This document shows, one piece after another, positions 1-64,000 of a stretch of DNA of 64,000 nucleotides. The translations under genes and the position numbers were made by a program. The notes beneath the pieces are model-generated. The model made no database searches and had not been told where the DNA came from. It saw only the letters and a program-made list of their open reading frames with translations. The stretch is from Candidatus Saccharimonadota bacterium (GTDB lineage Bacteria; Patescibacteriota; Saccharimonadia; Saccharimonadales; Saccharimonadaceae). Location: positions 13,943 through 77,942 of the forward strand of contig JAFWCN010000001.1 in the NCBI GenBank assembly GCA_017536895.1, given 5' to 3'. Numbering within the stretch: the first letter of the stretch is position 1; the number at the start of each line of letters is the position of its first letter.

Positions 1-1
1 A

Positions 2-1093
2 GGCGTTCCAGCGAATTTAGCAGGACCCGCCGGTAGCATCGATAAAATGCTTGGCGACGCTGAACGGATGGGTGGCTACGATGTCAGAAGCGCCTATGTC
101 TCAATAAATGGTTCCACTGTAATGTCAAATCATACCGAAGGAATGATTGCCGTAGGTACGGTTGAACACGAAATTGACCAAGAGGATTTGATTCGCGTCG
201 AAGAAATCGCTGTCTCCGGCCGTATTCCGGCCAACCGTGAAGTATTGGATGTTATACCATTAGAATATGCTCTTGATGGCCAAGGTGGCATTAAAGATCC
301 GCTCGCCATGTCGGGTGCTCGTCTCGAGGTTCGCGCCTGTGTTGTGTCCGCTCTCGCTCCTAATGCGGAGAATCTTAAAAAGGCTACTGCTGCCGCTGAT
401 GTTCAAGCCCTTAAGCTAATTCCAACTTCCGTTGCCGCTGCAAAAGCTGTGCTAAACGAACGTCAAAAAGAAAATGGCGTCGCTGTCATTGACTTTGGCG
501 CTGCCACCACGTCAATTGCTATTTATGAAGAAGGCGATCTGCAACACGTCAGCGTCATACCAGTTGGCTCCAATAATATCACTAACGACCTCGCCATCGT
601 TCTCGCTATCGATCCGGAACTCGCCGAGGAAATCAAAACCCGTTACGTCACTGGTGACTTTGACTCTGATAAATCTCTCGCTATCAAAGTTGGCAAACAC
701 GGCGAACGTACTTTCGAACGCAAAGAGGTTGAAGAAGTTGTAAAAGCCAGGCTCGAAGAGATTTTTTCTGAGGTTCGCAAGAAACTAAAAGCTGCTCACT
801 ATGATCAACGTCTCCCCGAAGGTATTATTCTAACAGGTGGTGGTGCCAAAATGCGCGATATCGATATTTTTGCGAAAAAATGTCTTGAAGCAGCCGTTAA
901 AATCGGTCTCCCTACTGGACTTGACGGTGTTGCTGATGCTGTATCCAAACCAGAATTTGCCGTTTCTGTTGGTCTCGCTATTCTCGCCGCCGAGGAGAGC
1001 GAACTTGCCCCAGTTCAAGGCAAAAAACATAAAAAGAGCCTCAAAAAACCAAAAGAAGGCAACTTCCTAAAGAAGATATTTAGTAAGTTCTAG
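2..1093 (+). CDS. ftsA: Cell division protein FtsA (5'-truncated by window)
   Basis: Frame is open from base 2; actin-like motifs VIDFGAATT and ILTGGGAKM; lies directly upstream of ftsZ. Confidence 0.93.
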   Translation, partial: GVPANLAGPAGSIDKMLGDAERMGGYDVRSAYVSINGSTVMSNHTEGMIAVGTVEHEIDQEDLIRVEEIAVSGRIPANREVLDVIPLEYALDGQGGIKDPLAMSGARLEVRACVVSALAPNAENLKKATAAADVQALKLIPTSVAAAKAVLNERQKENGVAVIDFGAATTSIAIYEEGDLQHVSVIPVGSNNITNDLAIVLAIDPELAEEIKTRYVTGDFDSDKSLAIKVGKHGERTFERKEVEEVVKARLEEIFSEVRKKLKAAHYDQRLPEGIILTGGGAKMRDIDIFAKKCLEAAVKIGLPTGLDGVADAVSKPEFAVSVGLAILAAEESELAPVQGKKHKKSLKKPKEGNFLKKIFSKF

Positions 1094-1151
1094 TACTTGA
1101 TTTTATAGAGTTTTAGGTGTACAATTGAAGTAAATTTAAGCGAGGTATATT

Positions 1152-2318
1152 ATGCCAGAAGTTAAACCAACAGAGGTGGAAAGTAAAGCAAGTATTAAAG
1201 TAGTAGGTGTAGGTGGCGCCGGTGGTTCTGCAGTTGAACGCATGAAAGAAGTAGGTCTTTCTGGCGTTGAATTTGTAGCAATCAATACCGATGCCCAAGC
1301 ACTTCATCACTCCCCAGCCGATACCAAGGTCCATATTGGTAAGGGCTTAGGTGCCGGTGGCGATCCGGAAAAGGGTCGTGAAGCAGCCGAAGAGGGAAGA
1401 GAAGCTATCGACAAGGCTCTAGATGGTGCCGACATGGTATTTATCACATTAGGTGCTGGTGGTGGTACCGGTTCCGGTGCAGGCCCAATTGTTGCCGAAG
1501 AGGCTCGCAAGAAGGATATTCTCACCGTCGGTGTAGCTACCAAACCATTTACATTCGAAGGTGCTCGTCGCCGCGCCAATGCCGACGTTGCTATCGACAA
1601 ATTGGCTCGCAATGTTGACGCATTAATCACCATTCCAAACGATCGTCTTTTGCAAACTATTGATCCGCGTACGCCGCTTCTTGAAACCTTCAAGATAGCT
1701 GACGATGTTCTACGCCAAGGTGTTCAGGGTATTTCCGAGCTTATTACCGAACATTCACTTATCAACCTTGACTTTGCCGATGTCAAAGCCATCATGAAAA
1801 ACGCTGGCTCTGCACTTATGGGTATCGGTCGTGCGTCTGGCGAGAACCGTGCTGTCATTGCCGCTCAGCAAGCTGTCGAGTCACCACTCATCGAAGTCAA
1901 AATCGATGGTGCCCGTGGCGTGCTATTTAGTGTTGCTGGTGGATATGACATGTCCATGAGTGAAGTCCAAGAAGCCGCCGAAGTCATTACTGGTGCAGTC
2001 TCACCTGACGCCAACATTATCTTTGGTGCTAGCATCCGCCCAGAACTAGAAGATGAAATCGTTGTTACTGTTGTCGCAACTGGTTTTGACTCTAGTTATT
2101 ATTCAGAACCCGAAGAAGTTGAGGAAGAAGAACCAACTAGCAGTTTTAAAACCGAGAAGCCAGCTACTGAAGCTAAGGATTTTGCTAGCGACAATAAATC
2201 CAACATGTGGGATTCTATCAAGAATGAACCTGAACCCGAGCCTGAACCAGAGAAAGACGATGAACTCGATGTTCCTCCATCTCTGCGTGAGCGCCTGAAA
2301 GGCAAAAGGAAGAAATAA
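1152..2318 (+). CDS. ftsZ: Cell division protein FtsZ
   Basis: VVGVGGAGG, tubulin signature GAGGGTGSG, INLDFADV, C-terminal DVPPSLR core. Confidence 0.98.
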   Translation: MPEVKPTEVESKASIKVVGVGGAGGSAVERMKEVGLSGVEFVAINTDAQALHHSPADTKVHIGKGLGAGGDPEKGREAAEEGREAIDKALDGADMVFITLGAGGGTGSGAGPIVAEEARKKDILTVGVATKPFTFEGARRRANADVAIDKLARNVDALITIPNDRLLQTIDPRTPLLETFKIADDVLRQGVQGISELITEHSLINLDFADVKAIMKNAGSALMGIGRASGENRAVIAAQQAVESPLIEVKIDGARGVLFSVAGGYDMSMSEVQEAAEVITGAVSPDANIIFGASIRPELEDEIVVTVVATGFDSSYYSEPEEVEEEEPTSSFKTEKPATEAKDFASDNKSNMWDSIKNEPEPEPEPEKDDELDVPPSLRERLKGKRKK

Positions 2319-2332
2319 CAAAGGAGGCGCGG

Positions 2333-2782
2333 GTGGAACACTCATTCAGAATCGGAGATAGCAAGGTTCTAGAAAGCCGCGAAACCCTAGACGGTACTAT
2401 GATTCGTCGTCGCCGCGAATCTAGTGACGGCCATCGTTTTACTACTTACGAACGAATTGAAATGCCACCGCTTACTGTCACTAAGCGTAGCGGCAATAAG
2501 GAAATCTACGATCGCGACAAGCTACTTCTCGCTGTCCGTCGCAGTGTTGGCAAATTCTTTAATTCCGAACTAGAAGTCGAAGAAGTCGTCAACAAAGCCT
2601 CTGACATATTGTATTCCTATAATACCGATGAGATTACTAGTAAGCAAATTGGTGAAGCTGTTCTGGACGTCTTAGCCGAGGTTAATGAGGTCGCTTATGT
2701 TCGCTTCGCCTCCGTCTTTCGTGAGTTTAAGACTCTCGAGGATTTCGAAAATATTTTAAAGGAGCAAAAAAAGAAAAAATAA
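2333..2782 (+). CDS. nrdR: Transcriptional repressor NrdR, lacking zinc-ribbon cysteines
   Basis: GTG start after AGGAGG; DSKVLESR..IRRRRE..RFTTYER, ATP-cone VTKRSG, VAYVRFASVFREF. Confidence 0.92.
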   Translation: MEHSFRIGDSKVLESRETLDGTMIRRRRESSDGHRFTTYERIEMPPLTVTKRSGNKEIYDRDKLLLAVRRSVGKFFNSELEVEEVVNKASDILYSYNTDEITSKQIGEAVLDVLAEVNEVAYVRFASVFREFKTLEDFENILKEQKKKK

Positions 2783-2783
2783 T

Positions 2784-3038
2784 ATGCGGGTGGTATGTGT
2801 TTATAGAGAAAAACAGGATTATTCTCGTTCCGTGAATGAATGGATTGAGAATCTTCGTCGTCAGACTGGCCGAGAGATTGAAAAAATCGATCCAGATACT
2901 AACCCACACTTCTGTGAAGCCTACGACATTGTAGAATATCCTACCATCATGGCACTTGGCAACCGAGGTGACATCCGTGCTATCTGGACTGGCCGCAATC
3001 TACCACTTATCAACGAAGTTTTATACTATATGATATAA
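2784..3038 (+). CDS. Small thioredoxin-fold-like hypothetical protein
   Basis: 84 aa; YDIVEYPTIMAL resembles the thioredoxin cis-Pro strand; no CxxC. Confidence 0.55.
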   Translation: MRVVCVYREKQDYSRSVNEWIENLRRQTGREIEKIDPDTNPHFCEAYDIVEYPTIMALGNRGDIRAIWTGRNLPLINEVLYYMI

Positions 3039-3045
3039 TAAGCTT

Positions 3046-3846
3046 ATGGAAACAATTAAGAATATCTTAGAAAATGTTTGGATACAACGTGGTATCTGGT
3101 CATTCATTGTAGTTTTAGCTAGCGGTTTAATCTATTTTCTTATCTCTCGTTTCTTGACTAGAAAAGAAAAGGCCAACACCAGAATCCTCTCTCAGAAAAA
3201 GAATAAAACCTTTATACGTATGCTTAAAAGCATCATCGGTTATTTGCTTGGTATTGTCACTGTCTTGATGGTGCTTCAAATCTATGGTGTCGACGTTACC
3301 TCCATGCTTGCAGGTGTTGGTATTGCTTCTATTATCATCGGGTTCGCTCTCCAAGATGCTTTGAAAGATATTTTTCGTGGTTTTGATATCGTCACTGATG
3401 GCTATTATGAAATTGGCGACGTAATAAAATTTGGCGATAACACCGGTCAAGTAACCTCGATTAGTCTTCGTACTACCAAGATTCAAGATATAAGTACCGG
3501 TAATATTGTTTCCATTGCCAACCGCAATATTGATCAAGTTGAAGTAGTATCAGGTGCGATTTATATCAATATTCCAATGCCCTATGAACTACCAGTCAAA
3601 AAATCCGAAGAAATCGCAAAATCAACTGTCAAAGCTATTTCAAAAAAGGATAATGTCACCAACGCTTCCTATCTAGGGCTCAACGACTTTAGCGATAACT
3701 ACGTCAAACACTTAATTGAAGTTGATTGTGATCCGATGAACAAGCTTCAAGTTCGTCGTGACGCACTCAGGGTGATCGCTGATATTCTTGAAGAAAACAA
3801 AGTCGCCATCCCATACCCCAAGCTCGACATCCACACCAAAAAATAG
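3046..3846 (+). CDS. mscS: Small-conductance mechanosensitive channel (MscS family)
   Basis: TM helices, then GVGIASIIIGFALQDALKDIFRG, YEIGDVI, SISLRTTKI, IPYP. Confidence 0.9.
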   Translation: METIKNILENVWIQRGIWSFIVVLASGLIYFLISRFLTRKEKANTRILSQKKNKTFIRMLKSIIGYLLGIVTVLMVLQIYGVDVTSMLAGVGIASIIIGFALQDALKDIFRGFDIVTDGYYEIGDVIKFGDNTGQVTSISLRTTKIQDISTGNIVSIANRNIDQVEVVSGAIYINIPMPYELPVKKSEEIAKSTVKAISKKDNVTNASYLGLNDFSDNYVKHLIEVDCDPMNKLQVRRDALRVIADILEENKVAIPYPKLDIHTKK

Positions 3847-3870
3847 TCTGTTTTATGATATAATTACTCT

Positions 3871-6800
3871 ATGAAATATAGAGCTGGAGAACGCCGCAAG
3901 GCTATTGAATACGAAAAAGCCATCGCGAATTGGTGGAAAAAGAACAAAACTTTTGAACAATCGGTAGAGGAAAGACCAATCGATAAGTCCTACGTTTTTT
4001 ATGATGGACCACCGTTTTTGACTGGCCTTCCTCATCATGGACACTTGCTTGGCTCCACTATTAAAGACGTTGTTGGGCGGTACCAAACTATGCTAGGGAA
4101 ACGCGTGGAGCGTGTTTGGGGTTGGGATTGTCATGGTCTTCCAGCAGAGAATTACGTAGAAAAACAATTAAATATAACTGATCGTCGTGACATCGGTACT
4201 AAATGGTCGCTTGAAGATTATATATTGACTGCTAAGAAATCAATGGAAGAAATAAGCGATGAATGGGAACACACGATCACGCGTATTGGTCGTTGGGTCG
4301 ATTTCAAAGGCGCCTATAGAACCATGGACAAAAGCTTCATGGAATCCGTCTGGTGGGCCTTCAAGCAGCTCTACGAAGCCGGCAAAATCTACGAAGGTCG
4401 TAAAGTATTAATGTACGATACTAAGTTTGCTACTCCAGTCTCTAAAGCCGAAGTCACCATGGATAATGACGCCTACCAAACCGTCACCGATCCAAGTGCG
4501 TATGTGAAGTTCAAACTTGTGCTTCAAGAATCTGGAAATGCTTCTGTTCGAGGGCTTCCGGAGGTTACGACCGAGGATGAGGGCGCGAGCCCCGTAACGA
4601 CGGGCGCGAGCGACCCGTCCCGAGAAAGAAGCATTCCAGATTCTTACATGTACATGTTGGCTTGGACTACTACACCTTGGACCTTGATGGGTAATCGCAT
4701 GCTAGCCGTTAACCCTAAAATGACTTATGTCAAGGTTAAGGTAGGAGATGAGATATTTATCTTAGCTAAACCTCGTCTCGAAGCCATTCTTAAGGACACA
4801 GACTATAAAATAATCGAAGAATTCAAAGGCAAGACTTTGGAGGGATTAACTTATGAATCTATCGATGGTACGACTTGTAAGGTTTATGCTGCCGACTTCG
4901 TCGGCGAAGAAGAAGGTACCGGTATTGTACACTGCGCCCCCGCCTACGGTGAAGACGACTATTCTTTGTATTTAGAGCACGAAGATGAAATCGAGTTCGT
5001 CGACACCCTTGATGAAAACGGCTACTATATTAAAGAGTATGCCGACAAACTCCACAAAATTGGAGTTCGTGATACTGACGAACATGGTATTCAAATCTGG
5101 GCCGGTAACAAGTTTATTGCTAAATGTATGGAAGAAAAGGGCATTATCTACAAGATCGAGTATATTCAACATGAATACCCATTTAATCCAAGAAGTAAAG
5201 AGCGCATCATGTATCGCGCCTTTCCATCCTGGTTCTTTGATGTAGATGGTCAAAAAACCATGATGCTAGCCGAAAATGAACACATTAACTGGTTCCCAGG
5301 TTACCTCAAGCATGGCCGCTTTGCCAAGAACATCGAAGCCGCCCCTGACTGGAACTTATCAAGGGATCGTTTCTGGGCTACCGCCATGCCAGTTTGGAAA
5401 GGCGATAAAGGTTCAATCAAAGTAGTCGGCAGTTACAAAGAACTTGAAGAGCTATCTGGCAAAACTCTCGAAGACTACCACCGTCCTTGGGTTGATGAAG
5501 TTGAATTCGATATTGATGGCGAACATTTCACTCGTATTGAAAAGGTCCTAGACTGCTGGTTTGAGTCTGGCTCCATGCCTTTTGCTCAGCTTCATTACCC
5601 ATTTGAAAACAAGGAGAAATTCGAACGTAACTACCCAGCTGATTTCATCGTCGAATACGTCGGCCAAGTTCGAGCTTGGTTCTACTATGTTCACGTCGTC
5701 AATACCGCCCTTGCCGAAATCGGTGCCTTTGGTGAAAAAGCCAAAAAGGGCGCCAAAAACGCCTACAAAAATGTTATTACTACCGGCACTATCGCTGGCA
5801 ACGACGGGCGCAAAATGTCTAAATCCATTGGTAACTACACCGACCCGAATAATCTCATGGATCAATACTCCGCTGACGCTTTGCGTTTCTTACTCTTATC
5901 TTCGCCAGTTTGCGCAGGTGAAGACTTTGCCTTGATCGATAAAGACGTCAACGACGTCAACCGCAAACTCGCCATGATTTGGAACGTTTACGATTTCTTC
6001 ACTACATACGCTGAAGTTGAGGGCCTATCACCGGAAGATTTTAATAATACTCTTTTGAGGAGCATATTTGCCGACGGGGCAAATACGGAGCGACCGAGCC
6101 CTGTAACGACAGGAGCGAGGGAGCGTTCCGAAAAAGAGGTATTATTAAAATCTCCTATGGACAGTTGGATAATTTCGCGTATATATGAGCTAAGAAATCA
6201 AATCACCGAAGGCATGGAAGAATATAACATTCCAAAAGCCCTAGAGAATGTTTTGCCGTTTATCGATGATCTCTCCAACTGGTTCGTTCGTCGCTCTCGT
6301 CGCCGCTTCTCCAAAAACGACGATGCTGAGGATAAAAAGCAAGCCTTTATCACCCTTCACTATGTTCTGATCTATCTTTCAAAGCTCCTCGCGCCGTTTA
6401 CTCCATTTCTAACCGAAGAACTATACCAAAAGATGACCGGCAAAGAAGAGTCCGTCCATCTGTTAGAATGGCCAAAGTCAGGTATAATTGACCAAAAGAT
6501 ATTAGACAACATGGCTCGCACCCGCCAGATTATCACCGATGCTCTTGCCCTTAGAATGCAAAAATCTGAGACAGAAGAACAGATTAAAATCCGCCAGCCT
6601 CTAGCCAAACTTACCTATGATGGTGACAAACTAGACGATTATTATGAGAAGATCATTGCCGACGAGGTAAATGTTAAAGAAGTAAAGCATGGCAAAAAGC
6701 TTACCCTCGACAAGAAGCTTACCAAGGAGCTTAAGGAAGAGGGAAGAGCCCGCGAGATCATTCGTGCCGTCCAGGCCGCGAGAAAGCATGCCGGTCTCCA

Positions 6801-6972
6801 AGTTGACGATGAGATCAAGCTCTCACTCTCCTGCGACCTACCAAAAGCCTATGAGGGCCTCATCAAAACCGAAACAGGCACCAAAGAGCTCACTAAGAAC
6901 CAAAACTATGCTCATGACGAAATCGCCAAGATAAACGGCGAAAATATCACAATTTCTCTAGAGAGAGTTTAA
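3871..6972 (+). CDS. ileS: Isoleucine--tRNA ligase (type 2-like) with two in-frame palindromic insertions
   Basis: FYDGPPFLTGLPHHGH, GWDCHGLP, WTTTPWTL, WNLSRDRFW, KMSKS. Confidence 0.97.
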   Translation: MKYRAGERRKAIEYEKAIANWWKKNKTFEQSVEERPIDKSYVFYDGPPFLTGLPHHGHLLGSTIKDVVGRYQTMLGKRVERVWGWDCHGLPAENYVEKQLNITDRRDIGTKWSLEDYILTAKKSMEEISDEWEHTITRIGRWVDFKGAYRTMDKSFMESVWWAFKQLYEAGKIYEGRKVLMYDTKFATPVSKAEVTMDNDAYQTVTDPSAYVKFKLVLQESGNASVRGLPEVTTEDEGASPVTTGASDPSRERSIPDSYMYMLAWTTTPWTLMGNRMLAVNPKMTYVKVKVGDEIFILAKPRLEAILKDTDYKIIEEFKGKTLEGLTYESIDGTTCKVYAADFVGEEEGTGIVHCAPAYGEDDYSLYLEHEDEIEFVDTLDENGYYIKEYADKLHKIGVRDTDEHGIQIWAGNKFIAKCMEEKGIIYKIEYIQHEYPFNPRSKERIMYRAFPSWFFDVDGQKTMMLAENEHINWFPGYLKHGRFAKNIEAAPDWNLSRDRFWATAMPVWKGDKGSIKVVGSYKELEELSGKTLEDYHRPWVDEVEFDIDGEHFTRIEKVLDCWFESGSMPFAQLHYPFENKEKFERNYPADFIVEYVGQVRAWFYYVHVVNTALAEIGAFGEKAKKGAKNAYKNVITTGTIAGNDGRKMSKSIGNYTDPNNLMDQYSADALRFLLLSSPVCAGEDFALIDKDVNDVNRKLAMIWNVYDFFTTYAEVEGLSPEDFNNTLLRSIFADGANTERPSPVTTGARERSEKEVLLKSPMDSWIISRIYELRNQITEGMEEYNIPKALENVLPFIDDLSNWFVRRSRRRFSKNDDAEDKKQAFITLHYVLIYLSKLLAPFTPFLTEELYQKMTGKEESVHLLEWPKSGIIDQKILDNMARTRQIITDALALRMQKSETEEQIKIRQPLAKLTYDGDKLDDYYEKIIADEVNVKEVKHGKKLTLDKKLTKELKEEGRAREIIRAVQAARKHAGLQVDDEIKLSLSCDLPKAYEGLIKTETGTKELTKNQNYAHDEIAKINGENITISLERV
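4526..4645. repeat. In-frame palindromic element A (ileS)
   Basis: Arms AAGAATCTGGAAATGCTTCT / AGAAGCATTCCAGATTCTT around core GCGAGCCCCGTAACGACGGGCGCGAGCGAC. Confidence 0.9.
6039..6150. repeat. In-frame palindromic element B (ileS)
   Basis: Arms TTTTAATAATACTCTTTT / AAAAAGAGGTATTATTAAAA around core CCGAGCCCTGTAACGACAGGAGCGAGG. Confidence 0.85.
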
Positions 6973-7130
6973 TTCTATATTTATTTCTTCGAAACATTTG
7001 AAATCGCCCATATAAAAATTACAACTAGCACGGATTTTGGAGGAAACTGTAATTTTCGACAAAATCCGCCTGCCGTTGTAATTTTTATCTTGGCGAGATT
7101 TCAACGTTGAGAAGAATAAATATAGAATTA
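6970..7130. repeat. ~160 bp long imperfect hairpin downstream of ileS (MITE-like)
   Basis: Nested inverted pairs: TAATTCTATATTTATT/AATAAATATAGAATTA, TTGAAATCGCC/GGCGAGATTTCAA, AAAAATTACAAC/GTTGTAATTTTT, CGGATTTTG/CAAAATCCG. Confidence 0.85.
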
Positions 7131-7176
7131 ACCTCTGTCAATTTGACAAAATGGGAAAATTTAAGCATAAAAGGTA

Positions 7177-7205
7177 TTGACAAATAAGCATAAGTGTGCT
7201 ACAAT
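7177..7205 (+). promoter_or_regulatory. Sigma70-type promoter
   Basis: TTGACA-17 bp-TACAAT with extended TG. Confidence 0.75.
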
Positions 7206-7271
7206 GAAATCAAGTTAGAAAATAAAATAAAAAATCTAACAAATAACAAACAAAAACAAGGAAAAATAAAA

Positions 7272-7508
7272 ATGACACAAACTAAAAAAGATACCGAAGA
7301 CACCGAAGATATCAAATTACCTAGCAAAGTAGTCGATTCTGAATGGAAAGACGACATCGACTATGAGACATACGAAGATGAAAAAACCTACGTTGCTCCA
7401 GATAGCATCAAAAGGGAAACAATTGCCAAGATTAAACGATCACCCATTAAACTATCCATCCGCAATTTAGTAGACTGGGATAAAGTCGATCAGAAACTTG
7501 CAGCCTAA
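7272..7508 (+). CDS. Small acidic hypothetical protein ending in KLAA
   Basis: ATG after AAGGA; own promoter and downstream terminator; 78 aa. Confidence 0.65.
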   Translation: MTQTKKDTEDTEDIKLPSKVVDSEWKDDIDYETYEDEKTYVAPDSIKRETIAKIKRSPIKLSIRNLVDWDKVDQKLAA

Positions 7509-7594
7509 GATAATAATTATCCTCTATGATCACAGTTAATGAATAAAAAGGAGACCAATGTAAGAAAAACACCAAAACCATAGATTACACTTTT

Positions 7595-7622
7595 AAAAAC
7601 CGAACAGTCTGTTCGGTTTTTT
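7595..7622. terminator. Intrinsic terminator
   Basis: AAAAACCGAACAG-T-CTGTTCGGTTTTTT. Confidence 0.8.
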
Positions 7623-7725
7623 CTTGCAAAGTTAGCCATACTATATCTTGACAATCCCCAGCATAAGTATTAAAATAGTATTAAACAAGGTTATACTTAA
7701 AAATAAAAGAAAGGTTTTTACCAAT

Positions 7726-8241
7726 ATGGACAACAACGATTTTAATTCTCTAGGGCTAGATGGAGTAACTCTACGTGAAGATTTATCAAACACAAACCCA
7801 GCTCCAGCAGCGTCAAATGAGCCAGCCTCACAAGAGCAAAATGCTACTGATGGCAGCTCCATTTTGAACGACCTCAGCGACGAAGAAACCATCGACCTTT
7901 TTGTCGAAGGCATCATGATTGAAAAAGGGGTTGAAGCACCTACTGAAGAAATCAAACAGGACCTTAAAAACAATCTTAAGGATCAATTATTAAAGGAGAT
8001 TGATCGTTCATTAATTGGTGAACTACCCGATGATAAACTCGAAGAACTCAATCGTCTTGCTACCGAACAAGGGCAAATCGACCCAAATCTAATTGCCCAA
8101 ATGATAGAAGAAGCTAAGCTCGACGTTACTGACATTGTCGGCACCACCATGGTGCGTTTCCGCGAAATCTACCTCGACAACAATCAAAATAGCACCAATA
8201 CTGATGAAACAGCTGAGCAAAATAATTCAACGGAGGAATAA
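7726..8241 (+). CDS. Acidic helical hypothetical protein
   Basis: Clean ORF; ATG after GAAAGG; TTGACA-17-TAAAAT promoter at 7648-7676. Confidence 0.75.
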   Translation: MDNNDFNSLGLDGVTLREDLSNTNPAPAASNEPASQEQNATDGSSILNDLSDEETIDLFVEGIMIEKGVEAPTEEIKQDLKNNLKDQLLKEIDRSLIGELPDDKLEELNRLATEQGQIDPNLIAQMIEEAKLDVTDIVGTTMVRFREIYLDNNQNSTNTDETAEQNNSTEE

Positions 8242-8243
8242 TC

Positions 8244-11200
8244 ATGTCAGGAGAAGGAAAAGCAACAAGCGGTGGTAGCAGCGAAGGATATACTCCGCCA
8301 ACCCCAGAAGAAGTATTTAAGGACGGCGACACTCTTCTAAAAGACATGCGAAAGGACGAGACACCAGAGGATACGTCCACTACCGAAACCCCACCTAAAG
8401 AAAAAAGCAAGGAACTAGGTCAAAAAGTCAACGAGATATTTATAAATACGCTTACTGACGAAGATAAGCGAAGTGCTATCGCTGAAGCAATTGAAATGAA
8501 GGCAAACCGAGAAATACATGAAAAAGAATCAAAAGCAAAAACACAGTTAGGGGGGCTCCTAGTTATGGCGGGCTATGGACTTCCGATCGTAGGGCCTATC
8601 CGCAAAGCGCTCTTAATGAATAAATACAAAGCCATTGCTACCGCTGGAGTACAAGAAAACGGCCTAGAGGGAGCATTTACCTCACTTGGTCTTGAACGAA
8701 GCGATAGCAAGACTATTAACGCTGAGAGTACCGAACAACGCGCAAGACAAATCATTGAAAACGGCATAATAGACAAAAGCAGCGAGGGCAAAACTATTTA
8801 CACCTCTCGTTTAAACCGTAACGAAACTGTCGAAGAAATAGCGATGGACAAAGATGCAAGGAAGATTGCTAGAGACTCGTTGAATGCTTACTATACCAAC
8901 ATTCAAAAAATTGATGAAGAAGCCACCGATAAAGAAGAGCTCAGAAAAAAATGTATAGAAGAATTCAATGACAACCTCAAAAAGAGACTAGAAGAAATCC
9001 CAGACCTTAAGGATTCAGAGGCTATCAAAGAGGCAATCCAGCAAAAAAGGAAATATGTCGACAGCCTTATCAAAGACGAAGAGTCTAACGGGAACGATAT
9101 TCGAAATTATATAAAAAAGAATATCACGCTTTATCGCACCGATACCAAAGAAAACATCTATGCAAAAAAAGAAGTTGACGCGATAGCCGATGCAGTTGCA
9201 AAAACTGCAATGAAAGAAGTCGGTCTAGGCATAGGTGTAGGTGCAGGTGTGGGTGCAGTTGTGCTGAAAACCGTTCTATCTCGCGGTGTCAGAATGTCAG
9301 TTCGTAAGGCAGCAAAATATATGGGAGCTGGCGGTGGTCTTGCTGGAGCTATCGCAGGCGGTGTAACAGGTTATATGCGTGGTCGCGATAAACAAGACGC
9401 TAAACTCTCCAAGCACGAAATTGACGCAGTGAAAAACTTCTCATCAGAAAATGAATCTGTAGCAGCCCCAGAATCTACGGCTAACACTGAATACTCCAAA
9501 AAAGCTGTCGCAGTAGTTGCTGAGCTCCGAAAGAAATTTGAAAAAACCGAACTCGGGAAGTTTGCTACTGGCGAAAAAATACTTAACGAACTAGATGATA
9601 AACGTGGTCGAGTTAACGCCGCTAAACTTATGGCAGAATTACAAGAGAAAATGGATAGTGCTAAACCTGGCGAGGAGAACAAAGCTCTTAAGGAGCTCTA
9701 TGCTGAAATTATTGCTCGTGGCAAATTCTCAGGCGAAAAACAGATTGATTTAATCAGATATAAAGATGGCGATAAAGAAAAACTTGAACGACTCCTAAAC
9801 GAAGCCAACGCAGTATTTGACTTAGACAAAGATTTCAATGACGACAAATCTTTTACAAAAAAACACTATGATAAGTTCATGGACAAGCTTGACAGGGACA
9901 ACAAAGAAGCAGAAGAATTGGAAAGAAAGTTTAAGAACCGAGTTGTGTTAGTAAACACTATTCAAGGAGCAGCGCTTGGGGCCGTCTTTGGAAGCATTGC
10001 TGGTGTCGTGACGGGACCCAAAATAATGGGTGCTCTTGGTAATATCTTCAACCCCGAAGATAGTGTTGGCGACGGCCCCGAAGGAGGCTTGTCTACTCTC
10101 GGTGAAAAAATCGAGGCATTTAAGGGCAATGGTAATCCAATCCTTATCGAAGACAACATTAGCCAGGATGGTCTCTCAATCGGGTTCGACACTGATGGCG
10201 ATGGTGCCATTGATGGATTCTTATTTGACGAAGGTTCTGAAGCTGGCGGTATAGATTTAACGGACGAGACTCAATTTGAAGAATTAAAAGCAGAATTAGA
10301 CCAACATGGCATTGCGTTCGAGAGGGAATCGATAACATCAGGCGCATACACAGAAAAGACGGTTGGCGAGTATTTGGCATCCGCCGAGAATACAGTTCCC
10401 AACTCCGCCGGCACCGACTGGGCGCGTAGCGAGACGTTATATCATTTTGGTGACGTCAAACCAGTAGTCGAAGACGGGATGGGCAAATATGAAGTTCCAG
10501 TATTACTTAATCAAAACGGTGAACTTGCTAGTGACCTTTCAGATGAAGTTAAATTCTACGTTGACTTAGATGGCTCAGATGGACCAGGCGAACCTCTCCA
10601 GTTCGATATCAAAGACGGAAAAGCTATAGTTCCAGCTGACGTCTTAGATACTATGCATGCCGGTAGCAACGGTAGCGCAGGTTTTATTGGTGAAGTTTAT
10701 GTAGGACAGATGGACGGTGACACCACCATCCGCTATGCCACAGATTTTGGTACGCATCCAGATCTCAACTCTACTATTTATGCTTCATCTAGCCAAAGTG
10801 GTTTTGCCTTCACTCTTACAGATAAAACGAACGGTGATAATCTTGGTCAATTTGCTGTAGATGATAACAACGTCAAACTATCTAACCTTAGTGAAGTGTT
10901 TAACGGCATTCCAGGTGAGCATTCCAATCGTTTTCCGATCAACTTTACACTCAGCAGCGAAGAATCTATGAGCCTAGCAAATGGTGAGGAAATACCAATC
11001 ATTGAATATAAGGGTGGGTATAATCCAGATTATGATTCCTATCTCAATAAGCCCTATATGAAAGGCGAAACCTTCCTAGGCACATCGCTAGAATGGGATG
11101 CCGATGGTGATGGTCAAATGAGCGCGATAGAAGAAACAAATTACTTCCGCCAGTTGCTCGTCAGAACCGGTACAGACCCGCTGGTGCTAGGCCAAAATGC

Positions 11201-12146
11201 ATCCAATTACGGCTTGCTTGATCATGATCGGCTAACGCAAATTATTGATCAAGATAAGCTTACTGAATGGGGATTCTCTGATGGACAAATCGACAATGAC
11301 GCTGAGCTTAATAGGTTAATAGAAATACTTAAACAAAAAGAAAACTCAGAATACTATGATAAACTAGCAAATGCAACTATCAAGGAAATGCAAACGGTGC
11401 ATAAGGGCGGTCATTTCTATGCTGAAACCATTACCGATCGTGTCTCTACTTACACCAATTCTGGTCACCAGTTTGATACCTGGAGGGGGAATACTCCACG
11501 CATTGTTATCTATGGCACTGATGCTAACAAGATGCCGGTAGGGAACAAAGGGCAATGGTGTCGCAATAATGGGCTCGAGGGCCAAAGAGTTGGGACTGGG
11601 CCATACTGTGGTGCTCAAGCAATGGGTGAAGAAGCTGTTCGCCCTTCAGGTGCGCCTAGCTCACCTACCTATACTACTACTTCGACCACAACTACAACTA
11701 CTCCAACGACCGACGACCAACCATACAACCCGCTCAAACCAGAACCGAGCCCAGGCCCTAATCCTGAACCAGAGCCAACACCTGAACCAGAGCCAGAGCC
11801 AACTCCTCCAGATAATCCTCCTCAACCAAAAAATCAAATAGAAGCTAATGAGAATTCCGGTGCAAATCAAGGCATTGAAACCCCAGAAGGACAAGAAAGG
11901 CAAATTACCCCAGAATCTTCAGCCGATGAAGCCCATCCATTTAATCAAGGAGCCAATACTTACGACTACACGCCAAAGGAACAAGCTGAAAAGATTGGTT
12001 ACGAGGTTGACAAAACTGATAACGCAACCGTCGATACCGGTGAAGTGACCGGGAATACCCCAAGCGCAGATGGAAGCGGTGATACAATCGAAAAAAATCT
12101 AAATGAAGCAACGGGTGAGGGGGATAATTATAACCAAGGTTTCTAA
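8244..12146 (+). CDS. Large (1300 aa) membrane-anchored protein with glycine-zipper segments, DxDxDG motifs and a Pro/Thr-rich tail
   Basis: Long uninterrupted ORF with SD GGAGGA; hydrophobic GxxxG stretches; DTDGDG and DADGDG; PEPTPEPEPEP. Confidence 0.8.
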   Translation: MSGEGKATSGGSSEGYTPPTPEEVFKDGDTLLKDMRKDETPEDTSTTETPPKEKSKELGQKVNEIFINTLTDEDKRSAIAEAIEMKANREIHEKESKAKTQLGGLLVMAGYGLPIVGPIRKALLMNKYKAIATAGVQENGLEGAFTSLGLERSDSKTINAESTEQRARQIIENGIIDKSSEGKTIYTSRLNRNETVEEIAMDKDARKIARDSLNAYYTNIQKIDEEATDKEELRKKCIEEFNDNLKKRLEEIPDLKDSEAIKEAIQQKRKYVDSLIKDEESNGNDIRNYIKKNITLYRTDTKENIYAKKEVDAIADAVAKTAMKEVGLGIGVGAGVGAVVLKTVLSRGVRMSVRKAAKYMGAGGGLAGAIAGGVTGYMRGRDKQDAKLSKHEIDAVKNFSSENESVAAPESTANTEYSKKAVAVVAELRKKFEKTELGKFATGEKILNELDDKRGRVNAAKLMAELQEKMDSAKPGEENKALKELYAEIIARGKFSGEKQIDLIRYKDGDKEKLERLLNEANAVFDLDKDFNDDKSFTKKHYDKFMDKLDRDNKEAEELERKFKNRVVLVNTIQGAALGAVFGSIAGVVTGPKIMGALGNIFNPEDSVGDGPEGGLSTLGEKIEAFKGNGNPILIEDNISQDGLSIGFDTDGDGAIDGFLFDEGSEAGGIDLTDETQFEELKAELDQHGIAFERESITSGAYTEKTVGEYLASAENTVPNSAGTDWARSETLYHFGDVKPVVEDGMGKYEVPVLLNQNGELASDLSDEVKFYVDLDGSDGPGEPLQFDIKDGKAIVPADVLDTMHAGSNGSAGFIGEVYVGQMDGDTTIRYATDFGTHPDLNSTIYASSSQSGFAFTLTDKTNGDNLGQFAVDDNNVKLSNLSEVFNGIPGEHSNRFPINFTLSSEESMSLANGEEIPIIEYKGGYNPDYDSYLNKPYMKGETFLGTSLEWDADGDGQMSAIEETNYFRQLLVRTGTDPLVLGQNASNYGLLDHDRLTQIIDQDKLTEWGFSDGQIDNDAELNRLIEILKQKENSEYYDKLANATIKEMQTVHKGGHFYAETITDRVSTYTNSGHQFDTWRGNTPRIVIYGTDANKMPVGNKGQWCRNNGLEGQRVGTGPYCGAQAMGEEAVRPSGAPSSPTYTTTSTTTTTTPTTDDQPYNPLKPEPSPGPNPEPEPTPEPEPEPTPPDNPPQPKNQIEANENSGANQGIETPEGQERQITPESSADEAHPFNQGANTYDYTPKEQAEKIGYEVDKTDNATVDTGEVTGNTPSADGSGDTIEKNLNEATGEGDNYNQGF

Positions 12147-12173
12147 CATTAATAATATAAAATAAGGAGAAAT

Positions 12174-13595
12174 ATGAAACGATTTTTCATAAAAATGGGT
12201 GGAGCAATTATCGCAATAGCACTGGCACTTGTCGGTGTAAGCGCCGCGAATGCTTGGGGACCAGAGCGTGCAACCTTCACTATGGAAAAACCAGCATCGT
12301 ACGTCACTTTTGATTCAATCACAGACAACCAGAGTAGTGAATCTGTCGGTATCGGTGATGAACGAAACTTCGTACGCGTACGTAAAGCAGGAGAGAAAAC
12401 CTTTACTGATAAGGTAGAAATTTCCGATGCGGACGCAAAAAATGGCCAAGAATTTGAGGTTTACGTATTTTACCACAACAACGCTGCCTCAAATTATAAG
12501 CTGACTGCAGAAAATACCAAAGTCTTTGCTTATTTTCCAGGTATCATTTCTGGCAATTCAACTGCTGAAACTGGCGCCAAGATTTCCGCTTCTAACGCTA
12601 AGCCGAAAAGCGTTTGGGACGAAGCTGATTTCATCAATAAATCAAATGTGGGTGTACGTTTGAGGTATGTAGAAGATTCTGCTACGATTTACTGGAACGG
12701 CGGAAGAACTACTGCCAAAATCGGTGAAGATATGTTCACTACCGGTGCCCTAATCGGCTATTGTGAAGAAGGTAAAACAAACTGTCCTTTAGATGGCAAA
12801 GTCCCAGGCTGTGCAGAATACTCTGGCTACATTATTTATAAAGTCAAAGTTGAACAAGCCTCTATTTATCTCTCCAAAATGGTATCAACTGACGGTGTCA
12901 ATTACTCTGACAGTATTACTGCCAGAGTTGGTGACACTGTCCATTATAAAGTTGTCGCTAAGAACCTAGGCAGTATTGCCACAACCAGGATTGCTATTAA
13001 AGATCAACTAGCAACTGGTTTGCAAGCAGCTTCCGATGCGATATTCAAAGACACCGCAACGGGAGGAGCTACTAAAACCGAAGCCTTATCAAGCGACTTC
13101 TTTACCTCAACTGGTGCCAAGGTCTATCAGTTAAGTGTCGGTGGGGAAGGCTGGTATATCGAATATGACGCCAAAATTACCAATGATGCTCTTGGAGGGG
13201 AACCATGTGGAGCCGCCAAACTGATTAACAGTGTGTACATGGATTACGAACTAGAAGACGGTGGTTATGGTACACTTGGCAATCAAGCAACAGTTCTAAT
13301 CTCTGAACCTTGTGAAGACTGTACCACCAACCCCGACCTACCAGAATGTAAGGAGAAAAACTGTATTACCAACCCCGAAATGGAAGGTTGCCAAGAGCTT
13401 CCGAACACCGGTCCACTTGAGATTGTAATGGCAATCATCATTATCGCAGGTATCGGTGGCGGCGGCTACTACCTCTATCGCACTAAGCGCACTCTAAAGA
13501 CTGCCGAAAACGTCGTTAAGGGCGAGAACGAAATCAAGCCAGAAGTTAAAGATACTATCTCAAAGGATTCCTCAGCCGAAGAACCAAAGAAATAA
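12174..13595 (+). CDS. Secreted surface protein with DUF11/Ig-like domain and LPXTG sorting signal
   Basis: Signal peptide (..VSAANA), ITARVGDTVHYKVVAKNLG, LPNTG followed by TM helix and YRTKR. Confidence 0.8.
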   Translation: MKRFFIKMGGAIIAIALALVGVSAANAWGPERATFTMEKPASYVTFDSITDNQSSESVGIGDERNFVRVRKAGEKTFTDKVEISDADAKNGQEFEVYVFYHNNAASNYKLTAENTKVFAYFPGIISGNSTAETGAKISASNAKPKSVWDEADFINKSNVGVRLRYVEDSATIYWNGGRTTAKIGEDMFTTGALIGYCEEGKTNCPLDGKVPGCAEYSGYIIYKVKVEQASIYLSKMVSTDGVNYSDSITARVGDTVHYKVVAKNLGSIATTRIAIKDQLATGLQAASDAIFKDTATGGATKTEALSSDFFTSTGAKVYQLSVGGEGWYIEYDAKITNDALGGEPCGAAKLINSVYMDYELEDGGYGTLGNQATVLISEPCEDCTTNPDLPECKEKNCITNPEMEGCQELPNTGPLEIVMAIIIIAGIGGGGYYLYRTKRTLKTAENVVKGENEIKPEVKDTISKDSSAEEPKK

Positions 13596-13612
13596 CGACT
13601 AATCTTTAACAA

Positions 13613-13642
13613 GAAAAGACCTCAGCCATCTGGGGTCTTTTC
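13613..13642 (+). terminator. Intrinsic terminator
   Basis: GAAAAGACCTCAG-CCAT-CTGGGGTCTTTTC. Confidence 0.7.
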
Positions 13643-13693
13643 AAATCTGAAAAAATATGATAAAATAATACGAGTATTAAACAAAGGAATAAT

Positions 13694-14002
13694 ATGAAAA
13701 AAGCAGTCATCCTCGTCGGGGGCAAGCAATACCTCGTCGAAGAAAAAGAGACCCTACGGGTGGACCTCCTCCCGGCAGGTACTAAAGAGCTCGAACTTGA
13801 CGCTTTACTCGTAATCGACGGCGACAAAACTACCGTCGGTACTCCTACGGTAAAGGGCGTAAAAGTTTCAGCCAAAGTCAAAACGCCCGAAATCAAAGGC
13901 GACAAAATCCGCGTCATCCGCTACAAAGCGAAGAAACGTGTTCACAAAGAAACTGGTCACCGCCAGAAATACAGCGAGATTGAAATCACTAAAATCGCTT
14001 AA
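13694..14002 (+). CDS. rplU: 50S ribosomal protein L21
   Basis: AVILVGGKQYLV..YKAKKRVHKETGHRQKYSEIEI. Confidence 0.95.
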   Translation: MKKAVILVGGKQYLVEEKETLRVDLLPAGTKELELDALLVIDGDKTTVGTPTVKGVKVSAKVKTPEIKGDKIRVIRYKAKKRVHKETGHRQKYSEIEITKIA

Positions 14003-14040
14003 AAATAAATAACTCCATAAGTGAGCATTTGACAAACCCA

Positions 14041-14160
14041 GTTAATTTTTACAACTTTTCCTCATCCGAGGCGAGTAAAGTTGCCGAGCGAAGCTGAAAG
14101 CTTCGCGAGCTAGCAACTTGATCGAGACGAGGATAGAGTGAAATGTTGTAACAAATTAAC
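14041..14160. repeat. Intergenic palindromic element F (rplU-parA)
   Basis: Arms GTTAATTTTTACAAC..CATCC / GGAT..GTTGTAACAAATTAAC; core CCGAGCGAAGCTGAAAGCTTCGCGAGC. Confidence 0.8.
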
Positions 14161-14233
14161 GTGGCGTGAAGTCAAGCGCGAACGAGTGGAGTTATTTATT
14201 TTTAAAACCATTTGTGTTATAATCTTAAGTATT

Positions 14234-15007
14234 ATGGCGAAGGTAATCTGTGTAACTAACCAAAAGGGCGGTGTCGGCAAAACCACCACCGCTGTCAACA
14301 TCTCATTTTACCTCGCTAAGCAGAAATTCAAAACTCTCCTCATCGACTTTGATCCACAAGGAAACGCCACTTCCGGTCTCGGTATCGACAAAAATGATAA
14401 ATCTCTAGGCGCCACTATGACTGAGGTGTTACTGGGAACTGCTACTTTAGCCAGCGTTATCCGCTCAACTAAATACAAGAATTTCTCACTAGCCCCTGCC
14501 ACCCCTGAACTCGCTAACGCCGAAGTTGAAATCACCTCGCAGAATAAAAGATTTACTCGCCTTCGCGACGCCATCCAGGCTGTCGGCGCAAGCTATGATT
14601 ACATCATCATCGATTCGCCACCATCTCTGTCACTGCTCACTGTTAACGGTATGATTGCATCAAATTATTTACTCATTCCAGTCCAGACTGAATTCTACGC
14701 CTTGGAAGGCGTCGCACAGCTTCTCGAATCCATGAAATTAGTCATGAAACAAGCCAACCCCAACCTCAAGCTCCTAGGCGTCGTTGCCACTATGTACGAT
14801 AAACGCACCAGTCTCTCCCCACAAGTATTTGCCGAAATCAAGAAATATTTCAAACAACTCACCTTCAACACTACTATTCCACGCAATGTCCGCGTCGCTG
14901 AGGCCCCATCTCATGGTGTGCCAGTTGGAGCCTACGATAAGTTTAGTAAAGGTTCCAAAGCTTACAAAGAATTAACCAAAGAAATCATAGAAAGGACAAA
15001 TAAATAA
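14234..15007 (+). CDS. parA: Chromosome partitioning ATPase ParA/Soj
   Basis: NQKGGVGKTT, IDFDPQGNAT, IIDSPPSL; start set at ATG 14234 after TGTTATAAT. Confidence 0.95.
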   Translation: MAKVICVTNQKGGVGKTTTAVNISFYLAKQKFKTLLIDFDPQGNATSGLGIDKNDKSLGATMTEVLLGTATLASVIRSTKYKNFSLAPATPELANAEVEITSQNKRFTRLRDAIQAVGASYDYIIIDSPPSLSLLTVNGMIASNYLLIPVQTEFYALEGVAQLLESMKLVMKQANPNLKLLGVVATMYDKRTSLSPQVFAEIKKYFKQLTFNTTIPRNVRVAEAPSHGVPVGAYDKFSKGSKAYKELTKEIIERTNK

Positions 15008-15849
15008 TGGCAGGACTTGGTCGCGGTTTTGACTCACTTATCCCTACAGAGCTAATTGATGACGAATTTGACCCTACTGCTCTAGAGGACAAGAAAGAAA
15101 GCAAACTCAAAGAGATTAAGCTAGACGATATCGTCCGCGACGAAGAACAGCCTCGTCGTGAATTTAGCGCTGAGCCTCTAGAAGCACTTGCTGCTTCCAT
15201 CAAGGAGCACGGAGTTTTACAGCCAATCGTCGTTACTAAGGAAGAAGGGAAGTATAAGATCGTCGCTGGCGAGCGCCGTTGGCGTGCTTCTAAAATCGCT
15301 GGTCTCGAAAAAATCCCCGCTATTGTTCGTACTCTTGATGCTCAGAATCGTCTTGAACTTTCCGTTATTGAAAACGCTCAACGTGAAGATTTGAACGCTA
15401 TCGAACTAGCTACAGCTTATGCCAAACTTCAAAACCAGTTTAATTTGAGTAGCGAGGAAATCGCTGTTAGAGTAGGCAAATCTGAAACTTCAATCAACAA
15501 CACCATGAGGCTCCTTAGTCTCCCAGAAGACGTTAAGAAAATTATGGTCAAAGAACGTCTCACAGAAGGTGTCATGCGCCCACTCGTTTCTCGCGATGAA
15601 AAGGAAATCAAAAAAGTCCTTCCAAAGATTATCTCAGAGGGTTGGACTGCTCGCAAAGTAGAAAGATACTTCGCTCAGAACAAAAAGAAATCTTCAGCCG
15701 CCGCTATCAAAAGAAAAGCCAACATCAAGGACGAGGATGCTCTTTCTAAAAAATATAATGCCGATGCCCGCATCTCTGGTCGCAGCCTCACTTTCCGTTG
15801 CAAATCCGGCGCCGAGCTCCAAAAGCTAATCGACAGACTTAAAAAATAA
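15007..15849 (+). CDS. parB: ParB/Spo0J partition protein
   Basis: GLGRGFDSLI, QPRREF, GVLQPIVV, VAGERRWRA, ENAQREDLN. Confidence 0.95.
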   Translation: MAGLGRGFDSLIPTELIDDEFDPTALEDKKESKLKEIKLDDIVRDEEQPRREFSAEPLEALAASIKEHGVLQPIVVTKEEGKYKIVAGERRWRASKIAGLEKIPAIVRTLDAQNRLELSVIENAQREDLNAIELATAYAKLQNQFNLSSEEIAVRVGKSETSINNTMRLLSLPEDVKKIMVKERLTEGVMRPLVSRDEKEIKKVLPKIISEGWTARKVERYFAQNKKKSSAAAIKRKANIKDEDALSKKYNADARISGRSLTFRCKSGAELQKLIDRLKK

Positions 15850-15866
15850 GGGCGAGGGGCCCTTAT

Positions 15867-16547
15867 TTAAAATGTTCTAATTCTATCAAGCGGGAATAAT
15901 CGCATAATTACTGGTCCAACAATTCGGCAATAGGGAATCGTACCAAGACCATTTCTTGAATCCCAAGAATTTGACCCCTCACGGTTATCGCCAGATACGA
16001 ACAATTCGCCTTCTGGTACCACCATATCAACTTCGCCGGAAGTGTGCTCTTTTGGACCATCTGTATCAGATTTACGCCACTCTGCGTCATACACAATCCC
16101 TTCGGTAGATTCCGCGTCAGGATAAATCTTCATCTCGCCGTCCTTCACTACTACTCTTTCACCTGGAAAAGCAATCACGCGCTTGATAATATACTGATCG
16201 TTAACATTTGAAGGCACATTGCAAGTCATTGGATTATTTACTCCCGCTGCCTTATACTCTGCCACTTTCTCCTCGTCCTCATTTAGAAAAACAATAATCT
16301 GGCCTCTTTCTGGTACGTATTCTTGTCCTGTAAAATGCGACCACGAAACTGCAGCACGATTCACAATCACTCGGTCGTCTCCGTGCAAAGTATTTTCCAT
16401 ACTGCCCCCCACTACGTTATAAGACCGATAAATGAACGTATTCAAAAACAACGTCCCAAGTACAATCGCCACAATAAACAAACCGAGACTTAACAAATCC
16501 TTCATCAAAGGATGTTTCTGAAAAAAAGTTGGCTCCATTCCTTCCAT
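15867..16547 (-). CDS. lepB: Signal peptidase I
   Basis: TM helix, GGSMENTL (Ser), YIIKRVIAFPGE (Lys), GDNR..SWDSR. Confidence 0.92.
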   Translation of the reverse strand: MEGMEPTFFQKHPLMKDLLSLGLFIVAIVLGTLFLNTFIYRSYNVVGGSMENTLHGDDRVIVNRAAVSWSHFTGQEYVPERGQIIVFLNEDEEKVAEYKAAGVNNPMTCNVPSNVNDQYIIKRVIAFPGERVVVKDGEMKIYPDAESTEGIVYDAEWRKSDTDGPKEHTSGEVDMVVPEGELFVSGDNREGSNSWDSRNGLGTIPYCRIVGPVIMRLFPLDRIRTF

Positions 16548-16600
16548 GTAAGCTATTATATCATTTTTTAAGTTTAATTTAAATTATTTGCTATAATATA

Positions 16601-17389
16601 ATGTATATGGCAGATTATGTGTTAGCAAGAAAATCTCGCAACATTGCAAGTAGCATGATTCATGTTTTCTTGAATCTTTTACTCGGTGTGGGTGCAGTTC
16701 TGGTCACTGTATTGTCGAATAGTCCAGTCCTAGGCATTATCCTAGTCCTAGCATCTAAATGGCGTGTCTTCGCTGTTCGCGCTCGCTATCTCATGCTTAA
16801 TCTAAAATCCAATCTCGTAGATTTAATTGTAGGCATTAGCGTAGTTCTTTTAGCTTACTATGCTGGGCCATCATTCTTGCCAGTAGACTTTATCCTGATG
16901 GCATTTTATCCTATCTGGCTCTTATTCATCAAACCACTATCAACTGAAACGGCTGCCATGATTCAATCACTCATCGCTGTGTTTCTGGGTATGTCCGCCG
17001 CCACAATTATGTCTGCCAATATTAACTCTATCGTTATCGTTTTGCTAGCATTCTTGATTGGTTATGCTGTTAGTCGCCACACTTTGGTCCAAAGCAACGA
17101 CAAAGATTTTACCCTTACCACCTTGGTTTGCGGGCTTGTCTTTTCCGAAATTGCCTGGCTCTGTAATTCTTGGTCTATCATCTATACTTTCGGAGACACT
17201 GGCATTCGCATCCCGCAACTCGCTATCATTCTTACTATTTTCGCCTTCGTCTACAACTATGCTCGTCAAGCTATGATTAAGTACCAAGCCGATTTCCGCT
17301 TCAAGCATATCGTTGGTCCTGTTATTTTTGGCGCGGCACTCGTCGCCGTAATTGTTATATTCTTTAGCAACCCAATATTTAATATTTAA
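16601..17389 (+). CDS. Multi-pass membrane hypothetical protein
   Basis: About 8 hydrophobic segments. Confidence 0.75.
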   Translation: MYMADYVLARKSRNIASSMIHVFLNLLLGVGAVLVTVLSNSPVLGIILVLASKWRVFAVRARYLMLNLKSNLVDLIVGISVVLLAYYAGPSFLPVDFILMAFYPIWLLFIKPLSTETAAMIQSLIAVFLGMSAATIMSANINSIVIVLLAFLIGYAVSRHTLVQSNDKDFTLTTLVCGLVFSEIAWLCNSWSIIYTFGDTGIRIPQLAIILTIFAFVYNYARQAMIKYQADFRFKHIVGPVIFGAALVAVIVIFFSNPIFNI

Positions 17390-17398
17390 GGAGGTAAA

Positions 17399-18655
17399 AT
17401 GGAAGAAAAAGAAAAGGGCGAAATTGTTGAAGCAGAAATTGAAACTACGGTCGAGGAAACTCCAACAGAAGAAAAAGACAATAAAGAAGAAAGCAAAAAA
17501 CCAGAGAATACCGAATCTACTCCAAAGTGTTGCTGCAAGAAACCTAGCAAAGTCCCATTAATTATCTCAGTGGCCGCAATCTTGTTTGGGGCTACAGGTT
17601 TTTGTTTTGGCTTTCTCGCCTTCCAAAAGAACAGCAACCCTATTACTTTTGTTGGCTCCGGTAATGATGGCAATTCGGCCAATTTTGTTGAGGGCTCCAT
17701 TGCTGACATCGCTAACAAAGTCTCAAAAAGCGTTGTCTCGATTGTCACTTCAACTAAGAGCATGAATCTCTTTGGCCAAAGTACTGATTCGCAAGCTGCT
17801 GGTACCGGTATCATTGCCACTAGTGACGGCTATATTGTCACCAATAAACATGTCATCAACGGAGCTCACAAAGTCACCGTCATCTTAGACGACGGCACCA
17901 CCTATGAAGACGTCGAAGTAGTTGCGACAGACCCCTTAAATGACGTGGCTTTTCTTAAAATTAAAGACGTTTCCGATTTAACCGCAGCCACTCTCGGTGA
18001 TTCCAAAACTATTGTGGTTGGCCAACAAGTCATCGCCATCGGTAACGCCTTAGGCGAATATCAAAATACTGTTACCGCTGGTATTATTTCCGGCACTGGT
18101 CGTTCCGTCACTGCTTCAGACGGTACCGGTTCAAACGTCGAGACTTTGTCCGATATGATTCAAACCGATGCTGCCATTAACTCCGGCAATTCTGGTGGTC
18201 CATTAGTTAATGCGGCTGGTGAAGTTATCGGTATTAATACTGCCACCTCTGCTACAGCTGAAAACATGGGCTTTGCTATCCCAATCTCGAGTGTCAAAGG
18301 CATGCTAAACCAGCTAATTGAAACCGGTTCAGCCAAACGCACTTATCTCGGTGTATATGCTCAAGCCATCACTCCAGAAGCTGCCAAAGAGTATAATTTA
18401 CCGGTCTCAACTGGCGCTTATCTCTACAGTCCATCAGCCTACTCGGCCATCGTCAAAGACAGCCCAGCCGCCAAAGCTGGACTCAAAGACAAAGACATCG
18501 TCACTTCCGTCAATGGCGTCAAAGTTGGCGCTGCCGGCTCTCTCGCAGACCTAATTAGCGAGTACAAGCCAGGCGACACCGTCCAACTTACCGTTATTCG
18601 GGAAGGGAAGGAAATGACTGTCAATGTCACACTGGAAGGCTATTCCGATAAATAA
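17399..18655 (+). CDS. htrA: Membrane-anchored HtrA/DegP serine protease with PDZ domain
   Basis: TNKHV, DVAFLK, IQTDAAINSGNSGGPL, C-terminal PDZ. Confidence 0.93.
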   Translation: MEEKEKGEIVEAEIETTVEETPTEEKDNKEESKKPENTESTPKCCCKKPSKVPLIISVAAILFGATGFCFGFLAFQKNSNPITFVGSGNDGNSANFVEGSIADIANKVSKSVVSIVTSTKSMNLFGQSTDSQAAGTGIIATSDGYIVTNKHVINGAHKVTVILDDGTTYEDVEVVATDPLNDVAFLKIKDVSDLTAATLGDSKTIVVGQQVIAIGNALGEYQNTVTAGIISGTGRSVTASDGTGSNVETLSDMIQTDAAINSGNSGGPLVNAAGEVIGINTATSATAENMGFAIPISSVKGMLNQLIETGSAKRTYLGVYAQAITPEAAKEYNLPVSTGAYLYSPSAYSAIVKDSPAAKAGLKDKDIVTSVNGVKVGAAGSLADLISEYKPGDTVQLTVIREGKEMTVNVTLEGYSDK

Positions 18656-19281
18656 AGGATAAATCCTCGGGTCTCGCGTAAGGCGAGACCCTTTTTCTTG
18701 GCATATGAAATAATTCTCTCGTGCTGGCATGGATCAGTTTCGAGTACTAAATGGTGAACTTCTCGTTCTGCTATTTGATCAATTAGCTTAAATATCAATT
18801 CTAGCCCCCCATCCTTTGCATAGAGCGCTAACGCTGGCTCTTTTGAGAGAGCTTCTTTATCAATCCAATCCCAGTTTTCATCTACATAGGGAAGATTTGC
18901 CACAATCAAATCAGGTTTAACCTTCACATTCTTAAGTAAGTCACTCTGCAAAAACTCTACTTCAGCTCCAAGCTCGGAAGCATTTTTCTGAGCAATTTTC
19001 AAAGCCTTATCAGAAACATCAGTTGCCACAATTTTAGCTTGCGACAACAATAAATCCAGTGTTATTGCTATGCATCCTGACCCCGTTCCCACATCCAGAA
19101 TCGTTATATCTTCTGGTAATTTTGGCTCGCTCGGCTTCACCCCTGGAAGAAACGGCTTCCCCATGATATTCAACACCGTATCAATCATCATCTCCGTCTC
19201 CGGACGGGGAATCAAAACGTCAGGAGTAATAATAAAATCTCGTCCGTAAAAATCCCGTTTATTTTGCAATGCTTCTTTCAT
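18640..19281 (-). CDS. prmC: Release factor glutamine methyltransferase (short form)
   Basis: [30 protein letters not shown]; coupled to prfA. Confidence 0.9.
18669..18698 (+). terminator. Intrinsic terminator of htrA, lying within the prmC 3' end
   Basis: GGGTCTCGC-GTAAG-GCGAGACCC-TTTTTT. Confidence 0.7.
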
Positions 19282-20296
19282 GGTTAATCAACTCTGCCAA
19301 GATATCATCAATATCCCCATCCATCACCGCTGGAATATTGGACCTAGAATAGTGAATCCGATGATCAGTCACACGGTCTTGCGGGAAATTATAGGTTCGA
19401 ATCTTTTCGCTTCTATCGCCAGTGCCAATCAAAGACTTTCGCGCCTCAGAAGCATTCTTGCGCTCTTCTTCTTTCTTCTTTTCAAGCAACCTCGTTCTTA
19501 ATACGTTCATTGCTTTAACGCGGTTCTGTTGTTGCGAGCGCTCATCTTGCATTGCCACCACAATTCCAGTAGGGAGGTGTGTAATTCGTACTGCTGAATC
19601 AGTTGTATTCACCCCCTGACCACCATGTCCGCCCGAACGATAGATATCAATCCTGAGGTCTTCTGGTTTAATCTCTAGATCCTTTTCCGAAGCCTCCGGT
19701 AGCACCGCCACCGTCACTGTAGAAGTATGAATTCGCCCCTGCGATTCGGTCACCGGCACCCTTTGTACTCGGTGTACACCACCTTCAAACTTAAGTTGAC
19801 CATAAGCCTCATCGCCAGAAATCTTAAAAATCACTTCTTTCATTCCACCAGCCTCGTTTTGATTTTCAGAAATCAGCTCGAACTTCAGCCCATGCCTTTC
19901 AGCATACTTCATATACAAACGATAAAGTTCTGCCGCAAAAAGTGATGCCTCGTCACCACCCGCCCCTGCTCGGATTTCAAAAATCGCCGGCTTATCGTCT
20001 TCTGGGTCGCGCGGGATCAACAATTCCTCCATTTTTTCCTCAGCAACTTTGAGCTCATTTTTTAATTTTTCTGAGTCTTCTTTTGCAATCTCACCAAGCT
20101 CCGGGTCATTTAACAGGGAATTGGCCTCCTCTAAATTAGCTTTCAAACGTTCAATTTTTTTGTTCAAATCCAAAATCTCACGCAGTAGTGTGGCGCGCTT
20201 TGATTTCGCTGCAAACTCCGGATCGGCATAAGCATCAGGCTGAGCCAAAAAGTCTTCAATCTGACCGAGCTCCTCTTTAAAAATCTCTAAATCCAT
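19259..20296 (-). CDS. prfA: Peptide chain release factor 1
   Basis: RVPVTE (PxT motif of RF1), [21 protein letters not shown]. Confidence 0.97.
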
Positions 20297-20318
20297 GGTA
20301 TAATTATACCACACAAAT

Positions 20319-20395
20319 GGGGATTTAGCTCAGCTGGCTAGAGCGTACGATTCACATTCGTAAGGTCACAGGTTCAAGCCCTGTAATCCCCACCA
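20319..20395 (+). tRNA. tRNA-Val (CAC)
   Basis: GGGGATT acceptor, anticodon arm TACGA-TTCACAT-TCGTA, GGTTCAAGCC, encoded CCA. Confidence 0.95.
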
Positions 20396-20476
20396 GAATA
20401 GGAACTGAGAAAAATCTAAAGCCTGCTTTAGATTCTTTAAAGCAGCGCCCCTGATCTGTTTAACCATGGAGTAGAT

Positions 20477-21475
20477 ATGAAAAAATTACCAGTAGAAGAT
20501 GAATTCAACAATTTTGTTAAATGGATAACAGATAATTCCAATATCTCATTTTGGGATATATTACATCTTGAAAAGTTAGACCCAAACCACTTAAAACTAG
20601 TTTTTCATAAAGACGAGTGGGGCATATTTAAGCCAGATCAAATAGAGCCTGAGCTTCGCAAAGGCTTTTGGGGAAGAGAACAGTCGTTTGACGGTGTTTT
20701 ATTTGATATGTATCGCAACGGTGAGAATAAAAAAATTGAAACAATGACAGAGCTCAGAGGTAAAAGAGCGCGCCTAGCTAAGGACGACTATGCCTTTAAT
20801 TTTATTCCTTATCCTCACGGCAAGAAAACTTATTTATTAGTTTCAGCCTTTCGTGTAACCGACGCTAAGAATCGCATCGTTAAAAAAGAAGATTTATTAG
20901 AATACAGGCCGTTTCTTGGTAGACTTGTCATCAGTTTATATGATGGGCTAGTTAGACCACTGACCTTAAAAGACGCTAACCTTATCAAGAAACTTACCGT
21001 GTCAGAGCTACTTAGCATCCCGGCAAACAAGGCTTTCCCCGGTTACGATAAAGTTAAACTTCTCTACAAAGATTTAGAGGAGAAACTCAAAACTCCAGAG
21101 TGGGCCGAAAAACTTAAGGCCAAAAAAGGAATCTATGTAATCGCTGACCAGAAAACCGGTAAGCTCTACGTAGGTTCGGCTTCAGGTGAAGAAGGCATTT
21201 ATGGACGCTGGAGTGACTATGTTAATACCAAAGGTAATTTCAAAACGTTATTAAACGACGAGAAAGAAATAATCTATCCCAATAAAGGCTTCCAAAAACT
21301 GATTAAGACAACTGGCAGCAAAGAGCATATCGAGCAGTTTTTCCAGTTTTCACTCTTAGAAACTTTCGACCCCGACATGATGGACTCTGAGGAGCTAAAG
21401 AAATACATACTTAGAAGGGAAGGATGGTGGAAGGAAGTTTTATTGACCAAGGAATTCGGATACAACGGTAATTAA
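20477..21475 (+). CDS. GIY-YIG nuclease family protein
   Basis: KGIYVIADQKTGKLYVGSA..GRWSDY, later REGWWK..GYNGN. Confidence 0.85.
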   Translation: MKKLPVEDEFNNFVKWITDNSNISFWDILHLEKLDPNHLKLVFHKDEWGIFKPDQIEPELRKGFWGREQSFDGVLFDMYRNGENKKIETMTELRGKRARLAKDDYAFNFIPYPHGKKTYLLVSAFRVTDAKNRIVKKEDLLEYRPFLGRLVISLYDGLVRPLTLKDANLIKKLTVSELLSIPANKAFPGYDKVKLLYKDLEEKLKTPEWAEKLKAKKGIYVIADQKTGKLYVGSASGEEGIYGRWSDYVNTKGNFKTLLNDEKEIIYPNKGFQKLIKTTGSKEHIEQFFQFSLLETFDPDMMDSEELKKYILRREGWWKEVLLTKEFGYNGN

Positions 21476-21487
21476 AAAAAGATAAAA

Positions 21488-21904
21488 ATGAACATCTATC
21501 TAGACATCGACGGAGTATTAAGAGGAGTAGCCTCGCCAGTTGAAGACGTGGCAGAACTGCTCAACTATATTATTATTAATTATCCAGATACTACCTACTG
21601 GCTTACTACTCATTGCCGGCAAGGCTACAACCACACTAAGAACGCATTGCTAGATTCCGAACTTCCCAGAGAACTCGTCGAAAAAGCCAGCGAAGTTATT
21701 AAACCCACCGATTTCGGCGTCCTCAAAACTGAGGGAATTGACTTCACAAAACCCTTCATTTGGCTAGATGACAACCTCTTTGAAAGTGAACAAAAAGTGC
21801 TAGAAGAACATAATTGTCTCTCAAGCCACTACCTCATGAATCCTCGCGACCCCGAAATGGCTAAAAAAGCCTTGGCCTCACTTAAAACCCTCAAAGAAGT
21901 ATAA
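21488..21904 (+). CDS. HAD-superfamily phosphatase (Swiss-army-knife RNA repair-like)
   Basis: IYLDIDGVL, WLTTH, FIWLDD. Confidence 0.75.
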   Translation: MNIYLDIDGVLRGVASPVEDVAELLNYIIINYPDTTYWLTTHCRQGYNHTKNALLDSELPRELVEKASEVIKPTDFGVLKTEGIDFTKPFIWLDDNLFESEQKVLEEHNCLSSHYLMNPRDPEMAKKALASLKTLKEV

Positions 21905-21964
21905 TTACTCCCACTTGCATTTCTTCCTCCCACAGAGTATACTTAACCAAACAAGAGGAGGAAT

Positions 21965-22726
21965 ATGCTAACACCATCAGAAATTGCTGCAAAAACCATT
22001 GAAACCGGAAAAATCAAAGCCAACTTGCCTTGGTGGAAGATGATTTTGCTTGGCATCTTTGCTGGTATGTTTATCGCCTCCGCCGGTGTCGGCGCCACAT
22101 TTGGCAATGTCTACGGTGGCAAAATCGCTGGCGCCTGTATCTTTACTGCTGGCCTCGCTATGGTGGTAGTGGCCGGCAGCGAGCTCTTCACTGGCAATAA
22201 TCTCATGGTTATGGCCCTTTTTAATCGCAAAATCAAACTTCACCAACTTCTCAAAAATTGGCTTTTTGTATTCTTGGGCAACTTCATCGGAGCATTATTT
22301 GTCGCTGTAGTAGCAGTGATAAGCGGCGCTTTTGATCGAATTCCCGACACCATAGTCGCCACCGCAAACGCCAAGGTGAATCTCGGTTTTTTCGAGGCAC
22401 TTCTAAAAGGTATCATGTGTAATTTCCTCGTGTGTATTGCAGTCTGGATGGCTACCGCCGCCAGCACCGTTACTGGCAAAATCGCCGCCGTATTCCTACC
22501 TATCATGCTCTTCGTCCTCTGTGGTTTCGAGCACTCCATCGCTAACATGTTCTACATTCCAGCCGGCATGATCACCGGCGCAATCAACGGTATCTTCGCC
22601 CCCACCATCACCGAATTCCTCTTAAATAACCTCCTACCCGTCACCATCGGCAACATCATCGGCGGCGCTATTATTGTCGCCGGCGGCTACTATCTTGCCT
22701 ACCATCCGCCAAAATCAAAAGCATAA
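21965..22726 (+). CDS. focA: Formate/nitrite transporter (FNT family)
   Basis: GSELFTGN, VFLGNFIGA, KGIMCNFLVC, GFEHSIANM, GNIIGG. Confidence 0.9.
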   Translation: MLTPSEIAAKTIETGKIKANLPWWKMILLGIFAGMFIASAGVGATFGNVYGGKIAGACIFTAGLAMVVVAGSELFTGNNLMVMALFNRKIKLHQLLKNWLFVFLGNFIGALFVAVVAVISGAFDRIPDTIVATANAKVNLGFFEALLKGIMCNFLVCIAVWMATAASTVTGKIAAVFLPIMLFVLCGFEHSIANMFYIPAGMITGAINGIFAPTITEFLLNNLLPVTIGNIIGGAIIVAGGYYLAYHPPKSKA

Positions 22727-22796
22727 CGCTTACTTATTGAAAAAAAGTACCGAAAATAGTAAAATAAAAATAAGCATAATTAAAAGAGGTTTTATA

Positions 22797-24989
22797 ATGG
22801 ATCCAAATAAAATATCAAAACCAGATTTTCAAGCCGCCGAACAAAAGATTCAAGAGGATCACAAGAAGGAAGTCGAAAGGCGCTTATCTCGTATGGCATG
22901 GCGTTCATTTGAGACCGATAGCTATCGTAGCAATGATTATCGTAATGAACCAATCCCGGACAATGTATTATTTGATTTTGATGAAATATTTGATAATCTA
23001 GATGAACTTGAGGACACTGATGATTTAGCTAATCAAACATCTGAACGCTTGAAAACTGCAGAAAATGCCATGCGTGATTTGATACATGAAAATTTCGTGA
23101 CTAGTGCTAGGGAATACGGTAGACTAATGAAAGCTGAATCAGATAATGAAATAATTCTCAAAAATGCCATCCTGAATGCGAAAATATTAACCGGAAACAA
23201 AACAGCGAATCGCAGCAAAAAAGCACCACTGCCAGATATAATTAGAGGTAATTTACGGAAAATTGAAGCACAAAAAGAAAAACTTGCTTATGAATCCCCC
23301 GAAAGTTATACCGTAGTTAAAGGCATGGAATTCAGGAACCATATTAAAGAAGTTCAAAACAATGAGATGGTCACCACGGCATACGTAAAAAGCAAATATG
23401 AAGAATTACGAGAAAACATGGAAAAAGGCGAACCTTCATTTATCCATGGACATCTTGGCAGTGGTAAAACAGAACTTGCCATTATGACGGCAAAGCACAC
23501 AGCTATCTCTAATGCAGCCATCAAAAACGCAAGGGAAGAATTAAAAAAACATATTGATAACCATCCAGGATTGTCTGGAAAGGAATGTCGCGACGCGTTA
23601 GGTAGGTTTTATCGACTGAATAAAACAAAACTTGAAAAAGCATTTCATGATGGCGACAAAAAAACAATCGAAAGTTATGGTCCACTAATTATCTCTGGCT
23701 CCAAAGACATCGAAACCCAAGACTTATTTGCGGATAAAACATTAAAACTGACCAAGTTTAACGGCAAAGAGCTTCTCGAACATAAGGAAGACTTAGATTC
23801 CGAGATTAAAAAATGGATGGACGAGCATCAGGGCGAACTTGATGAATTAAATGATAAAGAAAGAAACCTTAGAATTAGTGAAGAATCTCACAAAATAGTT
23901 GAATTATACAAATTAAAGAATCAAGCCTTTGGTACCGAAGTTGAAATAGTAGAAAATGCAATTTATAAGGGGATTAAGCAGGGTCGTCCAGTCATCATAG
24001 ATGAAGTAAACACAATCCCAGCAGGAATATTATTATCGCTTAACGATGTGCTGCAACGTCATCCAGGTGACCAGTGTTATATTCCAGGTGTTGGGCCAAC
24101 CGAAATAAAAGAAGGCTTCTCTGTTACCATGACCGGCAACTTGCCTTATGGTAATGTGAATTATAGAGATCGCGAAGAATTGGATCCAGCATGGGTCGAC
24201 CGTTTAAGAAGCAAAATAGAATATGATTATTTGCCAATGTCCAAAAGTGGCAAGCGCCTAGAGCAGACCAATATGGAGGGCAATGAATTATTCCAGGCAA
24301 TCATTGCATATTTGGCAGACCGGCAGGGCAATTTGGAACTTCCAGAAATGGAAAAATCATTAGATAAAATATTTGCGCTATGTCAAGTAGCACATGTCTC
24401 ACAATTAGTTTTTAAAGGTGACTGGGATGAAAGCAAAACATCTTCTGGTGATACCGTAGAAACTAACCTCGAAGCCTCAGTTTTGTCCATGCGTGGGATA
24501 TTAAGAGTATTAAAAGAATGGAATAAGGGCAGCGATAAGAATTTAGATCAAGCCTTATGGGATGGCCATATTGGACAAACAATTATACCAGAAGACCGCA
24601 AAACTCTACTCATGATTGCACGAAACTATGGCTTCTTCTCTGATAAAGATGGTTGGAAAATCAACTTTGACGACGAATCTATTAATAGCAGTATTTCTCT
24701 GAATAGAATCCATCCAGGAGCTTTTTATCATGAACCAAAGCCGCTAGAAGTATATAGCTTACGAGAAGTTGTCGATGCTGTTTATGGCAAACGCCCTGAA
24801 AGGGAAATCTACCCAGACGATATCGACTTTGAAGAAATCGAAGATTTAGCAGACGACAGCATTGACATGGAGGATCTTATCGAAGCAGAAGAAAGAATCA
24901 AAGAGACATCCAAAACCATCAAAGCTCTTGAAGTACTAGCGGAACAATGTGGTTGTAACAACACCGATAGTTCTGATGAGGCAGAATAA
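22797..24989 (+). CDS. MoxR/AAA_5-like AAA+ ATPase with large helical insertions
   Basis: Walker A GHLGSGKTE, Walker B VIIDEVN, SLNDVL, sensor MTGN, LDPAWVDR. Confidence 0.85.
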   Translation: MDPNKISKPDFQAAEQKIQEDHKKEVERRLSRMAWRSFETDSYRSNDYRNEPIPDNVLFDFDEIFDNLDELEDTDDLANQTSERLKTAENAMRDLIHENFVTSAREYGRLMKAESDNEIILKNAILNAKILTGNKTANRSKKAPLPDIIRGNLRKIEAQKEKLAYESPESYTVVKGMEFRNHIKEVQNNEMVTTAYVKSKYEELRENMEKGEPSFIHGHLGSGKTELAIMTAKHTAISNAAIKNAREELKKHIDNHPGLSGKECRDALGRFYRLNKTKLEKAFHDGDKKTIESYGPLIISGSKDIETQDLFADKTLKLTKFNGKELLEHKEDLDSEIKKWMDEHQGELDELNDKERNLRISEESHKIVELYKLKNQAFGTEVEIVENAIYKGIKQGRPVIIDEVNTIPAGILLSLNDVLQRHPGDQCYIPGVGPTEIKEGFSVTMTGNLPYGNVNYRDREELDPAWVDRLRSKIEYDYLPMSKSGKRLEQTNMEGNELFQAIIAYLADRQGNLELPEMEKSLDKIFALCQVAHVSQLVFKGDWDESKTSSGDTVETNLEASVLSMRGILRVLKEWNKGSDKNLDQALWDGHIGQTIIPEDRKTLLMIARNYGFFSDKDGWKINFDDESINSSISLNRIHPGAFYHEPKPLEVYSLREVVDAVYGKRPEREIYPDDIDFEEIEDLADDSIDMEDLIEAEERIKETSKTIKALEVLAEQCGCNNTDSSDEAE

Positions 24990-26317
24990 TGAATTGTAAT
25001 GAACTCCACAAAGACATCGCCGAGCTAAAAGCTTCTTGCGCCACTTTGCAAGAGGGCTACAACCGCATGAACAATGAACTATCCGGCAAAGCTGATTTCA
25101 GAAACAACTATCATAAAACAGAACAACTAAGTGATAAAACCCTGGAAAAATACCTCTCAGATTTTACTGAAAAAAACCCCGAATTGTTCTCATGGAAGTT
25201 AGATAAAAAATTAGAGTATTTCAAAGGTCTTTTTGGCAAACAGATTGAAGGAGCAACCATAACTAAAAGAACGTCAAATGGCAACATAATAGTATTGTCA
25301 GATAGCCCATATCCGGGAGATAACTGTATGTTTTATGAATACAGCTTGGACGACTTCGATAACTTAGTTCTCAAAAGAAGTTCTTTCGAAATAAAAGATA
25401 AGCGAGTTTTAGTTCAGACAGTTTTTACGCCATTGCCAGATGGGGCGGTTCTCGTTGGTGGAGCAAATATACTATACGAGATTAAAGAAGATGACAGAAG
25501 TAAAACGCATTTATCTGATTATAAATCAGAAATATTTGTGGATAAGCCAAGAGCAATCAGCGCCGTTGCTCCTTTACCAAACGGAGGTATACTAATCGGA
25601 GGAGAAGACGGCGAAATATGTGAAGGCAGAAAGAATCCACACACTAAAAGGTGGGAAATAGTTAAATCTCTTGAAAGAGAAGAATATTCTCCTCCAGTTA
25701 CATGTATTACTGAAATGCCTGACGGAGCAATGCTAGTGGCTTGTGAGAAATACATCTACGAGTGTAGAGAAAATGACGAAGGGGATTGGGAACTAGGTGA
25801 AGGAATAAATGGTTTCGTGACCCATGATGGATATGAAGACGAAGTTAAAAGCATATTCCAACTGTCTGACGAAAAGATGCTGATTATTGGGTGTAAAGAC
25901 GCTATATATGAATACAACAAGAATTCAGAAGGAGACTGGGAAATCGGAGAAAAAAGAATAGGCCCACCAAACATAAATCCATATTTCGTCACCCAATTAC
26001 CAAATAATGAAGTTATAATACTGGGTGAAGGGCAGACATTTGTATACAAAAAAAATCGTAACGGATGGACTTTAATTGAGGATGAAACAATAAGCGACGC
26101 TTTCGAAAAAGAATGTGACGAATGGCCAGATTATATTATACCGCTTGAGAGTAACAAAATTGTTGTAGGGGGGGTGAAATGGAAGGAAATTGAAGATGGA
26201 TATCCAGAATCAGAGGATACGGTAATGCTATTTAGCCAGCCAGAACAAACAGTAGAAGGGTTAAAACAACACCTAGACATCATTATTGAAAAAGGAGATT
26301 CTAATGAATTGCAATGA
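24989..26317 (+). CDS. Variable beta-propeller-like protein 1
   Basis: Conserved N-terminal MNCNEL..NPELF.W module; about 7 LPxGx(L/I)(L/I)xG repeats; C-terminal LKQHLDIIIEKG. Confidence 0.75.
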   Translation: MNCNELHKDIAELKASCATLQEGYNRMNNELSGKADFRNNYHKTEQLSDKTLEKYLSDFTEKNPELFSWKLDKKLEYFKGLFGKQIEGATITKRTSNGNIIVLSDSPYPGDNCMFYEYSLDDFDNLVLKRSSFEIKDKRVLVQTVFTPLPDGAVLVGGANILYEIKEDDRSKTHLSDYKSEIFVDKPRAISAVAPLPNGGILIGGEDGEICEGRKNPHTKRWEIVKSLEREEYSPPVTCITEMPDGAMLVACEKYIYECRENDEGDWELGEGINGFVTHDGYEDEVKSIFQLSDEKMLIIGCKDAIYEYNKNSEGDWEIGEKRIGPPNINPYFVTQLPNNEVIILGEGQTFVYKKNRNGWTLIEDETISDAFEKECDEWPDYIIPLESNKIVVGGVKWKEIEDGYPESEDTVMLFSQPEQTVEGLKQHLDIIIEKGDSNELQ

Positions 26318-27479
26318 ACTCCGCAAAAGTATCGACGAGCTAAAATCTTCTTGCGCCACTTTACAAGAGAGCTACAACCGCATGAACAATGAACTATCCG
26401 GCAAAGCTGATTTCAGAAACAACTATCATAAAACGGCACAACTAAGCGACAAAATCTTAGAAAGATACATTCCCAACTTCATAGAAAAGAACCCTGAACT
26501 ATTTGATTGGCAACTAGGGAAAAAGATAGAAGGTTTTAAGGATATGAGCAACGAGGATATCCGACGAGTTACATCTGCAGAATGTCTATCTGATGGGAAT
26601 TTGCTTGTCACAGGTTTCCCCAAAGGAAGTAGGCGACCATATCTTTACATATGCCAATTTGATGAGGCTAACAATATTGAAACAATAGATGAAATTAGTA
26701 TAGCCGGCATTAAAGGCTATAGAACCGCTAGCTATGCCACATTGACAAGCACACAATTGACGGAAGATACGGTATTAATTGGCGGCGGAGACGGATTATT
26801 ATGCGAATGCATAAAAGACGAAACTGGAGATTGGCAGTTAGGTGAAAAAATTGATGGCATCAGTGACAACCATGACATAATGGCTATTGGGGCGGTTTCT
26901 GATAAAAAAGTTTTAGTCAGCACTAATCTCGGCTTTGTCTATGAGTATCTCAAAGATGAAGCTGGAAGATGGGTAAAAAAGAGTTTAATAGCGTCTTACC
27001 TTGAAGGAGTTATAAAAACAATTACTAGATTACCGGATAACAATATACTACTATGTGGCCTTAACGCTCTATATGAATACAAAAAAAATCAGGAAGGGGA
27101 GTGGACTATTATCGACCAACGTGCCAGCTCCTCAGATACAGCTCGAGACGAAATAGATTTTACATATTCAGTTGAATTATCCGACGACAAGATACTGCTA
27201 GGGGAAAGATTTGGCCCTCTCTATGAATTTAGTAAAGACTCAGACGATAAATGGTCATTAAACGAAATTGACGATAAGCCCATCTGCGGTGAATATAAAG
27301 AAATATATGGTTCTACTCCTGAATATATACTAAAACTCTCCGACGATAAACTTTTGGCTGTGGGGGAAAATAATAATCATGAACGCGTTTTGCATGAACT
27401 TATAAAACCATCACTAATCCCACTAGAGACCTTAAAACAAAGCTTAAATAGAATCATTGAAAAAGGAGAAACCCAATGA
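26304..27479 (+). CDS. Variable beta-propeller-like protein 2
   Basis: Same N- and C-terminal modules, about 6 repeats; ATG 26304 after AAAGGAG. Confidence 0.75.
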   Translation: MNCNELRKSIDELKSSCATLQESYNRMNNELSGKADFRNNYHKTAQLSDKILERYIPNFIEKNPELFDWQLGKKIEGFKDMSNEDIRRVTSAECLSDGNLLVTGFPKGSRRPYLYICQFDEANNIETIDEISIAGIKGYRTASYATLTSTQLTEDTVLIGGGDGLLCECIKDETGDWQLGEKIDGISDNHDIMAIGAVSDKKVLVSTNLGFVYEYLKDEAGRWVKKSLIASYLEGVIKTITRLPDNNILLCGLNALYEYKKNQEGEWTIIDQRASSSDTARDEIDFTYSVELSDDKILLGERFGPLYEFSKDSDDKWSLNEIDDKPICGEYKEIYGSTPEYILKLSDDKLLAVGENNNHERVLHELIKPSLIPLETLKQSLNRIIEKGETQ

Positions 27480-28795
27480 TCTGTGATGAACTCCGTAAAG
27501 ATATAGCAGCAATCAAGTCCTCTCGTTCTGCCATGCAGGAAAGGTATGATCACATGAATAAAACCGGCACCAGCGGCAAGGCGGATTTTGTAGAGTCCAG
27601 AATTACAGCCGAAAAGTTAGTTGATGAGATTCTCGAAAAATACCTCCCCGACTTCGCCGAAAAAAACCCCGAGCTTTTCAACTGGTATCCTAATCAGGAG
27701 ATTAAGCTTAATGAAAGGGCTGTTTTTTCCATCAATAATAACGGCAACGAAAGAATAATTGTCGGACAGCCAGGCTGTCTAGTTGAGATATCTACCACCA
27801 AGAATGGACAATATAAAGTGAATACATTTAATGCGCATGAAGAATGGACGTACACCCCTCTTTTAGATGTGCTAACAGTTTTTTCTAAGGATAAAATACT
27901 ATTGGGTGATGGTCTTCATAAAGAAATAAATATCTGCGAAAAAGACTCAATGGGAAAATGGAACTTAACCGCAACAATCGAAAAACTAAACAATGAAGAA
28001 GGGGATAAATGTAGCCCAAACGTAGCTATTGGACTTCCAAACAAAAGAATCCTCATTGGGGGTGATAACGGAATGTTAAATATTTGTGGTCGCGACATGC
28101 TCGGCAGATGGAAAATACTCGAGAAAATACCAGGGTTAAAAGACAAGGATGGGGAATTAAGCAGCGTAAACGCTTTTCATGTTCTTTCAGACAATAATAT
28201 ATTAATCGGTGGAAGCCGAATCCTCTATAGACTTTCAAGAAATACTACTACCGATAAATGGGTGTTGTCTGACGAAAGCGAGAAAGTATTTAACGACGAC
28301 GATAGTCATTATGTTAGAGACATCAAGACGATGCCAAATGGGAATCTATTAATCTGTACCGATGAAGCTATCTACGAAGAAAAGTATACTAATGAAGATG
28401 AATTTGAACGAATAAGTGCCTATAAAGAAGGAAGACATTGGGGGATAATAGGAGATAATAGATACGAAAATTTCCGGAAAGTATTACCGGTCGCTGATAA
28501 CAACATCATTGTCTTGTTGAAAAATGGCGCTCGCGACACAACATCTCTGTACAGTTTCAAAAAAGATGATAATGGGCGATGGTCTATTACTCAAGAACTA
28601 GGCTATTTTGACAAAGAAACAGACGAAGACGGTAATACTATAGCCGATAACAGAATAGAGGACATTATAGCATCACCGAACGGGGGTTTTATCATAGCAA
28701 AAAGAGGCTCATTGGTCGAATATATGCACCGTGCAGATTCAGTTGAAGAATTAAAGAATAATCTAGATAAAATAATAGAAAAAGGAGAAGCCTAA
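27476..28795 (+). CDS. Variable beta-propeller-like protein 3
   Basis: MICDEL..NPELFNW N-terminus, about 7 repeats, LKNNLDKIIEKG C-terminus. Confidence 0.75.
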   Translation: MICDELRKDIAAIKSSRSAMQERYDHMNKTGTSGKADFVESRITAEKLVDEILEKYLPDFAEKNPELFNWYPNQEIKLNERAVFSINNNGNERIIVGQPGCLVEISTTKNGQYKVNTFNAHEEWTYTPLLDVLTVFSKDKILLGDGLHKEINICEKDSMGKWNLTATIEKLNNEEGDKCSPNVAIGLPNKRILIGGDNGMLNICGRDMLGRWKILEKIPGLKDKDGELSSVNAFHVLSDNNILIGGSRILYRLSRNTTTDKWVLSDESEKVFNDDDSHYVRDIKTMPNGNLLICTDEAIYEEKYTNEDEFERISAYKEGRHWGIIGDNRYENFRKVLPVADNNIIVLLKNGARDTTSLYSFKKDDNGRWSITQELGYFDKETDEDGNTIADNRIEDIIASPNGGFIIAKRGSLVEYMHRADSVEELKNNLDKIIEKGEA

Positions 28796-30904
28796 GTGGA
28801 GAATATCAACAATGTACCTACAATTGGCGAGAATGAAGATTCCTCCAAAAAAAATATTAAGGAAAAAATTGGTTCCACGGCTTTATCAGAAAAAACCAAA
28901 AACGAGTCAAACTCCAACATAGTAGAGAACTCAGAGCAATCTGGCAAACGAAAAGCCGAAAGGTTTATCAATCAACATCGCCGAGAGTTTAGTATTTTCG
29001 CTAGGGACCCTTCACTAAATTACATAACATCGCCGAACGCCGAGACATTCATGTTTGATGCGGGCAGTATCCAGGTAATTTTCCCAGAGCAATGGTTTAA
29101 AGAAGATGATTATTCAGAAGAAGAAAAGCTGTTCTCATCATATCACGAACTGTCACATTTCACAGATATGCGAGAAAACCCAGAAGTATTTTTAGATAAC
29201 TTCGCTCAAATGGGAAGAGACGCAGATTCATTAGCTAAAGAATGGCTAAAAAAACATCCAAATAGAGCACCTCAAGCGGCAGTTGCCAGTGTTTATCGCA
29301 AAGAACTGCACGACCTATATAATTGCCTTGATGATATCTATGTTAATAATATTGTTTATGATCGCAGTCCACGTTTTGCGAAAGGTAGCGACGATTACGA
29401 AGACGTCATCTCTCTTTATAAAAAACTTGGCTTCGAAGAAGCCGACTTAACCAATATCCCGCTACATCTCCAGATGTCATATTCTTTACTACGAGATGAA
29501 ATGTTAGGAGATGTTTGCGGCAAAAGCATTGTAGATGACAAAGTCAATGATGCGTTGTCTAAGGTTGTTTTAGGTCAAACCATACCCGAAGCAGTAGACT
29601 CTAGATTAAAGCCCATACCAGGAACCTCTTTAGTAGACCCGAAAGAAAGATACGATTTTATCCGTCATTTTATCCAACCTCAGTTTATAGAATTATTAGA
29701 GGAGGCATTAGAAGAAGCATTGGATGAAGAGCCAGATCGATCACAACAAAACCAACAAACCAAACAACAGGGTCAAGGAGAAGAAACAGAATTTGATCCA
29801 TTTGGAGATTTCAGAAATAACTCACGCTTCCGTGATTTCTTAGACAACGACGAAGAAAACATCGAGAAATCACTCCACGAATGGAAAGAACAAAAAGATA
29901 TTGAAAACATGTCTGACGAAGAGCGCAGAAAATATGAAGAAGAAAAAAGAACTAAAGAGTTTGATGATAAACATGGCATCACTGAAGAAGAGCGCAAAGA
30001 AAACACTCGCCTTCAAAACGAAATCAAAGAAGCGCGCAACGAAATGCGTAAGTTTTGGAGAAATCTCGTTGGTAAATCTGTAGAATATCGCAAAAATAAG
30101 GTAAAATACCAACGCAAAGGTCGCTTCAATGTCTCTAGTTATATTGACAGGTATGCCGAAACGGAAGAACGAAAAGCTCAAGGTAATCTTCGCACAGCAG
30201 AAGTTTATGATCGCAATGAAATGAAACGAACGATAGTAGATCAGCCAGAAACAATTGATATCTCCCTATTAGTGGACTGCTCAGTCTCTATGTGGGGTGA
30301 AAAGGAAGAAATGGCTAAACAAACCGCAGCTCTACTTATGTATTCAATCAAAGACTTCAATCATGAGCTAGATCGTGAGCGCTACAAAACCGGCTCTAAA
30401 CTTCGTGCCAACACACAAGTTATTGCCTTTTCATCTGACGATAGAGAGATTAAAGGTTTTGAACGGAAAAATGGTCGAAATGCTGGCGCAAATGACACAG
30501 AGATTATTAAAACATTTTCTAAACTAGATAAGTTTAAAAGAGGTGGAACAAACGACGAGGCTCCATTACAAAAAATACAATCTAGTTTGTCTGCTGACGA
30601 TTTACAAAGGATTAAAGACAAAAAACTCAAAAAGATTATTTTTGAAATCACAGATGGAGCTTCACAATACGAAACTGGCGCCAGCAGAGTAATCAAACAA
30701 CTTGCTGGTGAAGGTGTTTTGACGGTTGGTTTTCAAATTGGTAATGTTGATGAACATGAGCGTGAGTTATTTGAAAGAATCTGGAATAATGACGAAGCAA
30801 AACAAAATGGCGCTAAAGGAATATATATTGGCAATAATCTTTCAGACTTGCCTACAAAACTAATGGAAGAGTTATCTGACTCCTTGAATGACATCATTAT
30901 CTAA
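28796..30904 (+). CDS. vWA (MIDAS) domain protein with N-terminal HExxH metallopeptidase-like motif
   Basis: YHELSH, NCLDDIYVN, acidic Q/E linker, LLVDCSVSM, GGTND, ITDG. Confidence 0.8.
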   Translation: MENINNVPTIGENEDSSKKNIKEKIGSTALSEKTKNESNSNIVENSEQSGKRKAERFINQHRREFSIFARDPSLNYITSPNAETFMFDAGSIQVIFPEQWFKEDDYSEEEKLFSSYHELSHFTDMRENPEVFLDNFAQMGRDADSLAKEWLKKHPNRAPQAAVASVYRKELHDLYNCLDDIYVNNIVYDRSPRFAKGSDDYEDVISLYKKLGFEEADLTNIPLHLQMSYSLLRDEMLGDVCGKSIVDDKVNDALSKVVLGQTIPEAVDSRLKPIPGTSLVDPKERYDFIRHFIQPQFIELLEEALEEALDEEPDRSQQNQQTKQQGQGEETEFDPFGDFRNNSRFRDFLDNDEENIEKSLHEWKEQKDIENMSDEERRKYEEEKRTKEFDDKHGITEEERKENTRLQNEIKEARNEMRKFWRNLVGKSVEYRKNKVKYQRKGRFNVSSYIDRYAETEERKAQGNLRTAEVYDRNEMKRTIVDQPETIDISLLVDCSVSMWGEKEEMAKQTAALLMYSIKDFNHELDRERYKTGSKLRANTQVIAFSSDDREIKGFERKNGRNAGANDTEIIKTFSKLDKFKRGGTNDEAPLQKIQSSLSADDLQRIKDKKLKKIIFEITDGASQYETGASRVIKQLAGEGVLTVGFQIGNVDEHERELFERIWNNDEAKQNGAKGIYIGNNLSDLPTKLMEELSDSLNDIII

Positions 30905-30937
30905 GACACTTTAGCGAAATATGGTACAATATGGCTA

Positions 30938-31627
30938 ATGTTAGAGTTAAAGGATATTAGTTGTAGTGTCAAAGGTGGGTCTAGGGGCAAAATCCTAGAC
31001 CATATTTCGCTCCGTATCAAAAAAGGTAGCTTCACGGTTATCACCGGTCCCAACGGCAGTGGCAAATCCACTCTCGCCGATATTATTATGGGCATCAAAA
31101 CTCCCACTACTGGTAAAATCTTTCTAGAGAGTAGAGACATCACAAACCAAACTATCACCGAACGCGCTGAGGATATCGCCTACTCTTTTCAACAACCAGT
31201 CAAATTTAAAGGCATCACCGTTTACGACCTTCTAAATATCGCCAGCGGAGAATTAATCGCACCCGAAGAAGCTAGCAAACATCTAAAAAAAGTCGGCCTA
31301 AATCCCGAGGATTATCTCACAAGGGAGATTAACGACAAACTTTCTGGTGGGGAATTAAAGCGTATCGAAATCGCCTCCGTGCTCGCCCGTCCTGCTAAAC
31401 TCTTCATTTTTGACGAGCCCGAAGCCGGTATCGACCTCTGGAGTTTTGATAATCTCATCAAGATTTTTAAAAAGCTAAAAAAAGAGCAAAAAACCATCAT
31501 CATTATCTCTCACCAAGAAAAAATTCTAAAACTCGCTGACGAAATCATCATCCTTGAAAAAGGAAAGATTAAATCAAAAGGCACTCCGAGTGAAATCCTG
31601 CCACAAATCAAAGGAGCCAAACCATGA
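30938..31627 (+). CDS. sufC: SufC/SmsC-like ABC ATPase
   Basis: GPNGSGKST, LSGGELKRIE, IFDEPEAGID; upstream of a SufB-like gene. Confidence 0.85.
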   Translation: MLELKDISCSVKGGSRGKILDHISLRIKKGSFTVITGPNGSGKSTLADIIMGIKTPTTGKIFLESRDITNQTITERAEDIAYSFQQPVKFKGITVYDLLNIASGELIAPEEASKHLKKVGLNPEDYLTREINDKLSGGELKRIEIASVLARPAKLFIFDEPEAGIDLWSFDNLIKIFKKLKKEQKTIIIISHQEKILKLADEIIILEKGKIKSKGTPSEILPQIKGAKP

Positions 31628-32646
31628 ACCTAACCGATGAAGAGAAACAGATCTTCTGTGAAGTACTAGCCGAAAATGATATTTTGAGGGAATCCGGAGC
31701 CTGGCAAGGCGAGGACGAGCGCGCGAGCCCCGTGGCGACGGGCGCGAGCGACGCGGCCCGAAAAAGATCATTTCGGCTAGCCTACAAAGGAGCCTACAAC
31801 TTTCGCGTTAACGGCAAATCTGTCGGCCGAAACTCCACCAAAAACATCGATGTGAAACCTAAAACCGACAGATCCGGCCTCGACATCACTATCAAACCAG
31901 GCACCAAAAACGAACAAGTCCACATTCCCGTCGCCATCAGTGCCACTGGTATCAAAGAAGCAGTTTATAACGATTTTTACATTGGCGATAACGCCGAGGT
32001 TACCATCATCGCCGGCTGCGGTATCTATAATTGTGGCCCTACCGACTCAGTCCACGACGGCATCCATCGTTTTTACGTTGGCAAGAATGCCAAAATCAAA
32101 TACATCGAAAAGCACTACGGTTTTGGTCCCGGTAGGGGAGGAAAGATCCTTAACCCCGTCACCGAAGTGCATTTACAAGAAAACTCCGAAGCTAGTCTAG
32201 AACTCGAACAAATCAAAGGCGTCGACTCCACTATCCGCAAAACTACTGCCGATCTCGATAAAAACACTAAACTCATCGTCAAAGAACGCCTATTCACTCA
32301 CGGACGTCAAACTGCCGAATCAATCTACGAAGTAGCATTAAACGGCAAAGATTCCACCACCGACATCGCCTCTCGTTCCATCGCGCAAGATTTATCCAAA
32401 CAATCTTTCAAAGCCACCATCATCGGCAACAACAAATGCCGTGGTCACTCCGAGTGCGATGCCATCCTCATGGACGAAGCCGAGGTTCATGCTATCCCCG
32501 CGCTAGATGCTAAAACCAAAGATGCCGAACTAATCCACGAAGCCGCCATCGGCAAAATCGCGAGCGACCAAATCAAAAAGTTAATGACCCTCGGCCTCAC
32601 CAAAAAACAAGCCGAGTCAAAAATCATCAACGGCTTTCTTCATTAA
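31624..32646 (+). CDS. sufB: SufB/SufD (SmsB-like) Fe-S scaffold with an in-frame palindromic insertion
   Basis: IIAGCG, YIEKHYG, SECDAIL, IHEAAIGKI..LMTLGL..IINGFL. Confidence 0.85.
   Translation: MNLTDEEKQIFCEVLAENDILRESGAWQGEDERASPVATGASDAARKRSFRLAYKGAYNFRVNGKSVGRNSTKNIDVKPKTDRSGLDITIKPGTKNEQVHIPVAISATGIKEAVYNDFYIGDNAEVTIIAGCGIYNCGPTDSVHDGIHRFYVGKNAKIKYIEKHYGFGPGRGGKILNPVTEVHLQENSEASLELEQIKGVDSTIRKTTADLDKNTKLIVKERLFTHGRQTAESIYEVALNGKDSTTDIASRSIAQDLSKQSFKATIIGNNKCRGHSECDAILMDEAEVHAIPALDAKTKDAELIHEAAIGKIASDQIKKLMTLGLTKKQAESKIINGFLH
31666..31780. repeat. In-frame palindromic element C (sufB)
   Basis: Arms CTAGCCGAAAATGAT / ATCATTTCGGCTAG; core GCGAGCCCCGTGGCGACGGGCGCGAGCGACGCGGCCC. Confidence 0.88.
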
Positions 32647-32675
32647 AAATTTACAAAAATTAAGCATAAAAAGTC

Positions 32676-32729
32676 TTGCAATTCCATATTTAGTGTTGTA
32701 TACTGGATACCAGACACCAAATATAGCGT
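32676..32729 (+). promoter_or_regulatory. nrdDG promoter with tandem NrdR boxes
   Basis: TTGCAA-17-TATACT; 16-mers ATTCCATATTTAGTGT (32681) and ACACCAAATATAGCGT (32714) keep the core C4/A6/A8/T9/T11/G13 of the NrdR box; 33 bp apart. Confidence 0.75.
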
Positions 32730-32766
32730 CATACATAAAAATTTGAACAAACTAAAAGGAGGTAAA

Positions 32767-34965
32767 ATGTTCAAAAGAATCGTCAAAAGAGACGGCAAAA
32801 TCGTAAAATTTGATCCCGAAAAAATCACCGAGGCCATCGCGAAAGCTGGTCTTGCTACCGAAGAATTCAAATACGACCGAGCCAAAGCCTTAACCGACAA
32901 AGTCATCAACCGTGCCGACGAAGAGATTACTACTCGTACTCCTAACGTCGAACAAATCCAAGACATCGTCGAAGAAGTTTTGATGGAATCCAGTTTTAAG
33001 AAGACTGCTAGGGAATACATCCGCTATCGTCAAGAACGCTCTCGTCGTCGCGAAGCTAAATCTGATCTTATGATGATTTATCGTACGATTAGCCATGCTG
33101 ACGCTTCTGAGGATTCTGACGTCAAAAGGAGCAATGCTAACGTCGATGGTAATTCTGCCATGGGTAAAATGCTTCAATTTGGCGCGGAAGGCTCCAAAGT
33201 CTTCGCAAAATCATTATTGCTTCGTCCTGACATTGCCGCCGCCCATGACAATGGCGACATTCATATTCACGACCTAGATTTTTATGCTACTGGTACTTTG
33301 ACTTGTTGTCAGTCCGACCCATTCGTATTGTTTGAAAATGGCGGATTTAACACCGGCCACGGTCACCTTCGCACTCCGAACTCTATTGGCTCTTATGGCG
33401 CTCTCGCTGCCATCCTCCTTCAAGCCAATCAGAACGAACAACATGGTGGTCAATCCATCCCGAATTTTGATTATGCTATGGCTCCGGGCGTCAATAAATC
33501 ATTTAGAAAAGCCTTAAAGCGCAACCTCAAAAAATACAACAAATTCGCCGGTAAGAAACTTGACCTCGAAGTCAAAGACACTTACGAATATGGCAATGAC
33601 GATAAATTGAAAAAGGCAAAATGGCCAAAGGAAGTCATCGAGGCTTCAAACGAGGACGTCGAGCGTGAAACTCTCCAAGCCATGGAAGGCTTCGTCCACA
33701 ACCTCAACACCATGCATTCTCGCGCCGGTGCTCAGGTGCCATTTACCTCAATTAACTTCGGTACCGATACCAGTCCAGCTGGCCGACTAGTTTCAAAAGA
33801 TTTGCTTGAAGCTACCGCCAATGGTCTCGGCAAGGGCGAAACTCCAATCTTCCCAATTAGTATCTTCAAGGTCAAAGAAGGCGTCAACTACAATCCAGAA
33901 GATCCAAACTACGACCTCTTCAAGCGTTCGATGGAAGTTTCTGCTAAGCGCTTGTTCCCGAACTTCTGTTTTATCGATGCTCCATATAATCTCAAATACT
34001 ACAAAAAGGGTGACTATCGCACCGAGATTGCTACCATGGGTTGTCGCACGCGTGTTTTTGCCAGTATCTTCCCAGAATCCGATGGTATCGTCACTGGCCG
34101 CGGTAACTTATCTTTCACCACTATTAACCTAGTCCGTATCGGCATCAAACACGGTATTTGTTTGAAAGAGCGCAAAGAAGCCGACTGGGATGGATTTTAC
34201 CACGAATTAGACGAAAAGCTTGAGCTCGTCAAAGATGAACTCTTAGAACGTTTTGAATTCCAAGCTAATCAGCACGTCCGCAACTTCCCATTTCTCATGG
34301 GGCAAGGGAACTGGTTTGGCTCCGAGAAGCTCGGCTGGAATGATACATTAAGAGATGTCATCAAACACGGCACTCTGTCTATCGGCTTTATCGGTCTCGC
34401 CGAGACACTAGTCGCTATGACCGGCAAACACCACGGCGAAGACGAAGAAGCTCGCGAACTTGGTCTCGACATCGTCAGCCATATGCGTGAGAAGTGTGAC
34501 GGTTTCAGCAAGAAATATAAACTCAACTTCAGCCTTCTTGCTACTCCAGCTGAAGGTATCGCTGGTCGCTTTACCAAGATTGACCGCAAAGAATTTGGCA
34601 AAATCAAAGGCGTCACCGATAGGGAATTCTATACCAATTCCTTCCATGTGCCAGTTTATTACCCAATCAGCGCTTTCGAGAAAATCGAAATTGAAGCTCC
34701 ATATCACAATCTCTGTAATGCGGGCCATATTACCTATATCGAACTAGATGGTGACCCATCACAAAATATCGCTGCCTTTGAATCAGTCATCCGTAAAATG
34801 CACGACGAAGGTATCGGTTATGGTTCCGTTAACCATCCAGTTGACCGCGACCCAATCTGTGGCTTCTCCGGTATCATCACCGGTGACCGTTGTCCACACT
34901 GTGGCCGCCTCGAAGGTGATGTCCCGTTCGAGAAAGTATGTAATTGTGCGAAAGGTAATGCATAA
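32767..34965 (+). CDS. nrdD: Class III (anaerobic) ribonucleoside-triphosphate reductase, lacking the glycyl-radical tail
   Basis: ATP-cone, HIHDLDFY, TCCQ, HNLNTMHSRAGAQVPF, TMGCRTR, GRGNLSF, ATPAEG, YTNSFH. Confidence 0.93.
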   Translation: MFKRIVKRDGKIVKFDPEKITEAIAKAGLATEEFKYDRAKALTDKVINRADEEITTRTPNVEQIQDIVEEVLMESSFKKTAREYIRYRQERSRRREAKSDLMMIYRTISHADASEDSDVKRSNANVDGNSAMGKMLQFGAEGSKVFAKSLLLRPDIAAAHDNGDIHIHDLDFYATGTLTCCQSDPFVLFENGGFNTGHGHLRTPNSIGSYGALAAILLQANQNEQHGGQSIPNFDYAMAPGVNKSFRKALKRNLKKYNKFAGKKLDLEVKDTYEYGNDDKLKKAKWPKEVIEASNEDVERETLQAMEGFVHNLNTMHSRAGAQVPFTSINFGTDTSPAGRLVSKDLLEATANGLGKGETPIFPISIFKVKEGVNYNPEDPNYDLFKRSMEVSAKRLFPNFCFIDAPYNLKYYKKGDYRTEIATMGCRTRVFASIFPESDGIVTGRGNLSFTTINLVRIGIKHGICLKERKEADWDGFYHELDEKLELVKDELLERFEFQANQHVRNFPFLMGQGNWFGSEKLGWNDTLRDVIKHGTLSIGFIGLAETLVAMTGKHHGEDEEARELGLDIVSHMREKCDGFSKKYKLNFSLLATPAEGIAGRFTKIDRKEFGKIKGVTDREFYTNSFHVPVYYPISAFEKIEIEAPYHNLCNAGHITYIELDGDPSQNIAAFESVIRKMHDEGIGYGSVNHPVDRDPICGFSGIITGDRCPHCGRLEGDVPFEKVCNCAKGNA

Positions 34966-35612
34966 TGGAGCTTGGCAAAAATCGGTCTGGGGCATTTCGG
35001 AGCGCGGCAGCGCGAGAATTAGCGCGCGAGCCCCGTGGCGACGGGCGCGAGCGACGCGGCCCCAGACCGAATTTTGCAAGCTCTCTTGATAGGATTTCCC
35101 GTCAGTTAGATACCCCCGAGGGTTACATTCGTTTGAGTGGGCCCTTGGAGCACGACAACATCGTCAACGGCGACGGTCTTCGCGCTGTCCTCTGGACCCA
35201 AGGCTGTCCTAACCACTGTCCCGGTTGCCAAAATCCCGAAACATGGGACTATGAATCCGGCTATCTCGCAAAAATTGACGACCTTAAGGAAGAACTAAAA
35301 ACTTTCAAAGGTCAAGCCGGTCTCACCTTCTGTGGCGGGGAACCATTTGTTCAGGCTAAGGCCTGTAAGGAAATTGCCGACTGGTGTCATGAGGAATTAG
35401 GTTGGAATATTTGGAGCTTCTCCGGCTTTACTTATGAAACCATCAAAGAATACGGTAGAGAACCTTGGGAATTTCTTAAGTCACTTGATGCTTTGATTGA
35501 CGGTCCTTTCATTTTATCACAGCGTGATTTAAGCCTCAAATATCGTGGCTCCAAGAATCAACGTCTCCTACATCTAGAACGAAGTAAAGGAAAAATTTTA
35601 TCAATTGAATAA
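34965..35612 (+). CDS. nrdG: Anaerobic RNR activating radical-SAM enzyme with N-terminal palindromic insertion
   Basis: QGCPNHCPGCQNPETW (CxxxCxxC), GLTFCGGEPF, RGSKNQR. Confidence 0.93.
   Translation: MELGKNRSGAFRSAAARELAREPRGDGRERRGPRPNFASSLDRISRQLDTPEGYIRLSGPLEHDNIVNGDGLRAVLWTQGCPNHCPGCQNPETWDYESGYLAKIDDLKEELKTFKGQAGLTFCGGEPFVQAKACKEIADWCHEELGWNIWSFSGFTYETIKEYGREPWEFLKSLDALIDGPFILSQRDLSLKYRGSKNQRLLHLERSKGKILSIE
34968..35083. repeat. In-frame palindromic element D (nrdG)
   Basis: Arms GAGCTTGGCAAAAATCGGTCTGGGGC / GCCCCAGACCGAATTTTGCAAGCTC; core identical to element C over about 38 bp. Confidence 0.9.
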
Positions 35613-35646
35613 TATTTGATATAATAAAAGTAAATGTGGAGGAATT

Positions 35647-36507
35647 ATGGAAAACGAAAATACTAATGCATTCACCGTTACGCCGATGAACCAAGAAATA
35701 TCTTTGGCTCCAGGCGAAGTCTACGAAGGCTCAATCACTGTTATCAACCCTTCCTATGCCAAAGAGGACTTTTCTTACAAAGTTGAAGTTACCCCATACG
35801 GCGTGAGTGGAGAAGAATACACCGCCGATCTCCTCAGCGAATCCGATCGTACGGCCATCTCAAAATGGATTAAAATTGCTGAACCTACTGGGGAGATTAA
35901 GCCTAACGAATCAAAGAAAATCAATTTCACAATTACTGTTCCAGAGAATGTTCCGGCTGGTGGTCAGTATGCCACCATCGCTGTCTCCTCCAATAAAGAC
36001 GCTACAGACTCAAATGGAGTATCCGTTCAAAATGTCTTTGAAATAGCCAGTATTATTTACGCTAAAGTTGCTGGTGAGACTGTCCACGACGGTGAAATTA
36101 AGGAAAACAATGTTCCATCGTTCGTTCTCAGCAAGCCAGTCATTATTTCCGCTCTTATGACCAACAACGGTAACGTCCATGAAACCGCCACCTTTACTAT
36201 CACCGTGTCAGATTTCTTTACTGGTAATGTAATTCTGCCGACCGAGGAAAACACTGGCATCTACTCTGAAATCGTTATGCCAGAGACTACTCGTTATACC
36301 GAACGCGAAGTTAGTAACCTCCCGGACCTCGGAGTAGTCAAAGTCACTCAGACCATCAACTACAACGGCCAAACCTCTACCGTAGAAAAGAATATTATTA
36401 TTTGTCCAATTTGGTTCTTGGTCTTAATTTGTCTCACTCTTGCTGCGATTATCACGACTATTGTTGTGCTCATTAGGAAGCACCACCACAAAAAAGTTGT
36501 TGTATAA
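35647..36507 (+). CDS. Beta-rich cell-surface protein with C-terminal TM anchor (DUF916/DUF3324-like)
   Basis: Ig-like strands, VPAGGQYATI, NNGNVH, C-terminal hydrophobic helix and RKHHHKK. Confidence 0.65.
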   Translation: MENENTNAFTVTPMNQEISLAPGEVYEGSITVINPSYAKEDFSYKVEVTPYGVSGEEYTADLLSESDRTAISKWIKIAEPTGEIKPNESKKINFTITVPENVPAGGQYATIAVSSNKDATDSNGVSVQNVFEIASIIYAKVAGETVHDGEIKENNVPSFVLSKPVIISALMTNNGNVHETATFTITVSDFFTGNVILPTEENTGIYSEIVMPETTRYTEREVSNLPDLGVVKVTQTINYNGQTSTVEKNIIICPIWFLVLICLTLAAIITTIVVLIRKHHHKKVVV

Positions 36508-36514
36508 TAGATAT

Positions 36515-38023
36515 ATGACCAAACAAACTACCTCAGGTTCAGAACGTATTGAACGGGCTGTTGAAATGGCGAAAAAAGCTCATGCGGGGCAATCTCGTAA
36601 AACTGGTGAACCCTACATTATTCATCCGCTTGCAGTCAAGAAAATCCTCGAAGAATGGGGTATGGATGAAGATACTATCATTGCCGGAATACTCCACGAT
36701 ACCGTCGAAGACACCAGCCTTTCACTCGATGATATCAAAAAAGAGTTCGGCTCTTCGGTTGCTTTTTTGGTTGACGGCGTGACCAAGCTGTCTACTGCTC
36801 GTAATGGTATGCGCGACATCGATACCTATCTTCCAGCTACCAGGGACAACTTCCTCAGATTAATGATTGCGCTAGGCGATGATATCCGAGTTCTCATCAT
36901 CAAACTTGCCGATCGCCTTCATAATCTTCGCACTCTTTCCGCTCTTCCTCCCGAGAAGCAAAAGAAAATCGCCAAAGAATCCCTTGAAGTATTCGCTCCG
37001 CTCGCCGACCGACTTAACATGGGGTTACTTCGCGTTGAAATGGCGGACCTCGCCTTTAAGTACGTTGACCCTAAACGCTTTGATGAGCTAAAAACACTAA
37101 TTGAAAAATACAATAAAGCCGCCGAAAAAACTCTTACCAAAATCAAAGCTGAAATTTCTGCTGCTCTAAAAAAAGAGAAAATCGAGTTTTCTATCTCTGG
37201 TCGCGTGAAGTCAGTTTACTCGCTTCACAAGAAACTCGCCAAACACAATCAAAACATCAACGAAATCTATGATTTGACCGCTTTAAGAATCATCGTGAAC
37301 GATATCACAGATTGTTATCTGACTCTCGGTATCATCCATTCGCTCTATATGCCAATGAACGGCCGCATCAAGGATTATATCGCAATGCCAAAACAAAACG
37401 GTTACCAATCGCTTCACACTACGGTCATTACCAAAGATAAGAAAATCGTTGAAATCCAGATTCGCACCAAAGAAATGCATGAATATGCCGAACATGGGTT
37501 AGCGGCTAGCTTCTATTATAATGAACAAAAGCTCACTGAAAACTACAAAAAAGGGAAGATTGAGCATTTGCCTACTAACCTCCTCTGGATTTCCGAACTC
37601 CAAATGACTGCAGCGAAGCTACGCGAAGGTAAAAAAGTAGACCTCAAAAAGCTCAAACTCAACCTCTTTGCCGATAAAATATTTGTCTATACTCCTAAAG
37701 GCGATATTATCGATCTCCCAGCTGGTGCCATGCCACTTGATTTTGCTTATCGTCTCCATTCAGAAATTGGCGATCACGTCGTTGGCGTAAAAATTAACGG
37801 CAAGATGAGTAACCTGAACAAAAAATTAGAACAGGGCGATGTCGTTGAGATCCTCACCTCTAAAAATCAGACCCCAAAACAAACTTGGCTCGATAAAATA
37901 TTTACTCCACACGCTCGTGCTAAACTAATGCGAGCCTTGAATATATCAGCTCGTACTGCCGCCGGCGAGACTATCGAACGCCCAAAAAAGAAACGAAAAC
38001 CCCGCAAAGACACTAATTCTTGA
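36515..38023 (+). CDS. rel: RelA/SpoT homolog (HD + synthetase + TGS)
   Basis: PYIIHP, ILHDTVEDT, IKLADRLHN, GRVKS, PKQNGYQSLHT, EIQIRT, TPKG..DFAY. Confidence 0.93.
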   Translation: MTKQTTSGSERIERAVEMAKKAHAGQSRKTGEPYIIHPLAVKKILEEWGMDEDTIIAGILHDTVEDTSLSLDDIKKEFGSSVAFLVDGVTKLSTARNGMRDIDTYLPATRDNFLRLMIALGDDIRVLIIKLADRLHNLRTLSALPPEKQKKIAKESLEVFAPLADRLNMGLLRVEMADLAFKYVDPKRFDELKTLIEKYNKAAEKTLTKIKAEISAALKKEKIEFSISGRVKSVYSLHKKLAKHNQNINEIYDLTALRIIVNDITDCYLTLGIIHSLYMPMNGRIKDYIAMPKQNGYQSLHTTVITKDKKIVEIQIRTKEMHEYAEHGLAASFYYNEQKLTENYKKGKIEHLPTNLLWISELQMTAAKLREGKKVDLKKLKLNLFADKIFVYTPKGDIIDLPAGAMPLDFAYRLHSEIGDHVVGVKINGKMSNLNKKLEQGDVVEILTSKNQTPKQTWLDKIFTPHARAKLMRALNISARTAAGETIERPKKKRKPRKDTNS

Positions 38024-38120
38024 ATAGAATCCGCTAGATTGGTGGTTTGTTTGCGTGAAGCGCTACTATTTATAGAGCAAGCGCAAAAAACCGCCAAGAT
38101 AGCGGATTCTAACAAGAATT
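38015..38120. repeat. Palindromic element abutting the tRNA-Thr 3' end
   Basis: AATTCTTG..AGAATCCGCTA / TAGCGGATTCT..CAAGAATT; homologous to 54422-54530. Confidence 0.85.
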
Positions 38121-38195
38121 GGAGCCGTTGACTGGGCTTGAACCAGCGACCTGCTCGTTACGAATGAGCTGCTCTACCAACTGAGCTACAACGGC
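38120..38195 (-). tRNA. tRNA-Thr (CGT)
   Basis: Reverse complement GCCGTTGTAGCTCAGTTGG..CTCATTCGTAACGAG..GGTTCAAGCC..CAACGGCTCCA. Confidence 0.95.
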
Positions 38196-38287
38196 ACTTG
38201 AGTGCTTTGAACTTAAAACTCTTAGCACTTATTCCATTATAGCACAAATATGCTATAATAAATAATAACTAACCAAAGGAGATATTT

Positions 38288-38893
38288 ATGTCAAAAGCAA
38301 AAGAGCTAGCGCAGCCAATTGAAGATATTGGTGGGAGGTTAAAAGGCTCCGCTTGGATGGCAGTTTTTGAATCGCTTGCCATTGCTTTGATTGGTATTTT
38401 CTTAGTCGCTTGGCCTGAAACTGCCATTAAGGTTATTGCCTATATCGCTGGGGCATTCTTTGTCATCAAAGGCGCTTATCAAATAATCCTTTATTTCATG
38501 GTAAAAGGGCAGAATGATTTCTTCAACAATGGACTTCTTACCGGTATTATTTCTCTCCTTGTAGGTGTTGCAGTTCTTGTCATGGGTGATGAACTCGCCA
38601 CAGTTTTCCGCATCGTAATTGGTATCTGGATGATTTATGAATCATTGGTCCGGATGAATGCCGCTATCAAACTTCACGCCGCCAGTATTGAGGCTTGGAA
38701 ATCTATTACTGTCCTTGCCCTTTGTATGCTCGTAATTGGCATCTTTATCACCTTCTACAGCGGCGCTGTAGTCACCTTGATCGGCTGGATGATGATCGCA
38801 ACTGGCGTTATCGGTATAATTAGTGACTTTACATTCATGCAGTATGTTAATGATTTAGCAAAGGTATTAAATAGTAGCATTAAAAATGAATAG
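38288..38893 (+). CDS. HdeD/DUF308-like membrane protein
   Basis: Six TM helices with a repeated G-rich two-helix pattern. Confidence 0.65.
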   Translation: MSKAKELAQPIEDIGGRLKGSAWMAVFESLAIALIGIFLVAWPETAIKVIAYIAGAFFVIKGAYQIILYFMVKGQNDFFNNGLLTGIISLLVGVAVLVMGDELATVFRIVIGIWMIYESLVRMNAAIKLHAASIEAWKSITVLALCMLVIGIFITFYSGAVVTLIGWMMIATGVIGIISDFTFMQYVNDLAKVLNSSIKNE

Positions 38894-39248
38894 TTTCAAG
38901 GAAGATTTTATAAAAATATACCAGACTGAACGGGGAATCGTCTTCCTGATGGTTTTAAATCTTATTATGTCTCTTGGACTACTAGTGTTTTCCATCGTCA
39001 CCCTGAACCCTAATGCTTCGGTCGTCAAAGTTGGCTACGGCGATATCGGTGGTTATCGTGATGGAACATGGGCTAGCCTCATTGCCTTTCCATTACTTGC
39101 CTTGAATTTTGGCATCCTACATAATTTACTCACGCTTCGAATTTACCGAAAACGTGGTGGCGGTATGGCTAAATTCTTCCTAATCACTACCTCACTTCTA
39201 GTCCTCAGCACTATTCTCGTGTTAATTCGTTTACTCGGAGAAGGTTAA
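38886..39248 (+). CDS. Small membrane hypothetical protein
   Basis: Three hydrophobic segments; coupled to its neighbours. Confidence 0.7.
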   Translation: MNSFKEDFIKIYQTERGIVFLMVLNLIMSLGLLVFSIVTLNPNASVVKVGYGDIGGYRDGTWASLIAFPLLALNFGILHNLLTLRIYRKRGGGMAKFFLITTSLLVLSTILVLIRLLGEG

Positions 39249-39249
39249 A

Positions 39250-40875
39250 ATGCGCAAAAATCTCGAGATACCTCAGGGCAAGCGTACTCCGCTGTATCGG
39301 TTTTTAGAAATCTTACCTGGAGCCGTCTCTTATGGAGCCATTATCCTACTTTTTGTTCTATCAATTGTCAATCCAGTACTTGGTGCAATTTACCTGTTCG
39401 CTCTGATTGCCAGCACCTTAGTTAAAGCAATTGGCGTAGCCTATCGCACTATTCAAGGCTACGAAGTTATCAAACGTGCTGGGCGCGTTGATTGGCGAAA
39501 GCGCATGGAAGATCTCGAACACCCTCATGCATCCTATGAACGTTTAAGAGACAAAGACAACAAAAGCTATCATTATAACGAGCATCTTGAAAACCTTAAA
39601 ATGATGGCTGCCATGGAGAATGAGTATCCCAAACCTTCTAAAATCTATCACGCCGTTATCATGACGGCCTACGATGAAGGGGAAGAGGTACTCGGTCCTT
39701 CAATCGAAGCCGTCAAGAATAATACTTTTCCAAATGACCGAATTCTTTTTGTACTTGCCTACGAGGAACGCGGTGGCAAAGCTATCGAAAAGACCGTCCA
39801 ATCTCTCACCAAGAAGTATAAAAACACGTTTAATCATTTTATGACAGTAAAACACCCAGCTAATCTTCCAAACGAAGTGATTGGTAAGGGGCCAAACCTC
39901 ACTTATGCTGGCCAAGAATTGGCCGCTTACGTGCACAAGAAGAATCTCCCAATCGAAAATATTATCGTCACTTCTCTAGACAGCGACAATCATATGGCAC
40001 CAAAATATCTAGATTCAGTCGCTTATGAATTTATTACTCACCCCAATCGCCAACGCCTTAGCTATCAACCAGTATCATTATTCATGAACAACATCTGGGA
40101 TGCTCCAGCTCCCACCAGGGTTATTGCAGTCTCAAACTCTTTCTTCAATGTGATTTCTACCATGCGACCACACTTACTTCGGAATTTTGCTAGTCACTCT
40201 CAGCCCCTGCAGGCGCTTGAAGCCATGGATTTCTGGAGCAAACGTACCATTGTCGAAGATGGTCATCAGTATTGGCGTAGCTTATTCTTCTTTAATGGCG
40301 ATTACAGTGTTTTACCAATTCGTATCCCTATTTATCAGGATGCCGTAGTCGATGAAACTCTTTGGAAGACCATCAAGGCTCAATTCGTCCAGGTTCGTCG
40401 TTGGTACTATGGCGCTTCTGACGTCGCTTACGTTGGTTCGCGTCTATTCGTGCCAAAATCTCAGCGACCAGTGCCATTTTGGCAGCTATTTCCTAAATTC
40501 TGGCGCTTACTGGATGGGCATGTCACACTAGCTATCCTCGCCCCCATTGTCGCTTTTGGCGGCTGGGTCCCAATGATCATGAACCTATCTGCCCACTCTA
40601 TGATTACTTACAACATTCCTAATATCGTCAGCGTAGTGGAGACTTTTGCCTCAGTCGGTCTCATTGTTTCAATTATCGTCTCATTACGCATGTTGCCTGA
40701 GCGCCCTGCTAAATATCGCAAAAGCAAGAGTCTCCTCATGGTTTTACAGTGGATTCTAATGCCTATTACCTCGATTCTATATCAGTCACTAGCTGCTTTT
40801 TATGCTCAAACTCGCTTGATGCTCGGTAAATATATGGAGAAATTCGACGTCACCAAAAAAGTTGTTAAGAAGTAA
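39250..40875 (+). CDS. Membrane glycosyltransferase family 2
   Basis: IMTAYDE, SLDSD (DxD), IVEDG, QVRRWYYG (QxxRW), TM helices. Confidence 0.88.
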   Translation: MRKNLEIPQGKRTPLYRFLEILPGAVSYGAIILLFVLSIVNPVLGAIYLFALIASTLVKAIGVAYRTIQGYEVIKRAGRVDWRKRMEDLEHPHASYERLRDKDNKSYHYNEHLENLKMMAAMENEYPKPSKIYHAVIMTAYDEGEEVLGPSIEAVKNNTFPNDRILFVLAYEERGGKAIEKTVQSLTKKYKNTFNHFMTVKHPANLPNEVIGKGPNLTYAGQELAAYVHKKNLPIENIIVTSLDSDNHMAPKYLDSVAYEFITHPNRQRLSYQPVSLFMNNIWDAPAPTRVIAVSNSFFNVISTMRPHLLRNFASHSQPLQALEAMDFWSKRTIVEDGHQYWRSLFFFNGDYSVLPIRIPIYQDAVVDETLWKTIKAQFVQVRRWYYGASDVAYVGSRLFVPKSQRPVPFWQLFPKFWRLLDGHVTLAILAPIVAFGGWVPMIMNLSAHSMITYNIPNIVSVVETFASVGLIVSIIVSLRMLPERPAKYRKSKSLLMVLQWILMPITSILYQSLAAFYAQTRLMLGKYMEKFDVTKKVVKK

Positions 40876-40889
40876 TCCAAGGTTAGATT

Positions 40890-41462
40890 GTGACGGATAG
40901 GATAACAGATGAGAAGCTTAAAAATAAACGCTTCAAAAAAACCGAAGAAGCCATCATTATGGCTTTTTTCTTGAATAAAGACAAGTTAAATCTAAAAAGA
41001 CTGCTGTATCTTGCCAAAATTTCTCGTTCTACCCTGTATCGTCATCATAGAAATATCAACGAAATAGCCCCTGATTACGAAAAGTACATTCTCAAAAAGT
41101 GTAAAAACTACATGAAGCCCTTTATGAAAAAAGATGAATTCAATCTCAAAACTCTTTATCAACGCATCTTAGTTTTCATGGTAGCAAACCGGTTTATCGT
41201 CAATTATTTACTGAAATATAATAGCCATGACTTTATTGAAAGAATCATCAAAGCCCTAAGACCTATTATTGTTGCCTCTGATAAAGTCGATGATGGGGAA
41301 ATGTTTAAAATCTACACTAAGGAAGTGGCTGCAATCATCGAAGAATGGTGTAGACTTGGCTTCAAAAAAGAGGACATTCTTCCTACTACCAACAAGATCA
41401 TGTTTCTTACCGACCAAGCCTATATTCGCCTTAGCCCTCTAAGGCATTTCAATAAAGATTAA
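40890..41462 (+). CDS. TetR/AcrR-like regulator
   Basis: RFKKTEEAII..LAKISRSTLYRHH HTH; GTG start. Confidence 0.7.
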   Translation: MTDRITDEKLKNKRFKKTEEAIIMAFFLNKDKLNLKRLLYLAKISRSTLYRHHRNINEIAPDYEKYILKKCKNYMKPFMKKDEFNLKTLYQRILVFMVANRFIVNYLLKYNSHDFIERIIKALRPIIVASDKVDDGEMFKIYTKEVAAIIEEWCRLGFKKEDILPTTNKIMFLTDQAYIRLSPLRHFNKD

Positions 41463-41485
41463 AGTATGATATAATACATAGAGAT

Positions 41486-41562
41486 GGGTCGCTAGCTCAG
41501 TTGGCTAGAGCGCCTCGTTTACACCGAGGAGGTCAGGAGTTCGAGCCTCTTGCGACCCACCA
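41486..41562 (+). tRNA. tRNA-Val (TAC)
   Basis: GGGTCGC acceptor, CCTCG-TTTACAC-CGAGG, AGTTCGAGCC, CCA. Confidence 0.95.
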
Positions 41563-41750
41563 TAGAAAATACCCAACCATCTGGTTGGGTATTTTCTATA
41601 AATGTGTTGTAAAGAGGCAAGAACTCCGTAGGAGTTCGTTCGCGGTAGGAGCCGAGTAAAAATCTAAAACTTGTTTTAGATTTTTTGAGGCGACGCCCCG
41701 CGAGAGTGTTTTCGCTTTAGCGAAAACACGATGCCTCTTGCGACCCACCA
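41545..41750. repeat. 18-bp direct repeat of the tRNA-Val 3' end flanking a multi-hairpin element
   Basis: GCCTCTTGCGACCCACCA at 41545-41562 and 41733-41750, with four hairpins between. Confidence 0.88.
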
Positions 41751-41917
41751 AACTATTACCCCGGAGGGGTATTTTTTTGTGCGATAATCACCTCTGTCAT
41801 TTATAACAATATTAGAACTTATGACACAAATGTTGCAAAACTCAAAAAACCAAAAAATAGACCAGATCATCCTGTGGTAAAATGTCACCAAGTGGAGAGG
41901 AAGGAAATGATTGATAG

Positions 41918-42577
41918 ATGCTTAAAGTGGTGGTGTATGACTCAGGCTATGGTGGTGAATTCTTTGCAGATCTGCTCGAAGCAGAGTTGCCGATTGTTGA
42001 GGTTATTAGGGTAATAGATTGGCGAAATGCCGAGAAAATCCAAAATAACCCCAAAGAAGCTAGAAAAATCGCGAGAGCGGACCTCCTTCCGTACATTGGG
42101 CGCGTGGATTTGATTATTCTAGCAAACCACCTCCTTACACTCACTAGTCTGAAGTTTTTCCGCCGCAAGTTTAAGGATCAACGTTTCATCGGGTTAGGCC
42201 TCAAAAAACCCGCCTCTCCGCCCAAGAAAGAGACAATTATTTTAACGACAAAACCAGTCACCAGAACGATTAATTATTATAACTTTGTTCTACATCTAAA
42301 AAAGCGAGTTAAAACCTTTGTTCTAGATAGCTGGCCTCTTAAAATTGACGACGGTGAATTAACTGAGCAAGAGGTCAGGGAAACACTCAGTGATTATCTA
42401 GATAAAGATGCGCGTTACCAAGAAATCTTTCTTGCATGCTCACAGTTTTATGACCTAGTTCCTGTTCTTCGGAAGCTTTTTGGTCGCAATCTCAAAATTC
42501 ATGATGGTTTTACAGACGCCTTAAAAGAAACCTGCAAAACTCTCCGTATCCGGGGAAGTTTAAAGAAAATCAAATAA
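41918..42577 (+). CDS. Glutamate racemase (MurI)-like protein, degenerate
   Basis: VYDSGYGG N-terminus; DLIILANH replaces ACNTA; LACSQF replaces LGCTHY. Confidence 0.65.
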   Translation: MLKVVVYDSGYGGEFFADLLEAELPIVEVIRVIDWRNAEKIQNNPKEARKIARADLLPYIGRVDLIILANHLLTLTSLKFFRRKFKDQRFIGLGLKKPASPPKKETIILTTKPVTRTINYYNFVLHLKKRVKTFVLDSWPLKIDDGELTEQEVRETLSDYLDKDARYQEIFLACSQFYDLVPVLRKLFGRNLKIHDGFTDALKETCKTLRIRGSLKKIK

Positions 42578-42578
42578 T

Positions 42579-43292
42579 CTATTTTCGTTCAACCTTCTTC
42601 ATGTATAGGGTTTTCGGAATCATTTGCATTGCTTCGCCAGTCGCATCAGAATCTAATTTGACAGAGTAATAAATAGCATAAATTTTACCACCTAGCTTCG
42701 TAGCATAAGCCAAAGCATTGGCATTTTCTGCTTGCACCCACTCCGTTCCATTCATTTCATAGTCATCATCAGTAATATCTAAATAGTCGCTAATTTTATT
42801 GATGAATCTCTCCGGCGAAAGGGAACTTCTCTCGGCATAAACCAAAACTTGTGCCCAACCATCGTCATTCTCTAGGTTATAAGTGTAAGCTCCATCCTTG
42901 TTTTTACCTCCCGCCTTAAACGCATATGGAAGGTAAAACTCTAAATCGTCTACCTCAACCAAATTACCTTTTGCGGTGACTCTCGTGTGTGGGTTATCGA
43001 TCAGTGTATCATCATCGTCACCATTATTATCATGATGACGGTGTCGTTCATAATCTTCTTTTGAATTAGTCTCCGTTTGAGATGTTTCACTGTTATTATT
43101 ATTATCACCGAATTTGATTACCCCCGTCAGAGCCAACACTGTAAAAGTTAACACTGCGAAAAATAGAATTGCCGAGAGGATTATAATCGCAATGGTCTGG
43201 CCACTCCCTTTTTCGGCGGTCTTCTCTTCTTTTGTATTCTTTTTCACCTCAGTTGGATTATTTTCGTCCTTTGGTTTGCTTGTTGTTGCCAT
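42579..43292 (-). CDS. Single-pass membrane hypothetical protein
   Basis: SD-led ATG, one long TM helix, acidic extracytoplasmic domain. Confidence 0.7.
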   Translation of the reverse strand: MATTSKPKDENNPTEVKKNTKEEKTAEKGSGQTIAIIILSAILFFAVLTFTVLALTGVIKFGDNNNNSETSQTETNSKEDYERHRHHDNNGDDDDTLIDNPHTRVTAKGNLVEVDDLEFYLPYAFKAGGKNKDGAYTYNLENDDGWAQVLVYAERSSLSPERFINKISDYLDITDDDYEMNGTEWVQAENANALAYATKLGGKIYAIYYSVKLDSDATGEAMQMIPKTLYMKKVERK

Positions 43293-43356
43293 AAAACTCT
43301 CCTTTTTCTAATTATAACACCTTGTGATATAATGGAATAAATAAACGGGAGTTAAA

Positions 43357-45105
43357 ATGAACAACAATTTAGAAAAAATGCGACACACTCTAAGTCACGT
43401 GCTCGCTGCAGCAGTCAGACAGCTTTATCCAAATGCCAAATTCGGTATCGGCCCGGCTATCGATACGGGTTTTTATTACGACATAGATTTCGGTGATACC
43501 AAAGTATCCGATACTGACCTCGCTAAAATAGAGAAAAAAATGCGCGAAATCATCAAGCGAAAACTCCCTATGACTAAACGCGTAGTATCTAAATCTGAAG
43601 CCTTGGATTGGGCTCGCGACAACAAACAAGACTACAAGGTAGAATTAATCGAGGAATTACCAGAGAAAGAGGAAATCTCATTCTATGATATGTCAGATTT
43701 ATTCACTGACCTCTGTAAGGGTCCCCATGTTAAGAACCTTTCCGAAACCGGCCCATTTAAGTTGATTCGAGTGGCTGGCGCCTATTGGCGCGGCGATGAA
43801 AAACGCCCCATGCTCACTCGCATTTATGGTGTCGCCTTTGCTACCGAAGAAGAGCTTGAGGAGTTCTTAAAACGTCAAGAAGAAGCCAAAAAGCGCGACC
43901 ACCGCAAACTCGGCAAAGAGCTAGACTTGTTCTGCTTCTCTGATCTCGTGGGCGCTGGATTGCCACTATTTACTCCTCGTGGCACTGAACTGCGTGAATT
44001 GATGGCGAATTATTCTCTTAGCCTCCGTGGCAGGGAAGGGTTTAAGAAAGTCTGGACTCCTCATATCACCAAAACTGACCTCTATAAAACCTCTGGCCAT
44101 TATGCTAAGTTTGGCGATGAATTGTTCATGGTTCACTCCCAGGTCAACGGTGAAGATTTCGCTATGAAGCCGATGAACTGCCCGCACCATGCTCAGATTT
44201 TTGCCTCAAAACCGCGCACTTACCGCGAGATGCCAGTGCGCTACATGGAGGCCACCACCGATTACCGCGACGAGAAAACTGGCGAGCTCGGCGGTCTTTC
44301 TCGCGTCCGTTCTCTTACTCAAGATGATTCGCACGTCTTCTGTCGTAAAGACCAGATTAAAGACGAAGTCAAGCGCCTTGTTGGCATCGTCAAAGAGCTT
44401 TATGAAACCATGGGTATGCAAAAACTCCGTGCCCGTTTATCATATCGTTCGGATGAGGATAAATATCTCGGCGATAAGAAACTTTGGGATATGGCTCAGA
44501 AACAAATCAAACAGGCTGCCATCGATAATGGCCTAGAATACTTTGAACAAGAGGGCGAAGCAGCCTTCTACGGTCCAAAAATTGATTTTATGGCCGAAGA
44601 TGCCATCGGTCGTGAACACCAGCTGGCTACTATCCAGTTAGATTTTGTCCAACCAGAGCGTTTTGAGCTAGAATTTACCAATGAAAAAGGCGAAAAAGAG
44701 CGTCCGGTCATGATTCACCATGCTACACTTGGCTCAATTGAACGCTTCCTCTCAGTGTTTATTGAGCATACCGGGGGTTGGTTCCCATTCTGGTGTGCAC
44801 CAGAGCAAGTTCGTATTGTCACCGTGAATGACAAGGTGAAAGATTATGTTTCAGAGATTACTGCTACATTAGATAGCATCGTTCTAGATAAGCCTCTCAA
44901 GTATAACGAGCTTCGTTACACCGTAGACGACTCTGCTGATTCTCTTGGCAAAAAAATCAAACGTGCCACAGCCATGAAGATTCCGGCTGTTCTCGTAGTT
45001 GGACCAAAAGATGCTGAAGACAAAATCGTCTCTATCCGCCTCCGCGACAAAGAAGAAAAGGTCAAATTATCAAAGCTCGCCGACTTCCTGAAAAGTCTAT
45101 CATGA
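43357..45105 (+). CDS. thrS: Threonine--tRNA ligase
   Basis: RHTLSHVLA, DLCKGPH, RDHRKLG, KPMNCPHH, FYGPKID, IHHATLGSIERF. Confidence 0.97.
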   Translation: MNNNLEKMRHTLSHVLAAAVRQLYPNAKFGIGPAIDTGFYYDIDFGDTKVSDTDLAKIEKKMREIIKRKLPMTKRVVSKSEALDWARDNKQDYKVELIEELPEKEEISFYDMSDLFTDLCKGPHVKNLSETGPFKLIRVAGAYWRGDEKRPMLTRIYGVAFATEEELEEFLKRQEEAKKRDHRKLGKELDLFCFSDLVGAGLPLFTPRGTELRELMANYSLSLRGREGFKKVWTPHITKTDLYKTSGHYAKFGDELFMVHSQVNGEDFAMKPMNCPHHAQIFASKPRTYREMPVRYMEATTDYRDEKTGELGGLSRVRSLTQDDSHVFCRKDQIKDEVKRLVGIVKELYETMGMQKLRARLSYRSDEDKYLGDKKLWDMAQKQIKQAAIDNGLEYFEQEGEAAFYGPKIDFMAEDAIGREHQLATIQLDFVQPERFELEFTNEKGEKERPVMIHHATLGSIERFLSVFIEHTGGWFPFWCAPEQVRIVTVNDKVKDYVSEITATLDSIVLDKPLKYNELRYTVDDSADSLGKKIKRATAMKIPAVLVVGPKDAEDKIVSIRLRDKEEKVKLSKLADFLKSLS

Positions 45106-45857
45106 CTACATCCACAATAGTCATTTTGGGCCCGACGGGCTCTGGTAAAACCGGTATTTCTATCAAACTCGCAAAAGCTTTAAATGGCGAGATTATCTCC
45201 GCTGACTCTCGGGCGATTTACAAAGGTATGGATATCGGGACCGCGAAACCTACCAAAGAGGAAATGGAAGGGATTCCACACTATGGCCTAGATTTAGTCG
45301 AACCCGGCGAAAGATTTACTGTTGCCGACTGGAAATCCTATGCCGAAGATAAAATCAAGGATATTAAGTCCCGCGGCAAGGTTCCAATTGTTGTTGGTGG
45401 CACTGGACTCTATATCGACGCATTGATTTACGACTATCATTTCAAAGGCCCAACCGGCGAGAAGATTGGTGACTTTGAACAAAAAAGTTGTTCAGACAGA
45501 ACAGAGGTAAAAAGCGACTATTTAATCATTGGCATCAAATGGGATTCGGAAGAGTTGCGCGCTAGGCTCCGCCAACGCATCGACCAAATGTTTTGTGATG
45601 ATTTATACAACGAAACTAAAAACCTTGTTCAGAAATATGGCTGGGGTAGTCAAGCTATGAAGAGTGATATTTACGAGTATGCCTGGCAGTATTTAGATGG
45701 TAAACTTAGTCTAAACGAGGCTAAAGAAAAATGTTTTTATGAAGACTGGCACCTAGCTAAACGCCAATTCACCTGGTTTAAACGAAACCAAAACATCATT
45801 TGGCTCGAACTTGAAAAAATTTATCCATTTGTGCTAAAATATATACAAGATGAGTAA
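45102..45857 (+). CDS. miaA: tRNA dimethylallyltransferase (compact)
   Basis: GPTGSGKT, ISADSRAIYKGMDIGTAKP, VGGTGLY, AKRQFTWF. Confidence 0.92.
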   Translation: MTTSTIVILGPTGSGKTGISIKLAKALNGEIISADSRAIYKGMDIGTAKPTKEEMEGIPHYGLDLVEPGERFTVADWKSYAEDKIKDIKSRGKVPIVVGGTGLYIDALIYDYHFKGPTGEKIGDFEQKSCSDRTEVKSDYLIIGIKWDSEELRARLRQRIDQMFCDDLYNETKNLVQKYGWGSQAMKSDIYEYAWQYLDGKLSLNEAKEKCFYEDWHLAKRQFTWFKRNQNIIWLELEKIYPFVLKYIQDE

Positions 45858-46455
45858 AGCGGATAGCACTCCAACTGAAAAATTGTTTGGTAGCAAAACT
45901 AGAGCCAAACTTCTCAGACTATTCTTCGAAAGCCCTGAGAAAAGTTTTTATGTTCGTGAGATGACTAGAGTGATTGACGAGCAGATTAACTCCGTCCGTA
46001 GGGAACTTTTAAACCTCGAAACCATCGGCGTCATTAAAAACGAAACCTTCGACAACAAAGTTTATTACTCGGCTAACACCAAGCATCCTTATGCCCGCCC
46101 GCTTAGTGAAATCTTTTCGAAAAAAATTAGTACAGTCAAGGACAAAGACATTAAGGAAAGCACTTGGGAAGAATATTGCCGTCCAGTCAAGCATTATCTA
46201 AAAGGCCTCATTGTCACTAACCGCTTGCCAGGCCAAGACGGCATTGATTTATTAATTATCGGCAACGACAAAACCAAGAAGCTCACCCGTTGGGCTGAAG
46301 TCATTGAAAAGAAGCAGGGAAAACCTATCAATTACGTTATTATGTCGCCCGACGATTTTACCTATCGCAAATCCGTCAAAGATCGTTTCGTTGCTGAAGT
46401 CCTAGAGATGGAAATCAGCGAAATCGTTGATCCAGAGAATCTAATAAAAGAATAG
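45850..46455 (+). CDS. Winged-HTH protein with C-terminal degenerate nucleotidyltransferase-like region
   Basis: LFGSKTRAKLL..YVREM..NSVRREL; GIDLLIIG, INYVIMS. Confidence 0.65.
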   Translation: MSKADSTPTEKLFGSKTRAKLLRLFFESPEKSFYVREMTRVIDEQINSVRRELLNLETIGVIKNETFDNKVYYSANTKHPYARPLSEIFSKKISTVKDKDIKESTWEEYCRPVKHYLKGLIVTNRLPGQDGIDLLIIGNDKTKKLTRWAEVIEKKQGKPINYVIMSPDDFTYRKSVKDRFVAEVLEMEISEIVDPENLIKE

Positions 46456-46462
46456 GAGGAAT

Positions 46463-46909
46463 ATGTTTGAAATCGAAAGCAAAAACCCAGACGAAATCAC
46501 CATTATCACCAAAAATGCCACGGTAAAGTTTAACATAGCTGAGGCAGCCATTGATGCAGGTCTCGCTGTCGGCAAAATCACCGGTCCAGGTGAATTTGAA
46601 ATCGGTGAAGCTACCATCCGCGGTATCGCTACTGAAAGCGGTAAAACCATCTACGATGTGGATGTTAACGGTGTTCATATCGGTATTATTGGTGGTATCG
46701 AAGAGAACCTCGACGACTTAGTGGCCGACATTCTCTGTACTTCCTCTGTTCGTGCCATTCGTGAATTAGAGCCAAAGCTAATCATCTCTATGGGTAATGT
46801 CGACGCTATGGTCTCCGATCTCAAATTAACCGCAAAAACCGAGAAAAAGTTGAAAGTCAAAAACCTCGACAGTCTCCCTGCCGCTAAAGAGGTGGTGGTG
46901 CTAAGTTAA
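46463..46909 (+). CDS. Hypothetical protein resembling a degenerate MBL-fold hydrolase
   Basis: ITGPGEFEIG motif; no metal-binding His seen. Confidence 0.5.
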   Translation: MFEIESKNPDEITIITKNATVKFNIAEAAIDAGLAVGKITGPGEFEIGEATIRGIATESGKTIYDVDVNGVHIGIIGGIEENLDDLVADILCTSSVRAIRELEPKLIISMGNVDAMVSDLKLTAKTEKKLKVKNLDSLPAAKEVVVLS

Positions 46910-46910
46910 T

Positions 46911-47555
46911 ATGAATCTCGACTTCGGCTACATCTTAATTGTTCTTATCATAGTAGTAGCTTCGGTGATTTTGCATGAGCTTGCTCATGGTGTTGTTGCC
47001 TATCTTCTAGGAGACAACACCGCCAAAGAGGCCGGTCGCCTTACTCTTAACCCTTTAAAACATATTGATCCCTATATGTCGATTCTCGTGCCAGTAGTGC
47101 TCTACATTCTGAAAGCCCCAGTATTTGGCGGAGCTAAACCAGTACCGATTAATCCCCAAAACCTCAAATGGAAAGAATGGGGAATGGCGCTCGTTGCGAT
47201 TGCCGGACCCTTCACCAATATTCTGATTGCTTTCATCTCCTTTGTAATCGGGCATTTTACAGGCTTCCTGTATGGCTCAGGCGGAACACTAGTAGGATTA
47301 ATTTTTACAGAACTTGTTTTTGTAAATCTTGGTTTTGCAATCTTCAACAGTATCCCAATTCCACCCCTAGATGGTTCGCGTGTGCTTTATGCTACCGCTC
47401 CTGACGGCTTCCGGGCCGTCCTCCAAAACATTGAACGTTACGGTGTTATTATTGTCTATGCTATGATTTTACTATTTGGCGAGGTGTTTTCTCATCTAAT
47501 GGTTAACGGTGTGGAGGGAATTATCAAAGCATTCTATTTTCTTGTCGGGGCTTAA
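46911..47555 (+). CDS. Site-2 protease (M50)
   Basis: LHELAHG, NPLKHIDP, AGPFTN, NSIPIPPLDG. Confidence 0.9.
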   Translation: MNLDFGYILIVLIIVVASVILHELAHGVVAYLLGDNTAKEAGRLTLNPLKHIDPYMSILVPVVLYILKAPVFGGAKPVPINPQNLKWKEWGMALVAIAGPFTNILIAFISFVIGHFTGFLYGSGGTLVGLIFTELVFVNLGFAIFNSIPIPPLDGSRVLYATAPDGFRAVLQNIERYGVIIVYAMILLFGEVFSHLMVNGVEGIIKAFYFLVGA

Positions 47556-47559
47556 AACT

Positions 47560-48264
47560 CTAGTCCCACGCAAATTCAGGATTAGAAGCATCAACGTGTC
47601 CAACTACTGTTTTACAATTAAAAATTCTTTCTAATTCTTTCGCTAGTTCTTGAGCAGCTTTATCTACTTTCTTCTCGTTCACCCCAATAAATCCATCAAT
47701 CGGAAAGAATACATAGCTCGTATCAGGGGTTATTTTGCCAAAGTCACTCTGTCGCCAGGCCCATCTTCTTGTCCTTACTTCGTCTCCAACCGCATATACT
47801 ACCTCTCCAGTATCTGGCGTTTCCACCTCATTTGACCCCATCGGCACAAATGTATCCCCCTCTCTAGCATATCTCATCTCAATATCTTTGGAGCTTCGTG
47901 ATAAATCATGTGTTCCCATCGGTAGAGTATGTTTTAGGGACACTGCATTATTAAGATCAACCAGTGGATTAATGCTCGGTAGTTTTTTACCCTTAGAAAT
48001 TCTCGTAAACAGCGCCTCAACCGAGCATTGGAACTTATTCGGATTCATTCCGAGCTGAGAGAAAGCCTCACGATAGGGAATAATCGCTTGGTCCTCCTTG
48101 ACTTTTTTATCTAGAAATCTACTCTCAGCAACTTTGATAGAGTCGGCAAGTTTTTGCTTTACCTCAGGATAATCCTTAGTATTATCAATATTCTTAGCAA
48201 CTACTACTCCTATATATAAATTAGGCAGTTTCTCAAATACCTTATCTTCTACCTTGAACTTCAT
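47560..48264 (-). CDS. B3/4 domain protein (PheRS-beta-like tRNA editing family)
   Basis: CSVEALFTR, PSINPLVDLNN, RRWAWRQS. Confidence 0.85.
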   Translation of the reverse strand: MKFKVEDKVFEKLPNLYIGVVVAKNIDNTKDYPEVKQKLADSIKVAESRFLDKKVKEDQAIIPYREAFSQLGMNPNKFQCSVEALFTRISKGKKLPSINPLVDLNNAVSLKHTLPMGTHDLSRSSKDIEMRYAREGDTFVPMGSNEVETPDTGEVVYAVGDEVRTRRWAWRQSDFGKITPDTSYVFFPIDGFIGVNEKKVDKAAQELAKELERIFNCKTVVGHVDASNPEFAWD

Positions 48265-48472
48265 TTTACTCCTCTGTTAATTTAAATATTATATCATAAC
48301 AACGGAAGATGTGATATAATTAAATTAGCCCTGTTGGCGCAAGATTTTCCTGAATAATCTTGTTATAGGGATTTCGTGGCTTACACCCGTGGGTGTATCG
48401 CATAAGATTTTACCCACCTTGTATGTATTACGGGGAAAACAGGTCGGCAGGGTACCTAATATAAGAGGTGGG

Positions 48473-49321
48473 ATGAAACAAAGAATTCGTGTTGTAGGAT
48501 TAATTAAAAATGAGGATGGGGTCTTAGTTTTTAAACGCAACCGGGGCCGTAGTGAGTCGCCGGTTTTTTGGGAGCTTCCTACTGGGAAGATTAAGTTTGG
48601 CGAACAACCCGAAGAAGCAATGGCCCGCTCTCTATCTGAGTATACCGGTCTTACCGCTACATCGCTTAAGCTAAAGGATGTTATCACTTTTCTCGCCCCT
48701 GAAGGTTCTAGTCAGCTTAGTAATCTTTATATTGTCTATGAACTAGGTATTGATAACGGGGTGAAACCTAACCCCAGGGATCGCTACACCGCTTATAAGT
48801 TTATCAAAGACTTCAATAACTCTAATGTCAAACTAAATGAAACCACAATGTCAGTCATAGAGATTGAGGAAGGCAAAGTAGCCTCAAATCGAGTTTCCTC
48901 TCGGGATACTGCCAATTCCGTTACTATTAATGTGGATGGCGCTTCTCGTGGTAACCCTGGCCCCTCTGGCATTGGTTATTGTATCCACGACGAAGCGGGT
49001 AAAATCATCGAAAAAGGCGGCGAGTTTATTGGCTTTGCTACCTCTCGTCTTGCCGAGTATCATGCCATGCGAAAGGGAATTGAACGCGCTATCGAGTTGG
49101 GCTACAAAACTGCGCGCTTTATCTCTGATAGCCTAATGGTAGTCAACCAATTAAACGGTATTTTTAGTGTAAAAAACCAAGACATTATTTCAATTTACAA
49201 CGATATTGAGTCTAAACTTGATTACTTCGATGCCGTTTCGTTTACTCATGTACCGCGTTCTCAGAACGCTATCGCTGATTCCGAAGCCAACGCTGCCATC
49301 GACAAACTATTGCGAAAATAA
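48473..49321 (+). CDS. rnhA: NUDIX-like / RNase HI fusion protein
   Basis: WELPTG..E..ARSLSEYTGL; VDGASRGNPG, AEY, ISDS, NAIAD. Confidence 0.85.
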   Translation: MKQRIRVVGLIKNEDGVLVFKRNRGRSESPVFWELPTGKIKFGEQPEEAMARSLSEYTGLTATSLKLKDVITFLAPEGSSQLSNLYIVYELGIDNGVKPNPRDRYTAYKFIKDFNNSNVKLNETTMSVIEIEEGKVASNRVSSRDTANSVTINVDGASRGNPGPSGIGYCIHDEAGKIIEKGGEFIGFATSRLAEYHAMRKGIERAIELGYKTARFISDSLMVVNQLNGIFSVKNQDIISIYNDIESKLDYFDAVSFTHVPRSQNAIADSEANAAIDKLLRK

Positions 49322-49344
49322 GATAATTATTGTATAATAATAAT

Positions 49345-49857
49345 ATGTTATCAGTAAAAAAACCATACCCAATATTAAATTCTACTGAATATGTTGATAT
49401 CGCAGGTATCAAGAACATCCCCGCCAAAATAGATACCGGCGCGGATTCTTCTGCTGTTTGGGTTTCAGGTCTCAAAATGGAGTCAGATAAAAAACTGTCG
49501 TTTACTCTATTCGGCCCCAGCTCTCCCTTTTATACCGGAGAACGTCTTTTTATAGACAAATACACTGTCAAGACCATTCGATCTTCACACGGTGATGAGC
49601 AAGTTCGCTATCAAGTTAAACTAGAAATCGTTCTAGGTGGCCAAAGGTTTGCCACTGCTTTTACCTTAGCGGACCGTTCTCAAAACAATTTCCCAGTCCT
49701 CATTGGTCGCCGCACCATGAAAAACCGGTTCTTAGTCGATGTTTCTGAATCCCCAGTCAAACGACAGAAAAACCCAAGAACCCCTAAACTAAAACAAGAA
49801 TTAGAGCAAGACCCTCATAAGTTTCATCAAAAATACATCGAAAGGAGTAAAAAATGA
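49345..49857 (+). CDS. RimK-associated retropepsin-like aspartyl protease
   Basis: AKIDTGADSS, LADRS, VLIGRR. Confidence 0.85.
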   Translation: MLSVKKPYPILNSTEYVDIAGIKNIPAKIDTGADSSAVWVSGLKMESDKKLSFTLFGPSSPFYTGERLFIDKYTVKTIRSSHGDEQVRYQVKLEIVLGGQRFATAFTLADRSQNNFPVLIGRRTMKNRFLVDVSESPVKRQKNPRTPKLKQELEQDPHKFHQKYIERSKK

Positions 49858-50762
49858 AAATAGCGATACTATCAAATGGCCCAGGGAACTACTCCACCAA
49901 GCGTTTGGTCGAAGAAGCCAAAAAGCGCGGCCACAAAGTCGAAGTTATTAAATATAAAAATTGCTACCTTGCCCTTGATGACAAACATCCAGATGTTTAT
50001 TACGACGGTAAAAAACTTAAGGGGTATGATGCGATATTACCTCGTATCTCGAATAGCATGACTCGTTACGGCTGTGCCGTAGTTCGCCAGTTTGAGATGC
50101 AAGGAATCTATACGGTGTCTTCATCGGTGGCAATCACTCGTTCCAGAGACAAACTTCGCGCTGCTCAAATTCTCGCCAAATATGATGTAGACACTCCTAA
50201 AACCCTCGTTTCGCGCAACACTTCTGATATTGATGATTTGCTAGAACAGATTGGGCTCCCAGTTATCATTAAACTTGCGAGAGGTACCCATGGAAACGGT
50301 GTGATTTTAGCCGACACTCGTAAAGCAGCTAAATCCGCTCTCCAGGCTTTTTACCTATATAATGAAGATGGGACTAACATCTTATTGCAGGAATACATTA
50401 AAGAATCTGCTGGTACCGATATTCGTGCTTTTGTGGTAGGGAACCAGGTCGTTGCCTCTATGAAACGAGCCTCTCTCGATGACGATTTCCGTTCTAATCT
50501 TCATCAAGGAGGAGAAGGTACCCCTGTTAAACTTACGCCCGAAGAAAAGAAAACCGCTCTTAAAGCTGCTCGCGCCATGGGGCTTCACGTCTGCGGCGTC
50601 GATCTTATGCGATCAGAACGTGGGCCACTTGTACTAGAGGTAAATGCTTCGCCTGGCTTTGGTATTGAGAAGGTCACTGGTCGCGATGTTGCTTCCAAGA
50701 TTATCGAATATGTTGAGCATAATGCCAAGCGCCGTCATCACAAAGATAAAATTGGCGCCTAA
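49854..50762 (+). CDS. rimK: RimK family alpha-L-glutamate ligase (ATP-grasp)
   Basis: RSRDKL, GTHGNGV, QEYIKE..DIR, FRSNLHQGG, GVDL, LEVNASPG. Confidence 0.92.
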   Translation: MKIAILSNGPGNYSTKRLVEEAKKRGHKVEVIKYKNCYLALDDKHPDVYYDGKKLKGYDAILPRISNSMTRYGCAVVRQFEMQGIYTVSSSVAITRSRDKLRAAQILAKYDVDTPKTLVSRNTSDIDDLLEQIGLPVIIKLARGTHGNGVILADTRKAAKSALQAFYLYNEDGTNILLQEYIKESAGTDIRAFVVGNQVVASMKRASLDDDFRSNLHQGGEGTPVKLTPEEKKTALKAARAMGLHVCGVDLMRSERGPLVLEVNASPGFGIEKVTGRDVASKIIEYVEHNAKRRHHKDKIGA

Positions 50763-50779
50763 TATGGTATAATAAAGGG

Positions 50780-51109
50780 GAGCCTGAAAAGGCAACCGCT
50801 TTTTAAAAGAGGAAAGTCCGGGCAACATAGAGCAAGGTAGTCGCTAACGGCGACCGTCCGTAAGGATAGGGAAAGTACCACAGAAACTAAACCGCCGGCT
50901 CGCCGGTAAGGGTGAAAAGAGCGGGGTAAGAGCCCACAGCAGGCTATAGCGATGTAGTCTGGAGGCAAACCCTACCTGTTGCAAGGAGTGCTATTAGCCT
51001 CTGCTCGAGGACGCACGCTTACCGCTAGAGCGTTATAGCAATGTAGCGCCAAGATAGATGGTTGCCAGTCTCGCTTGCGAGACTACAGAACCCGGCTTAT
51101 CACCGGCTC
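50780..51109 (+). ncRNA. rnpB: RNase P RNA
   Basis: GAGGAAAGTCCGGGC, GAAAGTACCACAGAAA, GGGTAAGAGC, ACAGAACCCGGCTTA universal motifs. Confidence 0.95.
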
Positions 51110-51115
51110 ATTATC

Positions 51116-51150
51116 AAAAACCCACCGTTTCAAGCGGTGGGTTTTTGTTT
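51116..51150. terminator. Bidirectional intrinsic terminator
   Basis: AAAAACCCACCG-TTTCAAG-CGGTGGGTTTTT. Confidence 0.8.
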
Positions 51151-51163
51151 TAAACAAATTAAA

Positions 51164-51391
51164 TTATTTGTTCGCTTTTTTCTCTAGTTTGGCTTTTGGT
51201 GATTCAATCAAACCTTTCTTTTTCAAAGTTCGAAGTGCCGAAGTAGAAACATTGCATTTTACTTTCTGACCATTGATAATCAAAGTCCTTTTCGATACGT
51301 TTGGCTTAAACACCTTACGAGTATGGCGTTGCGAGAAAGATACGTTGTGGCCATACATCTTGCCTTTGCCGGTAATTTCACAAATCGCCAT
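51164..51391 (-). CDS. rpmB: 50S ribosomal protein L28
   Basis: CEITGK..GHNVSFS..TRKVFKPN. Confidence 0.93.
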   Translation of the reverse strand: MAICEITGKGKMYGHNVSFSQRHTRKVFKPNVSKRTLIINGQKVKCNVSTSALRTLKKKGLIESPKAKLEKKANK

Positions 51392-51392
51392 C

Positions 51393-51740
51393 TTATTTCT
51401 CCTTTATTGTATTAACAATTTTCTTGAACGCCTCAGGATTATTTACTGCAAGATCAGCTAGAACCTTACGGTCAAGGTTGATGTTTTTAGCTTTCATCCC
51501 TGCAATTAATTGTGAATAGGAAACACCAAGTTCTCTTGAAGCATTATTGATACGAGTAATCCAAAGGGAACGAAGGTCGCGCTTGCGATTGCGACGATCC
51601 CTATAGCTGTAGGAAAGAGCCTTGATTACGCCCTGCTTACCTAAGCGGTAACTGCGACGGCGATAGTGCTGCATCCCCTTGGTCTTATTTAATAGTTTCT
51701 TGTGTTTCGCGTGTGCCGCGACTCCTCTTTTAACTCTCAT
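51393..51740 (-). CDS. rplT: 50S ribosomal protein L20
   Basis: MRVKRG..RDRRNRKRDLRSLWITRINNA..DRKVLADLA. Confidence 0.96.
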   Translation of the reverse strand: MRVKRGVAAHAKHKKLLNKTKGMQHYRRRSYRLGKQGVIKALSYSYRDRRNRKRDLRSLWITRINNASRELGVSYSQLIAGMKAKNINLDRKVLADLAVNNPEAFKKIVNTIKEK

Positions 51741-51742
51741 AA

Positions 51743-51937
51743 TTAAACCCCCAATGATTTCTTAATGTTTTTAGCAATTTTACCGTCAATTGTCGCAGCA
51801 GTTTTCATGTTGCGTTTTCTGGCTTTAGATTTTTTGGCGAGGATGTGGTTGCCGAAAGCTCTCTCTCGTACCAATTTTCCCGAACCGGTCACCTTGATTC
51901 TTTTCGCGGTGCCTTTATGCGTCTTCATTTTTGGCAT
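51743..51937 (-). CDS. rpmI: 50S ribosomal protein L35
   Basis: [21 protein letters not shown]. Confidence 0.96.
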
Positions 51938-52009
51938 AATAGTTTTCCTTTTATTAATAGTTAATATTGTCCCCCAAAAGTACAATCAGAAGGCCTAGAA
52001 AGTAGGAAA

Positions 52010-52528
52010 TTACTTTTTTCGTACCTGGACTGATAGGTTACGTCCGCTCATTTGTGGTTTGCCTTCAACGACGATATCCTCACCGAGAAGGGAAATAACT
52101 TTATCTAGAAGTTCGTTTCCAATCTCCTTATGAGCCATTTCGCGACCCCTAAAGATAATCATTACCTTCACGCGGTCACCGTCATCTAGGAAAGTGCGCA
52201 TTTTACGGACTTTGATGTTAAGGTCGTTGTCGGAAATCTTGAGGCCAATCTTCATTTGTTTCAGCTCGGCTTGTTTCTCGCGAGCTTTCTTCCGATTTCT
52301 TGCCTCTTCCTTCATCTTTTGGTATTGGTATTTACCCCAATCGATGATTTTCACGACCGGTGGATTGGCATTAGCAGCAATTTCTACTAAATCCACTCCC
52401 TGTTCATTCGCCAGAAGTTGAGCCTCGCGACTAGACATAATGCCTAGTTGCTCCCCATTAGAACCGATGACGCGGACCTCGGCATAACGAATCTCTCCGT
52501 TCAACTTAGTCCGTGATTGCTTTTTGAT
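52010..52528 (-). CDS. infC: Translation initiation factor IF-3 (probable ATC start)
   Basis: NGEIRYAEVRVI, PPVVKIIDWGKY, KVMIIFRGRE; SD AGGA 5 nt before ATC. Confidence 0.93.
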   Translation of the reverse strand: MKKQSRTKLNGEIRYAEVRVIGSNGEQLGIMSSREAQLLANEQGVDLVEIAANANPPVVKIIDWGKYQYQKMKEEARNRKKAREKQAELKQMKIGLKISDNDLNIKVRKMRTFLDDGDRVKVMIIFRGREMAHKEIGNELLDKVISLLGEDIVVEGKPQMSGRNLSVQVRKK

Positions 52529-52572
52529 GATAGTCCTTTCTTCTCTTGAATTAAACTGATAACCATTATACC

Positions 52573-54087
52573 TCACCGCCTCCGAAAAGTCAACGCTTCG
52601 GCGAGATGTTTTGCCAGAATTAAATCAGAAGCATCTAGGTCAGCAATCGTCTGTGCGACTTTGATAGTTTTAAAATATGAACGAGCCGACAAATTTAATT
52701 GTTCAGATGCCTGAGCCAGTAGCTTTTCTGCTGCTGGTTCTAACTTTAATATTTGCGAAACTTCAAATGACGAAAGGGAACTGTTATACATTCCATCCCT
52801 GCCGTATCGTGCTTTTTGGCGCGCGATTGCCTCTGTTATAGTATTTTTTACAACATTATGCTCATGGCTACCATCAGACAAAACCCCTCTTAAATCTTTA
52901 TTCTCCACCTTCTCGACCACCACATTCATATCTATGCGGTCAAATAGCGGCCCCGAGAGTTTCTTCCGGTAGTTTTGAATTTGTGTCTCTGTACATTTGC
53001 ATTCGTGCGTTGGGTCGCCCAGGTACCCACAAGGACAGGGGTTCATGGTAGCGACTAGCATAAAATCCGCCGGATAATTAGATTTTCGGTTTGCCCGCGA
53101 CACCGAAATTACCTTATCTTCCAGTGGTTGCCTCAAAGCTTCTAACACTGGCCGTTGAAACTCTGGTATTTCATCTAGAAACAGTATCCCCTTATGCGCC
53201 AAGGAAATCTCCCCCGGTATCGCCATTGCTCCGCCACCGATAACCGAAATTGCACTTGCCGTATGATGAGGGTTACGAAATGGCCGCCTCTCTATAATTT
53301 CATCTGTCGCTAGTCCTGCTATCGAGTAGAGTTTTGTGATGTCAATTTTTTCTTCCTTCGTTAATTCTGGTAGTAGATTAGCCGCCGCTTTGGCAAGCAA
53401 GGTTTTACCTGCCCCTGGTGGCCCTGAAATCAAAATATTATGGTGTCCAGCAATTGCGATTTCCATCGCTCGTTTTGCCATTTGTTGCCCGCGTATATGA
53501 TCCAGAATTGGCCCAGAAAGGCTATTATTAGCCTCCTCAGGCGCCTTTTCTACTTCACTCGCCATTGGTAAGATCAGCTGGCCTTTTAATGCTAAGAACA
53601 GCTCCTGCAACGTCGCTACACCGTAAACATTGACACCTGATACTAGCGTCGCTTGAGAAAGGTTTCTCAAGGGCACATATATCTCCCCGTAGCCAGCTTC
53701 CTTTGCCGTTTCAACGATGTTAATAATGCCTCTTATCGGCTTTACCTCACCATCTAGTGACAGCTCGCCCACAAAAGCTTTCCCCCTGGTATCGCTTCTG
53801 AGCAACTGGCCAGAGAGCACCAACACCGATAACGCAATCGGTAAATCTAAGTACGATCCATCCTTCGGCAAATCTGCCGGCGCCAAATTGATTGTTACTT
53901 TTTTGTCAGGGAAGGAAAACTCCGAATTCACGATTGCACTACGCACTCGCTCTTTCGCTTCGCTGATAGTTTTGTTTGCCATCCCGACAATGTTAAAAGC
54001 TGGTAATCCTCGATTCATATCACCTTCGACTTCGACCAGCTTACCCTCAAAGCCGTAAGGCACCACCGCATGTATTTTGCTTATCAT
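52573..54087 (-). CDS. comM: ComM/YifB Mg-chelatase-like AAA+ ATPase
   Basis: VTINLAPADLPK, GELSLDG, GPPGAGKT, PFRNPHH, FLDE, NPCPCG, SGPLFDRID. Confidence 0.93.
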   Translation of the reverse strand: MISKIHAVVPYGFEGKLVEVEGDMNRGLPAFNIVGMANKTISEAKERVRSAIVNSEFSFPDKKVTINLAPADLPKDGSYLDLPIALSVLVLSGQLLRSDTRGKAFVGELSLDGEVKPIRGIINIVETAKEAGYGEIYVPLRNLSQATLVSGVNVYGVATLQELFLALKGQLILPMASEVEKAPEEANNSLSGPILDHIRGQQMAKRAMEIAIAGHHNILISGPPGAGKTLLAKAAANLLPELTKEEKIDITKLYSIAGLATDEIIERRPFRNPHHTASAISVIGGGAMAIPGEISLAHKGILFLDEIPEFQRPVLEALRQPLEDKVISVSRANRKSNYPADFMLVATMNPCPCGYLGDPTHECKCTETQIQNYRKKLSGPLFDRIDMNVVVEKVENKDLRGVLSDGSHEHNVVKNTITEAIARQKARYGRDGMYNSSLSSFEVSQILKLEPAAEKLLAQASEQLNLSARSYFKTIKVAQTIADLDASDLILAKHLAEALTFRRR

Positions 54088-54421
54088 GCGGCGACACTAA
54101 CACGACTTTTCAGAATTTACAACCCCCCACATTAAAATGCATTTATGTAGCACCTCAAAAACAACGATTGTTGTTAAGAGAGCATTAAATAACTTGTGGA
54201 AAACTCCGCCAAAAAAATACAAAAATTGTTCAAAAAATATATTGACATTAGCATTTTTTTGCGTTATTATAGAGGTAGCTTCTGAATAAAAAAATTATAC
54301 AGAAGGTCAAAACAAAAATATAGCCAAAATAACTCCACACTCTACAAATAAGACCGGTTTTCCTCGCAGTTACCGGTCTTATTCTTTTGTTGAAGTTATA
54401 TTTAGTTCATATAAACGGGAT

Positions 54422-54530
54422 AATTTCATAAATAAAATCCGTCAGATTGGTGGTTTCTTCGAGTGAAGCGCTATTATTGATAGAGCGAACGAGAAAAACC
54501 GCCAAAATGGCGGATTTTATTATGAAATTT
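54422..54530. repeat. Palindromic element abutting the tmRNA 3' end
   Basis: AATTTCATA..AAAATCCG / CGGATTTT..TATGAAATT; shares GATTGGTGGTTT, GTGAAGCGCTA and AAAAACCGCCAA with 38015-38120. Confidence 0.85.
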
Positions 54531-54882
54531 GGTGGAGCTGCCGGATACTGCCTCCGGGTCCGAAATACCACCTGGTTACAATTCTACGTACATAGTTTTC
54601 TGTTTCATCTTGGCAAATATCATCAGCTGCAGAAAACGAAACTGACAAAAGCCATGGCTATTTTTCGTGTCATTTTTCGCCAATCAAACGACCTTAATCC
54701 CGTTGTATGATAATTCCAGCCCTACGGAATCTCAAGCTGAAACCAGCCTAGAAATAATTAGGCATAAGCCGGCATGTAAGCTACATGCGCGGTTGTTGCT
54801 TTTTTAGCATTTATTAATACTTACGGTATTCAATCGGTACGCCTTGTAACTGTTAATATCCCGTCTAAGCTTGATCAGCCCC
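54530..54882 (-). ncRNA. ssrA: tmRNA; predicted tag (A)AKKATTAHVAYMPAYA
   Basis: 5' GGGGCTGAT..TTAGACGGG; 3' CCGGCAGCTCCACCA; internal ORF after ATAAAT ending AYA-stop. Confidence 0.92.
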
Positions 54883-54979
54883 AACTGTTGTTAATTTTAC
54901 CATAACAGCTAAAATAATACAATAGGATCCGATCTATTTCGCACTAGAAGTAACAACAGAATTAATCCGAATTGGCTTA

Positions 54980-55058
54980 TTGTTGTAAATATTACAACAA
55001 AATGAACAATAAATTAGAACAGGGAAGAATTGAGATAACTGTTGTAAATATTACATCA
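54980..55058. promoter_or_regulatory. Tandem palindromic operator-like sites
   Basis: TTGTTGTAA-ATA-TTACAACAA at 54980-55000 and TGTTGTAAATATTACA at 55040-55055. Confidence 0.55.
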
Positions 55059-55476
55059 ATAAAATTGAACAAATCTCTTGCTTTTTTATTCCTTTTATGC
55101 TAAGCTAAAACTAGTCGAGATGACTAAACAAAAACTAAATACAAAAAGGCAAATTAACAAAATGAAAAAGGAAAAAACGTAAATTTTGGCGGGCGAAAAG
55201 GTAATTTCTAGCCATAAATTACAACCAGGAATTACCTAGAGCTCCGCTAAAAGCGTAGAGCGCATTGTCAAATCTCTTATTAGCACCTTCTTTAAGCATA
55301 AACAAGAGTAAGAGAAAAAAGGCAGTAAGGACACATGCTTCACCTAGCGTGAAGCGGTCAAAAAAGGGAAGGCGGATCAGGGCTCAGGTCAATAGTTAAG
55401 ATTTTAGGTACCCGATAGCCCCCGCCCCCTTCCAAAAATACTTGGGGGATTCAACCAGTTATGATACAATAAGGTT

Positions 55477-55830
55477 ATGAAACATAACCGTATTACACTC
55501 AGCTTAGGCATTATCGGACTCGCAGCTTTAATCCTCATGCTAAATTTTCTATCTCCGTCGGACATCGGACCGTTAGGGGTTTTATTATTTTTTACAACAG
55601 TCTATGTAACCATCTTTGGCTTCATCACATTCTTGATGGAGTCTTTTTTAAAAATCGCTTTCCGTCGCGAAAAGATGAGCAATAAAGACTATCTCTATTC
55701 AGCCGTGCTGTCGTTTGGACCGATTATGTTCCTAATGGCCAGGTCATTTGGCGCAATTTCTCTCTGGACCACCGCACTTATCATTATTTTTCTATTTTTA
55801 GCAGAATTTTTAGTCAAAAAACGAATATAG
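55477..55830 (+). CDS. Four-helix membrane hypothetical protein
   Basis: Hydrophobic 117-aa ORF, leaderless-type promoter. Confidence 0.7.
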   Translation: MKHNRITLSLGIIGLAALILMLNFLSPSDIGPLGVLLFFTTVYVTIFGFITFLMESFLKIAFRREKMSNKDYLYSAVLSFGPIMFLMARSFGAISLWTTALIIIFLFLAEFLVKKRI

Positions 55831-55847
55831 TGTGATAAAATAAGCAT

Positions 55848-56375
55848 ATGGACAATGGTCATGCAAATCCACCAGATAACTTATTGAAATTTCCAACTCC
55901 AAATAATGGAGAGTCAAACGACAATCTAGATCTCAGCAATCCGGAAACCAGTTGGGACCAGCCGATTCCTACAGAACATGACAAGAAGGCTATTGGTAGC
56001 TCCGCGCTCAACCCAGTTGAATTATCGATGCCACCCTCTACTCAAGAAATTACTCCACCTCTTGGCGAAATCACCGAACATAGCCTCCAACCAGAAGCTG
56101 CCCCGAAGATATATCAACTCTCATCAGACCAAAATAATATGAATAAGGAATCGGACACCAACATCATCGAAGAGGCCATCTCTTCCAGCTTGGAATCAGT
56201 CAAAACTACAGACAGGTTATCCGAGGAAAGCGTCAAGGCTACCGATGATTTTATCAATAAATTCGAAAAAGGCGAAATTGAATTGTCAGACTTCTATGAT
56301 AGCTCTAGAGATGCCATGGAAAACAATCTCAATAACTCCTACAACAGAAAACTAGGAGAGAAAGAGGCAGCATAA
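55848..56375 (+). CDS. Acidic, partly disordered hypothetical protein
   Basis: Clean ORF coupled (TAATG) to the next gene. Confidence 0.7.
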   Translation: MDNGHANPPDNLLKFPTPNNGESNDNLDLSNPETSWDQPIPTEHDKKAIGSSALNPVELSMPPSTQEITPPLGEITEHSLQPEAAPKIYQLSSDQNNMNKESDTNIIEEAISSSLESVKTTDRLSEESVKATDDFINKFEKGEIELSDFYDSSRDAMENNLNNSYNRKLGEKEAA

Positions 56376-58999
56376 TGGACACCAGGGTGGTAGCACTAAT
56401 AGTAATCCTCGCAGTAGTCCTACTACTAGCTATTCTTTTTGGCGCTAAAGTTAGCAAACTGAGAAAAGCCAAGAAGTATGAACGAAGCCTCAAGATGGTG
56501 CCACTTCTGATTCATCTACCACCATCTACTGAGGATATCGAGGCAGGCAGCCGCGACGATCGCGATGTTGCCAACGAAGCCATCTCTAAGGCACAGGTGA
56601 TGTATTCCATCCTTGCCTCTACTACTACGAAGGGGCTCAAAACAAGACTATATGGGGAGCGTCACTTCTCCTTTGAAATTATCGCTAAAGATGGTCTCAT
56701 CAGGTATTACGCCATCGTTCCAGCCGTTCTCACGGAGACAGTCCGCCAGGCTATTCAGTCAGCTTATCCTACCGCTAAAGTTGAAGAAAAGAGGGAAGAA
56801 AACATCTTTAAAGGAGGAGGAGGCGTCAACGCTGTAGCCGGTGCAGAACTAACCCTAAACAAAGATTACTATCTCCCCATCGCAACCTACGAAGAAACCA
56901 AGCGCGATGCTCAAATGGCCATTCTTAACGCCCTCGGTGCTGTGAGTAAAGACGAAGGTGCCGCTGTACAAATTCTTTTCCGGCCTGCACAAAAAAATTG
57001 GTCAGACAAAGCCAAGCAATACATTGACAATCTCCAAAAAGGTAAAAAAACCAAATCCGGCGGCAGCAACTTCAGTAATCTCGCAATGGATATCATCAAA
57101 GCTCCTTTTGAAGTCCCAGGTGAGCACGAAAAAACCGAACACACTACTCTATCAAGCATCAAACAGGACGAAATTACCGCTATCACTAATAAAATGCGCT
57201 TTCCAGCTTTTGAGACGTTAATTAGAGTTATAGCTAGTTCCGCCTCTGAACCACGTTCTCAAGCTATCATGGGTGGTATTGTCAGTTCGTTTTCACAGTT
57301 CAACTCCCCTGAACTCAATGGGTTCAAGGTTAACGCTCTGAAGGAACCTAAAAAACTAGTAATAGATTACACTTTCCGCTTTTTCCCAGTTCGCACTCGT
57401 TCAAACATCTTAAACAGCGTCGAACTTGCTTCTATTTTTCATCTCCCAGAACAATCAGCTATCCCAACCTCATCTGTTGAGCGCCAATTAGTCAAACAGG
57501 TTGACGGCCCAGCTAAACTCGCTACCGAAGGTCTCTTCCTTGGCACTAATGAGTATAGGGGCAATAAAAAACCAATTTATCTCCAAGAAAAAGATCGTCG
57601 TCGTCACATGTACATCATCGGTCAAACTGGTATGGGTAAATCTGTCTTTCTCGAAAACCTCGCCTTCCAAGACATGTGCGATGGCCGTGGTTTTGCTTTT
57701 ATCGATCCGCACGGTGATGCCGTCGAAGCTTTGCTAAAACGTGTCCCAGAGGAACGTATCGATGATGTTATCTATTTCGATCCTGCCGACATTGAACACC
57801 CTGTTGGCATGAACATGTTCGAATTCACCAATGAAGATCAAAAGGACTTCATTGTCCAAGAGGGAATTAGCATGTTGCAATCACTCTTTGACCCACAGAA
57901 CCAAGGTTTCTTCGGTCCACGCGGCCAGCATATGTTCCGAAACGCCGCGCTCCTTCTAATGTCTGACCCTGCCGGTGCCACCTTTATTGATATCCCTCAG
58001 TGTTTCACTGACCCCGAATTCGTCAAATCAAAGCTCAAATACGTCACCGACAAAGCCGTTTATGACTACTGGACCAAAGAATTCCCAGATTCACGTAAAT
58101 CTAACGATTCTGGTGATGTCATCACCTGGTTCTCTAGTAAATGGGGGCCATTCATCGCTAACACCATTATGCGAAATACTCTCGGCCAAGTGAAATCAGG
58201 CTTCAATATCCGCGAAATCATGGATACTAAGAAAATCTTCCTCGTCAATCTTTCAAAGGGGCGCTTAGGTGATATCAATGCCAACCTTCTCGGTATGATC
58301 TTCGTAATGAAATTCCAACAGGCAGCGATGAGTAGACAAGATATTCCTGAGGACCAGCGTCAGGACTTCTGCCTCTATGTAGACGAGTTCCAAAACTTCG
58401 CCACCGACAGTTTCGAATCTATCCTCTCTGAGGCCAGGAAATATCGCCTCAATCTCATCGTCGCTAACCAGTTTATGACTCAGCTAACAGACAAAATCAG
58501 GGAAGCACTGCTCGGTAACGTCGGTACTATCGTCTGTGGTCGTATCGGTGTAACTGATGCTGAATTGATGGTTAAAGCCTTTACCCCCACCTTTACCGCC
58601 GAAGACCTTACTAAGACCCCTAATTTCGCCGCCGTCACCAAAGTCATGATGTTTGATATGCCATCTGCTCCATTCACTATTAGCTTACCACCTCTAATGG
58701 GTGAGGCTAATGAAGACCTAATGAAAACCCTTAAAGTATACTCTGCTACTAGGTTTGGTAAAACTCGCTCTGAAGTAGAAAAAGAGATTGAATCTCGCTG
58801 GTCAGCCGCCGAAAAAGCCAAGCACGAAGCCAACGAATCGATATCTTCACCGTCACCAGCCCCCGCACAGGCCCCAGAATCCATTTCAGCACCCAAACCG
58901 CTTATGGATACATCTTCAACCTCAAACACGGCTTCTACGGCCTCTCAGGCCCAAAATACGGGATTTTTGGACGGGTGGCTTAGTCAAAATAACAATTAG
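56375..58999 (+). CDS. VirD4/TraG/HerA-like P-loop ATPase (type IV coupling/DUF87-like) with N-terminal TM
   Basis: RHMYIIGQTGMGKS, FIDPHG, LYVDEFQNF, SEARKYRL, ANQF. Confidence 0.88.
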   Translation: MDTRVVALIVILAVVLLLAILFGAKVSKLRKAKKYERSLKMVPLLIHLPPSTEDIEAGSRDDRDVANEAISKAQVMYSILASTTTKGLKTRLYGERHFSFEIIAKDGLIRYYAIVPAVLTETVRQAIQSAYPTAKVEEKREENIFKGGGGVNAVAGAELTLNKDYYLPIATYEETKRDAQMAILNALGAVSKDEGAAVQILFRPAQKNWSDKAKQYIDNLQKGKKTKSGGSNFSNLAMDIIKAPFEVPGEHEKTEHTTLSSIKQDEITAITNKMRFPAFETLIRVIASSASEPRSQAIMGGIVSSFSQFNSPELNGFKVNALKEPKKLVIDYTFRFFPVRTRSNILNSVELASIFHLPEQSAIPTSSVERQLVKQVDGPAKLATEGLFLGTNEYRGNKKPIYLQEKDRRRHMYIIGQTGMGKSVFLENLAFQDMCDGRGFAFIDPHGDAVEALLKRVPEERIDDVIYFDPADIEHPVGMNMFEFTNEDQKDFIVQEGISMLQSLFDPQNQGFFGPRGQHMFRNAALLLMSDPAGATFIDIPQCFTDPEFVKSKLKYVTDKAVYDYWTKEFPDSRKSNDSGDVITWFSSKWGPFIANTIMRNTLGQVKSGFNIREIMDTKKIFLVNLSKGRLGDINANLLGMIFVMKFQQAAMSRQDIPEDQRQDFCLYVDEFQNFATDSFESILSEARKYRLNLIVANQFMTQLTDKIREALLGNVGTIVCGRIGVTDAELMVKAFTPTFTAEDLTKTPNFAAVTKVMMFDMPSAPFTISLPPLMGEANEDLMKTLKVYSATRFGKTRSEVEKEIESRWSAAEKAKHEANESISSPSPAPAQAPESISAPKPLMDTSSTSNTASTASQAQNTGFLDGWLSQNNN

Positions 59000-59066
59000 G
59001 TTCTTGCTTTTTTAGTCCTCAAGGTGTATAATAGGGGGAGAATAATAAAGATGAGGTATAAACAAA

Positions 59067-61052
59067 ATGGCTGACAAAGCTGAAAATTATGATTCGTCCG
59101 AAATTCGGGTGCTAGAGGGGCTTGAGCCCGTAAGAATGCGTCCAGGCATGTATATCGGTTCTACCGGTTACGATGGTTTGCATCATTTAATCAAAGAAAT
59201 TGCCGATAACTCCATCGATGAGGCTATCGCTGGCTATGCCAACAAGGTTGATATCACTATTTTAAAAGATGGCGGTATTCGTATAGATGATAACGGCCGT
59301 GGTATCCCTGTAGATATTCACCCCAAAACCAAGAAATCCACCCTTGAGACAGTGCTTACCGTCCTTCACGCCGGTGGTAAATTCGGTGACGGTGGCTATA
59401 AGGTCTCATCTGGTCTTCACGGAGTTGGCTCATCTGTCGTAAATGCTTTGTCTACTAATATGGTCGCCGAAGTTTATCGCGACGGCAAGACCCATCACAT
59501 CGAATTTGACACTGGTAAACCAACCACTGAATTACAAGTTACGAAGGGTAGTCCTCGCGAATCAGGTACCTCTATTACCTTCTATCCTGACCCTTCCATC
59601 TTTAAGGAGACCACTACTTTTGATTACAACTGGGTATCAAATTATGCCCGTCATCAAGCTTATCTCACGAAGGGAGTCTTAATCACTGTTACTGATGAGC
59701 GGACTGGCGCTCACGAATCCTTCTACTTCGAAGGGGGAATCAAGAGTTATGTCAAGCGACTTAATCAAGGCAAGGAGCTCCTCGCTGATGATATTTTCTA
59801 CGTCGAGAAACAGGTTAAAGATTCTATGGTCGAAATCGCTCTCCAGTATAACGATAGTTTTGCTGAGACCATGAAGCCTTTCGCTAATAACGTCCTTACC
59901 CCTGATGGCGGTATGCATGTCGTTGGTTTTCGTACAGGTCTTACTCGTACAGTCAACGACTATGCTAGAAAAAACGGCCTCCTAAAGGAGAAAGAAGACA
60001 ACCTCACCGGCGATGATATCAAAGAAGGACTCACCGCTGTAATTTTGGTTAAACTTCCTGATCCACAGTTTGAAGGTCAGACCAAGAATAAACTTGGCAA
60101 CCCAGAGGTGCGCGGTTATGTTGATAAAGTTATGACCGAGTACTTTGGTTATTATCTTGAGGAAAACCCCGCTATCGCTAAGAAAATTGTCGGTAAAGCT
60201 ACTTTGGCCGCCCGTGCTCGCAAAGCCGCCCGTGCCGCTCGCGACAATGTCATCCGAAAAGGTGCCTTCGAAGGGCTTAATCTTCCATCCAAGCTCGCCG
60301 ATTGTTCATCTAGGAATAGAGAAGATTGCGAACTATTTATCGTTGAGGGTAATTCCGCGGCCGGTTCCGCTAAGGAAGGACGCAATCCTCAGATTCAAGC
60401 CATTCTACCTCTGAGAGGTAAGGTGCTCAACACCGAGCGCGCCCGTCTTGATAAAATGCTCGCTAACCAAGAATTAGTATCTTTAATCAAGGGGCTTGGC
60501 GTAGGTATTGGCGACCAATTTAATATCGATGGTCTCAGGTATGACAAAATCATCTTCATGACTGATGCCGATGTTGATGGTCTCCATATTGCTACACTTC
60601 TGATGACCTTCTTCTTCCGCTATATGCCACAAGTCATCGAAGAAGGCCATGTTTACCTAGCTAAACCACCTCTGTTTGGCCTCATTAAGGGCACTGGAAA
60701 CTCTCGTAAGATTGACTATCTCTATGATGAAGTTGCTCTCGAAAACAAGCTAACCGAAAAGATTGAGGAACGAAAGAGTAACGGTACCAAAATCGACGAA
60801 TCTCAAGAGAGGTTTAAGCAAGCTGGCTATACCGCCCAACAGCGCTTTAAGGGTCTTGGCGAAATGGATGCCAAACAGCTCTGGGAGACCACTATGGATC
60901 CCGAGAACCGCATTTTAGTCAAAGTTCACGTTGAAGATGCCGAAAAAGCCGATGCTGTATTTACAAAGTTGATGGGAGATCAGGTCGAACTCCGCAAAAA
61001 CTTCATCCAAGCCGGTGCCGCATCTGTTAACCTTGATGATTTGGACTTTTAA
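59067..61052 (+). CDS. gyrB: DNA gyrase subunit B
   Basis: LEGLEPVRMRPGMYIG, EIADNSIDE, HAGGKF, VEGNSAAG, MTDADVDG, RFKGLGEM. Confidence 0.97.
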   Translation: MADKAENYDSSEIRVLEGLEPVRMRPGMYIGSTGYDGLHHLIKEIADNSIDEAIAGYANKVDITILKDGGIRIDDNGRGIPVDIHPKTKKSTLETVLTVLHAGGKFGDGGYKVSSGLHGVGSSVVNALSTNMVAEVYRDGKTHHIEFDTGKPTTELQVTKGSPRESGTSITFYPDPSIFKETTTFDYNWVSNYARHQAYLTKGVLITVTDERTGAHESFYFEGGIKSYVKRLNQGKELLADDIFYVEKQVKDSMVEIALQYNDSFAETMKPFANNVLTPDGGMHVVGFRTGLTRTVNDYARKNGLLKEKEDNLTGDDIKEGLTAVILVKLPDPQFEGQTKNKLGNPEVRGYVDKVMTEYFGYYLEENPAIAKKIVGKATLAARARKAARAARDNVIRKGAFEGLNLPSKLADCSSRNREDCELFIVEGNSAAGSAKEGRNPQIQAILPLRGKVLNTERARLDKMLANQELVSLIKGLGVGIGDQFNIDGLRYDKIIFMTDADVDGLHIATLLMTFFFRYMPQVIEEGHVYLAKPPLFGLIKGTGNSRKIDYLYDEVALENKLTEKIEERKSNGTKIDESQERFKQAGYTAQQRFKGLGEMDAKQLWETTMDPENRILVKVHVEDAEKADAVFTKLMGDQVELRKNFIQAGAASVNLDDLDF

Positions 61053-61061
61053 GGAGGAGCT

Positions 61062-63659
61062 ATGAAAGACGAACAGAATTTGAACAAAAAACCATCAGAA
61101 AACCCATCCGAGGGAGCATTCGCGACAACGGGAGCGAACGGAGCGTCCGAGCCCCGTAACGACGGGCGCGAGGACAGCGTTCCCGAGGATGGTGTTTTTG
61201 ATGGTTTAGAGATTAAACCTGTTGAGAATACCATGGAAGACTACTTCCTTCGCTATTCCATGTCGGTCATTGTTGACCGCGCCCTCCCTGATGTTCGCGA
61301 TGGCTTGAAGCCTGTTAACCGTCGTATTCTCTATACCATGAACAAAAACGGCTGGAAGGCTCCACATGCCACGGTGAAATCCGCCCGTATCGTCGGTGAC
61401 GTCATGGGTAAATACCACCCTCACGGCGACTCTTCCATCTATATGGCGATGGTCAACCTCGCACAACCTTGGAAAATGCGTTACACTCTTATCGAAGGAC
61501 AAGGTAACTTCGGCTCGATGGACGGCGATGAACCAGCCGCCTATCGTTACACCGAGGCTCGCATGGACAAAGTTGGTGCCGAACTCCTTACCGATATCGA
61601 GAAAGACACCGTAGATTTTCGCGATAACTTCGATGGCACCGAGCAAGAACCAGTAGTTTTACCAGCTGCTCTCCCAAACATCCTCTTAAATGGACAAATG
61701 GGTATCGCAGTTGGTATGGCCACCAATATCCCCCCACATAATCTTGGGGAATTGGTTGATGCTACTGTTGCCCAGATTGATAACCCTGATATCACTCTTG
61801 ATGAATTGATGAAACACGTCAAGGGTCCAGATTTCCCAACTGGCGCTGAGGTCTACGGCGGGGAACCAATGAAACAAGCCTATGCCACCGGTAAAGGCTC
61901 CGTAGTCATTCGCGCCGTTACCAATATCGAAGAACGCAAAAATGGCCGTTACAATATCGTCATTACCGAAGTCCCATACGGTATGAGTAAAGAAGGTTTC
62001 ATCGAAAAAGTTCGTGAACTCGTCCTTGCCAAGAAACTAGATCACATCTCTGATGCTCGCGATGAGTCAGCCCGTGGTAAAATCCGTATCGTCGTCGAAC
62101 TAAAAAAAGACGCTTTCCCTAAGAAGATTCTAAACCAGCTCTATAAAATGACTGGGCTCCAAACCGCGTTCCACTATAATATGTTGGCTCTCGTCGATGG
62201 AGTTCAGCCGCGAATTCTCGGCCTTAAGGAAATATTGGCAGAATTTATTAAACACCGCCAAGTTGTCACACGTCGTCGCACTGAGTTCGAACTAAAGAAG
62301 GCTAAAGAGCGTGCTCACATCCTAGAAGGTTTGAAAATCGCCCTCGATAACATCGATGAAGTTATCGCTGTCATTCGCGCCTCTTATGACGATGCCGATC
62401 AACAGCTTATGAAGCGCTTCGGTCTCTCTGAGATTCAAGCGAACGCCATCTTGCAGATGCAACTTCGCCGTCTCCAAGGTTTGGAACGTGACAAGATTGA
62501 AGACGAGCTAAAGCAACTCCACGAACTTATCAAGAAGCTCGAAGCCATTCTCGCTGACGAGAAAGAAATTCTACGCGTCATCAAAGAAGAACTCCTTACC
62601 CTCAAGGAGAAATACGGTGACGAGCGCCGCAGCAAGATTATCAACCACGAAGTCGGCAAATTCTCTGAGGAAGAACTTATCCCCGAGGAAGAGAGTGTTA
62701 TCTTGCTCACCTCTGAAAACTACATGAAACGCGTCCCACAAACTGATTTTAGAAAGCAGAACAGAGGCGGTAAAGGCAAACGCGGTATGACCACTAAGGA
62801 AGAAGATGTCATCGCTCAGATTCTCACCGCTAACTCACATGACTTCTTGCTATTCTTTACTAATCAGGGGAGATTATTCCGTCTGAAAGCTTACGAAGTC
62901 CCGCAGGCTTCTCTAGCCGCTAAGGGTACCGCCGCTGTCAACCTTCTCAATATGCACCCCGAAGAGAAAATCACCGCCATCATCAAACAAGGTGATGCGG
63001 GCGCAGACGGCTTCCTCTTTATGGCTACCAAGAAGGGAACCATTAAGAAATCTGCCATCAAAGATTTCTTCAATGTCAGAAGTAACGGCCTCATTGCCAT
63101 CAAGCTCGACGCTGGTGATGAACTTCGCTGGGTCAAGGAGACCACCGGTGACCACGATATCGTCATCAGTACCTCCGCTGGCCAGGCTACCAGATTTAAC
63201 GAAAAAGAAGTACGAGCTATGGGTCGCGCCGCCAGAGGTGTTCGTGGTATGCGCCTCCGTCCGAAGGATGAAATCGTCGGCATGGATGTCGTCACTGATC
63301 CGAACCAGAAACTCATCGCTGTTTCTGCCAATGGTTACGGCAAAGCTACGCTAGTCTCCAATTTCCCACCTCATAAGCGCGGTGGCGTTGGTATTAAGGT
63401 TGCCGCTGTTACCGCGAAAACTGGTCCGATTGTCGCTGTTCATACCCTAGACCCTCTAGCCAAAGAAGTTATTATGATGTCAACCAAAGGCCAAGCTATC
63501 CGTGTCGCCATGAAGGAAATCCCGACCTTAGGCCGCGCCACCCAAGGCGTCCGCATTATGAAAATGTCTGAGGGCGACACTGTCGCATCTATCGGTATTG
63601 TTTTGCCCGAAGAAGATAATTCTGAAAGCACCGACAAAAAGACTGCCAAGAAAGCCTAA
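61062..63659 (+). CDS. gyrA: DNA gyrase subunit A with N-terminal palindromic insertion
   Basis: [30 protein letters not shown], GyrA-box QNRGGKG, CTD blades. Confidence 0.97.
61089..61207. repeat. In-frame palindromic element E (gyrA)
   Basis: Arms AAACCATCAGAAAACCCATCC / GGATGGTGTTTTTGATGGTTT; core CCGAGCCCCGTAACGACGGGCGCGAGG. Confidence 0.88.
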
Positions 63660-63811
63660 GCGTCTTAACAAAAACCTCAGGGGTGAAACTCCTTAAGCAT
63701 ATCAAAAATTTAGTAGGGGGTTGTAATTTCTTTAAATCTATGCCTATACTCCGGCAAAATTAAAATAATCGCATGTTATGTCCTTAAGAACATGCGGTTG
63801 AAAGGAGTTTT

Positions 63812-64000
63812 ATGGCAAAGAAACTGCCCCTTATTATATCAACATTAAGTCTGTTTAGCGGACTATCGTCTCCGTCAGTTTGGGCGAGTGACATAACGCA
63901 CTCTCTAGACGGACCTTGGTCATTTGAGGAAATGATGGCTGCCGAGGCAGAGATCCAACCAATCATCGACGAAGTGTGCCCCTATGAATTTGTCCCCGAG
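63812..64000 (+). CDS. Secreted protein (3'-truncated by window)
   Basis: SD AAAGGAG, MAKKLPLIISTLSLFSGLSSPSVWA signal-peptide-like start, frame open to the window end. Confidence 0.7.
   Translation, partial: MAKKLPLIISTLSLFSGLSSPSVWASDITHSLDGPWSFEEMMAAEAEIQPIIDEVCPYEFVPE

What the first reader, a model, noticed from the sequence alone, without database searches (positions are those of the whole stretch)
4526..61207. Family of palindromic mini-elements inserted in frame into conserved housekeeping genes
Seen: five ~112-120 bp elements (4526-4645 and 6039-6150 in ileS, 31666-31780 in sufB, 34968-35083 in nrdG, 61089-61207 in gyrA) share the GC-rich core GAGCCC(C/T)GT(AA/GG)CGAC(G/A)GG(C/A)GCGAG. 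All five keep the host ORF open and add roughly 37-40 aa. Two frames are used: (A/P)SPV(T/A)TGA(S/R) in ileS and sufB, EPR(G/N)DGRE in nrdG and gyrA. Established: Rickettsia palindromic elements (RPEs) also insert in frame and create new peptide segments. Inference: this is an analogous non-autonomous element family in a CPR lineage; I do not know of a description of it. No mobilising enzyme lies in this window.
Basis: partly seen in the sequence, partly recalled or inferred. Interest (0 to 1): 0.92.

Follow-up and report, generated by a model that had tools for sequence, protein, structure and literature searches.

The report
In-frame hairpin DNA parasites, Saccharibacteria
A tiny gut Saccharibacteria genome carries 38 copies of a ~115-base, Y-shaped hairpin DNA element that sits in frame inside essential genes without breaking them, much like the palindromic elements of Rickettsia, but each copy has its own private stem, nearly all copies lie on one DNA strand, copies can flip in place, and no transposase was found.

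Summary
All five elements are at the stated places (core: 5 hits, 0 expected), fold into one three-way-junction hairpin, keep the host ORF open, and are absent from orthologues in relatives (IleRS, GyrA, NrdG, SufB/D).

A covariance model finds 38 copies in this 836-kb genome. Of these, 35 lie in ORFs kept open, in either orientation. It finds hundreds more in "Candidatus Nanosyncoccus"-labelled gut/rumen Saccharibacteria, weaker relatives in about 14 sister genera, and none on viral contigs.

- Cores are 93-98% identical between copies, but outer arms are copy-specific.
- Stem tips are host codons copied to the other side.
- Arms and cores are decoupled at orthologous sites.
- 37 of 38 copies lie on the C-rich strand (73 of 97 in seven other genomes).
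- Elements flip in place.
- The element's top strand folds about 7.7 kcal/mol better whatever the gene orientation, so the structure belongs to DNA, not mRNA.
- No HUH, TnpB, IS110 or RT gene was found, and no SbcD or MutS.

Best reading: selfish, translated hairpin elements that spread and are remodelled by replication-linked template switching.

The library searched holds no published description. This scan has already noted the same phenomenon on other DNA (at least 57 genomes).

The parts
4526..4645 (+). Element copy in ileS, site a (IleRS residues ~219-258). Outer stem AAGAATCTGGAAATGCTTCT.../...AGAAGCATTCCAGATTCTT; core subfamily 'GLPEVTTEDEGASPVTTGASDPSR'.
   Evidence: Model hit 4530-4642, E 1.5e-31. 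Fold -64.4 kcal/mol, z -6.4. Site empty in most congeners and in the nearest relatives P0006/P0018.
6033..6155 (+). Element copy in ileS, site b (residues ~721-761), a different core subfamily (P2 = ATTTGCCGACGGGGCAAAT). The left stem tip GGAAGATTTT (6033-6042) is conserved host codons (S-E-D-F/L). The right partner AAAATCTCC (6147-6155) is new.
   Evidence: Model hit 6037-6151, E 1.9e-24. Fold -55.6 kcal/mol, z -9.0. Empty and differently filled alleles.
31666..31780 (+). Element copy near the N-terminus of a SufB/D-family gene (ORF 31624-32646).
   Evidence: Model hit E 6.8e-29. Pfam SUFBD_core starts after the insert. The three congeners that have the gene align only from residue 49-55, with ORFs 21-43 aa shorter.
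34967..35084 (+). Element copy directly after the start codon of the NrdG-type radical-SAM activase gene (ORF 34965-35612). Its core is nearly identical to the SufB/D copy but read in another frame.
   Evidence: Model hit E 7.3e-33. Fold -75 kcal/mol. 18 congeners align only from residue ~38-54, and most have ORFs ~30 aa shorter.
61089..61207 (+). Element copy in the N-terminal extension of gyrA (ORF 61062-63659). The right stem tip GATGGTTT (61200-61207) is the conserved host codons D-G-L. The left partner AAACCATC (61089-61096) is absent from empty alleles.
   Evidence: Model hit E 7.3e-21. G011 and G002 are 98% identical downstream but lack the insert, with ORFs 35 aa shorter. Base-level alignment.
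4587..4610 (+). Example of the most conserved part (P3): direct repeats GCGCGAG flanking the small hairpin CCCCGT-NNNN-ACGGG. The same block lies at 6096-6119, 31725-31748, 35028-35051 and 61149-61172.
   Evidence: Pattern hits. Up to 2.0 bits per position across 100 copies from other genomes, decaying to ~0 at the arm tips.

Best explanation
These are copies of a selfish, non-autonomous DNA element family of gut/rumen Saccharibacteria.

What moves: a GC-rich core of about 70-100 nt that folds, as a single strand, into a Y-shaped three-way junction.

Why copies persist in essential genes: only copies that keep the frame open survive. They are then translated as 30-40 extra low-complexity residues in tolerant loops or termini. 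This is inferred, not shown.

How the arms arise: the long outer stem is not carried unchanged from copy to copy. It is remodelled at each locus by replication errors at the hairpin (snap-back or template switching). This process copies host flank from one side of the stem to the other so that the stem grows, keeps the two arms complementary, flips the whole palindrome in place, and exchanges or homogenises cores between copies.

How it spreads: spread and/or retention is coupled to one replication strand. No dedicated transposase is encoded in this genome.

Shown here: insertion polymorphism, open frames, private arms, host-derived stem tips, decoupling of arms and cores, strand bias, in-place flips, and a DNA-strand rather than mRNA-strand asymmetry.

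Inferred: translation of the inserts, template switching as the mechanism, and the absence of any trans-acting enzyme.
For: Mobile and multi-copy:
- 38 copies in 836 kb; 100 hits in 693 kb of seven congeners.
- Patchy at 0-24 copies in 70 of 121 congeners.
- Empty sites for all five window copies.

Frame kept open:
- 35 of 38 copies (G000) and 86 of 97 (others) lie in ORFs of at least 150 aa that are open through the element, in either orientation.
- An element has on average only 1.03 (sense) and 1.47 (antisense) of 3 frames open.
- The two G000 copies that lie in no ORF are closed in all six frames.

Private arms:
- Cores are 93-98% identical between copies whose arms are at random-level identity (0.50-0.65 against 0.50). 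Each copy's own arms are 88% complementary.
- At least three other palindromic families in the genome show the same design.

Stem tips from the host:
- The gyrA right tip GATGGTTT is present in empty alleles; its left partner is absent.
- At ileS site b it is the other way round.
- Net gain is 30-35 aa for elements of 38-41 aa, and host loop residues are missing.

Decoupling of arms and cores:
- 72 orthologous-site pairs: arms 0.61 (background 0.52), cores 0.74 (background 0.70).
- Some pairs show core 0.96-0.98 with arms 0.40-0.60; others show arms 0.80-0.85 with core 0.69-0.78.
- At ileS site a, the G000 and G017 cores are identical while the arms differ ~20%, mostly as compensated transitions.

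Strand bias: 37 of 38 copies on the C-rich strand, p 3e-10; 73 of 97 in seven other genomes, p 6e-7.

Flips:
- 18 same-site opposite-orientation pairs; in 17 of them one member obeys the skew rule and the other does not.
- The G355/G371 copy is ~95% identical only as its reverse complement, within flanks ~88% identical.

DNA-level rather than mRNA-level structure: the top strand is more stable by ~7.7 kcal/mol in 123 of 128 copies, equally for sense and antisense copies. The mRNA strand is not favoured (63 of 116, p 0.18).

No enzyme found: no Y1_Tnp, TnpB, IS110, RVT_1 or DDE_Tnp_1.

Permissive background: no SbcD_C and no MutS_V match.

Decay and nesting: internal deletions and second elements inside the P3 loop.
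Against: - There is no direct evidence that the inserts are translated.
- Template switching is inferred from products, not observed.
- The origin of the inner part of the arms is unresolved. At ileS site a and TsaD site 2 the closest empty alleles show neither arm clearly.
- Near-identical cores across species could also reflect strong purifying selection on a protein-binding site, which would imply a trans-acting factor not yet recognised.
- Two rve-type transposases, three tyrosine recombinases and two serine recombinases exist in the genome and were not excluded as helpers.
- Which skew sign marks the leading strand could not be verified: there is no skew switch at dnaA.
- The strand bias is only 75% in other genomes.
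Confidence: 0.6

Rival explanations
1. This is a conventional non-autonomous transposon (MITE or PATE-like). It is cut or copied and pasted by a trans-acting enzyme encoded elsewhere: an unrecognised HUH/Rep-type nuclease acting on single-stranded hairpins, one of the genome's rve transposases or recombinases, or an enzyme on a phage, plasmid or lost element. The conserved P3 block (direct GCGCGAG repeats flanking a small hairpin) would be its binding and nicking site.
For: - The core, above all P3, is very highly conserved across species whose host genes are only 70-85% identical.
- Strand bias typical of single-strand transposition.
- Two subterminal hairpins.
- Two rve, three Phage_integrase and two Resolvase genes are present.
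- Patchy distribution and variable copy number across the genus.
Against: - No Y1_Tnp, TnpB, IS110, RT or DDE_Tnp_1 in a 99%-complete genome that holds the highest copy number seen.
- No terminal inverted repeat shared between copies, and no clear target-site duplication.
- No model hit next to the rve genes, and none on viral contigs.
- Arms are not inherited with the core.
Confidence: 0.2
2. The elements are intervening sequences removed, or functioning, at the RNA level. One version is a structured RNA cut out of the mRNA, for instance by an RNase III-type enzyme plus a ligase. Another is a bypass or regulatory hairpin. In either case the protein would not carry the insert, and the covariation would reflect selection on RNA structure.
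For: - Very stable conserved fold, with compensatory changes in all helices, many of them transitions that pass through G-U.
- Tandem G-A and GNRA-like loops.
Against: - Intragenic copies always keep the host frame open and in phase, which excision or bypass would not require. The two G000 copies that lie in no ORF are closed in all six frames.
- The better-folding strand is the element's own top strand whether it is sense or antisense to the gene. In about 40-55% of intragenic copies the mRNA therefore carries the poorer-folding strand.
- No Rfam family matches, even at E = 1.
Confidence: 0.05
3. There is little or no ongoing transposition. The insertions are ancient and inherited. Near-identical cores result from gene conversion between dispersed copies (concerted evolution), while the arms drift at the neutral rate and are kept paired by hairpin correction.
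For: - Many sites are shared between species: 72 same-orientation pairs among 128 elements from eight genomes.
- Arms at orthologous sites are slightly more alike than background.
- Cores at orthologous sites are no more alike than random pairs.
- One site can hold different core subfamilies with similar arms.
Against: - Site a of ileS is empty in the closest relatives while site b is filled.
- The gyrA site is empty in relatives that are 98% identical downstream.
- Copy number ranges from 0 to 24 among congeners. Together these show gains and/or losses on a recent timescale.
- The junction homology available for conversion is only ~8-10 bp.
Confidence: 0.12

Closest known systems
Rickettsia palindromic elements (RPE-1 to RPE-10), as summarised in PMC10969869
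   Same: Both are small (~100-150 bp) palindromic repeats in a reduced genome of a host-dependent bacterium. Both are inserted many times in frame into unrelated housekeeping ORFs, add a peptide segment without breaking the gene, and have no known transposase (for RPEs; here).
   Different: - A different phylum, with no sign of sequence relationship (not tested against RPE consensus sequences, which were not at hand).
- About 90% of copies here are intragenic, against roughly half for RPEs.
- Outer stems are private to each copy and partly made of host codons.
- Strong replication-strand bias, in-place flipping, and nesting in hairpin loops. The text I read does not report these for RPEs.
Classical bacterial MITEs inside genes (ERIC, QMITE1 of Coxiella, Correia; PMC10969869, PMC5896051)
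   Same: Short, non-autonomous, hairpin-forming repeats that can create in-frame fusions with host ORFs.
   Different: MITEs are defined by terminal inverted repeats shared by all copies and matching a parent IS, usually with target-site duplications. Here the termini differ in every copy, no parent IS was found, and no consistent duplication was seen.
IS200/IS605-derived palindrome-associated elements and REP/RAYT systems (HUH Y1 single-strand transposition; my own knowledge)
   Same: Function depends on hairpins in one DNA strand, there are no terminal inverted repeats, and orientation is tied to the replication strand.
   Different: No Y1 HUH gene or TnpB in the genome. The elements here sit inside ORFs rather than between genes. 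No conserved flanking tetranucleotide was established.
Quasipalindrome template-switch mutagenesis and palindrome inversion or deletion at replication forks (E. coli work; my own knowledge)
   Same: It explains conversion of imperfect palindromes to perfect ones, outward growth of stems by copying the opposite flank, inversion of the segment between inverted repeats, and strand asymmetry.
   Different: That work describes a mutational process acting on any palindrome, not a family with a conserved, spreading core. Whether it can also copy a core to a new locus is not known.
PARCELs, palindromic amphipathic repeat coding elements of Mollicutes and other microbes (PMC2996958, title and abstract only)
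   Same: Palindromic DNA repeats that are part of coding sequence and are spread horizontally among small-genome microbes.
   Different: PARCELs are tandem intragenic repeats that encode amphipathic modules of surface proteins. The elements here are single dispersed inserts in housekeeping enzymes and encode low-complexity, probably disordered peptides.

Membership tests
Rickettsia palindromic elements (RPE) | ~100-150 bp palindromic repeat present in many copies | tested here: met
   38 copies of ~110-125 bp, each a long hairpin.
Rickettsia palindromic elements (RPE) | Copies inserted in frame in unrelated ORFs, adding a peptide | tested here: met
   35 of 38 copies lie in open ORFs of housekeeping genes, with empty sites in orthologues.
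Rickettsia palindromic elements (RPE) | Sequence homology to RPE-1..10 consensus / occurrence in Rickettsiales | not tested
   No RPE sequences were at hand. The exact core was found in 1 of 217 genera of the order, and real hits in the public collection are all in Saccharibacteria. Membership by descent is therefore unlikely; the resemblance is one of behaviour.
Classical MITE | Terminal inverted repeats shared by all copies | tested here: not met
   Arm identity between copies is 0.52-0.55 against 0.50 for random. Information content is ~0 bits at the arm tips.
Classical MITE | Parent insertion sequence with matching ends in the genome or its relatives | tested here: not met
   The only transposase genes found are two rve genes. 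There are no model hits at those loci and no hits on viral contigs.
Classical MITE | Fixed-length target-site duplication | tested here: inconclusive
   A direct CGAG lies at both core borders. It is part of the conserved junction, so it cannot be told apart from element sequence. Filled/empty comparisons show replacement of host loop codons, not duplication.
IS200/IS605-type or REP/RAYT single-strand elements | HUH Y1 transposase (Y1_Tnp) in the genome | tested here: not met
   PF01797: no match in the 99%-complete genome, while the controls matched. TnpB: none.
IS200/IS605-type or REP/RAYT single-strand elements | Orientation bias with respect to replication strand | tested here: met
   37 of 38 and 73 of 97 copies lie on the C-rich strand. 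The polarity of the skew was not verified.
Known structured RNA families, including self-splicing introns (Rfam 15) | Match to a curated covariance model | tested here: not met
   No hit at gathering thresholds in the window, and none at E <= 1 on an element.
Integron attC sites | Conserved outer R/L boxes with a variable centre, in cassette arrays next to intI | tested here: not met
   The architecture is the opposite (conserved centre, variable outer arms). Copies are dispersed inside ORFs, not in arrays. The three tyrosine recombinases were not typed.

The most novel reading that the evidence does not exclude
This is a class of mobile DNA that needs no transposase. A hairpin core would be copied to new sites and exchanged between sites by the replication fork itself, through template switching on one strand. 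It would then build a private stem out of the host gene's own codons, flip in place, and be read through as protein. That would make it both a new mode of mobility and a steady source of new loops in essential proteins of ultra-small bacteria that lack SbcD and MutS.
Probability: 0.3. Interest if true: 0.9.

Novelty: new variant of a known kind. Interest (0 to 1): 0.72.

Why it matters
If the inserts are translated, about 4% of the genes of an 836-kb genome carry 30-40 residues of parasite-derived sequence, among them many aminoacyl-tRNA synthetases, gyrase, DNA polymerase I, PriA, Obg, Der and TsaD. That bears on three things: how reduced genomes tolerate and perhaps exploit selfish DNA, how new protein loops arise, and how Saccharibacteria proteins should be annotated and modelled. 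IleRS lengths in this clade run from 964 to 1105 aa, largely because of such inserts.

The mechanistic signature is private stems, host-derived stem tips, one-strand orientation, in-place flips and no transposase. It offers a tractable natural system for studying template switching at hairpins. It also explains metagenome mis-assemblies at these repeats, such as the chimeric IleRS-FemAB ORF.

Tried and rejected
1. Whole arms as an inverted duplication of the target (one arm is host, the other its copy). Peptide resemblances suggested this at first. At the closest empty alleles of ileS site a (P0006, P0018) and TsaD site 2 (P0121), neither arm is clearly present and host loop codons are missing. 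Only the stem tips are demonstrably host sequence.
2. Arms inherited from the donor copy. Rejected for most copies: cores are 97-98% identical while arms are unrelated. A weak degenerate arm consensus remains.
3. Arms strictly vertical with only cores moving. Rejected as a full account, because the decoupling goes both ways.
4. Selection on mRNA structure. Not supported.
5. Known RNA family. None found.
6. HUH, TnpB, IS110, RT or DDE_Tnp_1 helpers. None found.
7. A phage vector. The nine viral-contig pattern hits are not elements. Single hits in high-GC phyla are chance.
8. RNA-seq and read-level polymorphism.
9. Fixing leading/lagging polarity from dnaA. There is no skew switch on that contig.
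10. AlphaFold model of IleRS. Low overall confidence (pLDDT 54), so it gives only weak support for loop placement.
11. MAFFT-based covariation of the outer stem. The arms cannot be aligned, so the RNAalifold consensus covers only the inner helices.


Full report
OBSERVATION. The five stretches fold into one architecture: a 20-27 bp outer stem (P1), a two-by-two G-A/G-A internal loop at its inner end, and a three-way junction. The junction carries a subfamily-specific left hairpin (P2) and a conserved right hairpin (P3: GCGCGAG-CCCCGT-NNNN-ACGGG-CGCGAGC). Energies are -55.6 to -75 kcal/mol with z-scores of -5.3 to -9.0. A covariance model built from genome copies finds exactly these five in the window, at E 7e-21 to 7e-33. 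No Rfam family matches, even at E = 1. All five lie in long ORFs that stay open. The hosts are IleRS (two copies), a SufB/D-family protein, an NrdG-type radical-SAM activase and GyrA.

CENSUS AND DISTRIBUTION. The window is part of an 836-kb, 17-contig, 99%-complete genome. A fuzzy core search gives 27 hits and the model gives 38 copies. Of these, 35 lie in ORFs of at least 150 aa that are open through the element: 15 sense and 20 antisense to the host gene. The hosts are almost all housekeeping genes: IleRS, ValRS, ArgRS, GatA, GatB, GyrA, PolA, PriA, Obg, Der, TsaD, a TsaE-TsaB fusion, RecX, NrdG, SufB/D, a pseudouridine synthase, a tRNA methyltransferase, FemAB, PepN and others (Pfam for ten of them; the remainder named by eye). 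The exact core occurs in 70 of 121 species genomes of the genus, at 0-24 copies, with zero hits for the reversed control. In the order it occurs in only 2 of 301 genomes, representing 1 of 217 genera. The model also finds weaker, divergent relatives in 15 of 95 genera of the family. Public records with real elements are labelled Candidatus Saccharibacteria or Candidatus Nanosyncoccus, from ruminant and human gut, plus a few unlabelled or probably mis-binned short contigs. No viral contig holds one, and the single hits in high-GC phyla are chance.

THEY ARE INSERTIONS. Most congeneric IleRS genes lack both inserts. The nearest relatives (P0006 and P0018, 84% and 77% identical over the query region) have site a empty but carry the same element as this genome at site b. 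P0003-P0005 have site a filled. GyrA of G011 and G002 is 98% identical just downstream but lacks the insert, with ORFs 35 aa shorter. NrdG of 18 congeners aligns only from residue ~38-54. The SufB/D gene of the three congeners that have it aligns only from residue 49-55. In TsaD (121 homologues, 340-467 aa), two sites are filled or empty in many combinations.

TRANSLATED OR REMOVED? Indirect evidence favours read-through. An element has on average only 1.03 (sense) or 1.47 (antisense) of its three frames open, yet every intragenic copy is open and in phase with the host. The two copies in this genome that lie in no ORF are closed in all six frames. In seven other genomes, 86 of 97 copies lie in open ORFs. 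Excision or bypass would not require this. The encoded peptides are rich in G, S, A, P, R and E. In an admittedly poor AlphaFold model of IleRS (mean pLDDT 54), both inserts are coil with pLDDT below 50, set between better-predicted strands (210-216 / 260-266) and helices (690-732 / 762-783).

PRIVATE ARMS. Between copies of one subfamily the 61-66-nt cores are 93-98% identical. The arms are at random-level identity (0.50-0.65 including the conserved junction, against 0.50 for random), yet each copy's own arms are 88% complementary. Across 100 copies from other genomes, information content falls from up to 2 bits in P3 to about 0 at the arm tips. At least three other palindromic families in this genome have the same design of conserved interior and private arms.

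WHERE THE ARMS COME FROM. The stem tips are host sequence. In gyrA the right tip GATGGTTT is the conserved D-G-L codons, present in the empty alleles of G002, G006 and G011. Its left partner AAACCATC is found in none of them. At ileS site b it is the other way round: the left tip GAAGATTT is the conserved S-E-D-L/F codons and the right partner is new. Net gains are 30-35 aa for elements of 38-41 aa, and host loop residues are missing from filled alleles. At TsaD site 2, for example, the seven residues between LR and FP of the empty consensus are gone. The stem therefore appears to grow outward by overwriting one flank with the complement of the other, in either direction. The origin of the middle part of the arms is not resolved. 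At ileS site a and TsaD site 2 the closest empty alleles show neither arm clearly.

ARMS AND CORES ARE SEPARABLE. Among 128 elements from eight genomes I found 72 pairs at orthologous sites in the same orientation. Their arms are only slightly more alike than background (0.61 against 0.52), and their cores hardly at all (0.74 against 0.70). Some pairs have cores 0.96-0.98 identical with unrelated arms; others have arms 0.80-0.85 identical with different cores. At ileS site a, G000 and the distant G017 have identical cores, while their arms differ at about 20% of positions, mostly as compensated transitions. The closer P0003 has nearly identical arms but six core differences. IleRS site b holds at least six core types in different lineages. 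Second elements nested in the P3 loop and internal deletions that leave little more than the arms also occur (G000 ArgRS).

STRAND BIAS AND FLIPS. In G000, 37 of 38 copies have their top strand (GAGCCCCGT...) on the strand with negative GC skew (p 3e-10), although orientation to the host gene is about even. In seven other genomes the figure is 73 of 97 (p 6e-7), and nearly all exceptions are sense to the gene. Eighteen orthologous sites carry the element in opposite orientations in two species. In 17 of them one member obeys the skew rule and the other does not. In the G355/G371 pair the flanks align at about 88%, but the ~111-nt element, arms included, aligns at about 95% only as its reverse complement. 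That is an inversion in place. The top strand folds about 7.7 kcal/mol more stably than the bottom strand in 123 of 128 copies, equally for sense (-7.8) and antisense (-7.6) copies, and the mRNA strand is not favoured (63 of 116, p 0.18). The asymmetry therefore belongs to a DNA strand, not to the transcript. Which skew sign marks the leading strand could not be verified, because skew does not switch at dnaA on contig 14.

ENZYMES. The genome has no Y1 HUH transposase, TnpB, IS110 transposase, reverse transcriptase or DDE_Tnp_1. It has two rve genes, three tyrosine recombinases and two serine recombinases, and none of them is next to an element. It also lacks matches to SbcD_C and MutS_V. From my own knowledge of E. 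coli, where SbcCD attacks hairpins and mismatch repair restrains template switching, this would favour survival of long palindromes. That link is inference.

MECHANISM. The best-supported account is a selfish hairpin element whose core spreads and is exchanged between sites, and whose stem is built, kept paired and flipped locally by replication-linked template switching. Retention in essential genes follows because only in-frame, stop-free copies survive. The main rival is a conventional single-strand transposon served by an unrecognised trans-acting nuclease. The extreme conservation of P3, with its direct repeats flanking a small hairpin, would suit a protein-binding site; from memory, it recalls the Rep-binding elements of hairpin origins. 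RNA-level removal and pure gene conversion without transposition are less likely, for the reasons given under the rivals.

COMPARISON AND NOVELTY. In behaviour the family matches the Rickettsia palindromic elements as summarised in PMC10969869. It fails the defining tests of a classical MITE and of IS200/IS605- or RAYT-linked elements (see the membership table). Five full-text searches found no description of such elements in Saccharibacteria or Patescibacteria. This scan, however, has noted the same phenomenon before on other DNA: 78 notes in at least 57 genomes. Earlier follow-ups independently reported private stems, host-derived stem parts, strand bias, flipping and template switching. Those notes are unchecked AI leads, and my tests here agree with them. 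I rate the finding a new variant of a known kind.

Noticed in passing
window 38015-38122 (- strand) and 54420-54530 (- strand): A second, unrelated palindromic family lies directly 3' of the CCA ends of tRNA-Thr and of tmRNA. Its core is conserved (GGCGGTTTTT...CGCTTGCTCTATAAATAGTAGCGCTTCAC...AAACCACCAATCT). The arms differ between the two copies but pair within each.
   Followed up: partly
window 41486-41750: tRNA-Val is followed by ~175 bp of hairpins and then an 18-bp direct duplication of the tRNA 3' end (GCCTCTTGCGACCCACCA at 41733-41750). It looks like the att scar of a small integrated element.
   Followed up: no
G000 C1:75749-75936 and C16:11532-11718; C2:23584-23750, C17:109123-109289, C11:27573-27742, C2:62475-62642; C9:9538-9624 and C9:29936-30023: At least three further palindromic families each have a conserved interior and copy-specific outer arms of 15-27 bp. 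One of them (TACAAC...GTTGTA) also occupies IleRS site b in G006 and G017. The C9 pair shares the TTCGAGG...CCGAGAA junction of the main family.
   Followed up: partly
protein P0005 (876 aa) and P0001 (1280 aa): P0005 is IleRS up to the site-b element, fused there to the C-terminal part of the FemAB-family protein, which carries the same element in G000. P0001 repeats a large IleRS block after an element. These are either metagenome mis-assemblies at the repeat or real recombination between copies.
   Followed up: no
IleRS homologues, around residues 545-552 of the window protein (EFDIDGEHF): A third insertion site in IleRS carries yet other insert families in relatives, for example EFDAWVPDAQGTSPEDRKLGRAPLSVSEGDVSEHSNYHLEHF and TTGDAAWGTPDGASATAGENAAAGP. 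IleRS length in this clade ranges from 964 to 1105 aa.
   Followed up: no
G000 C17:89878-89992 (PolA) and C14:82842-82956 (ValRS): PolA shows a partial tandem duplication of one arm plus the start of the core (SEFGSETLNSRHA...DEFESETLNSRHA). ValRS carries what looks like a further insert near its N-terminus (DTLKGARPSLRSSKE).
   Followed up: no
G000 C14:63989-64459 (dnaA) and contigs generally: GC skew is very strong (up to |0.4|) but does not change sign at dnaA. Contig 7, which holds the window, has weak skew with 88% of coding on the + strand.
   Followed up: partly
whole genome G000: There are no matches to SbcD_C or MutS_V in a 99%-complete genome. This suggests the lineage may lack the hairpin nuclease and mismatch repair.
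   Followed up: partly

Follow-up and report, generated by a model that had tools for sequence, protein, structure and literature searches.

A replication-polar family of fold-back insertions with locus-specific stems, read through in housekeeping genes of Saccharibacteria

The window, i.e., the whole 64,000-nucleotide stretch of DNA that was analyzed, carries a 1033-codon ileS gene on the forward strand (positions 3871 to 6972), identified by the Pfam models tRNA-synt_1 and Anticodon_1 and by source names. The gene holds two hairpin-forming insertions, copies A and B, and is open through both. Copy A (4526 to 4645, + strand) is in frame, six codons upstream of LAWTTTPW, in agreement with its initial placement just before the WTTTPW motif of the IleRS editing domain. 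It consists of a left arm (4526 to 4549), a GA dinucleotide (4550 to 4551), a core (4552 to 4621), a second GA (4622 to 4623) and a right arm (4624 to 4645); its predicted fold as DNA has an energy of -33.7 kcal/mol (z = -5.9), and its site is empty in most relatives. Copy B (6039 to 6150, + strand), whose core is of type 3, lies in frame directly before the P(L/M)DxWI motif. It is near-identical in L060 and L061 despite a 17 to 20% nucleotide difference across ileS, and its site is empty in G195 and G007.

Three further copies lie on the + strand of the window. Copy C (31666 to 31780) is in frame near the N-terminus of the ORF at 31624 to 32646, a candidate sufB; its empty alleles in G034, G072 and G105 have GATGATTTTGAGGTTCC at the junction. 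Copy D (34968 to 35085) begins right after the ATG of an NrdG-like ORF (34965 to 35612). Copy E (61089 to 61207) is in frame in the N-terminal tail of a GyrA-like ORF (61062 to 63659), and the corresponding site is empty in G034 and holds other inserts in G195 and G072. The five elements of the initial annotation were all found at its positions, including the arm starts that it quoted. All five fold as single-stranded DNA beyond shuffled sequences, with z scores from -4.6 to -7.9 and none of 200 shuffles matching them.

Genome-wide, we counted some 38 hairpin copies in 836 kb, five of them within the window, with lengths in a narrow range of about 115 to 122 nt (around 120 nt). Hairpin bounds were mapped for 37 copies, of which 34 fall within ORFs that are 150 aa or longer and that all remain open. 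The stretch at 4526 to 4645 is thus a member of a high-copy, GC-rich family of fold-back insertions, whose home is a gut or rumen clade of Saccharibacteria. The copies sit in variable protein loops without regular spacing, and the hosts read the cores in five of the six strand and frame combinations; the unused sixth has stops in 28 of 35 cores. Judged from these reading frames, the copies are DNA-level elements that the hosts would translate as extra loops of 30 to 40 residues in housekeeping proteins.

Presence is patchy among close species, with copy numbers ranging from about 4 (G007) to about 38 (the source genome, G000). A metagenome scan with IleRS, in which the best relatives had 73% amino acid identity, yielded a single core match in 80 loci, which shows the family to be restricted to the close clade; these loci did not enter the junction comparisons. 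A search of Rfam 15 returned no match on the element at the gathering score or at a suggestive E value, and a full-text literature search found no account of elements like these from Saccharibacteria or from CPR bacteria. The family is apparently undescribed.

The common core of about 70 nt forms a three-way junction, in which two small hairpins stand on a basal stem bordered by GA/GA mismatches. In the core alignment, 89.8% of cells are paired, compared with 72.8% in shuffles, and 69 cells have changed on both sides, compared with 24.9 in shuffles; one-sided G-T states are almost absent from this covariation. Some core subfamilies have UNCG- and GNRA-like loops. A block change, exactly of the template-switch type, separates the core variants GCGCGAGCCCCGT and GCGCTCGCCCCGT. 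In three independent cases, a second hairpin family is nested exactly in the apical loop, at CCCGTAAC^GACGGG.

Element orientation followed GC skew, taken as a proxy for the replication strand, in 36 of 37 copies in G000 and in 68 of 85 copies in seven relatives. With respect to the host genes, 14 copies are co-oriented and 20 opposite. This showed that the strand of the element is tied to the replication strand and not to gene direction. These orientations and the frame usage led us to reject a function at the mRNA level, in which the hairpin would be a regulatory structure, an RNase target, an intron-like insert or a translational bypass site. The stable covarying structure and the loops resembling UNCG and GNRA would suit such a role, but with 20 antisense copies, five frames in use and the host frame always preserved across the insert, no Rfam match and covariation almost devoid of G-U intermediates, we regard it as highly improbable.

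The initial annotation had described outer arms that are unrelated between copies and pair almost perfectly within each copy. Self-complementarity was borne out, the outer 20 nt of the two arms having a median complementarity of 0.88, and the observation as a whole was partly confirmed. Between copies, however, 'unrelated' proved too strong a word: the median arm identity is 0.55, against 0.50 for random 20-mers, and 20% of the pairs of copies lie above the 95th percentile of the random distribution. Copy-specific arms, which still pair, are found in the outer 3 to 10 bp. In contrast, the inner 10 to 15 nt are subfamily-specific: many left arms share a loose ..GAAYCTGGAAAT..YTTTYC|GA pattern, and within a core subfamily the inner 12 to 15 nt or so are clearly homologous, as with GAATACTCTCGTTC in type 3. 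The few fixed arm subfamilies that would speak against private arms therefore exist for the inner part of the arm only, and this subfamily consensus implies that part of the stem travels with the core. Even between copies with cores at least 90% identical, arm identity is 0.57, and the copies C17:65699 and C15:2829 combine identical cores with unrelated arms.

Such arms had been proposed to arise by inverted duplication of the target sequence, a proposal that bears on the alleles lacking the element. In ileS, identity to the closest relatives is about 83% for DNA and 90% for amino acids, and at this divergence the junctions are read through diverged, length-variable loops. Compared with empty alleles, the net insertion is 26 to 43 aa, with a median of 34 aa (102 nt), roughly one arm below the hairpin length. 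The latter is usually no multiple of 3, yet every host ORF is intact, and at most sites the frame is disrupted when the hairpin is deleted in full. The clearest case is nrdG (copy D), where the left arm, read as MELGKNRS, lines up codon by codon with the N-terminus native to the empty relatives. There the left arm corresponds to native codons 2 to 8, and the 96-nt insert is the core plus the right arm, its inverted copy. In G072, the same site carries a remnant of decay by microhomology deletion. The comparison of empty alleles thus yields one native arm at nrdG; elsewhere, the picture is ambiguous or both arms are missing.

The gyrA site (copy E) looks native on its right arm. When each arm was restored and scored against orthologues, the element-left arm fared better at 11:7 and then at 11:5 (11 of 16), which is not significant, and the direction of the host gene did not predict the native side (9:7). 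Site 25 has an insert of only 84 nt, with gap-free alignment of both flanks. Sites 14, 18 and 32 have a surplus over empty alleles that nearly equals or exceeds the full hairpin, and both arms look foreign there. Matches of empty alleles to the left junction of the element showed no general excess of microhomology (8.55 versus 8.2 of 16), the only outliers being site 34 (13 of 16, probably a remnant) and site C. No consistent direct repeat at the hairpin ends was seen by eye; copy C14:82838 has ATTGTG on both sides. Inverted target duplication is thus favored by nrdG and by the insertion sizes, and sites 14, 18 and 32 speak against it.

Across related species, the stem at one orthologous site can recur around the same core, around that core flipped in place, or around a core of another type. 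In-place flips were found at sites 0, 1, 14, 16, 21 and 25, where the core is 80 to 100% reverse complementary, position-wise arm identity is still 59 to 86%, and GC skew in the gene sense does not change. Sites 8, 18 and 34 have retained their arms around a core of a different type, and the arms of both ileS copies are conserved across species that have different cores. These comparisons show that the outer stem is a property of the locus and not of the core.

The stems are also strongly conserved. Orthologous hairpins are 95.7% identical, compared with 81 to 89% in the flanks. Past either end of the hairpin, identity falls to that of the flanks within 15 nt, a short transition that led us to reject recombination tracts as the source of the high identity. 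Of 34 double changes in stems, 29 are compensatory, and in the remaining 5 both sides changed and the pair was broken. Pairing in the stem is therefore actively kept, as expected from the second proposal of the initial annotation, that hairpin pairing is under selection inside coding sequence. The near-neutral rate expected under pure gene conversion is in tension with this conservation, which points towards selection. Inverted duplication and pairing selection each have support, and neither suffices by itself.

Selection for a function would likewise be compatible with such strong conservation, which extends to the arms. The hairpins might be host DNA signals polar to replication, such as single-strand priming or loading sites, rather than selfish insertions, a role with which the strand polarity, the conservation above that of coding flanks and the covarying core structure are consistent. 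We consider it very unlikely given the patchy presence of the hairpins (about 4 copies in G007 versus about 38 in G000), the persistence of flipped copies in relatives, the existence of decay remnants, and a location in variable protein loops instead of at regular spacing.

Alternatively, the whole hairpin of about 120 nt, arms included, might be mobile in the manner of a MITE or a Rickettsia palindromic element (RPE), its arms diverging in place under selection for pairing while the core is more constrained. The consensus within inner arms, the narrow length range, the absence of both arms from empty alleles at sites 14, 18 and 32, and compensatory changes among orthologues argue for this view; in copy A, the cores of G000 and G017 are identical and the arms differ at 4 positions, all compensated. 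It must nevertheless contend with copies that have identical cores and unrelated arms, with orthologous arms that evolve more slowly than the flanks, which makes saturating divergence in place implausible, and with ileS arms common to species whose core types differ. The hairpin length that is usually not divisible by 3 in intact ORFs and the native left arm in nrdG also run counter to it, and we hold it to be unlikely.

Another possibility is that the core homes to the tips of short inverted repeats that were already present and form DNA hairpins on the lagging-strand template, so that both outer half-arms would be native and the stem would later be lengthened by templated correction. This would account for cores that flip or are replaced within a persisting stem, for the nesting of the second hairpin family in the apical loop, and for the gap-free flanks and 84-nt insert at site 25. 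Several empty alleles also conform to it: at ileS A, G034 has a palindrome with a 9-bp stem (P = 0.003); at site 12, G125 has GAAATGCATTTC; and at ileS B, G195 has a near-palindrome. Overall, however, palindromes are weakly enriched in empty alleles (mean best stem of 4.9 versus 4.4 bp), the half-sites of the G034 palindrome are in the opposite order to the G000 arms, and native 20-bp inverted repeats were seen in no empty allele. We consider such homing unlikely.

No match to Y1 transposase (Y1_Tnp, PF01797), for which control genomes gave matches, or to reverse transcriptase (RVT_1) was found in the 99%-complete genome, which leaves the family without a candidate enzyme among the two families searched. 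The account that we favor, to which we give an even chance, is a locus-stemmed fold-back family spread by replication-coupled template switching on single-stranded DNA, with neither an element-encoded nor a TIR-recognizing transposase involved. The nascent strand would copy the core from another copy. Its 3' end would then snap back through the self-complementary ends of the core, copy some 20 nt of the upstream sequence newly synthesized in the same strand to yield the inverted arm, and return to the original template at a variable point. Later intrastrand switching of the same kind could correct arm mismatches, flip the core or replace it with another, and the survivors would be only those insertions that fell in tolerant loops and left the host frame open. 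In a variant that we put forward tentatively, the stems are long-lived hairpins owned by the locus, and the GC-rich cores are protein-free mobile DNA whose spread, flipping and replacement at the hairpin tips rely on replication-coupled template switching alone, with hairpin integrity kept by selection because a broken palindrome in an essential gene would be worse than a perfect one. If so, the core would be a self-propagating, structure-based element without an enzyme of its own.

In the 369 genomes of the genus, which represent hundreds of species, one and the same site can be met filled, empty, decayed, flipped or with a swapped core. Together with the clear strand polarity and the lack of a candidate enzyme, these varied states make the mechanism testable by comparative genomics and plasmid assays. 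The family enlarges and diversifies essential proteins of CPR bacteria, among them tRNA synthetases, GyrA and NrdG, and, if unrecognized, it would mislead gene calling, alignment trimming and phylogenomics in such ultra-small organisms.

Among known systems, IS608-type single-strand transposition has a replication-fork orientation bias. Like the REPIN/REP-RAYT elements and the IS200/IS605-derived PATEs, the present elements are hairpin-forming, nonautonomous repeats of about 100 nt with a strong bias relative to the fork (36/37 and 68/85). Unlike these products of HUH Y1 transposition, they come without a Y1 transposase gene, lie inside genes rather than between them, have arms that are not conserved between copies, and show no fixed tetra- or pentanucleotide target. 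Quasipalindrome template-switch mutagenesis (the Ripley model, studied in Escherichia coli by the Lovett laboratory) makes imperfect inverted repeats perfect. There, intrastrand switching changes multiple bases in one event and can also flip the spacer; a block change of this kind separates the pair GCGCGAGCCCCGT/GCGCTCGCCCCGT. It is a single-locus mutational process, and we know of no case in which it has carried a defined core of 70 nt to dozens of loci.

Classical bacterial MITEs, such as Correia/NEMIS and those treated in a review (PMC10969869), are small, noncoding, hairpin-capable and multicopy, features that the present elements share. MITEs have TIRs common to all copies, whereas the outer arms here are copy-specific (identity of 0.55 to 0.57 versus 0.50), and where we looked there was no evidence of the direct target-site duplication or the identifiable parent IS that mark MITEs.

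The RPEs, reportedly described by Ogata et al. in 2000, are the closest analogue. To our knowledge, Rickettsia is essentially the one textbook example of in-frame selfish DNA inside genes, and how it spreads was never resolved. In both families, a reduced genome carries numerous short palindromic repeats (about 100 to 150 bp) that lie in essential protein-coding genes without breaking the frame and would add a peptide segment to the product (here judged from open ORFs); no transposase is known for either. RPEs are also covered in the MITE review (PMC10969869). The likeness drawn here is one of features. The host phylum, here Saccharibacteria, is unrelated, and we suggest that the family works like RPEs and do not file it as a member. 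The saccharibacterial copies have only the core in common, each site having an outer stem of its own, and their orientation is bound to the replication strand. Cores are inverted or exchanged in situ, and different species carry insertions at the same sites. We know of no report of any of these traits for RPEs.

Copies A (4526-4645) and B (6039-6150) of the family-1 element, a DNA hairpin of about 120 nt with site-specific outer arms and a shared GC-rich core, both lie on the + strand in ileS, A inside an intact ORF of 1033 aa (3871-6972) and B also within a + strand ORF. Copies C (31666-31780), D (in nrdG, 34968-35085) and E (in a gyrA-like gene, 61089-61207) are likewise + strand copies within + strand ORFs. 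The layout of copy A is AAGAATCTGGAAATGCTTCTGTTC-GA-core-GA-GAAAGAAGCATTCCAGATTCTT, with a GC-rich core of 70 nt, and it ends six codons ahead of LAWTTTPW, in agreement with the initial annotation, which had placed it just before the IleRS WTTTPW motif. Directly 3′ of it (4646-4660) stands a 6-nt tandem duplication, TACATG TACATG, encoding YMYM where relatives have one Y(L/F/M); it may be a scar of insertion. For none of the five window copies did any of 200 dinucleotide shuffles fold as stably, as single-stranded DNA, as the copy itself (z-scores between -4.6 and -7.9). A search of the whole genome (G000; 836 kb, 17 contigs, 99% complete; the window is C7:13943-77942) with an iterated nhmmer profile built on the core retrieved about 38 copies. 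By the source organisms recorded for relatives of its IleRS, the genome belongs to Candidatus Saccharibacteria.

Each copy forms a long hairpin (-68 to -99 kcal/mol with RNA parameters), 115 to 122 nt in total where the ends are well defined. The core consists of a basal GGGG(C)/(G)CCCC stem, usually flanked by symmetric GA/GA mismatches, that carries two hairpins; there are several core subfamilies, block changes, for example from GCGCGAGC to GCGCTCGC, and three copies with an additional ~24 nt in hairpin 1. When this three-helix structure was scored on an alignment of 25 cores, 89.8% of the cells were paired, versus 72.8% in shuffles and 31 to 47% in slid controls, and 69 cells had changed on both sides, versus 24.9 in shuffles (0 of 500 shuffles reached 69). 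One-sided G-T/G-U states were almost absent, which fits a constraint at the DNA rather than the RNA level. No Rfam family matched the element.

The arms are self-complementary within each copy, as first noted (complementarity of 0.88). That they are unrelated between copies was not entirely borne out: the outer 20 nt have a median identity of 0.55, versus 0.50 for random 20-mers, 20% of copy pairs exceed the random 95th percentile, and a loose GAAYCTGGAAAT..YTTTYC pattern adjoining GA recurs in many left arms. In type 3 copies the inner ~15 nt of the arm (GAATACTCTCGTTC) are plainly homologous, and it is the next, outermost 3 to 9 bp that are copy-specific yet paired (CCC/GGG, AAAAA/TTTTT, TTG/CAA, AGATTTT/AAAATCT). 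Even where two copies have cores of 90% identity or more, their arms are just 0.57 identical, and the copies at C17:65699 and C15:2829 combine an identical core with unrelated arms.

The window holds other repeats. A pair of ~100-nt repeats, 80% identical (family D6; 38017-38118 and 54425-54526), adjoins a tRNA gene (38123-38195) and the tmRNA gene (54530-54882), and the initial annotation listed it as a further palindromic family, its arms differing from copy to copy. At 20310-20451 and at 41477-41699 (D11/D13) a tRNA gene precedes a hairpin that resembles a terminator, AAAAATCTAAAGCCTGCTTTAGATT.., the two hairpins being similar. Adjacent paralogous genes share a direct repeat of 238 nt at their 5′ ends (24987-25224 and 26302-26539, 81% identical; D1/D4), and a weaker third copy lies near 27604.

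Among the 37 genomic copies with mapped hairpin bounds, 34 lie inside ORFs of at least 150 aa, all of them open, 14 in the direction of the host gene and 20 opposite to it. Of the six possible combinations of strand and frame, hosts use five to read the core (e.g., ..EGASPVTTGASDPS.., ..AREPRGDGRERR.., ..DGSLAPVVTG.., ..RRSRPSPRGERANSRAAALRN...), and in the sixth, unused one 28 of 35 cores contain stop codons. As the core is read in five frames, it is the nucleic acid that is conserved. Survival in frame acts as a filter on element copies; judging from the sequence, the inserts are read through by their hosts and presumably translated.

To compare occupied with empty alleles, we used all of G007, part of G011 and two close ileS contigs, together with the loci orthologous to every coding site in the five genomes nearest to G000 among 369 of the genus, retrieved with chimeric flank queries. 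Relative to genomes without the element, the net extra length is 26 to 43 codons (median 34, i.e., 102 nt), about one arm shorter than the hairpin, and deletion of the whole hairpin disrupts the reading frame at most sites. The cleanest site is nrdG, where empty relatives begin M(N)TDW(H/K)KIS followed by LEK(I/L)(S/A)KQLETPEGY, and G000 has MELGKNRS, 32 codons and then LDRISRQLDTPEGY; the left arm is thus the native N-terminus (TTGGCAAAAATCGGTCT versus TTGGAAAAAAATATCA), and the 96-nt insert is the core plus an inverted copy. The empty allele of G011 at ileS A (GAATCAGAGAATGCT followed by TAT) matches the left arm GAATCTGGAAATGCT, that of G034 at site C has GATGATTTTGAGGTTCC opposite TGATATTTTGAGGGAATCC of G000 (the arm end and first core bases), and the length at site 12 fits exactly one native arm. 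These loci speak for the inverted duplication of target sequence proposed initially, but at sites 14, 18 and 32 the 111 to 126 extra nt amount to nearly the entire hairpin. Site 25 has an insert of only 84 nt, with gap-free alignment of both flanks, and scoring for a kept left versus a kept right arm gave 11:5, which is not significant. Inverted duplication is therefore supported, not proven, and the return points look variable. Some apparently empty alleles are remnants of the element: nrdG of G072 (L070) begins ATGGAG followed by CGACGCGGCCCCAGATCGAATTTTGCAAGCTC, retaining only the 3′ core end and right arm after deletion of the left arm and most of the core at a GAGC microhomology, and G195 (L212-type locus) still has TTTTCGAGAC at site 34.

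Comparison of occupied loci showed that the stems belong to the locus. At sites 0, 1, 14, 16, 21 and 25 a relative holds the G000 core flipped in place (0.80 to 1.00 identical once reverse-complemented, about 0.45 when compared strand for strand), while the arms stay in position, 0.59 to 0.86 identical at five of the six sites, the gene-left arm of site 0 not having been recovered; GC skew in the gene sense does not change. Sites 8, 18 and 34 have retained their arms (0.8 to 0.9) around another core type, and across a dozen species the arms of ileS A and B remain recognizable (xESGNxS; xNTxx) around at least four core types. Exactly in the family-1 apical loop, between CCCGTAAC and GACGGG, three independent copies have an inserted hairpin of a second, unrelated family (..GACGGCGCAACGAAGCGAGAGAAATCCGAGC..GCTCGGATTTC..): C7:4742-4950 and C16:3553-3730 of G000, both outside the window, and the ileS B copy of the relative's locus L061, at about 12.1 kb. 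A direct repeat, GACGG, accompanies these nested hairpins and resembles a target duplication of 5 bp.

In 12 orthologous pairs (1520 nt) the hairpin is 95.7% identical, versus 83% at 1 to 15 nt into the flanks, 89% at 16 to 30 nt and 81 to 86% beyond, indicating that the hairpin, arms included, is specifically conserved. Recombination tracts are excluded as the cause by the drop to 83% already at 1 to 15 nt. Over 16 orthologous pairs, 675 of 755 stem pairs are unchanged; 34 changed on both sides, 29 of which still pair and 5 no longer do, and one-sided changes kept the pair in 17 cases and broke it in 29. Double changes are about 8 times more frequent than independence predicts, an excess that independent insertions with target-derived arms among the "orthologues" would mimic. 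The other initial proposal, selection for pairing inside coding sequence, has the conserved hairpins and the compensatory changes in its favor. Conversion alone does not explain why substitutions in the arms are so rare; their rarity points to selection, either for the integrity of the hairpin or for some function. One copy (C4:11420-11494) has flanks identical at 543 of 543 positions to G125 (C17, ~22.1-22.7 kb), a genome otherwise about 25% different, which suggests very recent gene transfer, or contig cross-contamination or mis-binning.

In 36 of 37 G000 copies the strand designated top coincides with whichever strand is richer in C over the surrounding 20 kb. GC skew, with a magnitude of 0.01 to 0.28 around the copies and at least 0.10 on all contigs but C7, serves here as a proxy for replication strand. 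Host-gene direction does not predict orientation. In seven relatives 68 of 85 copies follow the rule, most weakly in G072 (14 of 23), and the flipped copies are the exceptions to it. Contig-wide skew in G000 is very strong, up to ±0.26 (~0.04 on C7, 0.08 to 0.26 on the other contigs), so that the leading strand is unusually easy to tell from the lagging strand in this Saccharibacteria genome.

Neither PF01797 (Y1 transposase) nor PF00078 (reverse transcriptase) matched in G000, and control genomes did give matches. On the close relative's contig, at L061:1409-3747, 6 to 9 kb upstream of ileS, a gene with a weak RVT_1 match lies beside a CdiA_C toxin-domain gene. Family 1 is a DNA-level, replication-polar, structure-conserving element family with locus-specific stems and cores that move, flip and swap. 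It may spread and be maintained by fold-back synthesis, in which a replicating strand switches template within itself or to another copy; this would yield inverted duplicates of the flanks, net inserts of varying size, core block changes and in-place flips, and would accommodate both the strand bias and the lack of an enzyme from the two families searched.

A search of the full-text literature found no description of such elements for Saccharibacteria or CPR bacteria. Classical MITEs, REPIN/RAYT systems and IS200/IS605 elements were each ruled out by a tested defining feature. By analogy, the closest counterpart is the Rickettsia palindromic element, likewise in-frame, palindromic, multicopy and without a transposase, although membership of family 1 in the Rickettsia palindromic elements is unlikely.

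Follow-up and report, generated by a model that had tools for sequence, protein, structure and literature searches.

Ternary systems that join a MoxR-like ATPase and a vWA protein with a third component containing a beta-propeller were described by Kaur, Burroughs, Iyer and Aravind (2020; PMC7159879) for hosts among the Bacteroidetes, Planctomycetes, Verrucomicrobia and Proteobacteria. In these systems the vWA protein carries a C-terminally fused propeller of about four blades, the P-loop has the form GxxxTAKS, and the third component has a propeller besides TPR and a membrane segment (PMC7159879). In the Esr epibiont-sensing pathway of oral Actinobacteria, reported in a 2026 preprint, MoxR and vWA proteins act with a beta-propeller sensor of divergent sequence. 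EsrA is secreted, bears Ig-like repeats and is anchored at the surface; signalling runs via Ser/Thr kinase, phosphatase and FHA protein, and a transglutaminase is also part of the pathway (PMC13622651). The two-component pairs NorQ-NorD, CbbQ-CbbO and RavA-ViaA combine an ATPase ring with a MIDAS-bearing vWA adaptor and are linked to client enzymes, while the aerobic cobaltochelatase CobNST possesses a third, substrate-holding subunit, CobN. Rea1/Midasin, a giant protein of eukaryotes whose single polypeptide contains six AAA modules plus a MIDAS domain, functions in ribosome biogenesis and removes the WD40 proteins Ytm1 and Rsa4 via their N-terminal domains.

The window, i.e. the whole 64,000-nt stretch of DNA that was analysed, belongs to a small parasitic member of the Saccharibacteria. 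Five translationally coupled genes on its plus strand (22797-30904) constitute one operon for an ATPase, three paralogous propellers (B, C and D) and a vWA/MIDAS protein (Table 1). Overlaps of 1, 14 and 4 nt or abutting ends (TAATG, ATGA, TAA-GTG) characterize the junctions, in agreement with the co-directional arrangement recognized in the sequence-only reading. The ATPase start codon ATG at 22797 is preceded by a Shine-Dalgarno-like AAGAGG, and no terminator-like site was detected on the plus strand at any of the operon's gene junctions, the sole plus strand match (29822-29835) being located within the vWA gene. The operon's products, with a maximum KD19 of 1.27, showed neither signal peptides nor hydrophobic segments, and the impression of an A-rich region was correct as well, with an A fraction of 0.375 for the operon and 0.310 for the window, and a GC fraction of 0.382 vs 0.441 in each flank. 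The operon is part of an accessory island adjoining tRNA-Val (GC 0.391 vs 0.441 in the flanks), on which a formate/nitrite transporter with many hydrophobic segments is also encoded; this gene is syntenic in the related locus L010 (86% identity). Two genomes of the same genus (G224 and G246) show the order prmC-prfA-(tRNA)-sufC-sufB-nrdD with a prfA-sufC gap of <300 nt, which represents the empty site, so that the island is an insertion when compared with these genomes; in G224 the same tRNA is located directly 5′ of sufC.

Table 1. Positions of the operon, its motifs and the surrounding island in the window.
Feature	Position	Strand	Remarks
tRNA-Val(CAC)	20319..20395	+	ARAGORN; island starts directly 3′
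Accessory island, 10.5 kb	20396..30937	.	between tRNA-Val and sufC; missing from same-genus genomes
GIY-YIG-domain protein	20477..21475	+	332 aa; island left end; Pfam GIY-YIG E 8e-4; relative of phage family phrog_26160 (E 1.1e-26)
Formate/nitrite transporter (FNT)	21965..22726	+	on island, directly 5′ of operon; PF01226 on L010 orthologue
Best sigma-70-like promoter match	22737..22765	+	TTGAAA-17-TAAAAT, 10/12; consensus match only; 5′ of ATPase gene
AAA_5 (MoxR/CobS-like) ATPase gene	22797..24989	+	730 aa
ATPase Walker A GHLGSGKTE	23448-23474	+	invariant in family
ATPase Walker B IIDEVN	23988-24011	+	invariant in family
Propeller paralogue B	24989..26317	+	442 aa; N-terminal helical hairpin, 7 blades, C-terminal helix; AF2, Foldseek, PDB profile search
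64-nt stretch in B	25056..25119	+	identical to 26371-26434 in paralogue C; within constant 5′ module
Propeller paralogue C	26304..27479	+	391 aa; alignments; weak WD40_like match
Propeller paralogue D	27476..28795	+	439 aa; vWA-proximal copy, orthologous in close relatives
CobT-like vWA protein gene	28796..30904	+	702 aa; N-terminal HExxH domain, helical linker, vWA domain with MIDAS
HELSH of vWA protein	29144-29158	+	invariant in Patescibacteria/Dehalobacterium clade
MIDAS of vWA domain (DCSVS; T and D also present)	30269-30295	+	invariant in family

The assignment of the first gene product to the MoxR/AAA_5-like ATPases was upheld by its family: the window protein scores 17.4 bits for AAA_5, below the cut-off of 22, and 25/25 aligned homologues match this domain (best E 6.9e-15). 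Together with the Walker motifs, the sensor-1 TGN and the Arg finger are invariant in the family, and these motifs show the predicted AAA_5 ATPase to be catalytically intact. Between Walker A and B a large insert of ~110 extra residues is present. The vWA protein matches PF00092 (28.6 bits, cut-off 23.8) and carries, as had been read from the sequence, HELSH and an intact MIDAS with all motif residues present. Its N-domain additionally contains NCLDDIYVNN at residues 176-185; HExxH, N176, D180, N184 and the MIDAS residues are invariant among 42 representatives with 20-36% identity, and the signature HExxH...NxxDDxYVN is invariant in the Patescibacteria/Dehalobacterium clade. The AF2 topology of three strands, the HExxH helix and further helices makes the N-domain zincin-like in the predicted model; a significant sequence match for a zincin fold was found neither in Pfam nor in the PDB, and structural matches to phage 'metallopeptidase' proteins are weak (E 1.4e-4). 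It is doubtful that this domain generally acts as the effector, since the vWA proteins of the whole Firmicute/Atopobiaceae clade have YELAL and lack DDIYVNN at the aligned positions.

As judged from sequence and model comparisons, the ATPase-vWA pair most resembles CobS/CobT-like pairs, including those of phages: the ATPase matches the CobS-like phrog_249 (E 2.8e-12), and phage CobT-like proteins align to the vWA model along its whole length (E 2e-10), next to weak CobT_C and CobT matches, while no NCBIfam or Pfam match to the CobS and CobT families reaches threshold. The three-part organization is reminiscent of CobNST. However, the third subunit is here a propeller instead of CobN, the N-domain bears HExxH, and the ATPase has, besides its insert, long N- and C-terminal extensions. 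Saccharibacteria are not known to synthesize cobalamin, which also differs from the CobNST context.

The proposal of three paralogues with a common N-terminal module and C-terminal helix around divergent bodies was confirmed, with 54-81% identity of B, C and D in the first ~68 residues and just 24-29% in the bodies, and with the helix LKxxLxxIIEKG common to all three. The repeats do fold as propellers according to three lines of evidence. The AF2 model of gene B (pLDDT 84.3, pTM 0.81) comprises a helical hairpin (3-54), 28 strands forming 7 blades and a helix (429-440); Foldseek matches it to 7-bladed propellers (E about 1e-9); and the family profile hits designed and PQQ-like propellers in the PDB (E 1e-22 to 1e-10). 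In paralogue C, which is shorter by ~50 residues, one blade is probably missing. B and C share a perfect tract of 64 nt in spite of 29% protein identity of their bodies, which suggests gene conversion.

The full-length ATPase was detected in 3/401 sampled Saccharimonadia genomes (~1%) and in 0/36 genomes of the same genus. The three-gene family is widespread, with members in Saccharibacteria, other Patescibacteria, Dehalobacterium, many Clostridia/Tissierellia, Vagococcus, Erysipelothrix and Atopobiaceae, and across phyla the ATPase, propeller and vWA genes occur together in most loci with sufficient contig. The pair without a clear propeller was seen in four Patescibacterial loci; L082, L085 and L089 have no propeller nearby. 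An NCBIfam search found nothing, and the family is unannotated and uncharacterised, matching no characterised operon, metabolic ones included, and no known defence system. Variation between relatives, which the sequence-only reading had made a touchstone, is pronounced: 1, 2, 3, at least 4, 5 or 7 propellers were counted per Saccharibacterial locus, the gene neighbours vary between these loci, and arrays of 2-7 propellers are common. Three copies are therefore unexceptional, contrary to the view that a multi-receptor version would be unusual in CPR genomes. Paralogue D shares 65-67% identity with the last propeller of L010 and L011, while the best values for B and C are <=50%; the vWA-proximal propeller is thus orthologous between relatives and the remaining copies turn over. 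In both clades the propeller is the fastest-evolving component (mean identities of ATPase/vWA/propeller 46/43/33% and 70/66/51%), although such divergence is equally expected of a merely less constrained subunit.

The best reading of these data is that the operon encodes a cytoplasmic AAA+ machine with three components. Our tentative first choice (probability about 0.45) is that this machine has an accessory role and uses ATP to remodel or proteolyse targets, with the propellers serving as exchangeable specificity subunits that dock via their constant termini. The ATPase ring and the vWA protein would form the constant core, by analogy with MoxR/CobS-type pairs, onto which the constant helices would dock. 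The Esr pathway offers a precedent for a MoxR-vWA pair that acts together with a divergent propeller sensor (PMC13622651). The occurrence of one to seven propellers in relatives suggests interchangeable target-binding parts, the variable faces of which would bind differing targets; a bound target would be remodelled or extracted by ATP hydrolysis and, in the HExxH clade, may be cleaved by the zincin-like domain. The scattered occurrence, the location on an island and the turnover of paralogues speak for an accessory and against a housekeeping role, most likely at a fast-changing interface, e.g. with mobile elements, phage or host-derived proteins. The conflict or sensing role that had been proposed is plausible but unproven: the searches gave no direct evidence for conflict, PADLOC models yielded no significant match (best E 0.016), and phage and plasmid searches found no copy of the system.

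A threat-sensing module in the strict Kaur or Esr sense, in which an invader-derived ligand would be sensed by the propeller and the signal passed on by the MoxR-vWA pair to an effector encoded elsewhere, would be in line with paralogue diversification, the island context and the experimental precedent of MoxR-vWA proteins with divergent propeller sensors (PMC13622651). The Esr pathway also shares the conserved MoxR and vWA proteins with a divergent propeller and the arena of Saccharibacteria-host conflict, and the Kaur systems share the ATPase, the vWA protein, a variable third component, propeller repeats and the absence of a conventional toxin effector. Yet this explanation is very improbable, as kinase, FHA, caspase, TIR, nuclease and all other recognised output domains are missing from the locus, the propellers are cytoplasmic without signal peptide, and the defining features of both systems are absent. 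Membership in the Kaur systems was rejected, since the propellers are here stand-alone, 7-bladed and soluble, the P-loop reads GHLGSGKT, HExxH occurs in an N-terminal domain of the vWA protein and the system is found in Patescibacteria and Firmicutes; in contrast to Esr, phosphatase and transglutaminase are likewise missing, and the system is cytoplasmic and resides in the epibiont rather than the host. Midasin-like logic, with propellers as substrates and not receptors, is improbable too. In this case the MIDAS would grip a conserved acidic residue of the constant terminal module and the AAA_5 ring would strip the propeller from, or load it onto, some assembly. A sequence search of the PDB with the ATPase profile indeed gave a Midasin AAA domain as its best match (E 6.6e-5), the top structural matches of the vWA model include the Rea1 MIDAS domain, both alone and in complex with Ytm1 or the Rsa4 UBL, the Rea1 clients are likewise propellers with a conserved N-terminal handle, and the constant termini are acidic and conserved. 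However, no acidic residue of the N-module is invariant across the whole family, the module is a helical hairpin instead of a UBL domain, and the likeness is one of domains, generic to AAA_5 and vWA domains (TM scores 0.2-0.55).

More serious as a rival to exchangeable specificity subunits, though still unlikely, is a chaperone of the NorQ-NorD, CbbQ-CbbO or CobS-CobT type that matures or repairs specific clients, without any conflict; its ATPase-vWA pair would activate, or insert a cofactor into, one or few enzymes, with the propeller as client scaffold or adaptor and additional propellers for additional clients. All experimentally characterised MoxR-vWA pairs known to us are chaperones, the CobS- and CobT-like matches fit, and the formate/nitrite transporter adjoins the operon in the window as well as in L010. 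Those chaperone pairs, on the other hand, have neither a propeller subunit nor a HExxH domain and belong to different AAA_5/AAA_3 subfamilies; an invariant HExxH has no role in known MoxR chaperones, neither arrays of up to 7 divergent paralogues nor an occurrence in ~1% of related species is usual for a metabolic chaperone, the Saccharibacterial loci have differing neighbours, and no MCRA above threshold was found in the window's genome. MCRA is the candidate client in the Firmicute/Atopobiaceae clade, where the cassette is always located 3′ of this gene (597 aa, oleate hydratase family, PF06100, E 5e-202), which lies on the same strand 60-370 nt upstream (mostly about 100-140 nt) in 57 loci. 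These loci encode one propeller, comparatively conserved with ~80% identity between genera; by hhalign it is a homologue of the propellers of Saccharibacteria (probability 99.1%, E 1e-18). The single conserved propeller and the strict oleate-hydratase linkage point to a dedicated client chaperone, at least there, rather than to a variable-receptor system. In one locus of this clade, a TetR gene is located 5′ of MCRA.

The five genes encoding the AAA+ ATPase, the three beta-propeller paralogues (B, C and D) and the vWA protein were recovered by ORF calling where the sequence-only reading had placed them, all on the + strand. As had been read by eye, the junctions are tight, with overlaps of 1, 14 and 4 nt and otherwise abutting genes. 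An AAGAGG ribosome-binding site directly precedes ATG 22797. No terminator-like sites were found on the + strand at the gene junctions, the sole + strand match (29822-29835) lying within the vWA gene. All five operon proteins are acidic and lack hydrophobic segments and signal-peptide-like N-termini, in agreement with the earlier statement that signal peptides are missing. The impression of A-richness was confirmed by counting (37.5% A in the operon vs 31.0% in the window), and the GC content of the operon is 0.382 vs 0.441 on both flanks.

Features of the operon and of the surrounding island, with positions in the window
Feature	Position	Strand	Remark
tRNA-Val(CAC)	20319-20395		island starts directly 3' of the tRNA
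Island content	to 30937		GIY-YIG protein, 138-aa ORF, formate/nitrite transporter, five-gene operon
Best promoter-like match of the region	22737-22765	+	TTGAAA-17-TAAAAT, just 5' of ATG 22797
ATPase gene	22797-24989	+	730 aa
Propeller B gene	24989-26317	+	442 aa
Propeller C gene	26304-27479	+	391 aa
Propeller D gene	27476-28795	+	439 aa
vWA gene	28796-30904	+	702 aa

The operon is carried by an accessory island of low GC content next to a tRNA gene. Two same-genus genomes have the order prmC-prfA-tRNA-sufC-sufB-nrdD, and their prfA-sufC gap is <300 nt; accessory status was assigned because this order lacks the 10.5 kb that separate tRNA-Val(CAC) from sufC in the window. The GIY-YIG protein at the island start has relatives in a phage family (phrog_26160, E 1e-26); neither an integrase nor flanking direct repeats were found at the island (20319-30937). 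Within the genome, which is 836 kb in size and 99% complete, the propeller family occurs at the operon locus only. A full-length ATPase of the family was found in 3 of the 401 sampled genomes of the class (Saccharimonadia) and in none of 36 same-genus genomes, figures that refer to the sampled genomes, so that absence means not found in those searched, and in which kin among the compared genomes and loci are not independent. The weaker ATPase matches in the sampled genomes are other AAA_5 proteins, matched in the core region alone. In one same-genus sufC homologue (L095; G096:C3:1900-2568) a single in-frame TAA lies inside the match.

Genes for ribonucleotide reductase recur as neighbours: nrdDG is located 2 kb downstream in the window, nrdD is found at most a few kb from the module in three loci of relatives (L019, L023 and L098), and nrdAB is found directly upstream of the ATPase-vWA pair in two others (L085 and L089). 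For the window a functional link to this enzyme was rejected; sufCB-nrdD is an ancestral neighbourhood that predates the insertion of the island, and the closeness of the operon to sufCB-nrdDG is therefore accidental. This rejection covers the window; in the other lineages the neighbourhood is kept as an observation.

The designation of the first gene product as a MoxR/AAA_5-like ATPase was upheld for AAA_5 and not for MoxR proper. The window protein scores 17.4 bits with the AAA_5 profile (PF07728), under the 22-bit cut-off, and the profile is matched by all 25 aligned homologues (best E 6.9e-15). Walker A (GHLGSGKTE), Walker B (IIDEVN), sensor-1 (TGN) and the arginine finger R469 are invariant in the 25 homologues, leaving the catalytic motifs intact; the profile of MoxR proper (AAA_3, PF07726) matched neither the window ATPase nor any of these homologues. 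Walker A and Walker B are separated by ~180 residues, ~110 above ordinary AAA_5 domains, and N- and C-terminal extensions of ~200 residues each are present. The family profile has the AAA domain of Midasin as its best match in the PDB (E 6.6e-5), and the window ATPase matches the CobS-like phrog_249 (E 2.8e-12). No match was obtained when phage and plasmid collections were searched with the ATPase by tblastn.

The vWA protein scores 28.6 bits with PF00092, over the cut-off of 23.8, and its family profile matches the vWA domain of TRAP (E 4.8e-10). The MIDAS residues D494, S496, S498, T585 and D620 are in place and show little or no variation in the family. In a single-chain AF2 model (pLDDT 80.5), an N-domain spanning residues ~45-320 consists of a long helix, three short strands, the HELSH helix and more helices, and is followed by a helical linker and the vWA domain. 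HELSH (residues 117-121) is located on helix 108-127, which follows strands 75-79, 86-88 and 93-97; two alignments, of 19 and of 42 clade members, show no variation in it. Both the HELSH motif and the intact MIDAS noticed earlier are conserved in clade 1, the HExxH-bearing branch of the family. In 42 clade 1 representatives that are 20-36% identical, H117, E118, H121, N176, D180, N184, Y208 and Q226 are invariant; the likewise invariant D124 and D180 are candidate third metal ligands.

The predicted topology of the N-domain is zincin-like, making it a putative metallopeptidase domain. Pfam scans of 25 and of 42 family members returned no peptidase family and no DUF2201_N on the N-domain, and the HExxH-domain profile had no match among PDB sequences, even at E 10. 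A Foldseek search of the PDB with the whole model gave vWA domains exclusively (TRAP, C2a and Rea1-MIDAS, E ~1e-5), all aligned to the vWA half. Against viral models, the best matches were full-length ones to phage CobT-like/VWFA proteins (E 2e-10), and two phage 'metallopeptidase' proteins matched weakly (E 1.4e-4).

Constant termini around divergent bodies, as proposed for the three propellers, were borne out by the paralogue comparison: the first ~68 residues of B, C and D are 54-81% identical and the C-terminal LKxxLxxIIEKG helix is common to them, while the bodies are 24-29% identical. The fold suggested for the repeats was likewise supported. An AlphaFold2 model of B, predicted as a single chain from 26 homologues (pLDDT 84.3, pTM 0.81), begins with a helical hairpin (3-54), continues with seven blades made up of 28 strands and closes with a helix (429-440). 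Foldseek returned 847 PDB matches at E <= 0.001, the top ones all being propellers, with seven-bladed matches to Nup43, Seh1, ARPC1, Vgb lyase and G-beta (E ~1e-9), and the family profile matched designed (Cake, Bagel) and PQQ-like propellers in the PDB (E 1e-22 to 6e-10). Propeller C, which is ~50 residues shorter, probably has one blade fewer. Within the constant 5' module, 64 nt of B and C match perfectly (25056-25119 = 26371-26434); because this identity exists despite bodies that are 29% identical, it points to gene conversion as the process keeping the N-terminal handle of B and C uniform. The propeller adjoining the vWA gene is orthologous in the window, in L010, the closest relative, and in L011 (65-67% identity), with identities of 76% for the ATPase and 79-80% for the vWA protein in the same comparison; the upstream copies reach at most 36-50% and differ in number. 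In L011 one of three paralogues (L011:187-1493) is broken up into two ORFs, one of 117 aa for the N-module and one of 310 aa for the body, and is probably a pseudogene.

Word-based searches yielded 194 relatives of the ATPase and 55 of the vWA protein. The few named vWA relatives belong to Saccharibacteria, and the few named ATPase relatives to Saccharibacteria, Dehalobacterium, Tissierellaceae, Eubacteriales and other Patescibacteria. A profile search with the HExxH domain gave 516 clusters (50% identity) in 1.84 billion proteins; these appear to share the architecture of the window protein, because most members among the 150 listed are 650-850 aa long. For the analysis of gene neighbourhoods, the ATPase profile was applied to one genome per species, and the ORFs called in the resulting 80 loci were scanned with component-specific HMMs. 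Where the contig is long enough for a judgement, most loci have the full set of three, and the ATPase, vWA protein and propeller are co-inherited across phyla. Between the Firmicute ATPase and vWA genes a gene of ~411 aa matches the Saccharibacterial propellers (hhalign probability 99.1%, E 1e-18), and its product is, as judged from this profile match, a true propeller homologue, N-terminal helices included. The view of a narrow propeller family, derived from 13 word-based homologues, was dropped after the locus-based HMM searches.

Several loci depart from this arrangement. Four from Patescibacteria (L082, L085, L089 and L091) carry the ATPase-vWA pair with no clear propeller. In two of them (L085:1381-11091 and L089:1224-10551) the order is reversed to vWA-ATPase, no propeller is nearby and the pair is located directly between nrdA-nrdB, the genes of class I ribonucleotide reductase, and a GAPDH gene. 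In L091, paralogues of 349 and 356 aa that are 47% identical (L091:2425-3471 and L091:7385-8452) lie on either side of the vWA gene; their initial helix resembles the propeller N-module (xxCQQLRxEL..., hhalign probability 42% and 10%), the body differs and is non-propeller, and they may be third subunits of a different kind that share the handle. Two long ORFs, of 1116 aa in L069 (L069:6616-9966) and of 1043 aa in L073 (L073:5424-8555), are apparent in-frame ATPase-propeller fusions, and the middle ORFs of L079, L080, L081, L083 and L090 comprise only ~215 aa matching the N-terminal part of the propeller family.

The family divides into two clades. Clade 1 comprises Saccharibacteria, other Patescibacteria and Dehalobacterium, and all its members have HExxHFxDM and (N)xLDDIYVN. 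The HExxH-less clade 2 comprises Clostridium, Tissierella, Peptostreptococcus, Anaerocolumna, Lacrimispora, Vagococcus, Erysipelothrix, Atopobiaceae and others. The catalytic motif is thus not kept family-wide: where clade 1 has HELSHFTDM and LDDIYVNN, the Firmicute and Atopobiaceae orthologues read YYELALYPDW and LLDKQTSFLRV, without DDIYVNN. Mean pairwise identities of ATPase, vWA protein and best propeller are 46, 43 and 33% in clade 1 and 70, 66 and 51% in clade 2, the propeller being the fastest-evolving component in both.

Number and placement of the propeller genes differ between Saccharibacterial loci. One propeller is present in L007, L008 and L022, two in L010 (at the same island position as in the window), L019, L020, L023 and genome G406, three in the window and L011 (with its split copy), four or more in L018 and genome G103, five in L021 and seven in L099, where six tandem genes on the opposite strand and one downstream encode propellers with a mutual identity of 38-52%. 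A multi-receptor version had been expected to be unusual in a CPR genome; with counts varying from 1 to 7 per Saccharibacterial locus, three copies are unexceptional. Propeller arrays are not always contiguous with the ATPase-vWA core. In G103, three of four propellers lie away from the ATPase-vWA locus, two of them in tandem on another contig (C7:40118-42654, C1:112424-113683).

Clade 2 has exactly one propeller per locus. In 57 of its loci (L026-L090), a 597-aa gene for MCRA, an oleate-hydratase family protein (PF06100), is located on the same strand 60-370 nt upstream (mostly ~100-140 nt) and is 70-92% identical across genera (e.g. L033:6687-8477 and L054:6659-8452). This four-gene cassette must have spread horizontally, because it is so alike across genera, with ~80% identity even for the propeller.

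Comparison with described systems left the module without a match. [quoted passage not shown] 2020, the vWA protein has a C-terminal ~4-bladed propeller, the P-loop reads GxxxTAKS and the third component combines a TM segment, TPR and a propeller (PMC7159879). In contrast, the window vWA protein ends in its vWA domain, the P-loop is GHLGSGKT and the propellers are soluble and stand-alone; with none of its defining features applying, this class was ruled out. The epibiont-sensing pathway Esr consists of secreted EsrA with Ig-like repeats and a cluster of Ser/Thr kinase, phosphatase, FHA and transglutaminase genes. The 2026 preprint on this pathway gives experimental evidence, from the Actinobacteria that host Saccharibacteria, for a MoxR-vWA pair working together with a propeller sensor of divergent sequence (PMC13622651). 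The Esr cluster was also ruled out, since secreted EsrA, kinase, phosphatase, FHA and transglutaminase are absent from the five genes and the island. Nearest by sequence and fold are CobS/CobT-like pairs, above all those of phages. No operon protein had a significant NCBIfam match, the curated CobS/CobT models included; CobT_C was matched weakly by 4 of 25 members (E 0.04), a PDB search gave a weak CobT match (E 0.24), and PDB sequence searches with single operon proteins gave nothing useful. No description of the module or of an oleate-hydratase/AAA/vWA operon was found in the literature. We class it as a machine of the AAA_5-vWA kind in which the third subunit and an N-terminal domain are new. 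Its AAA_5 ATPase is intact, the partner of the ATPase retains its MIDAS and bears an HExxH signature that is invariant within one clade, and the soluble seven-bladed propellers, with their constant helical ends, are multiplied and subject to turnover in Saccharibacteria.

Among the unexplained two-gene modules of bacteria and phages, AAA_5/MoxR-vWA pairs rank with the commonest, and the question is how they choose their targets. The family offers a natural experiment: its ATPase-vWA core is constant, and the third subunit, which can be separated from the core, ranges from one copy in Firmicutes to seven in some Saccharibacteria with genomes of 0.6-1.1 Mb. The preferred reading, to which we assign a probability of about 45%, is a machine with a constant core and exchangeable propellers that remodels and possibly cleaves its targets. 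By analogy with every MoxR/CobS-type pair studied, the core would consist of the ATPase ring and the vWA protein, and the propellers would dock on it via their constant helices; the variable propeller faces would present targets, making the propellers exchangeable specificity subunits, and ATP hydrolysis would remodel or extract the target, with cleavage by the zincin-like domain as a further possibility in clade 1. Should the propellers indeed confer specificity, the module is a compact model of how an AAA_5-vWA machine is re-targeted, and a rare accessory system that genome-reduced epibionts keep and diversify at a cost. The combination of constant handles and variable faces makes the propellers swappable and the reading directly testable.

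The strongest rival is a client-specific chaperone of the NorQD/CbbQO/CobST kind, a possibility that we regard as real if rather doubtful: it is favoured by clade 2, with its MCRA linkage, lost HExxH and single conserved propeller, whereas in the Saccharibacterial branch it is opposed by the paralogue arrays and by the absence of MCRA from the window's genome. The biological role of the exchangeable-propeller machine is less certain. Its rarity and location on an island, together with the paralogue arrays and gene conversion, resemble what is seen in a conflict system, as the sequence-only reading had proposed, or in a host-interface system; against a conflict role stand the lack of any significant component match to the defence models of PADLOC-DB 2.0 (best E 0.016-0.032, to unrelated models), of a phage or plasmid copy and of a recognised output domain. 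In a more far-reaching form, which we consider unlikely, the machine would, in Saccharibacteria and in other bacteria that acquired the cassette, perform cytoplasmic surveillance or proteolysis by receptor exchange, with up to seven propellers presenting different foreign or host-derived proteins to the AAA_5-vWA core for cleavage by the zincin-like domain. The common helical docking handle would then be kept uniform by gene conversion, and the logic would parallel that of eukaryotic F-box/WD40 or DCAF substrate receptors; if true, prokaryotes would have an immune or host-interaction machine of a new class, and ultra-small epibiotic bacteria their first such system. That the propellers are instead substrates, pulled by their handles in a Midasin-like manner, seems improbable, and a role in signalling only, as in the Kaur or Esr systems, was judged less likely still.

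The strict oleate-hydratase linkage in Clostridia, Tissierellia, Vagococcus, Erysipelothrix and Atopobiaceae provides a concrete candidate client. Clostridium sporogenes is among the carriers of the cassette, and in L092 a TetR gene is located ahead of the four genes.

Follow-up and report, generated by a model that had tools for sequence, protein, structure and literature searches.

The small Saccharibacterium genome studied here probably encodes an obligately two-subunit class III RNR, composed of a NrdD core and a separately encoded glycyl-radical protein. To our knowledge, all characterised class III RNRs carry the glycyl radical on the catalytic chain. The evidence comes from the window, that is, the whole stretch of 64,000 nucleotides that was analysed, and from the rest of the genome and its relatives. 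Coordinates given without a contig are those of the window, in which every feature named below lies on the + strand.

The nrdD gene (32767..34965) is preceded by an AAGGAGG RBS (32756-32762) and encodes a protein of 732 aa, from an ATG at 32767 to a TAA stop at 34963-34965. The protein contains an ATP-cone (77.1 bits in the Pfam search), a catalytic barrel and a zinc ribbon, and has no glycyl-radical loop. The catalytic motifs are intact (TCC at residue 179, MGCR at residue 424), as is the CxxxCxxC motif of NrdG (35205-35228), and in these points the sequence agrees with the preliminary description of this DNA. The zinc ribbon (...CG...CPHCG) occupies query residues 692-714 in the phmmer alignment with the NrdD of P. 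copri (8p23), in which query residues 1-714 match chain residues 5-704 with 622 bits and the match stops at the CPxCG motif of the ribbon. The C-terminus, encoded at 34840-34965, reads ...VDRDPICGFSGIITGDRCPHCGRLEGDVPFEK-VCNCAKGNA-stop; that is, the protein runs to VPFEK (34933-34935) and ends with the 9-aa tail VCNCAKGNA. In full-length relatives the loop is followed by a tail (V-A-C-N-K-A-G) from which, to judge by a visual resemblance, VCNCAKG may derive by in-frame deletion.

The absence of the loop, which had been noticed at first reading, was borne out by four measures independent of one another. PF13597 (NRDD) matches NrdD with 600.9 bits over profile positions 2-529 of 562 only, and NF005497 with 1026 bits (cut-off 764) over positions 1-709 of 746. 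Profile positions 530-562 are unmatched and the alignment with 8p23 goes no further than residue 704, so that no RxxGY loop is present on the NrdD polypeptide itself. Of the features expected of a class III RNR, the barrel with its catalytic cysteines, the N-terminal ATP-cone, the zinc ribbon and NrdG were found, whereas the loop on the same chain was not. A six-frame search reading through stops detected no remnant of profile positions 532-562 at the nrdD locus, and inspection of all frames between nrdD and nrdG revealed neither a loop remnant nor a recoding signal. The only 'GY' further downstream (TPEGY, ~35116-35126) was considered as an RxxGY loop and rejected, being part of a conserved N-terminal extension of NrdG. 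The FE(K/R) end point is common to the NrdD sequences of 16 further species-level assemblies, which were read, and in 11 more the NRDD profile match ends at 529/530 or has a matching score. Since the same end point recurs in this way, the truncation, as far as these sequences allow one to judge, is real and not an assembly artefact.

The nrdG activase gene (34965..35612) has TIGR02491, Fer4_12 and Radical_SAM domains (TIGR02491 with 130.6 bits, cut-off 126.1), and it is the only gene for a NrdG-type activase in the genome. The nrdD stop and the nrdG ATG overlap (TAATG), an arrangement conserved in genomes of the truncated clade, and nrdG is translationally coupled to nrdD. A clade-specific N-terminal extension is encoded at 34965-35126. 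An extension of ~22 aa (DW-KIS-EKI-KQ-E-P-GY) is conserved in the truncated clade only; NrdG of the full-length clade has neither the extension nor the TAATG overlap and starts with M-x-IRLSGP. A second difference concerns the NGYG motif of the full-length clade, which is NGDG in the truncated clade (here at 35166-35177) and NGEG in one genome.

The 5' extension of nrdG carries, in frame, a GC-rich palindromic interspersed repeat (GGTCTGGGG...CCCCAGACC; 34984..35068) with a predicted folding energy of -95.7 kcal/mol (z = -5.95). Elsewhere in the genome it recurs in at least 10 copies that are 55 nt or longer, and all 13 copies checked lie in open frames of 217-855 aa. The repeat is missing from the same nrdG position in three relatives (G006, G001 and G011), and its insertion here is specific to this genome. 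The possibility that it caused the truncation of nrdD was rejected, since it is located in nrdG and is lacking in sister genomes with the same NrdD end point. So stable a hairpin just after the nrdD stop could be taken to favour restoration of the loop in cis, through an intron or translational bypass over the hairpin, if not through a frameshift or misassembly; indeed, a group I intron is present in phage T4 nrdD. We give this explanation almost no credence. No downstream loop-coding remnant exists in any frame, NrdD has the same end point in relatives devoid of the hairpin, and the start of nrdG lies in the overlapping TAATG. Moreover, Rfam has no match at E <= 1 between 32000 and 36500, and the hairpin is thus not a known intron or riboswitch.

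The preliminary description had suggested searching the whole genome with RIRRITGYLVG. An equivalent six-frame profile search located the missing loop (profile positions 532-562), with the motif FERLRRITGYLVG, in a gene of 146 aa on another contig than nrdD, C17, between polA and fpg (G000:C17:87970-88410). The gene is annotated as 'hypothetical protein' and possesses a 12/12 consensus promoter and a terminator of its own. Its product consists of a head (residues 1-80) predicted to be ATP-cone-like, a NrdD-type loop and a C-terminal helix. The loop reads FERLRRITG94YLVGTLDRWNDAKKAEEHARVKH, with Gly94 (RRITG94Y) as the radical glycine, and the sequence RITGYLVGT-DRWN is nearly identical in the small protein and in P. 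copri NrdD. In Pfam, the small protein matches the NRDD tail (532-562) alone and not PF01228. The two proteins are complementary: the NRDD profile is covered from 2 to 529 by NrdD and from 532 to 562 by the small protein, whose residues 86-117 correspond to residues 707-738 of the P. copri chain, radical glycine included. Together with the NrdD match to chain residues 5-704, they tile one full-length NrdD with a gap of two residues. The suggestion that the loop might be supplied in trans, ORFs of fewer than 60 aa to be included in the search, was thus right as to the existence of a partner, which is, however, a two-domain protein of 146 aa and no such short ORF.

The small protein has 2092 homologues of similar length. 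In an AF2 model its head (pLDDT 72-87) shows the order beta-beta-alpha-alpha-beta-alpha-alpha, while the loop of the free protein is modelled with low confidence (pLDDT < 50). Nearly all of the best 50 Foldseek matches of the head in the PDB are ATP-cone proteins, NrdR first (probability 0.99), with a weak best E-value of 0.03 and a TM of ~0.4. PF03477 (ATP-cone) does not match the head at E <= 1, profile-profile comparison with the ATP-cones of NrdD gives no sequence support (hhalign probability 5%), and the nucleotide-binding KR(D/N)G motif is not kept (KRDG -> YRNP). The idea that the head may be ATP-cone-like therefore comes from the predicted fold.

Other routes to an active RNR were sought in the genome, which is rated 99% complete. 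No class I or class II RNR was found. A genome-wide PF01228 search found no PFL-type glycyl-radical enzyme, its sole match being weak, sub-threshold and located inside NrdD. It must be noted that being the sole RNR is no proof of essentiality, since NrdD is missing from 242 of the 401 genomes of the family and salvage of host dNTPs may suffice.

In a first draw of genomes, the small gene was present in 18/18 with a truncated NrdD as against 6/19 with a full-length NrdD. Ten additional genomes with truncated NrdD each have exactly one full-length match to the small protein and no other loop. The small gene is thus kept in all 28 truncated-NrdD species checked, a perfect co-occurrence that amounts to about one evolutionary event because related genomes are not independent. 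This lends support to the earlier suggestion of a split enzyme relying on a separately encoded glycyl-radical peptide. The truncation is also shared by relatives, a point that had been raised at the outset: the truncated NrdDs form a single clade (support 100/99) of at least 17 species, and the truncation is, on the evidence of this tree, one old event. In the tree of the small proteins, the row for G005 was disregarded.

The preliminary description had also considered a recent inactivation beside an inserted element. A reading of this kind, in which nrdD is decaying or recently inactivated, dNTPs come from host salvage and the small gene is an unrelated leftover, would fit the lack of NrdD in most genomes of the family, the episymbiotic life and reduced metabolism of Saccharibacteria, and the mobile GC-rich repeat just downstream of nrdD. 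We regard it as highly improbable. The truncation is old and common to the clade, while the repeat is genome-specific and lies within the 5' part of nrdG, whose frame it preserves. All 17 truncated nrdD genes that were read are free of internal stops. Within the truncated clade the median identity of NrdD is 0.909 at the amino-acid level versus 0.446 at third codon positions, values reported because synonymous sites are saturated in most pairs; NG86 dN/dS, from the few pairs with unsaturated dS, is ~0.03 for NrdD and 0.08 for the small protein. By these measures the truncated nrdD is under strong purifying selection.

A different explanation accepts that the small gene is functional, but only as a GrcA-like spare part or as a regulator (an activase decoy or a cone-mediated modulator), the truncated NrdD being active by another route or in another function without completion by the small protein. 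The small gene does occur in the 6/19 full-length-NrdD relatives mentioned above, and also in other genera (such as g38), so that its role does not depend on a truncated partner; the ATP-cone-like fold predicted for its head is also a regulatory one. Nevertheless, this explanation is unlikely. The truncated-clade genomes searched encode no glycyl-radical loop besides that of the small protein, they conserve nrdG and the catalytic cysteines, and the two pieces tile P. copri NrdD almost without a gap. Furthermore, we know of no glycine-independent class III RNR.

The two genes also share cis motifs. The promoter/operator region of nrdD (32676..32729), as read from the sequence, comprises a -35 element TTGCAA (32676-32681), a -10 element TATACT (32699-32704) and two NrdR-box-like sites, CCATATTTAGTGT (32684-32696) and CCAAATATAGCGT (32717-32729), 33 bp apart. 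The degenerate motif CCAHATWTAGYGT has only 4 sites in the 836-kb genome, although it was defined from those same four sites. They form two pairs, each with 33 bp spacing, one before nrdD and the other before the small gene on C17. Thus, nrdD and the small gene appear to be co-regulated via the same tandem operator-like boxes. An NrdR regulon would be expected to combine an nrdR gene with nrd promoters whose tandem boxes are spaced by about three helical turns. Directly 3' of ftsZ lies an nrdR-like repressor gene of 149 aa (2333..2782), which matches TIGR00244 over positions 10-145 of 147 with 116 bits, below the cut-off of 124.65. Its product is a candidate regulator of the shared boxes, if an uncertain one, as all its N-terminal zinc-ribbon cysteines are replaced.

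For the two-subunit enzyme that we favour, we infer activation in trans, docking and enzyme activity as follows. The window NrdD would be the large subunit, with cone, cysteine-bearing barrel and zinc ribbon, stopping where the loop should start; the loop would be supplied by the separately transcribed 146-aa protein. NrdG would take an H atom from the small protein at Gly94, and the loop of this protein would then enter the barrel of the large subunit beside Cys424 (of MGCR), like the cis loop of a one-chain NrdD, and hand the radical on for NTP reduction. The small gene may be viewed as a mini-nrdD having cone, loop and tail and no barrel. It probably predates the truncation, having existed beside a full-length NrdD in a spare-part-like state still seen in some relatives, and one lineage would later have deleted the cis loop of NrdD. 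Oxygen damage cleaves a glycyl-radical chain at the radical glycine. A likely benefit of the split would be that only a 16-kDa protein has to be replaced after such damage.

One-chain NrdD enzymes with NrdG (P. copri 8p23, phage T4 1h78, S. thermophilus 9d3x, E. coli) likewise have the ATP-cone, the TCC/MGCR barrel, the zinc ribbon and an adjacent nrdG. Their loop and C-terminal tail are on the same chain, the GRD of P. copri NrdD comprising residues 676-739 (PMC11226230), whereas the present chain stops after the zinc site and a gene on another contig encodes the separate protein that bears the loop. Small free-standing radical-loop proteins like the present one are represented by GrcA/YfiD of E. 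coli and Y06I of phage T4, the autonomous glycyl-radical cofactors of PFL. Such a protein is presumably activated by the activase of the partner enzyme and then enters that enzyme's barrel. The full-length-NrdD relatives with the small gene resemble the spare-part state of GrcA. However, GrcA is PFL-type (PF01228, IPR011140), while the small protein has no PF01228 match, and the N-terminus of GrcA is disordered (PMC13450708), while the head of the small protein is predicted to be ATP-cone-like. In addition, the enzyme that GrcA rescues following oxygen cleavage possesses a loop itself. The partner NrdD has none here, and only certain relatives with full-length NrdD show gene content of the GrcA kind. 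Formate lyases are the only enzymes for which the literature describes spare-part glycyl-radical proteins (2026 review, PMC13450708; also PMC8683613), spare parts for other glycyl-radical enzymes having been raised merely as speculation (PMC8683613).

In the literature searched we met no relevant work on RNR in Saccharibacteria, nor on a class III RNR that is split or complemented in trans. In other classes, split RNRs do exist. In the class I NrdA-a/NrdA-b of phage Aeh1, the catalytic polypeptide is encoded by two genes whose products must assemble. The same is true of the class II NrdJa/NrdJb of P. aeruginosa (PMC4520616). In these two enzymes it is the catalytic chain that is cut and the genes are adjacent. 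In the present class III enzyme, by contrast, the detached part is the radical-storing element, which is encoded at an unlinked locus and joined to an additional domain. More speculatively, the class III RNR may here have arrived by convergence at the two-subunit arrangement of class I, in which a catalytic subunit is paired with a separate, exchangeable radical subunit. The degenerate cone head would then be a handle for docking and regulation that pairs with the large-subunit cone, the NrdG extension and the NGYG to NGDG change would be adaptations to the activation of a free substrate protein, and one activated small protein might serve, or swap between, several cores.

For annotation, the small gene is labelled as hypothetical and a truncated nrdD could pass for a pseudogene. 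If the two-subunit enzyme is real, radical delivery to the RNR barrel would need no covalent tether, and a separable experimental system would be available for glycyl-radical activation, loop insertion and radical transfer. It would also hint at how oxygen-exposed, genome-reduced symbionts of animal microbiomes may cheaply maintain an oxygen-labile essential enzyme.

The nrdD gene of the window (32743/32767-34965) encodes an ATP-cone followed by a Pfam NRDD (PF13597) match that is confined to profile positions 2-529 of 562; NCBIfam NF005497 is matched over positions 1-709 of 746. The polypeptide ends ...CPHCGRLEGDVPFEK-VCNCAKGNA-stop. An alignment on solved structures with the P. copri NrdD (8p23) places it on chain residues 5-704, its end falling at the zinc-ribbon CPxCG. 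No RxxGY loop is encoded downstream of nrdD in any frame, and the region has no match to Rfam families. The catalytic TCC and MGCR of NrdD and the CxxxCxxC of NrdG are all intact. The three points made in the preliminary description are thereby confirmed: a NrdD lacking its glycyl-radical loop, no RxxGY before nrdG and undamaged cysteine motifs.

It had also suggested that the loop be sought in the whole genome (836 kb, 17 contigs, completeness rating 99%). Indeed, a six-frame PF13597 search locates the missing segment, profile 532-562, at two sites outside the window, each within a small ORF between polA and fpg: C17:88222-88320 (146-aa ORF) and C4:27271-27369 (145-aa ORF). The product of the former, P0001, hereafter the small protein, contains FERLRRITG94YLVGTLDRWNDAKKAEEHARVKH. 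Its residues 86-117 align with 707-738 of the 8p23 chain, the buried radical loop. Together, NrdD and the small protein thus span a full-length NrdD, only two residues between them being left uncovered.

Contigs C4 (33.8 kb) and C5 (10.3 kb) resemble parts of C17 and C7, with an identity of 67-80% in most of the stretches that align. The resemblance extends to a second block of polA, small gene and fpg, and the C4 small protein clusters with the copy of another species, G027. Hence, C4 is probably a contaminant that stems from a second species within the same clade; C5 was probably likewise binned in from a related species. The C17 small protein groups with those of G006, G011 and G031, and the window NrdD with that of G011.

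The genome search found no class I or II ribonucleotide reductase (RNR; PF02867, PF00268). For PFL-type enzymes or GrcA (PF01228) it returned only a weak sub-threshold match, within NrdD itself. A single NrdG-type activase is present. Gly94 of the small protein is the only plausible substrate of this NrdG, and the truncated NrdD the only plausible client of the loop.

Of the 36 genomes first drawn from the same genus, taken together with the source genome, 18 have a NrdD ending at profile position 529 and all 18 carry the small gene, these relatives not being independent samples. This supports the proposal, made in the preliminary description, of a split enzyme with a separately encoded glycyl-radical piece. 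The other 19 genomes have a full-length NrdD (profile 2-562, or contig-split), six of them with the small gene. A family-wide draw added 11 truncated genomes, every one in the same genus; in each of the 10 checked, the small protein has exactly one full-length match, and no further loop is present. All truncated NrdDs read end a few residues past FE(K/R), with short tails that vary. Relatives do share the truncation: the truncated NrdDs form one clade in a maximum-likelihood tree (support 100/99), which argues for one old truncation event, with speciation after it. In other genera of the family, g38 among them, the full-length NrdD is accompanied by a second match, and no NrdD was found in 24 other sampled families of the order.

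Within the truncated clade, the NrdD core has a median amino-acid identity of 0.909, a third-codon-position identity of 0.446 and an NG86 dN/dS of ~0.03; the respective values for the small protein are 0.759, 0.414 and ~0.08 (dN/dS from the few pairs with unsaturated dS only). By these measures of sequence divergence, neither behaves as a pseudogene. The nrdD-nrdG junction of this clade is conserved as well, the nrdG start overlapping the nrdD stop (TAATG). It might be argued that nrdD is a pseudogene and that dNTPs come from host salvage, or that the loop is restored in cis. The absence of the cis loop speaks against both readings, as do the conservation and the conserved junction.

NrdG of the truncated clade bears a conserved extension of ~22 residues (DW-KIS-EKI-KQ-E-P-GY); that of the full-length clade is without it and starts M-x-IRLSGP. 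The glycine-rich motif is NGDG in the truncated clade (NGEG in one genome), whereas it is NGYG in the full-length clade. Since the equivalent DGxGxR of PFL activase touches the glycyl loop peptide, this difference is suggestive.

In the source genome, the nrdG extension is interrupted in frame by an 85-nt GC-rich palindromic repeat (34984-35068). Sister genomes do not have it, which rules it out as the cause of the nrdD truncation; inactivation next to an element insertion, the other suggestion of the preliminary description, is therefore not sustained. Similar repeats of ~55-85 nt are spread over the genome (window 31718-31759; C7:10563-10631, C8:29803-29877, C16:33559-33639, C16:3601-3655, C2:8152-8220, C10:6889-6963, C9:4420-4477, C6:18941-18994). 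All 13 copies checked lie inside a stop-free open frame of 217-855 aa, reading ...FRSAAARELAR-PRGDGRERRG... in one orientation and ...PRRSRPSPRGERANSRAAALRN... in the other. They are reminiscent of the in-frame Rickettsia palindromic elements. The sister species G031 has a different structured insertion of ~120 nt at the nrdD-nrdG junction (L032). Repeats seem to land at this junction preferentially.

The small gene has its own terminator and a perfect TTGACA-17-TATAAT promoter, overlain by two boxes, CCACATTTAGCGT and CCACATATAGCGT, 33 bp apart. Two similar boxes with equal spacing lie over the nrdD promoter (32684-32696 and 32717-32729). A degenerate motif derived from these four sites has no further occurrence in the genome; the independent point is that two unlinked loci carry paired boxes at identical spacing. 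An nrdR-like gene (2333-2782) directly follows ftsZ and scores 116 bits, just under the TIGR00244 cut-off. All four zinc-ribbon cysteines of its product are replaced (MEHSFRIGDS... and RRRRESSDGHRFTT), despite which NrdR-box-like sites are conserved. Three such sites, including a perfect palindrome, ACGCTATATATAGCGT, lie at C16:12640-12720 between rpsL and the trigger-factor gene, away from any nrd locus.

An AlphaFold2 model of the small protein (16-sequence alignment) has a confident head at residues 1-80 (pLDDT 72-87; beta-beta-alpha-alpha-beta-alpha-alpha) and a low-confidence loop (pLDDT < 50). Foldseek matches in the PDB are almost all ATP-cone proteins (NrdR, ATP-cone NrdB, class Ia R1, class III NrdD), with a top probability of 0.99, yet an E-value of 0.03. 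No sequence-level support for an ATP-cone relation of the head was found, and YRNP stands in place of the KRDG nucleotide-binding motif. The family comprises 2092 homologues of similar length in a large protein database, one cluster member being annotated 'hypothetical protein [Candidatus Saccharibacteria bacterium]'. Distant members have post-loop tails (G-V/Q-Y/F-S/T-x-x-E-K) like those of same-genus full-length NrdDs. This would fit an origin of the small gene as a mini-nrdD in which the barrel was lost while cone, loop and tail were retained. In two full-length NrdDs (L018 in G036, L019 in G029), a cysteine-rich insertion of ~35 aa (CACDVENPANKCSVEGNTCDCGC...) separates the radical loop from the conserved NGVYS-EEK tail. 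A near-identical NrdD loop (FERIRRITGYLVGT-DRWNDAKRAEEHDRVKH) also terminates other small proteins, of 90-184 aa and metagenomic origin (P0162, P0164, P0168, P0186, P0209, P0213, P0266), in which the N-terminal part is very different and not cone-like. Free-standing NrdD loops thus seem to have more than one origin.

The glycyl-radical domain of P. copri NrdD behaves as a mobile unit whose order depends on the state of the ATP-cone (PMC11226230), which makes a detachable loop mechanistically plausible. By the same token, the cone-like head might dock on the large subunit. According to a 2026 review, the known spare-part proteins among glycyl-radical enzymes concern formate lyases only (PMC13450708); spare parts for other such enzymes were raised earlier as speculation only (PMC8683613). 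Literature searches brought up no account of a split class III RNR. That the small protein is only a regulator or a spare part is disfavoured on the same grounds as the pseudogene and cis-restoration readings. The best-supported interpretation of these sequences is that the class III RNR of the truncated clade would be an obligately two-subunit enzyme. It may have evolved via a spare-part-like stage that persists in some relatives.
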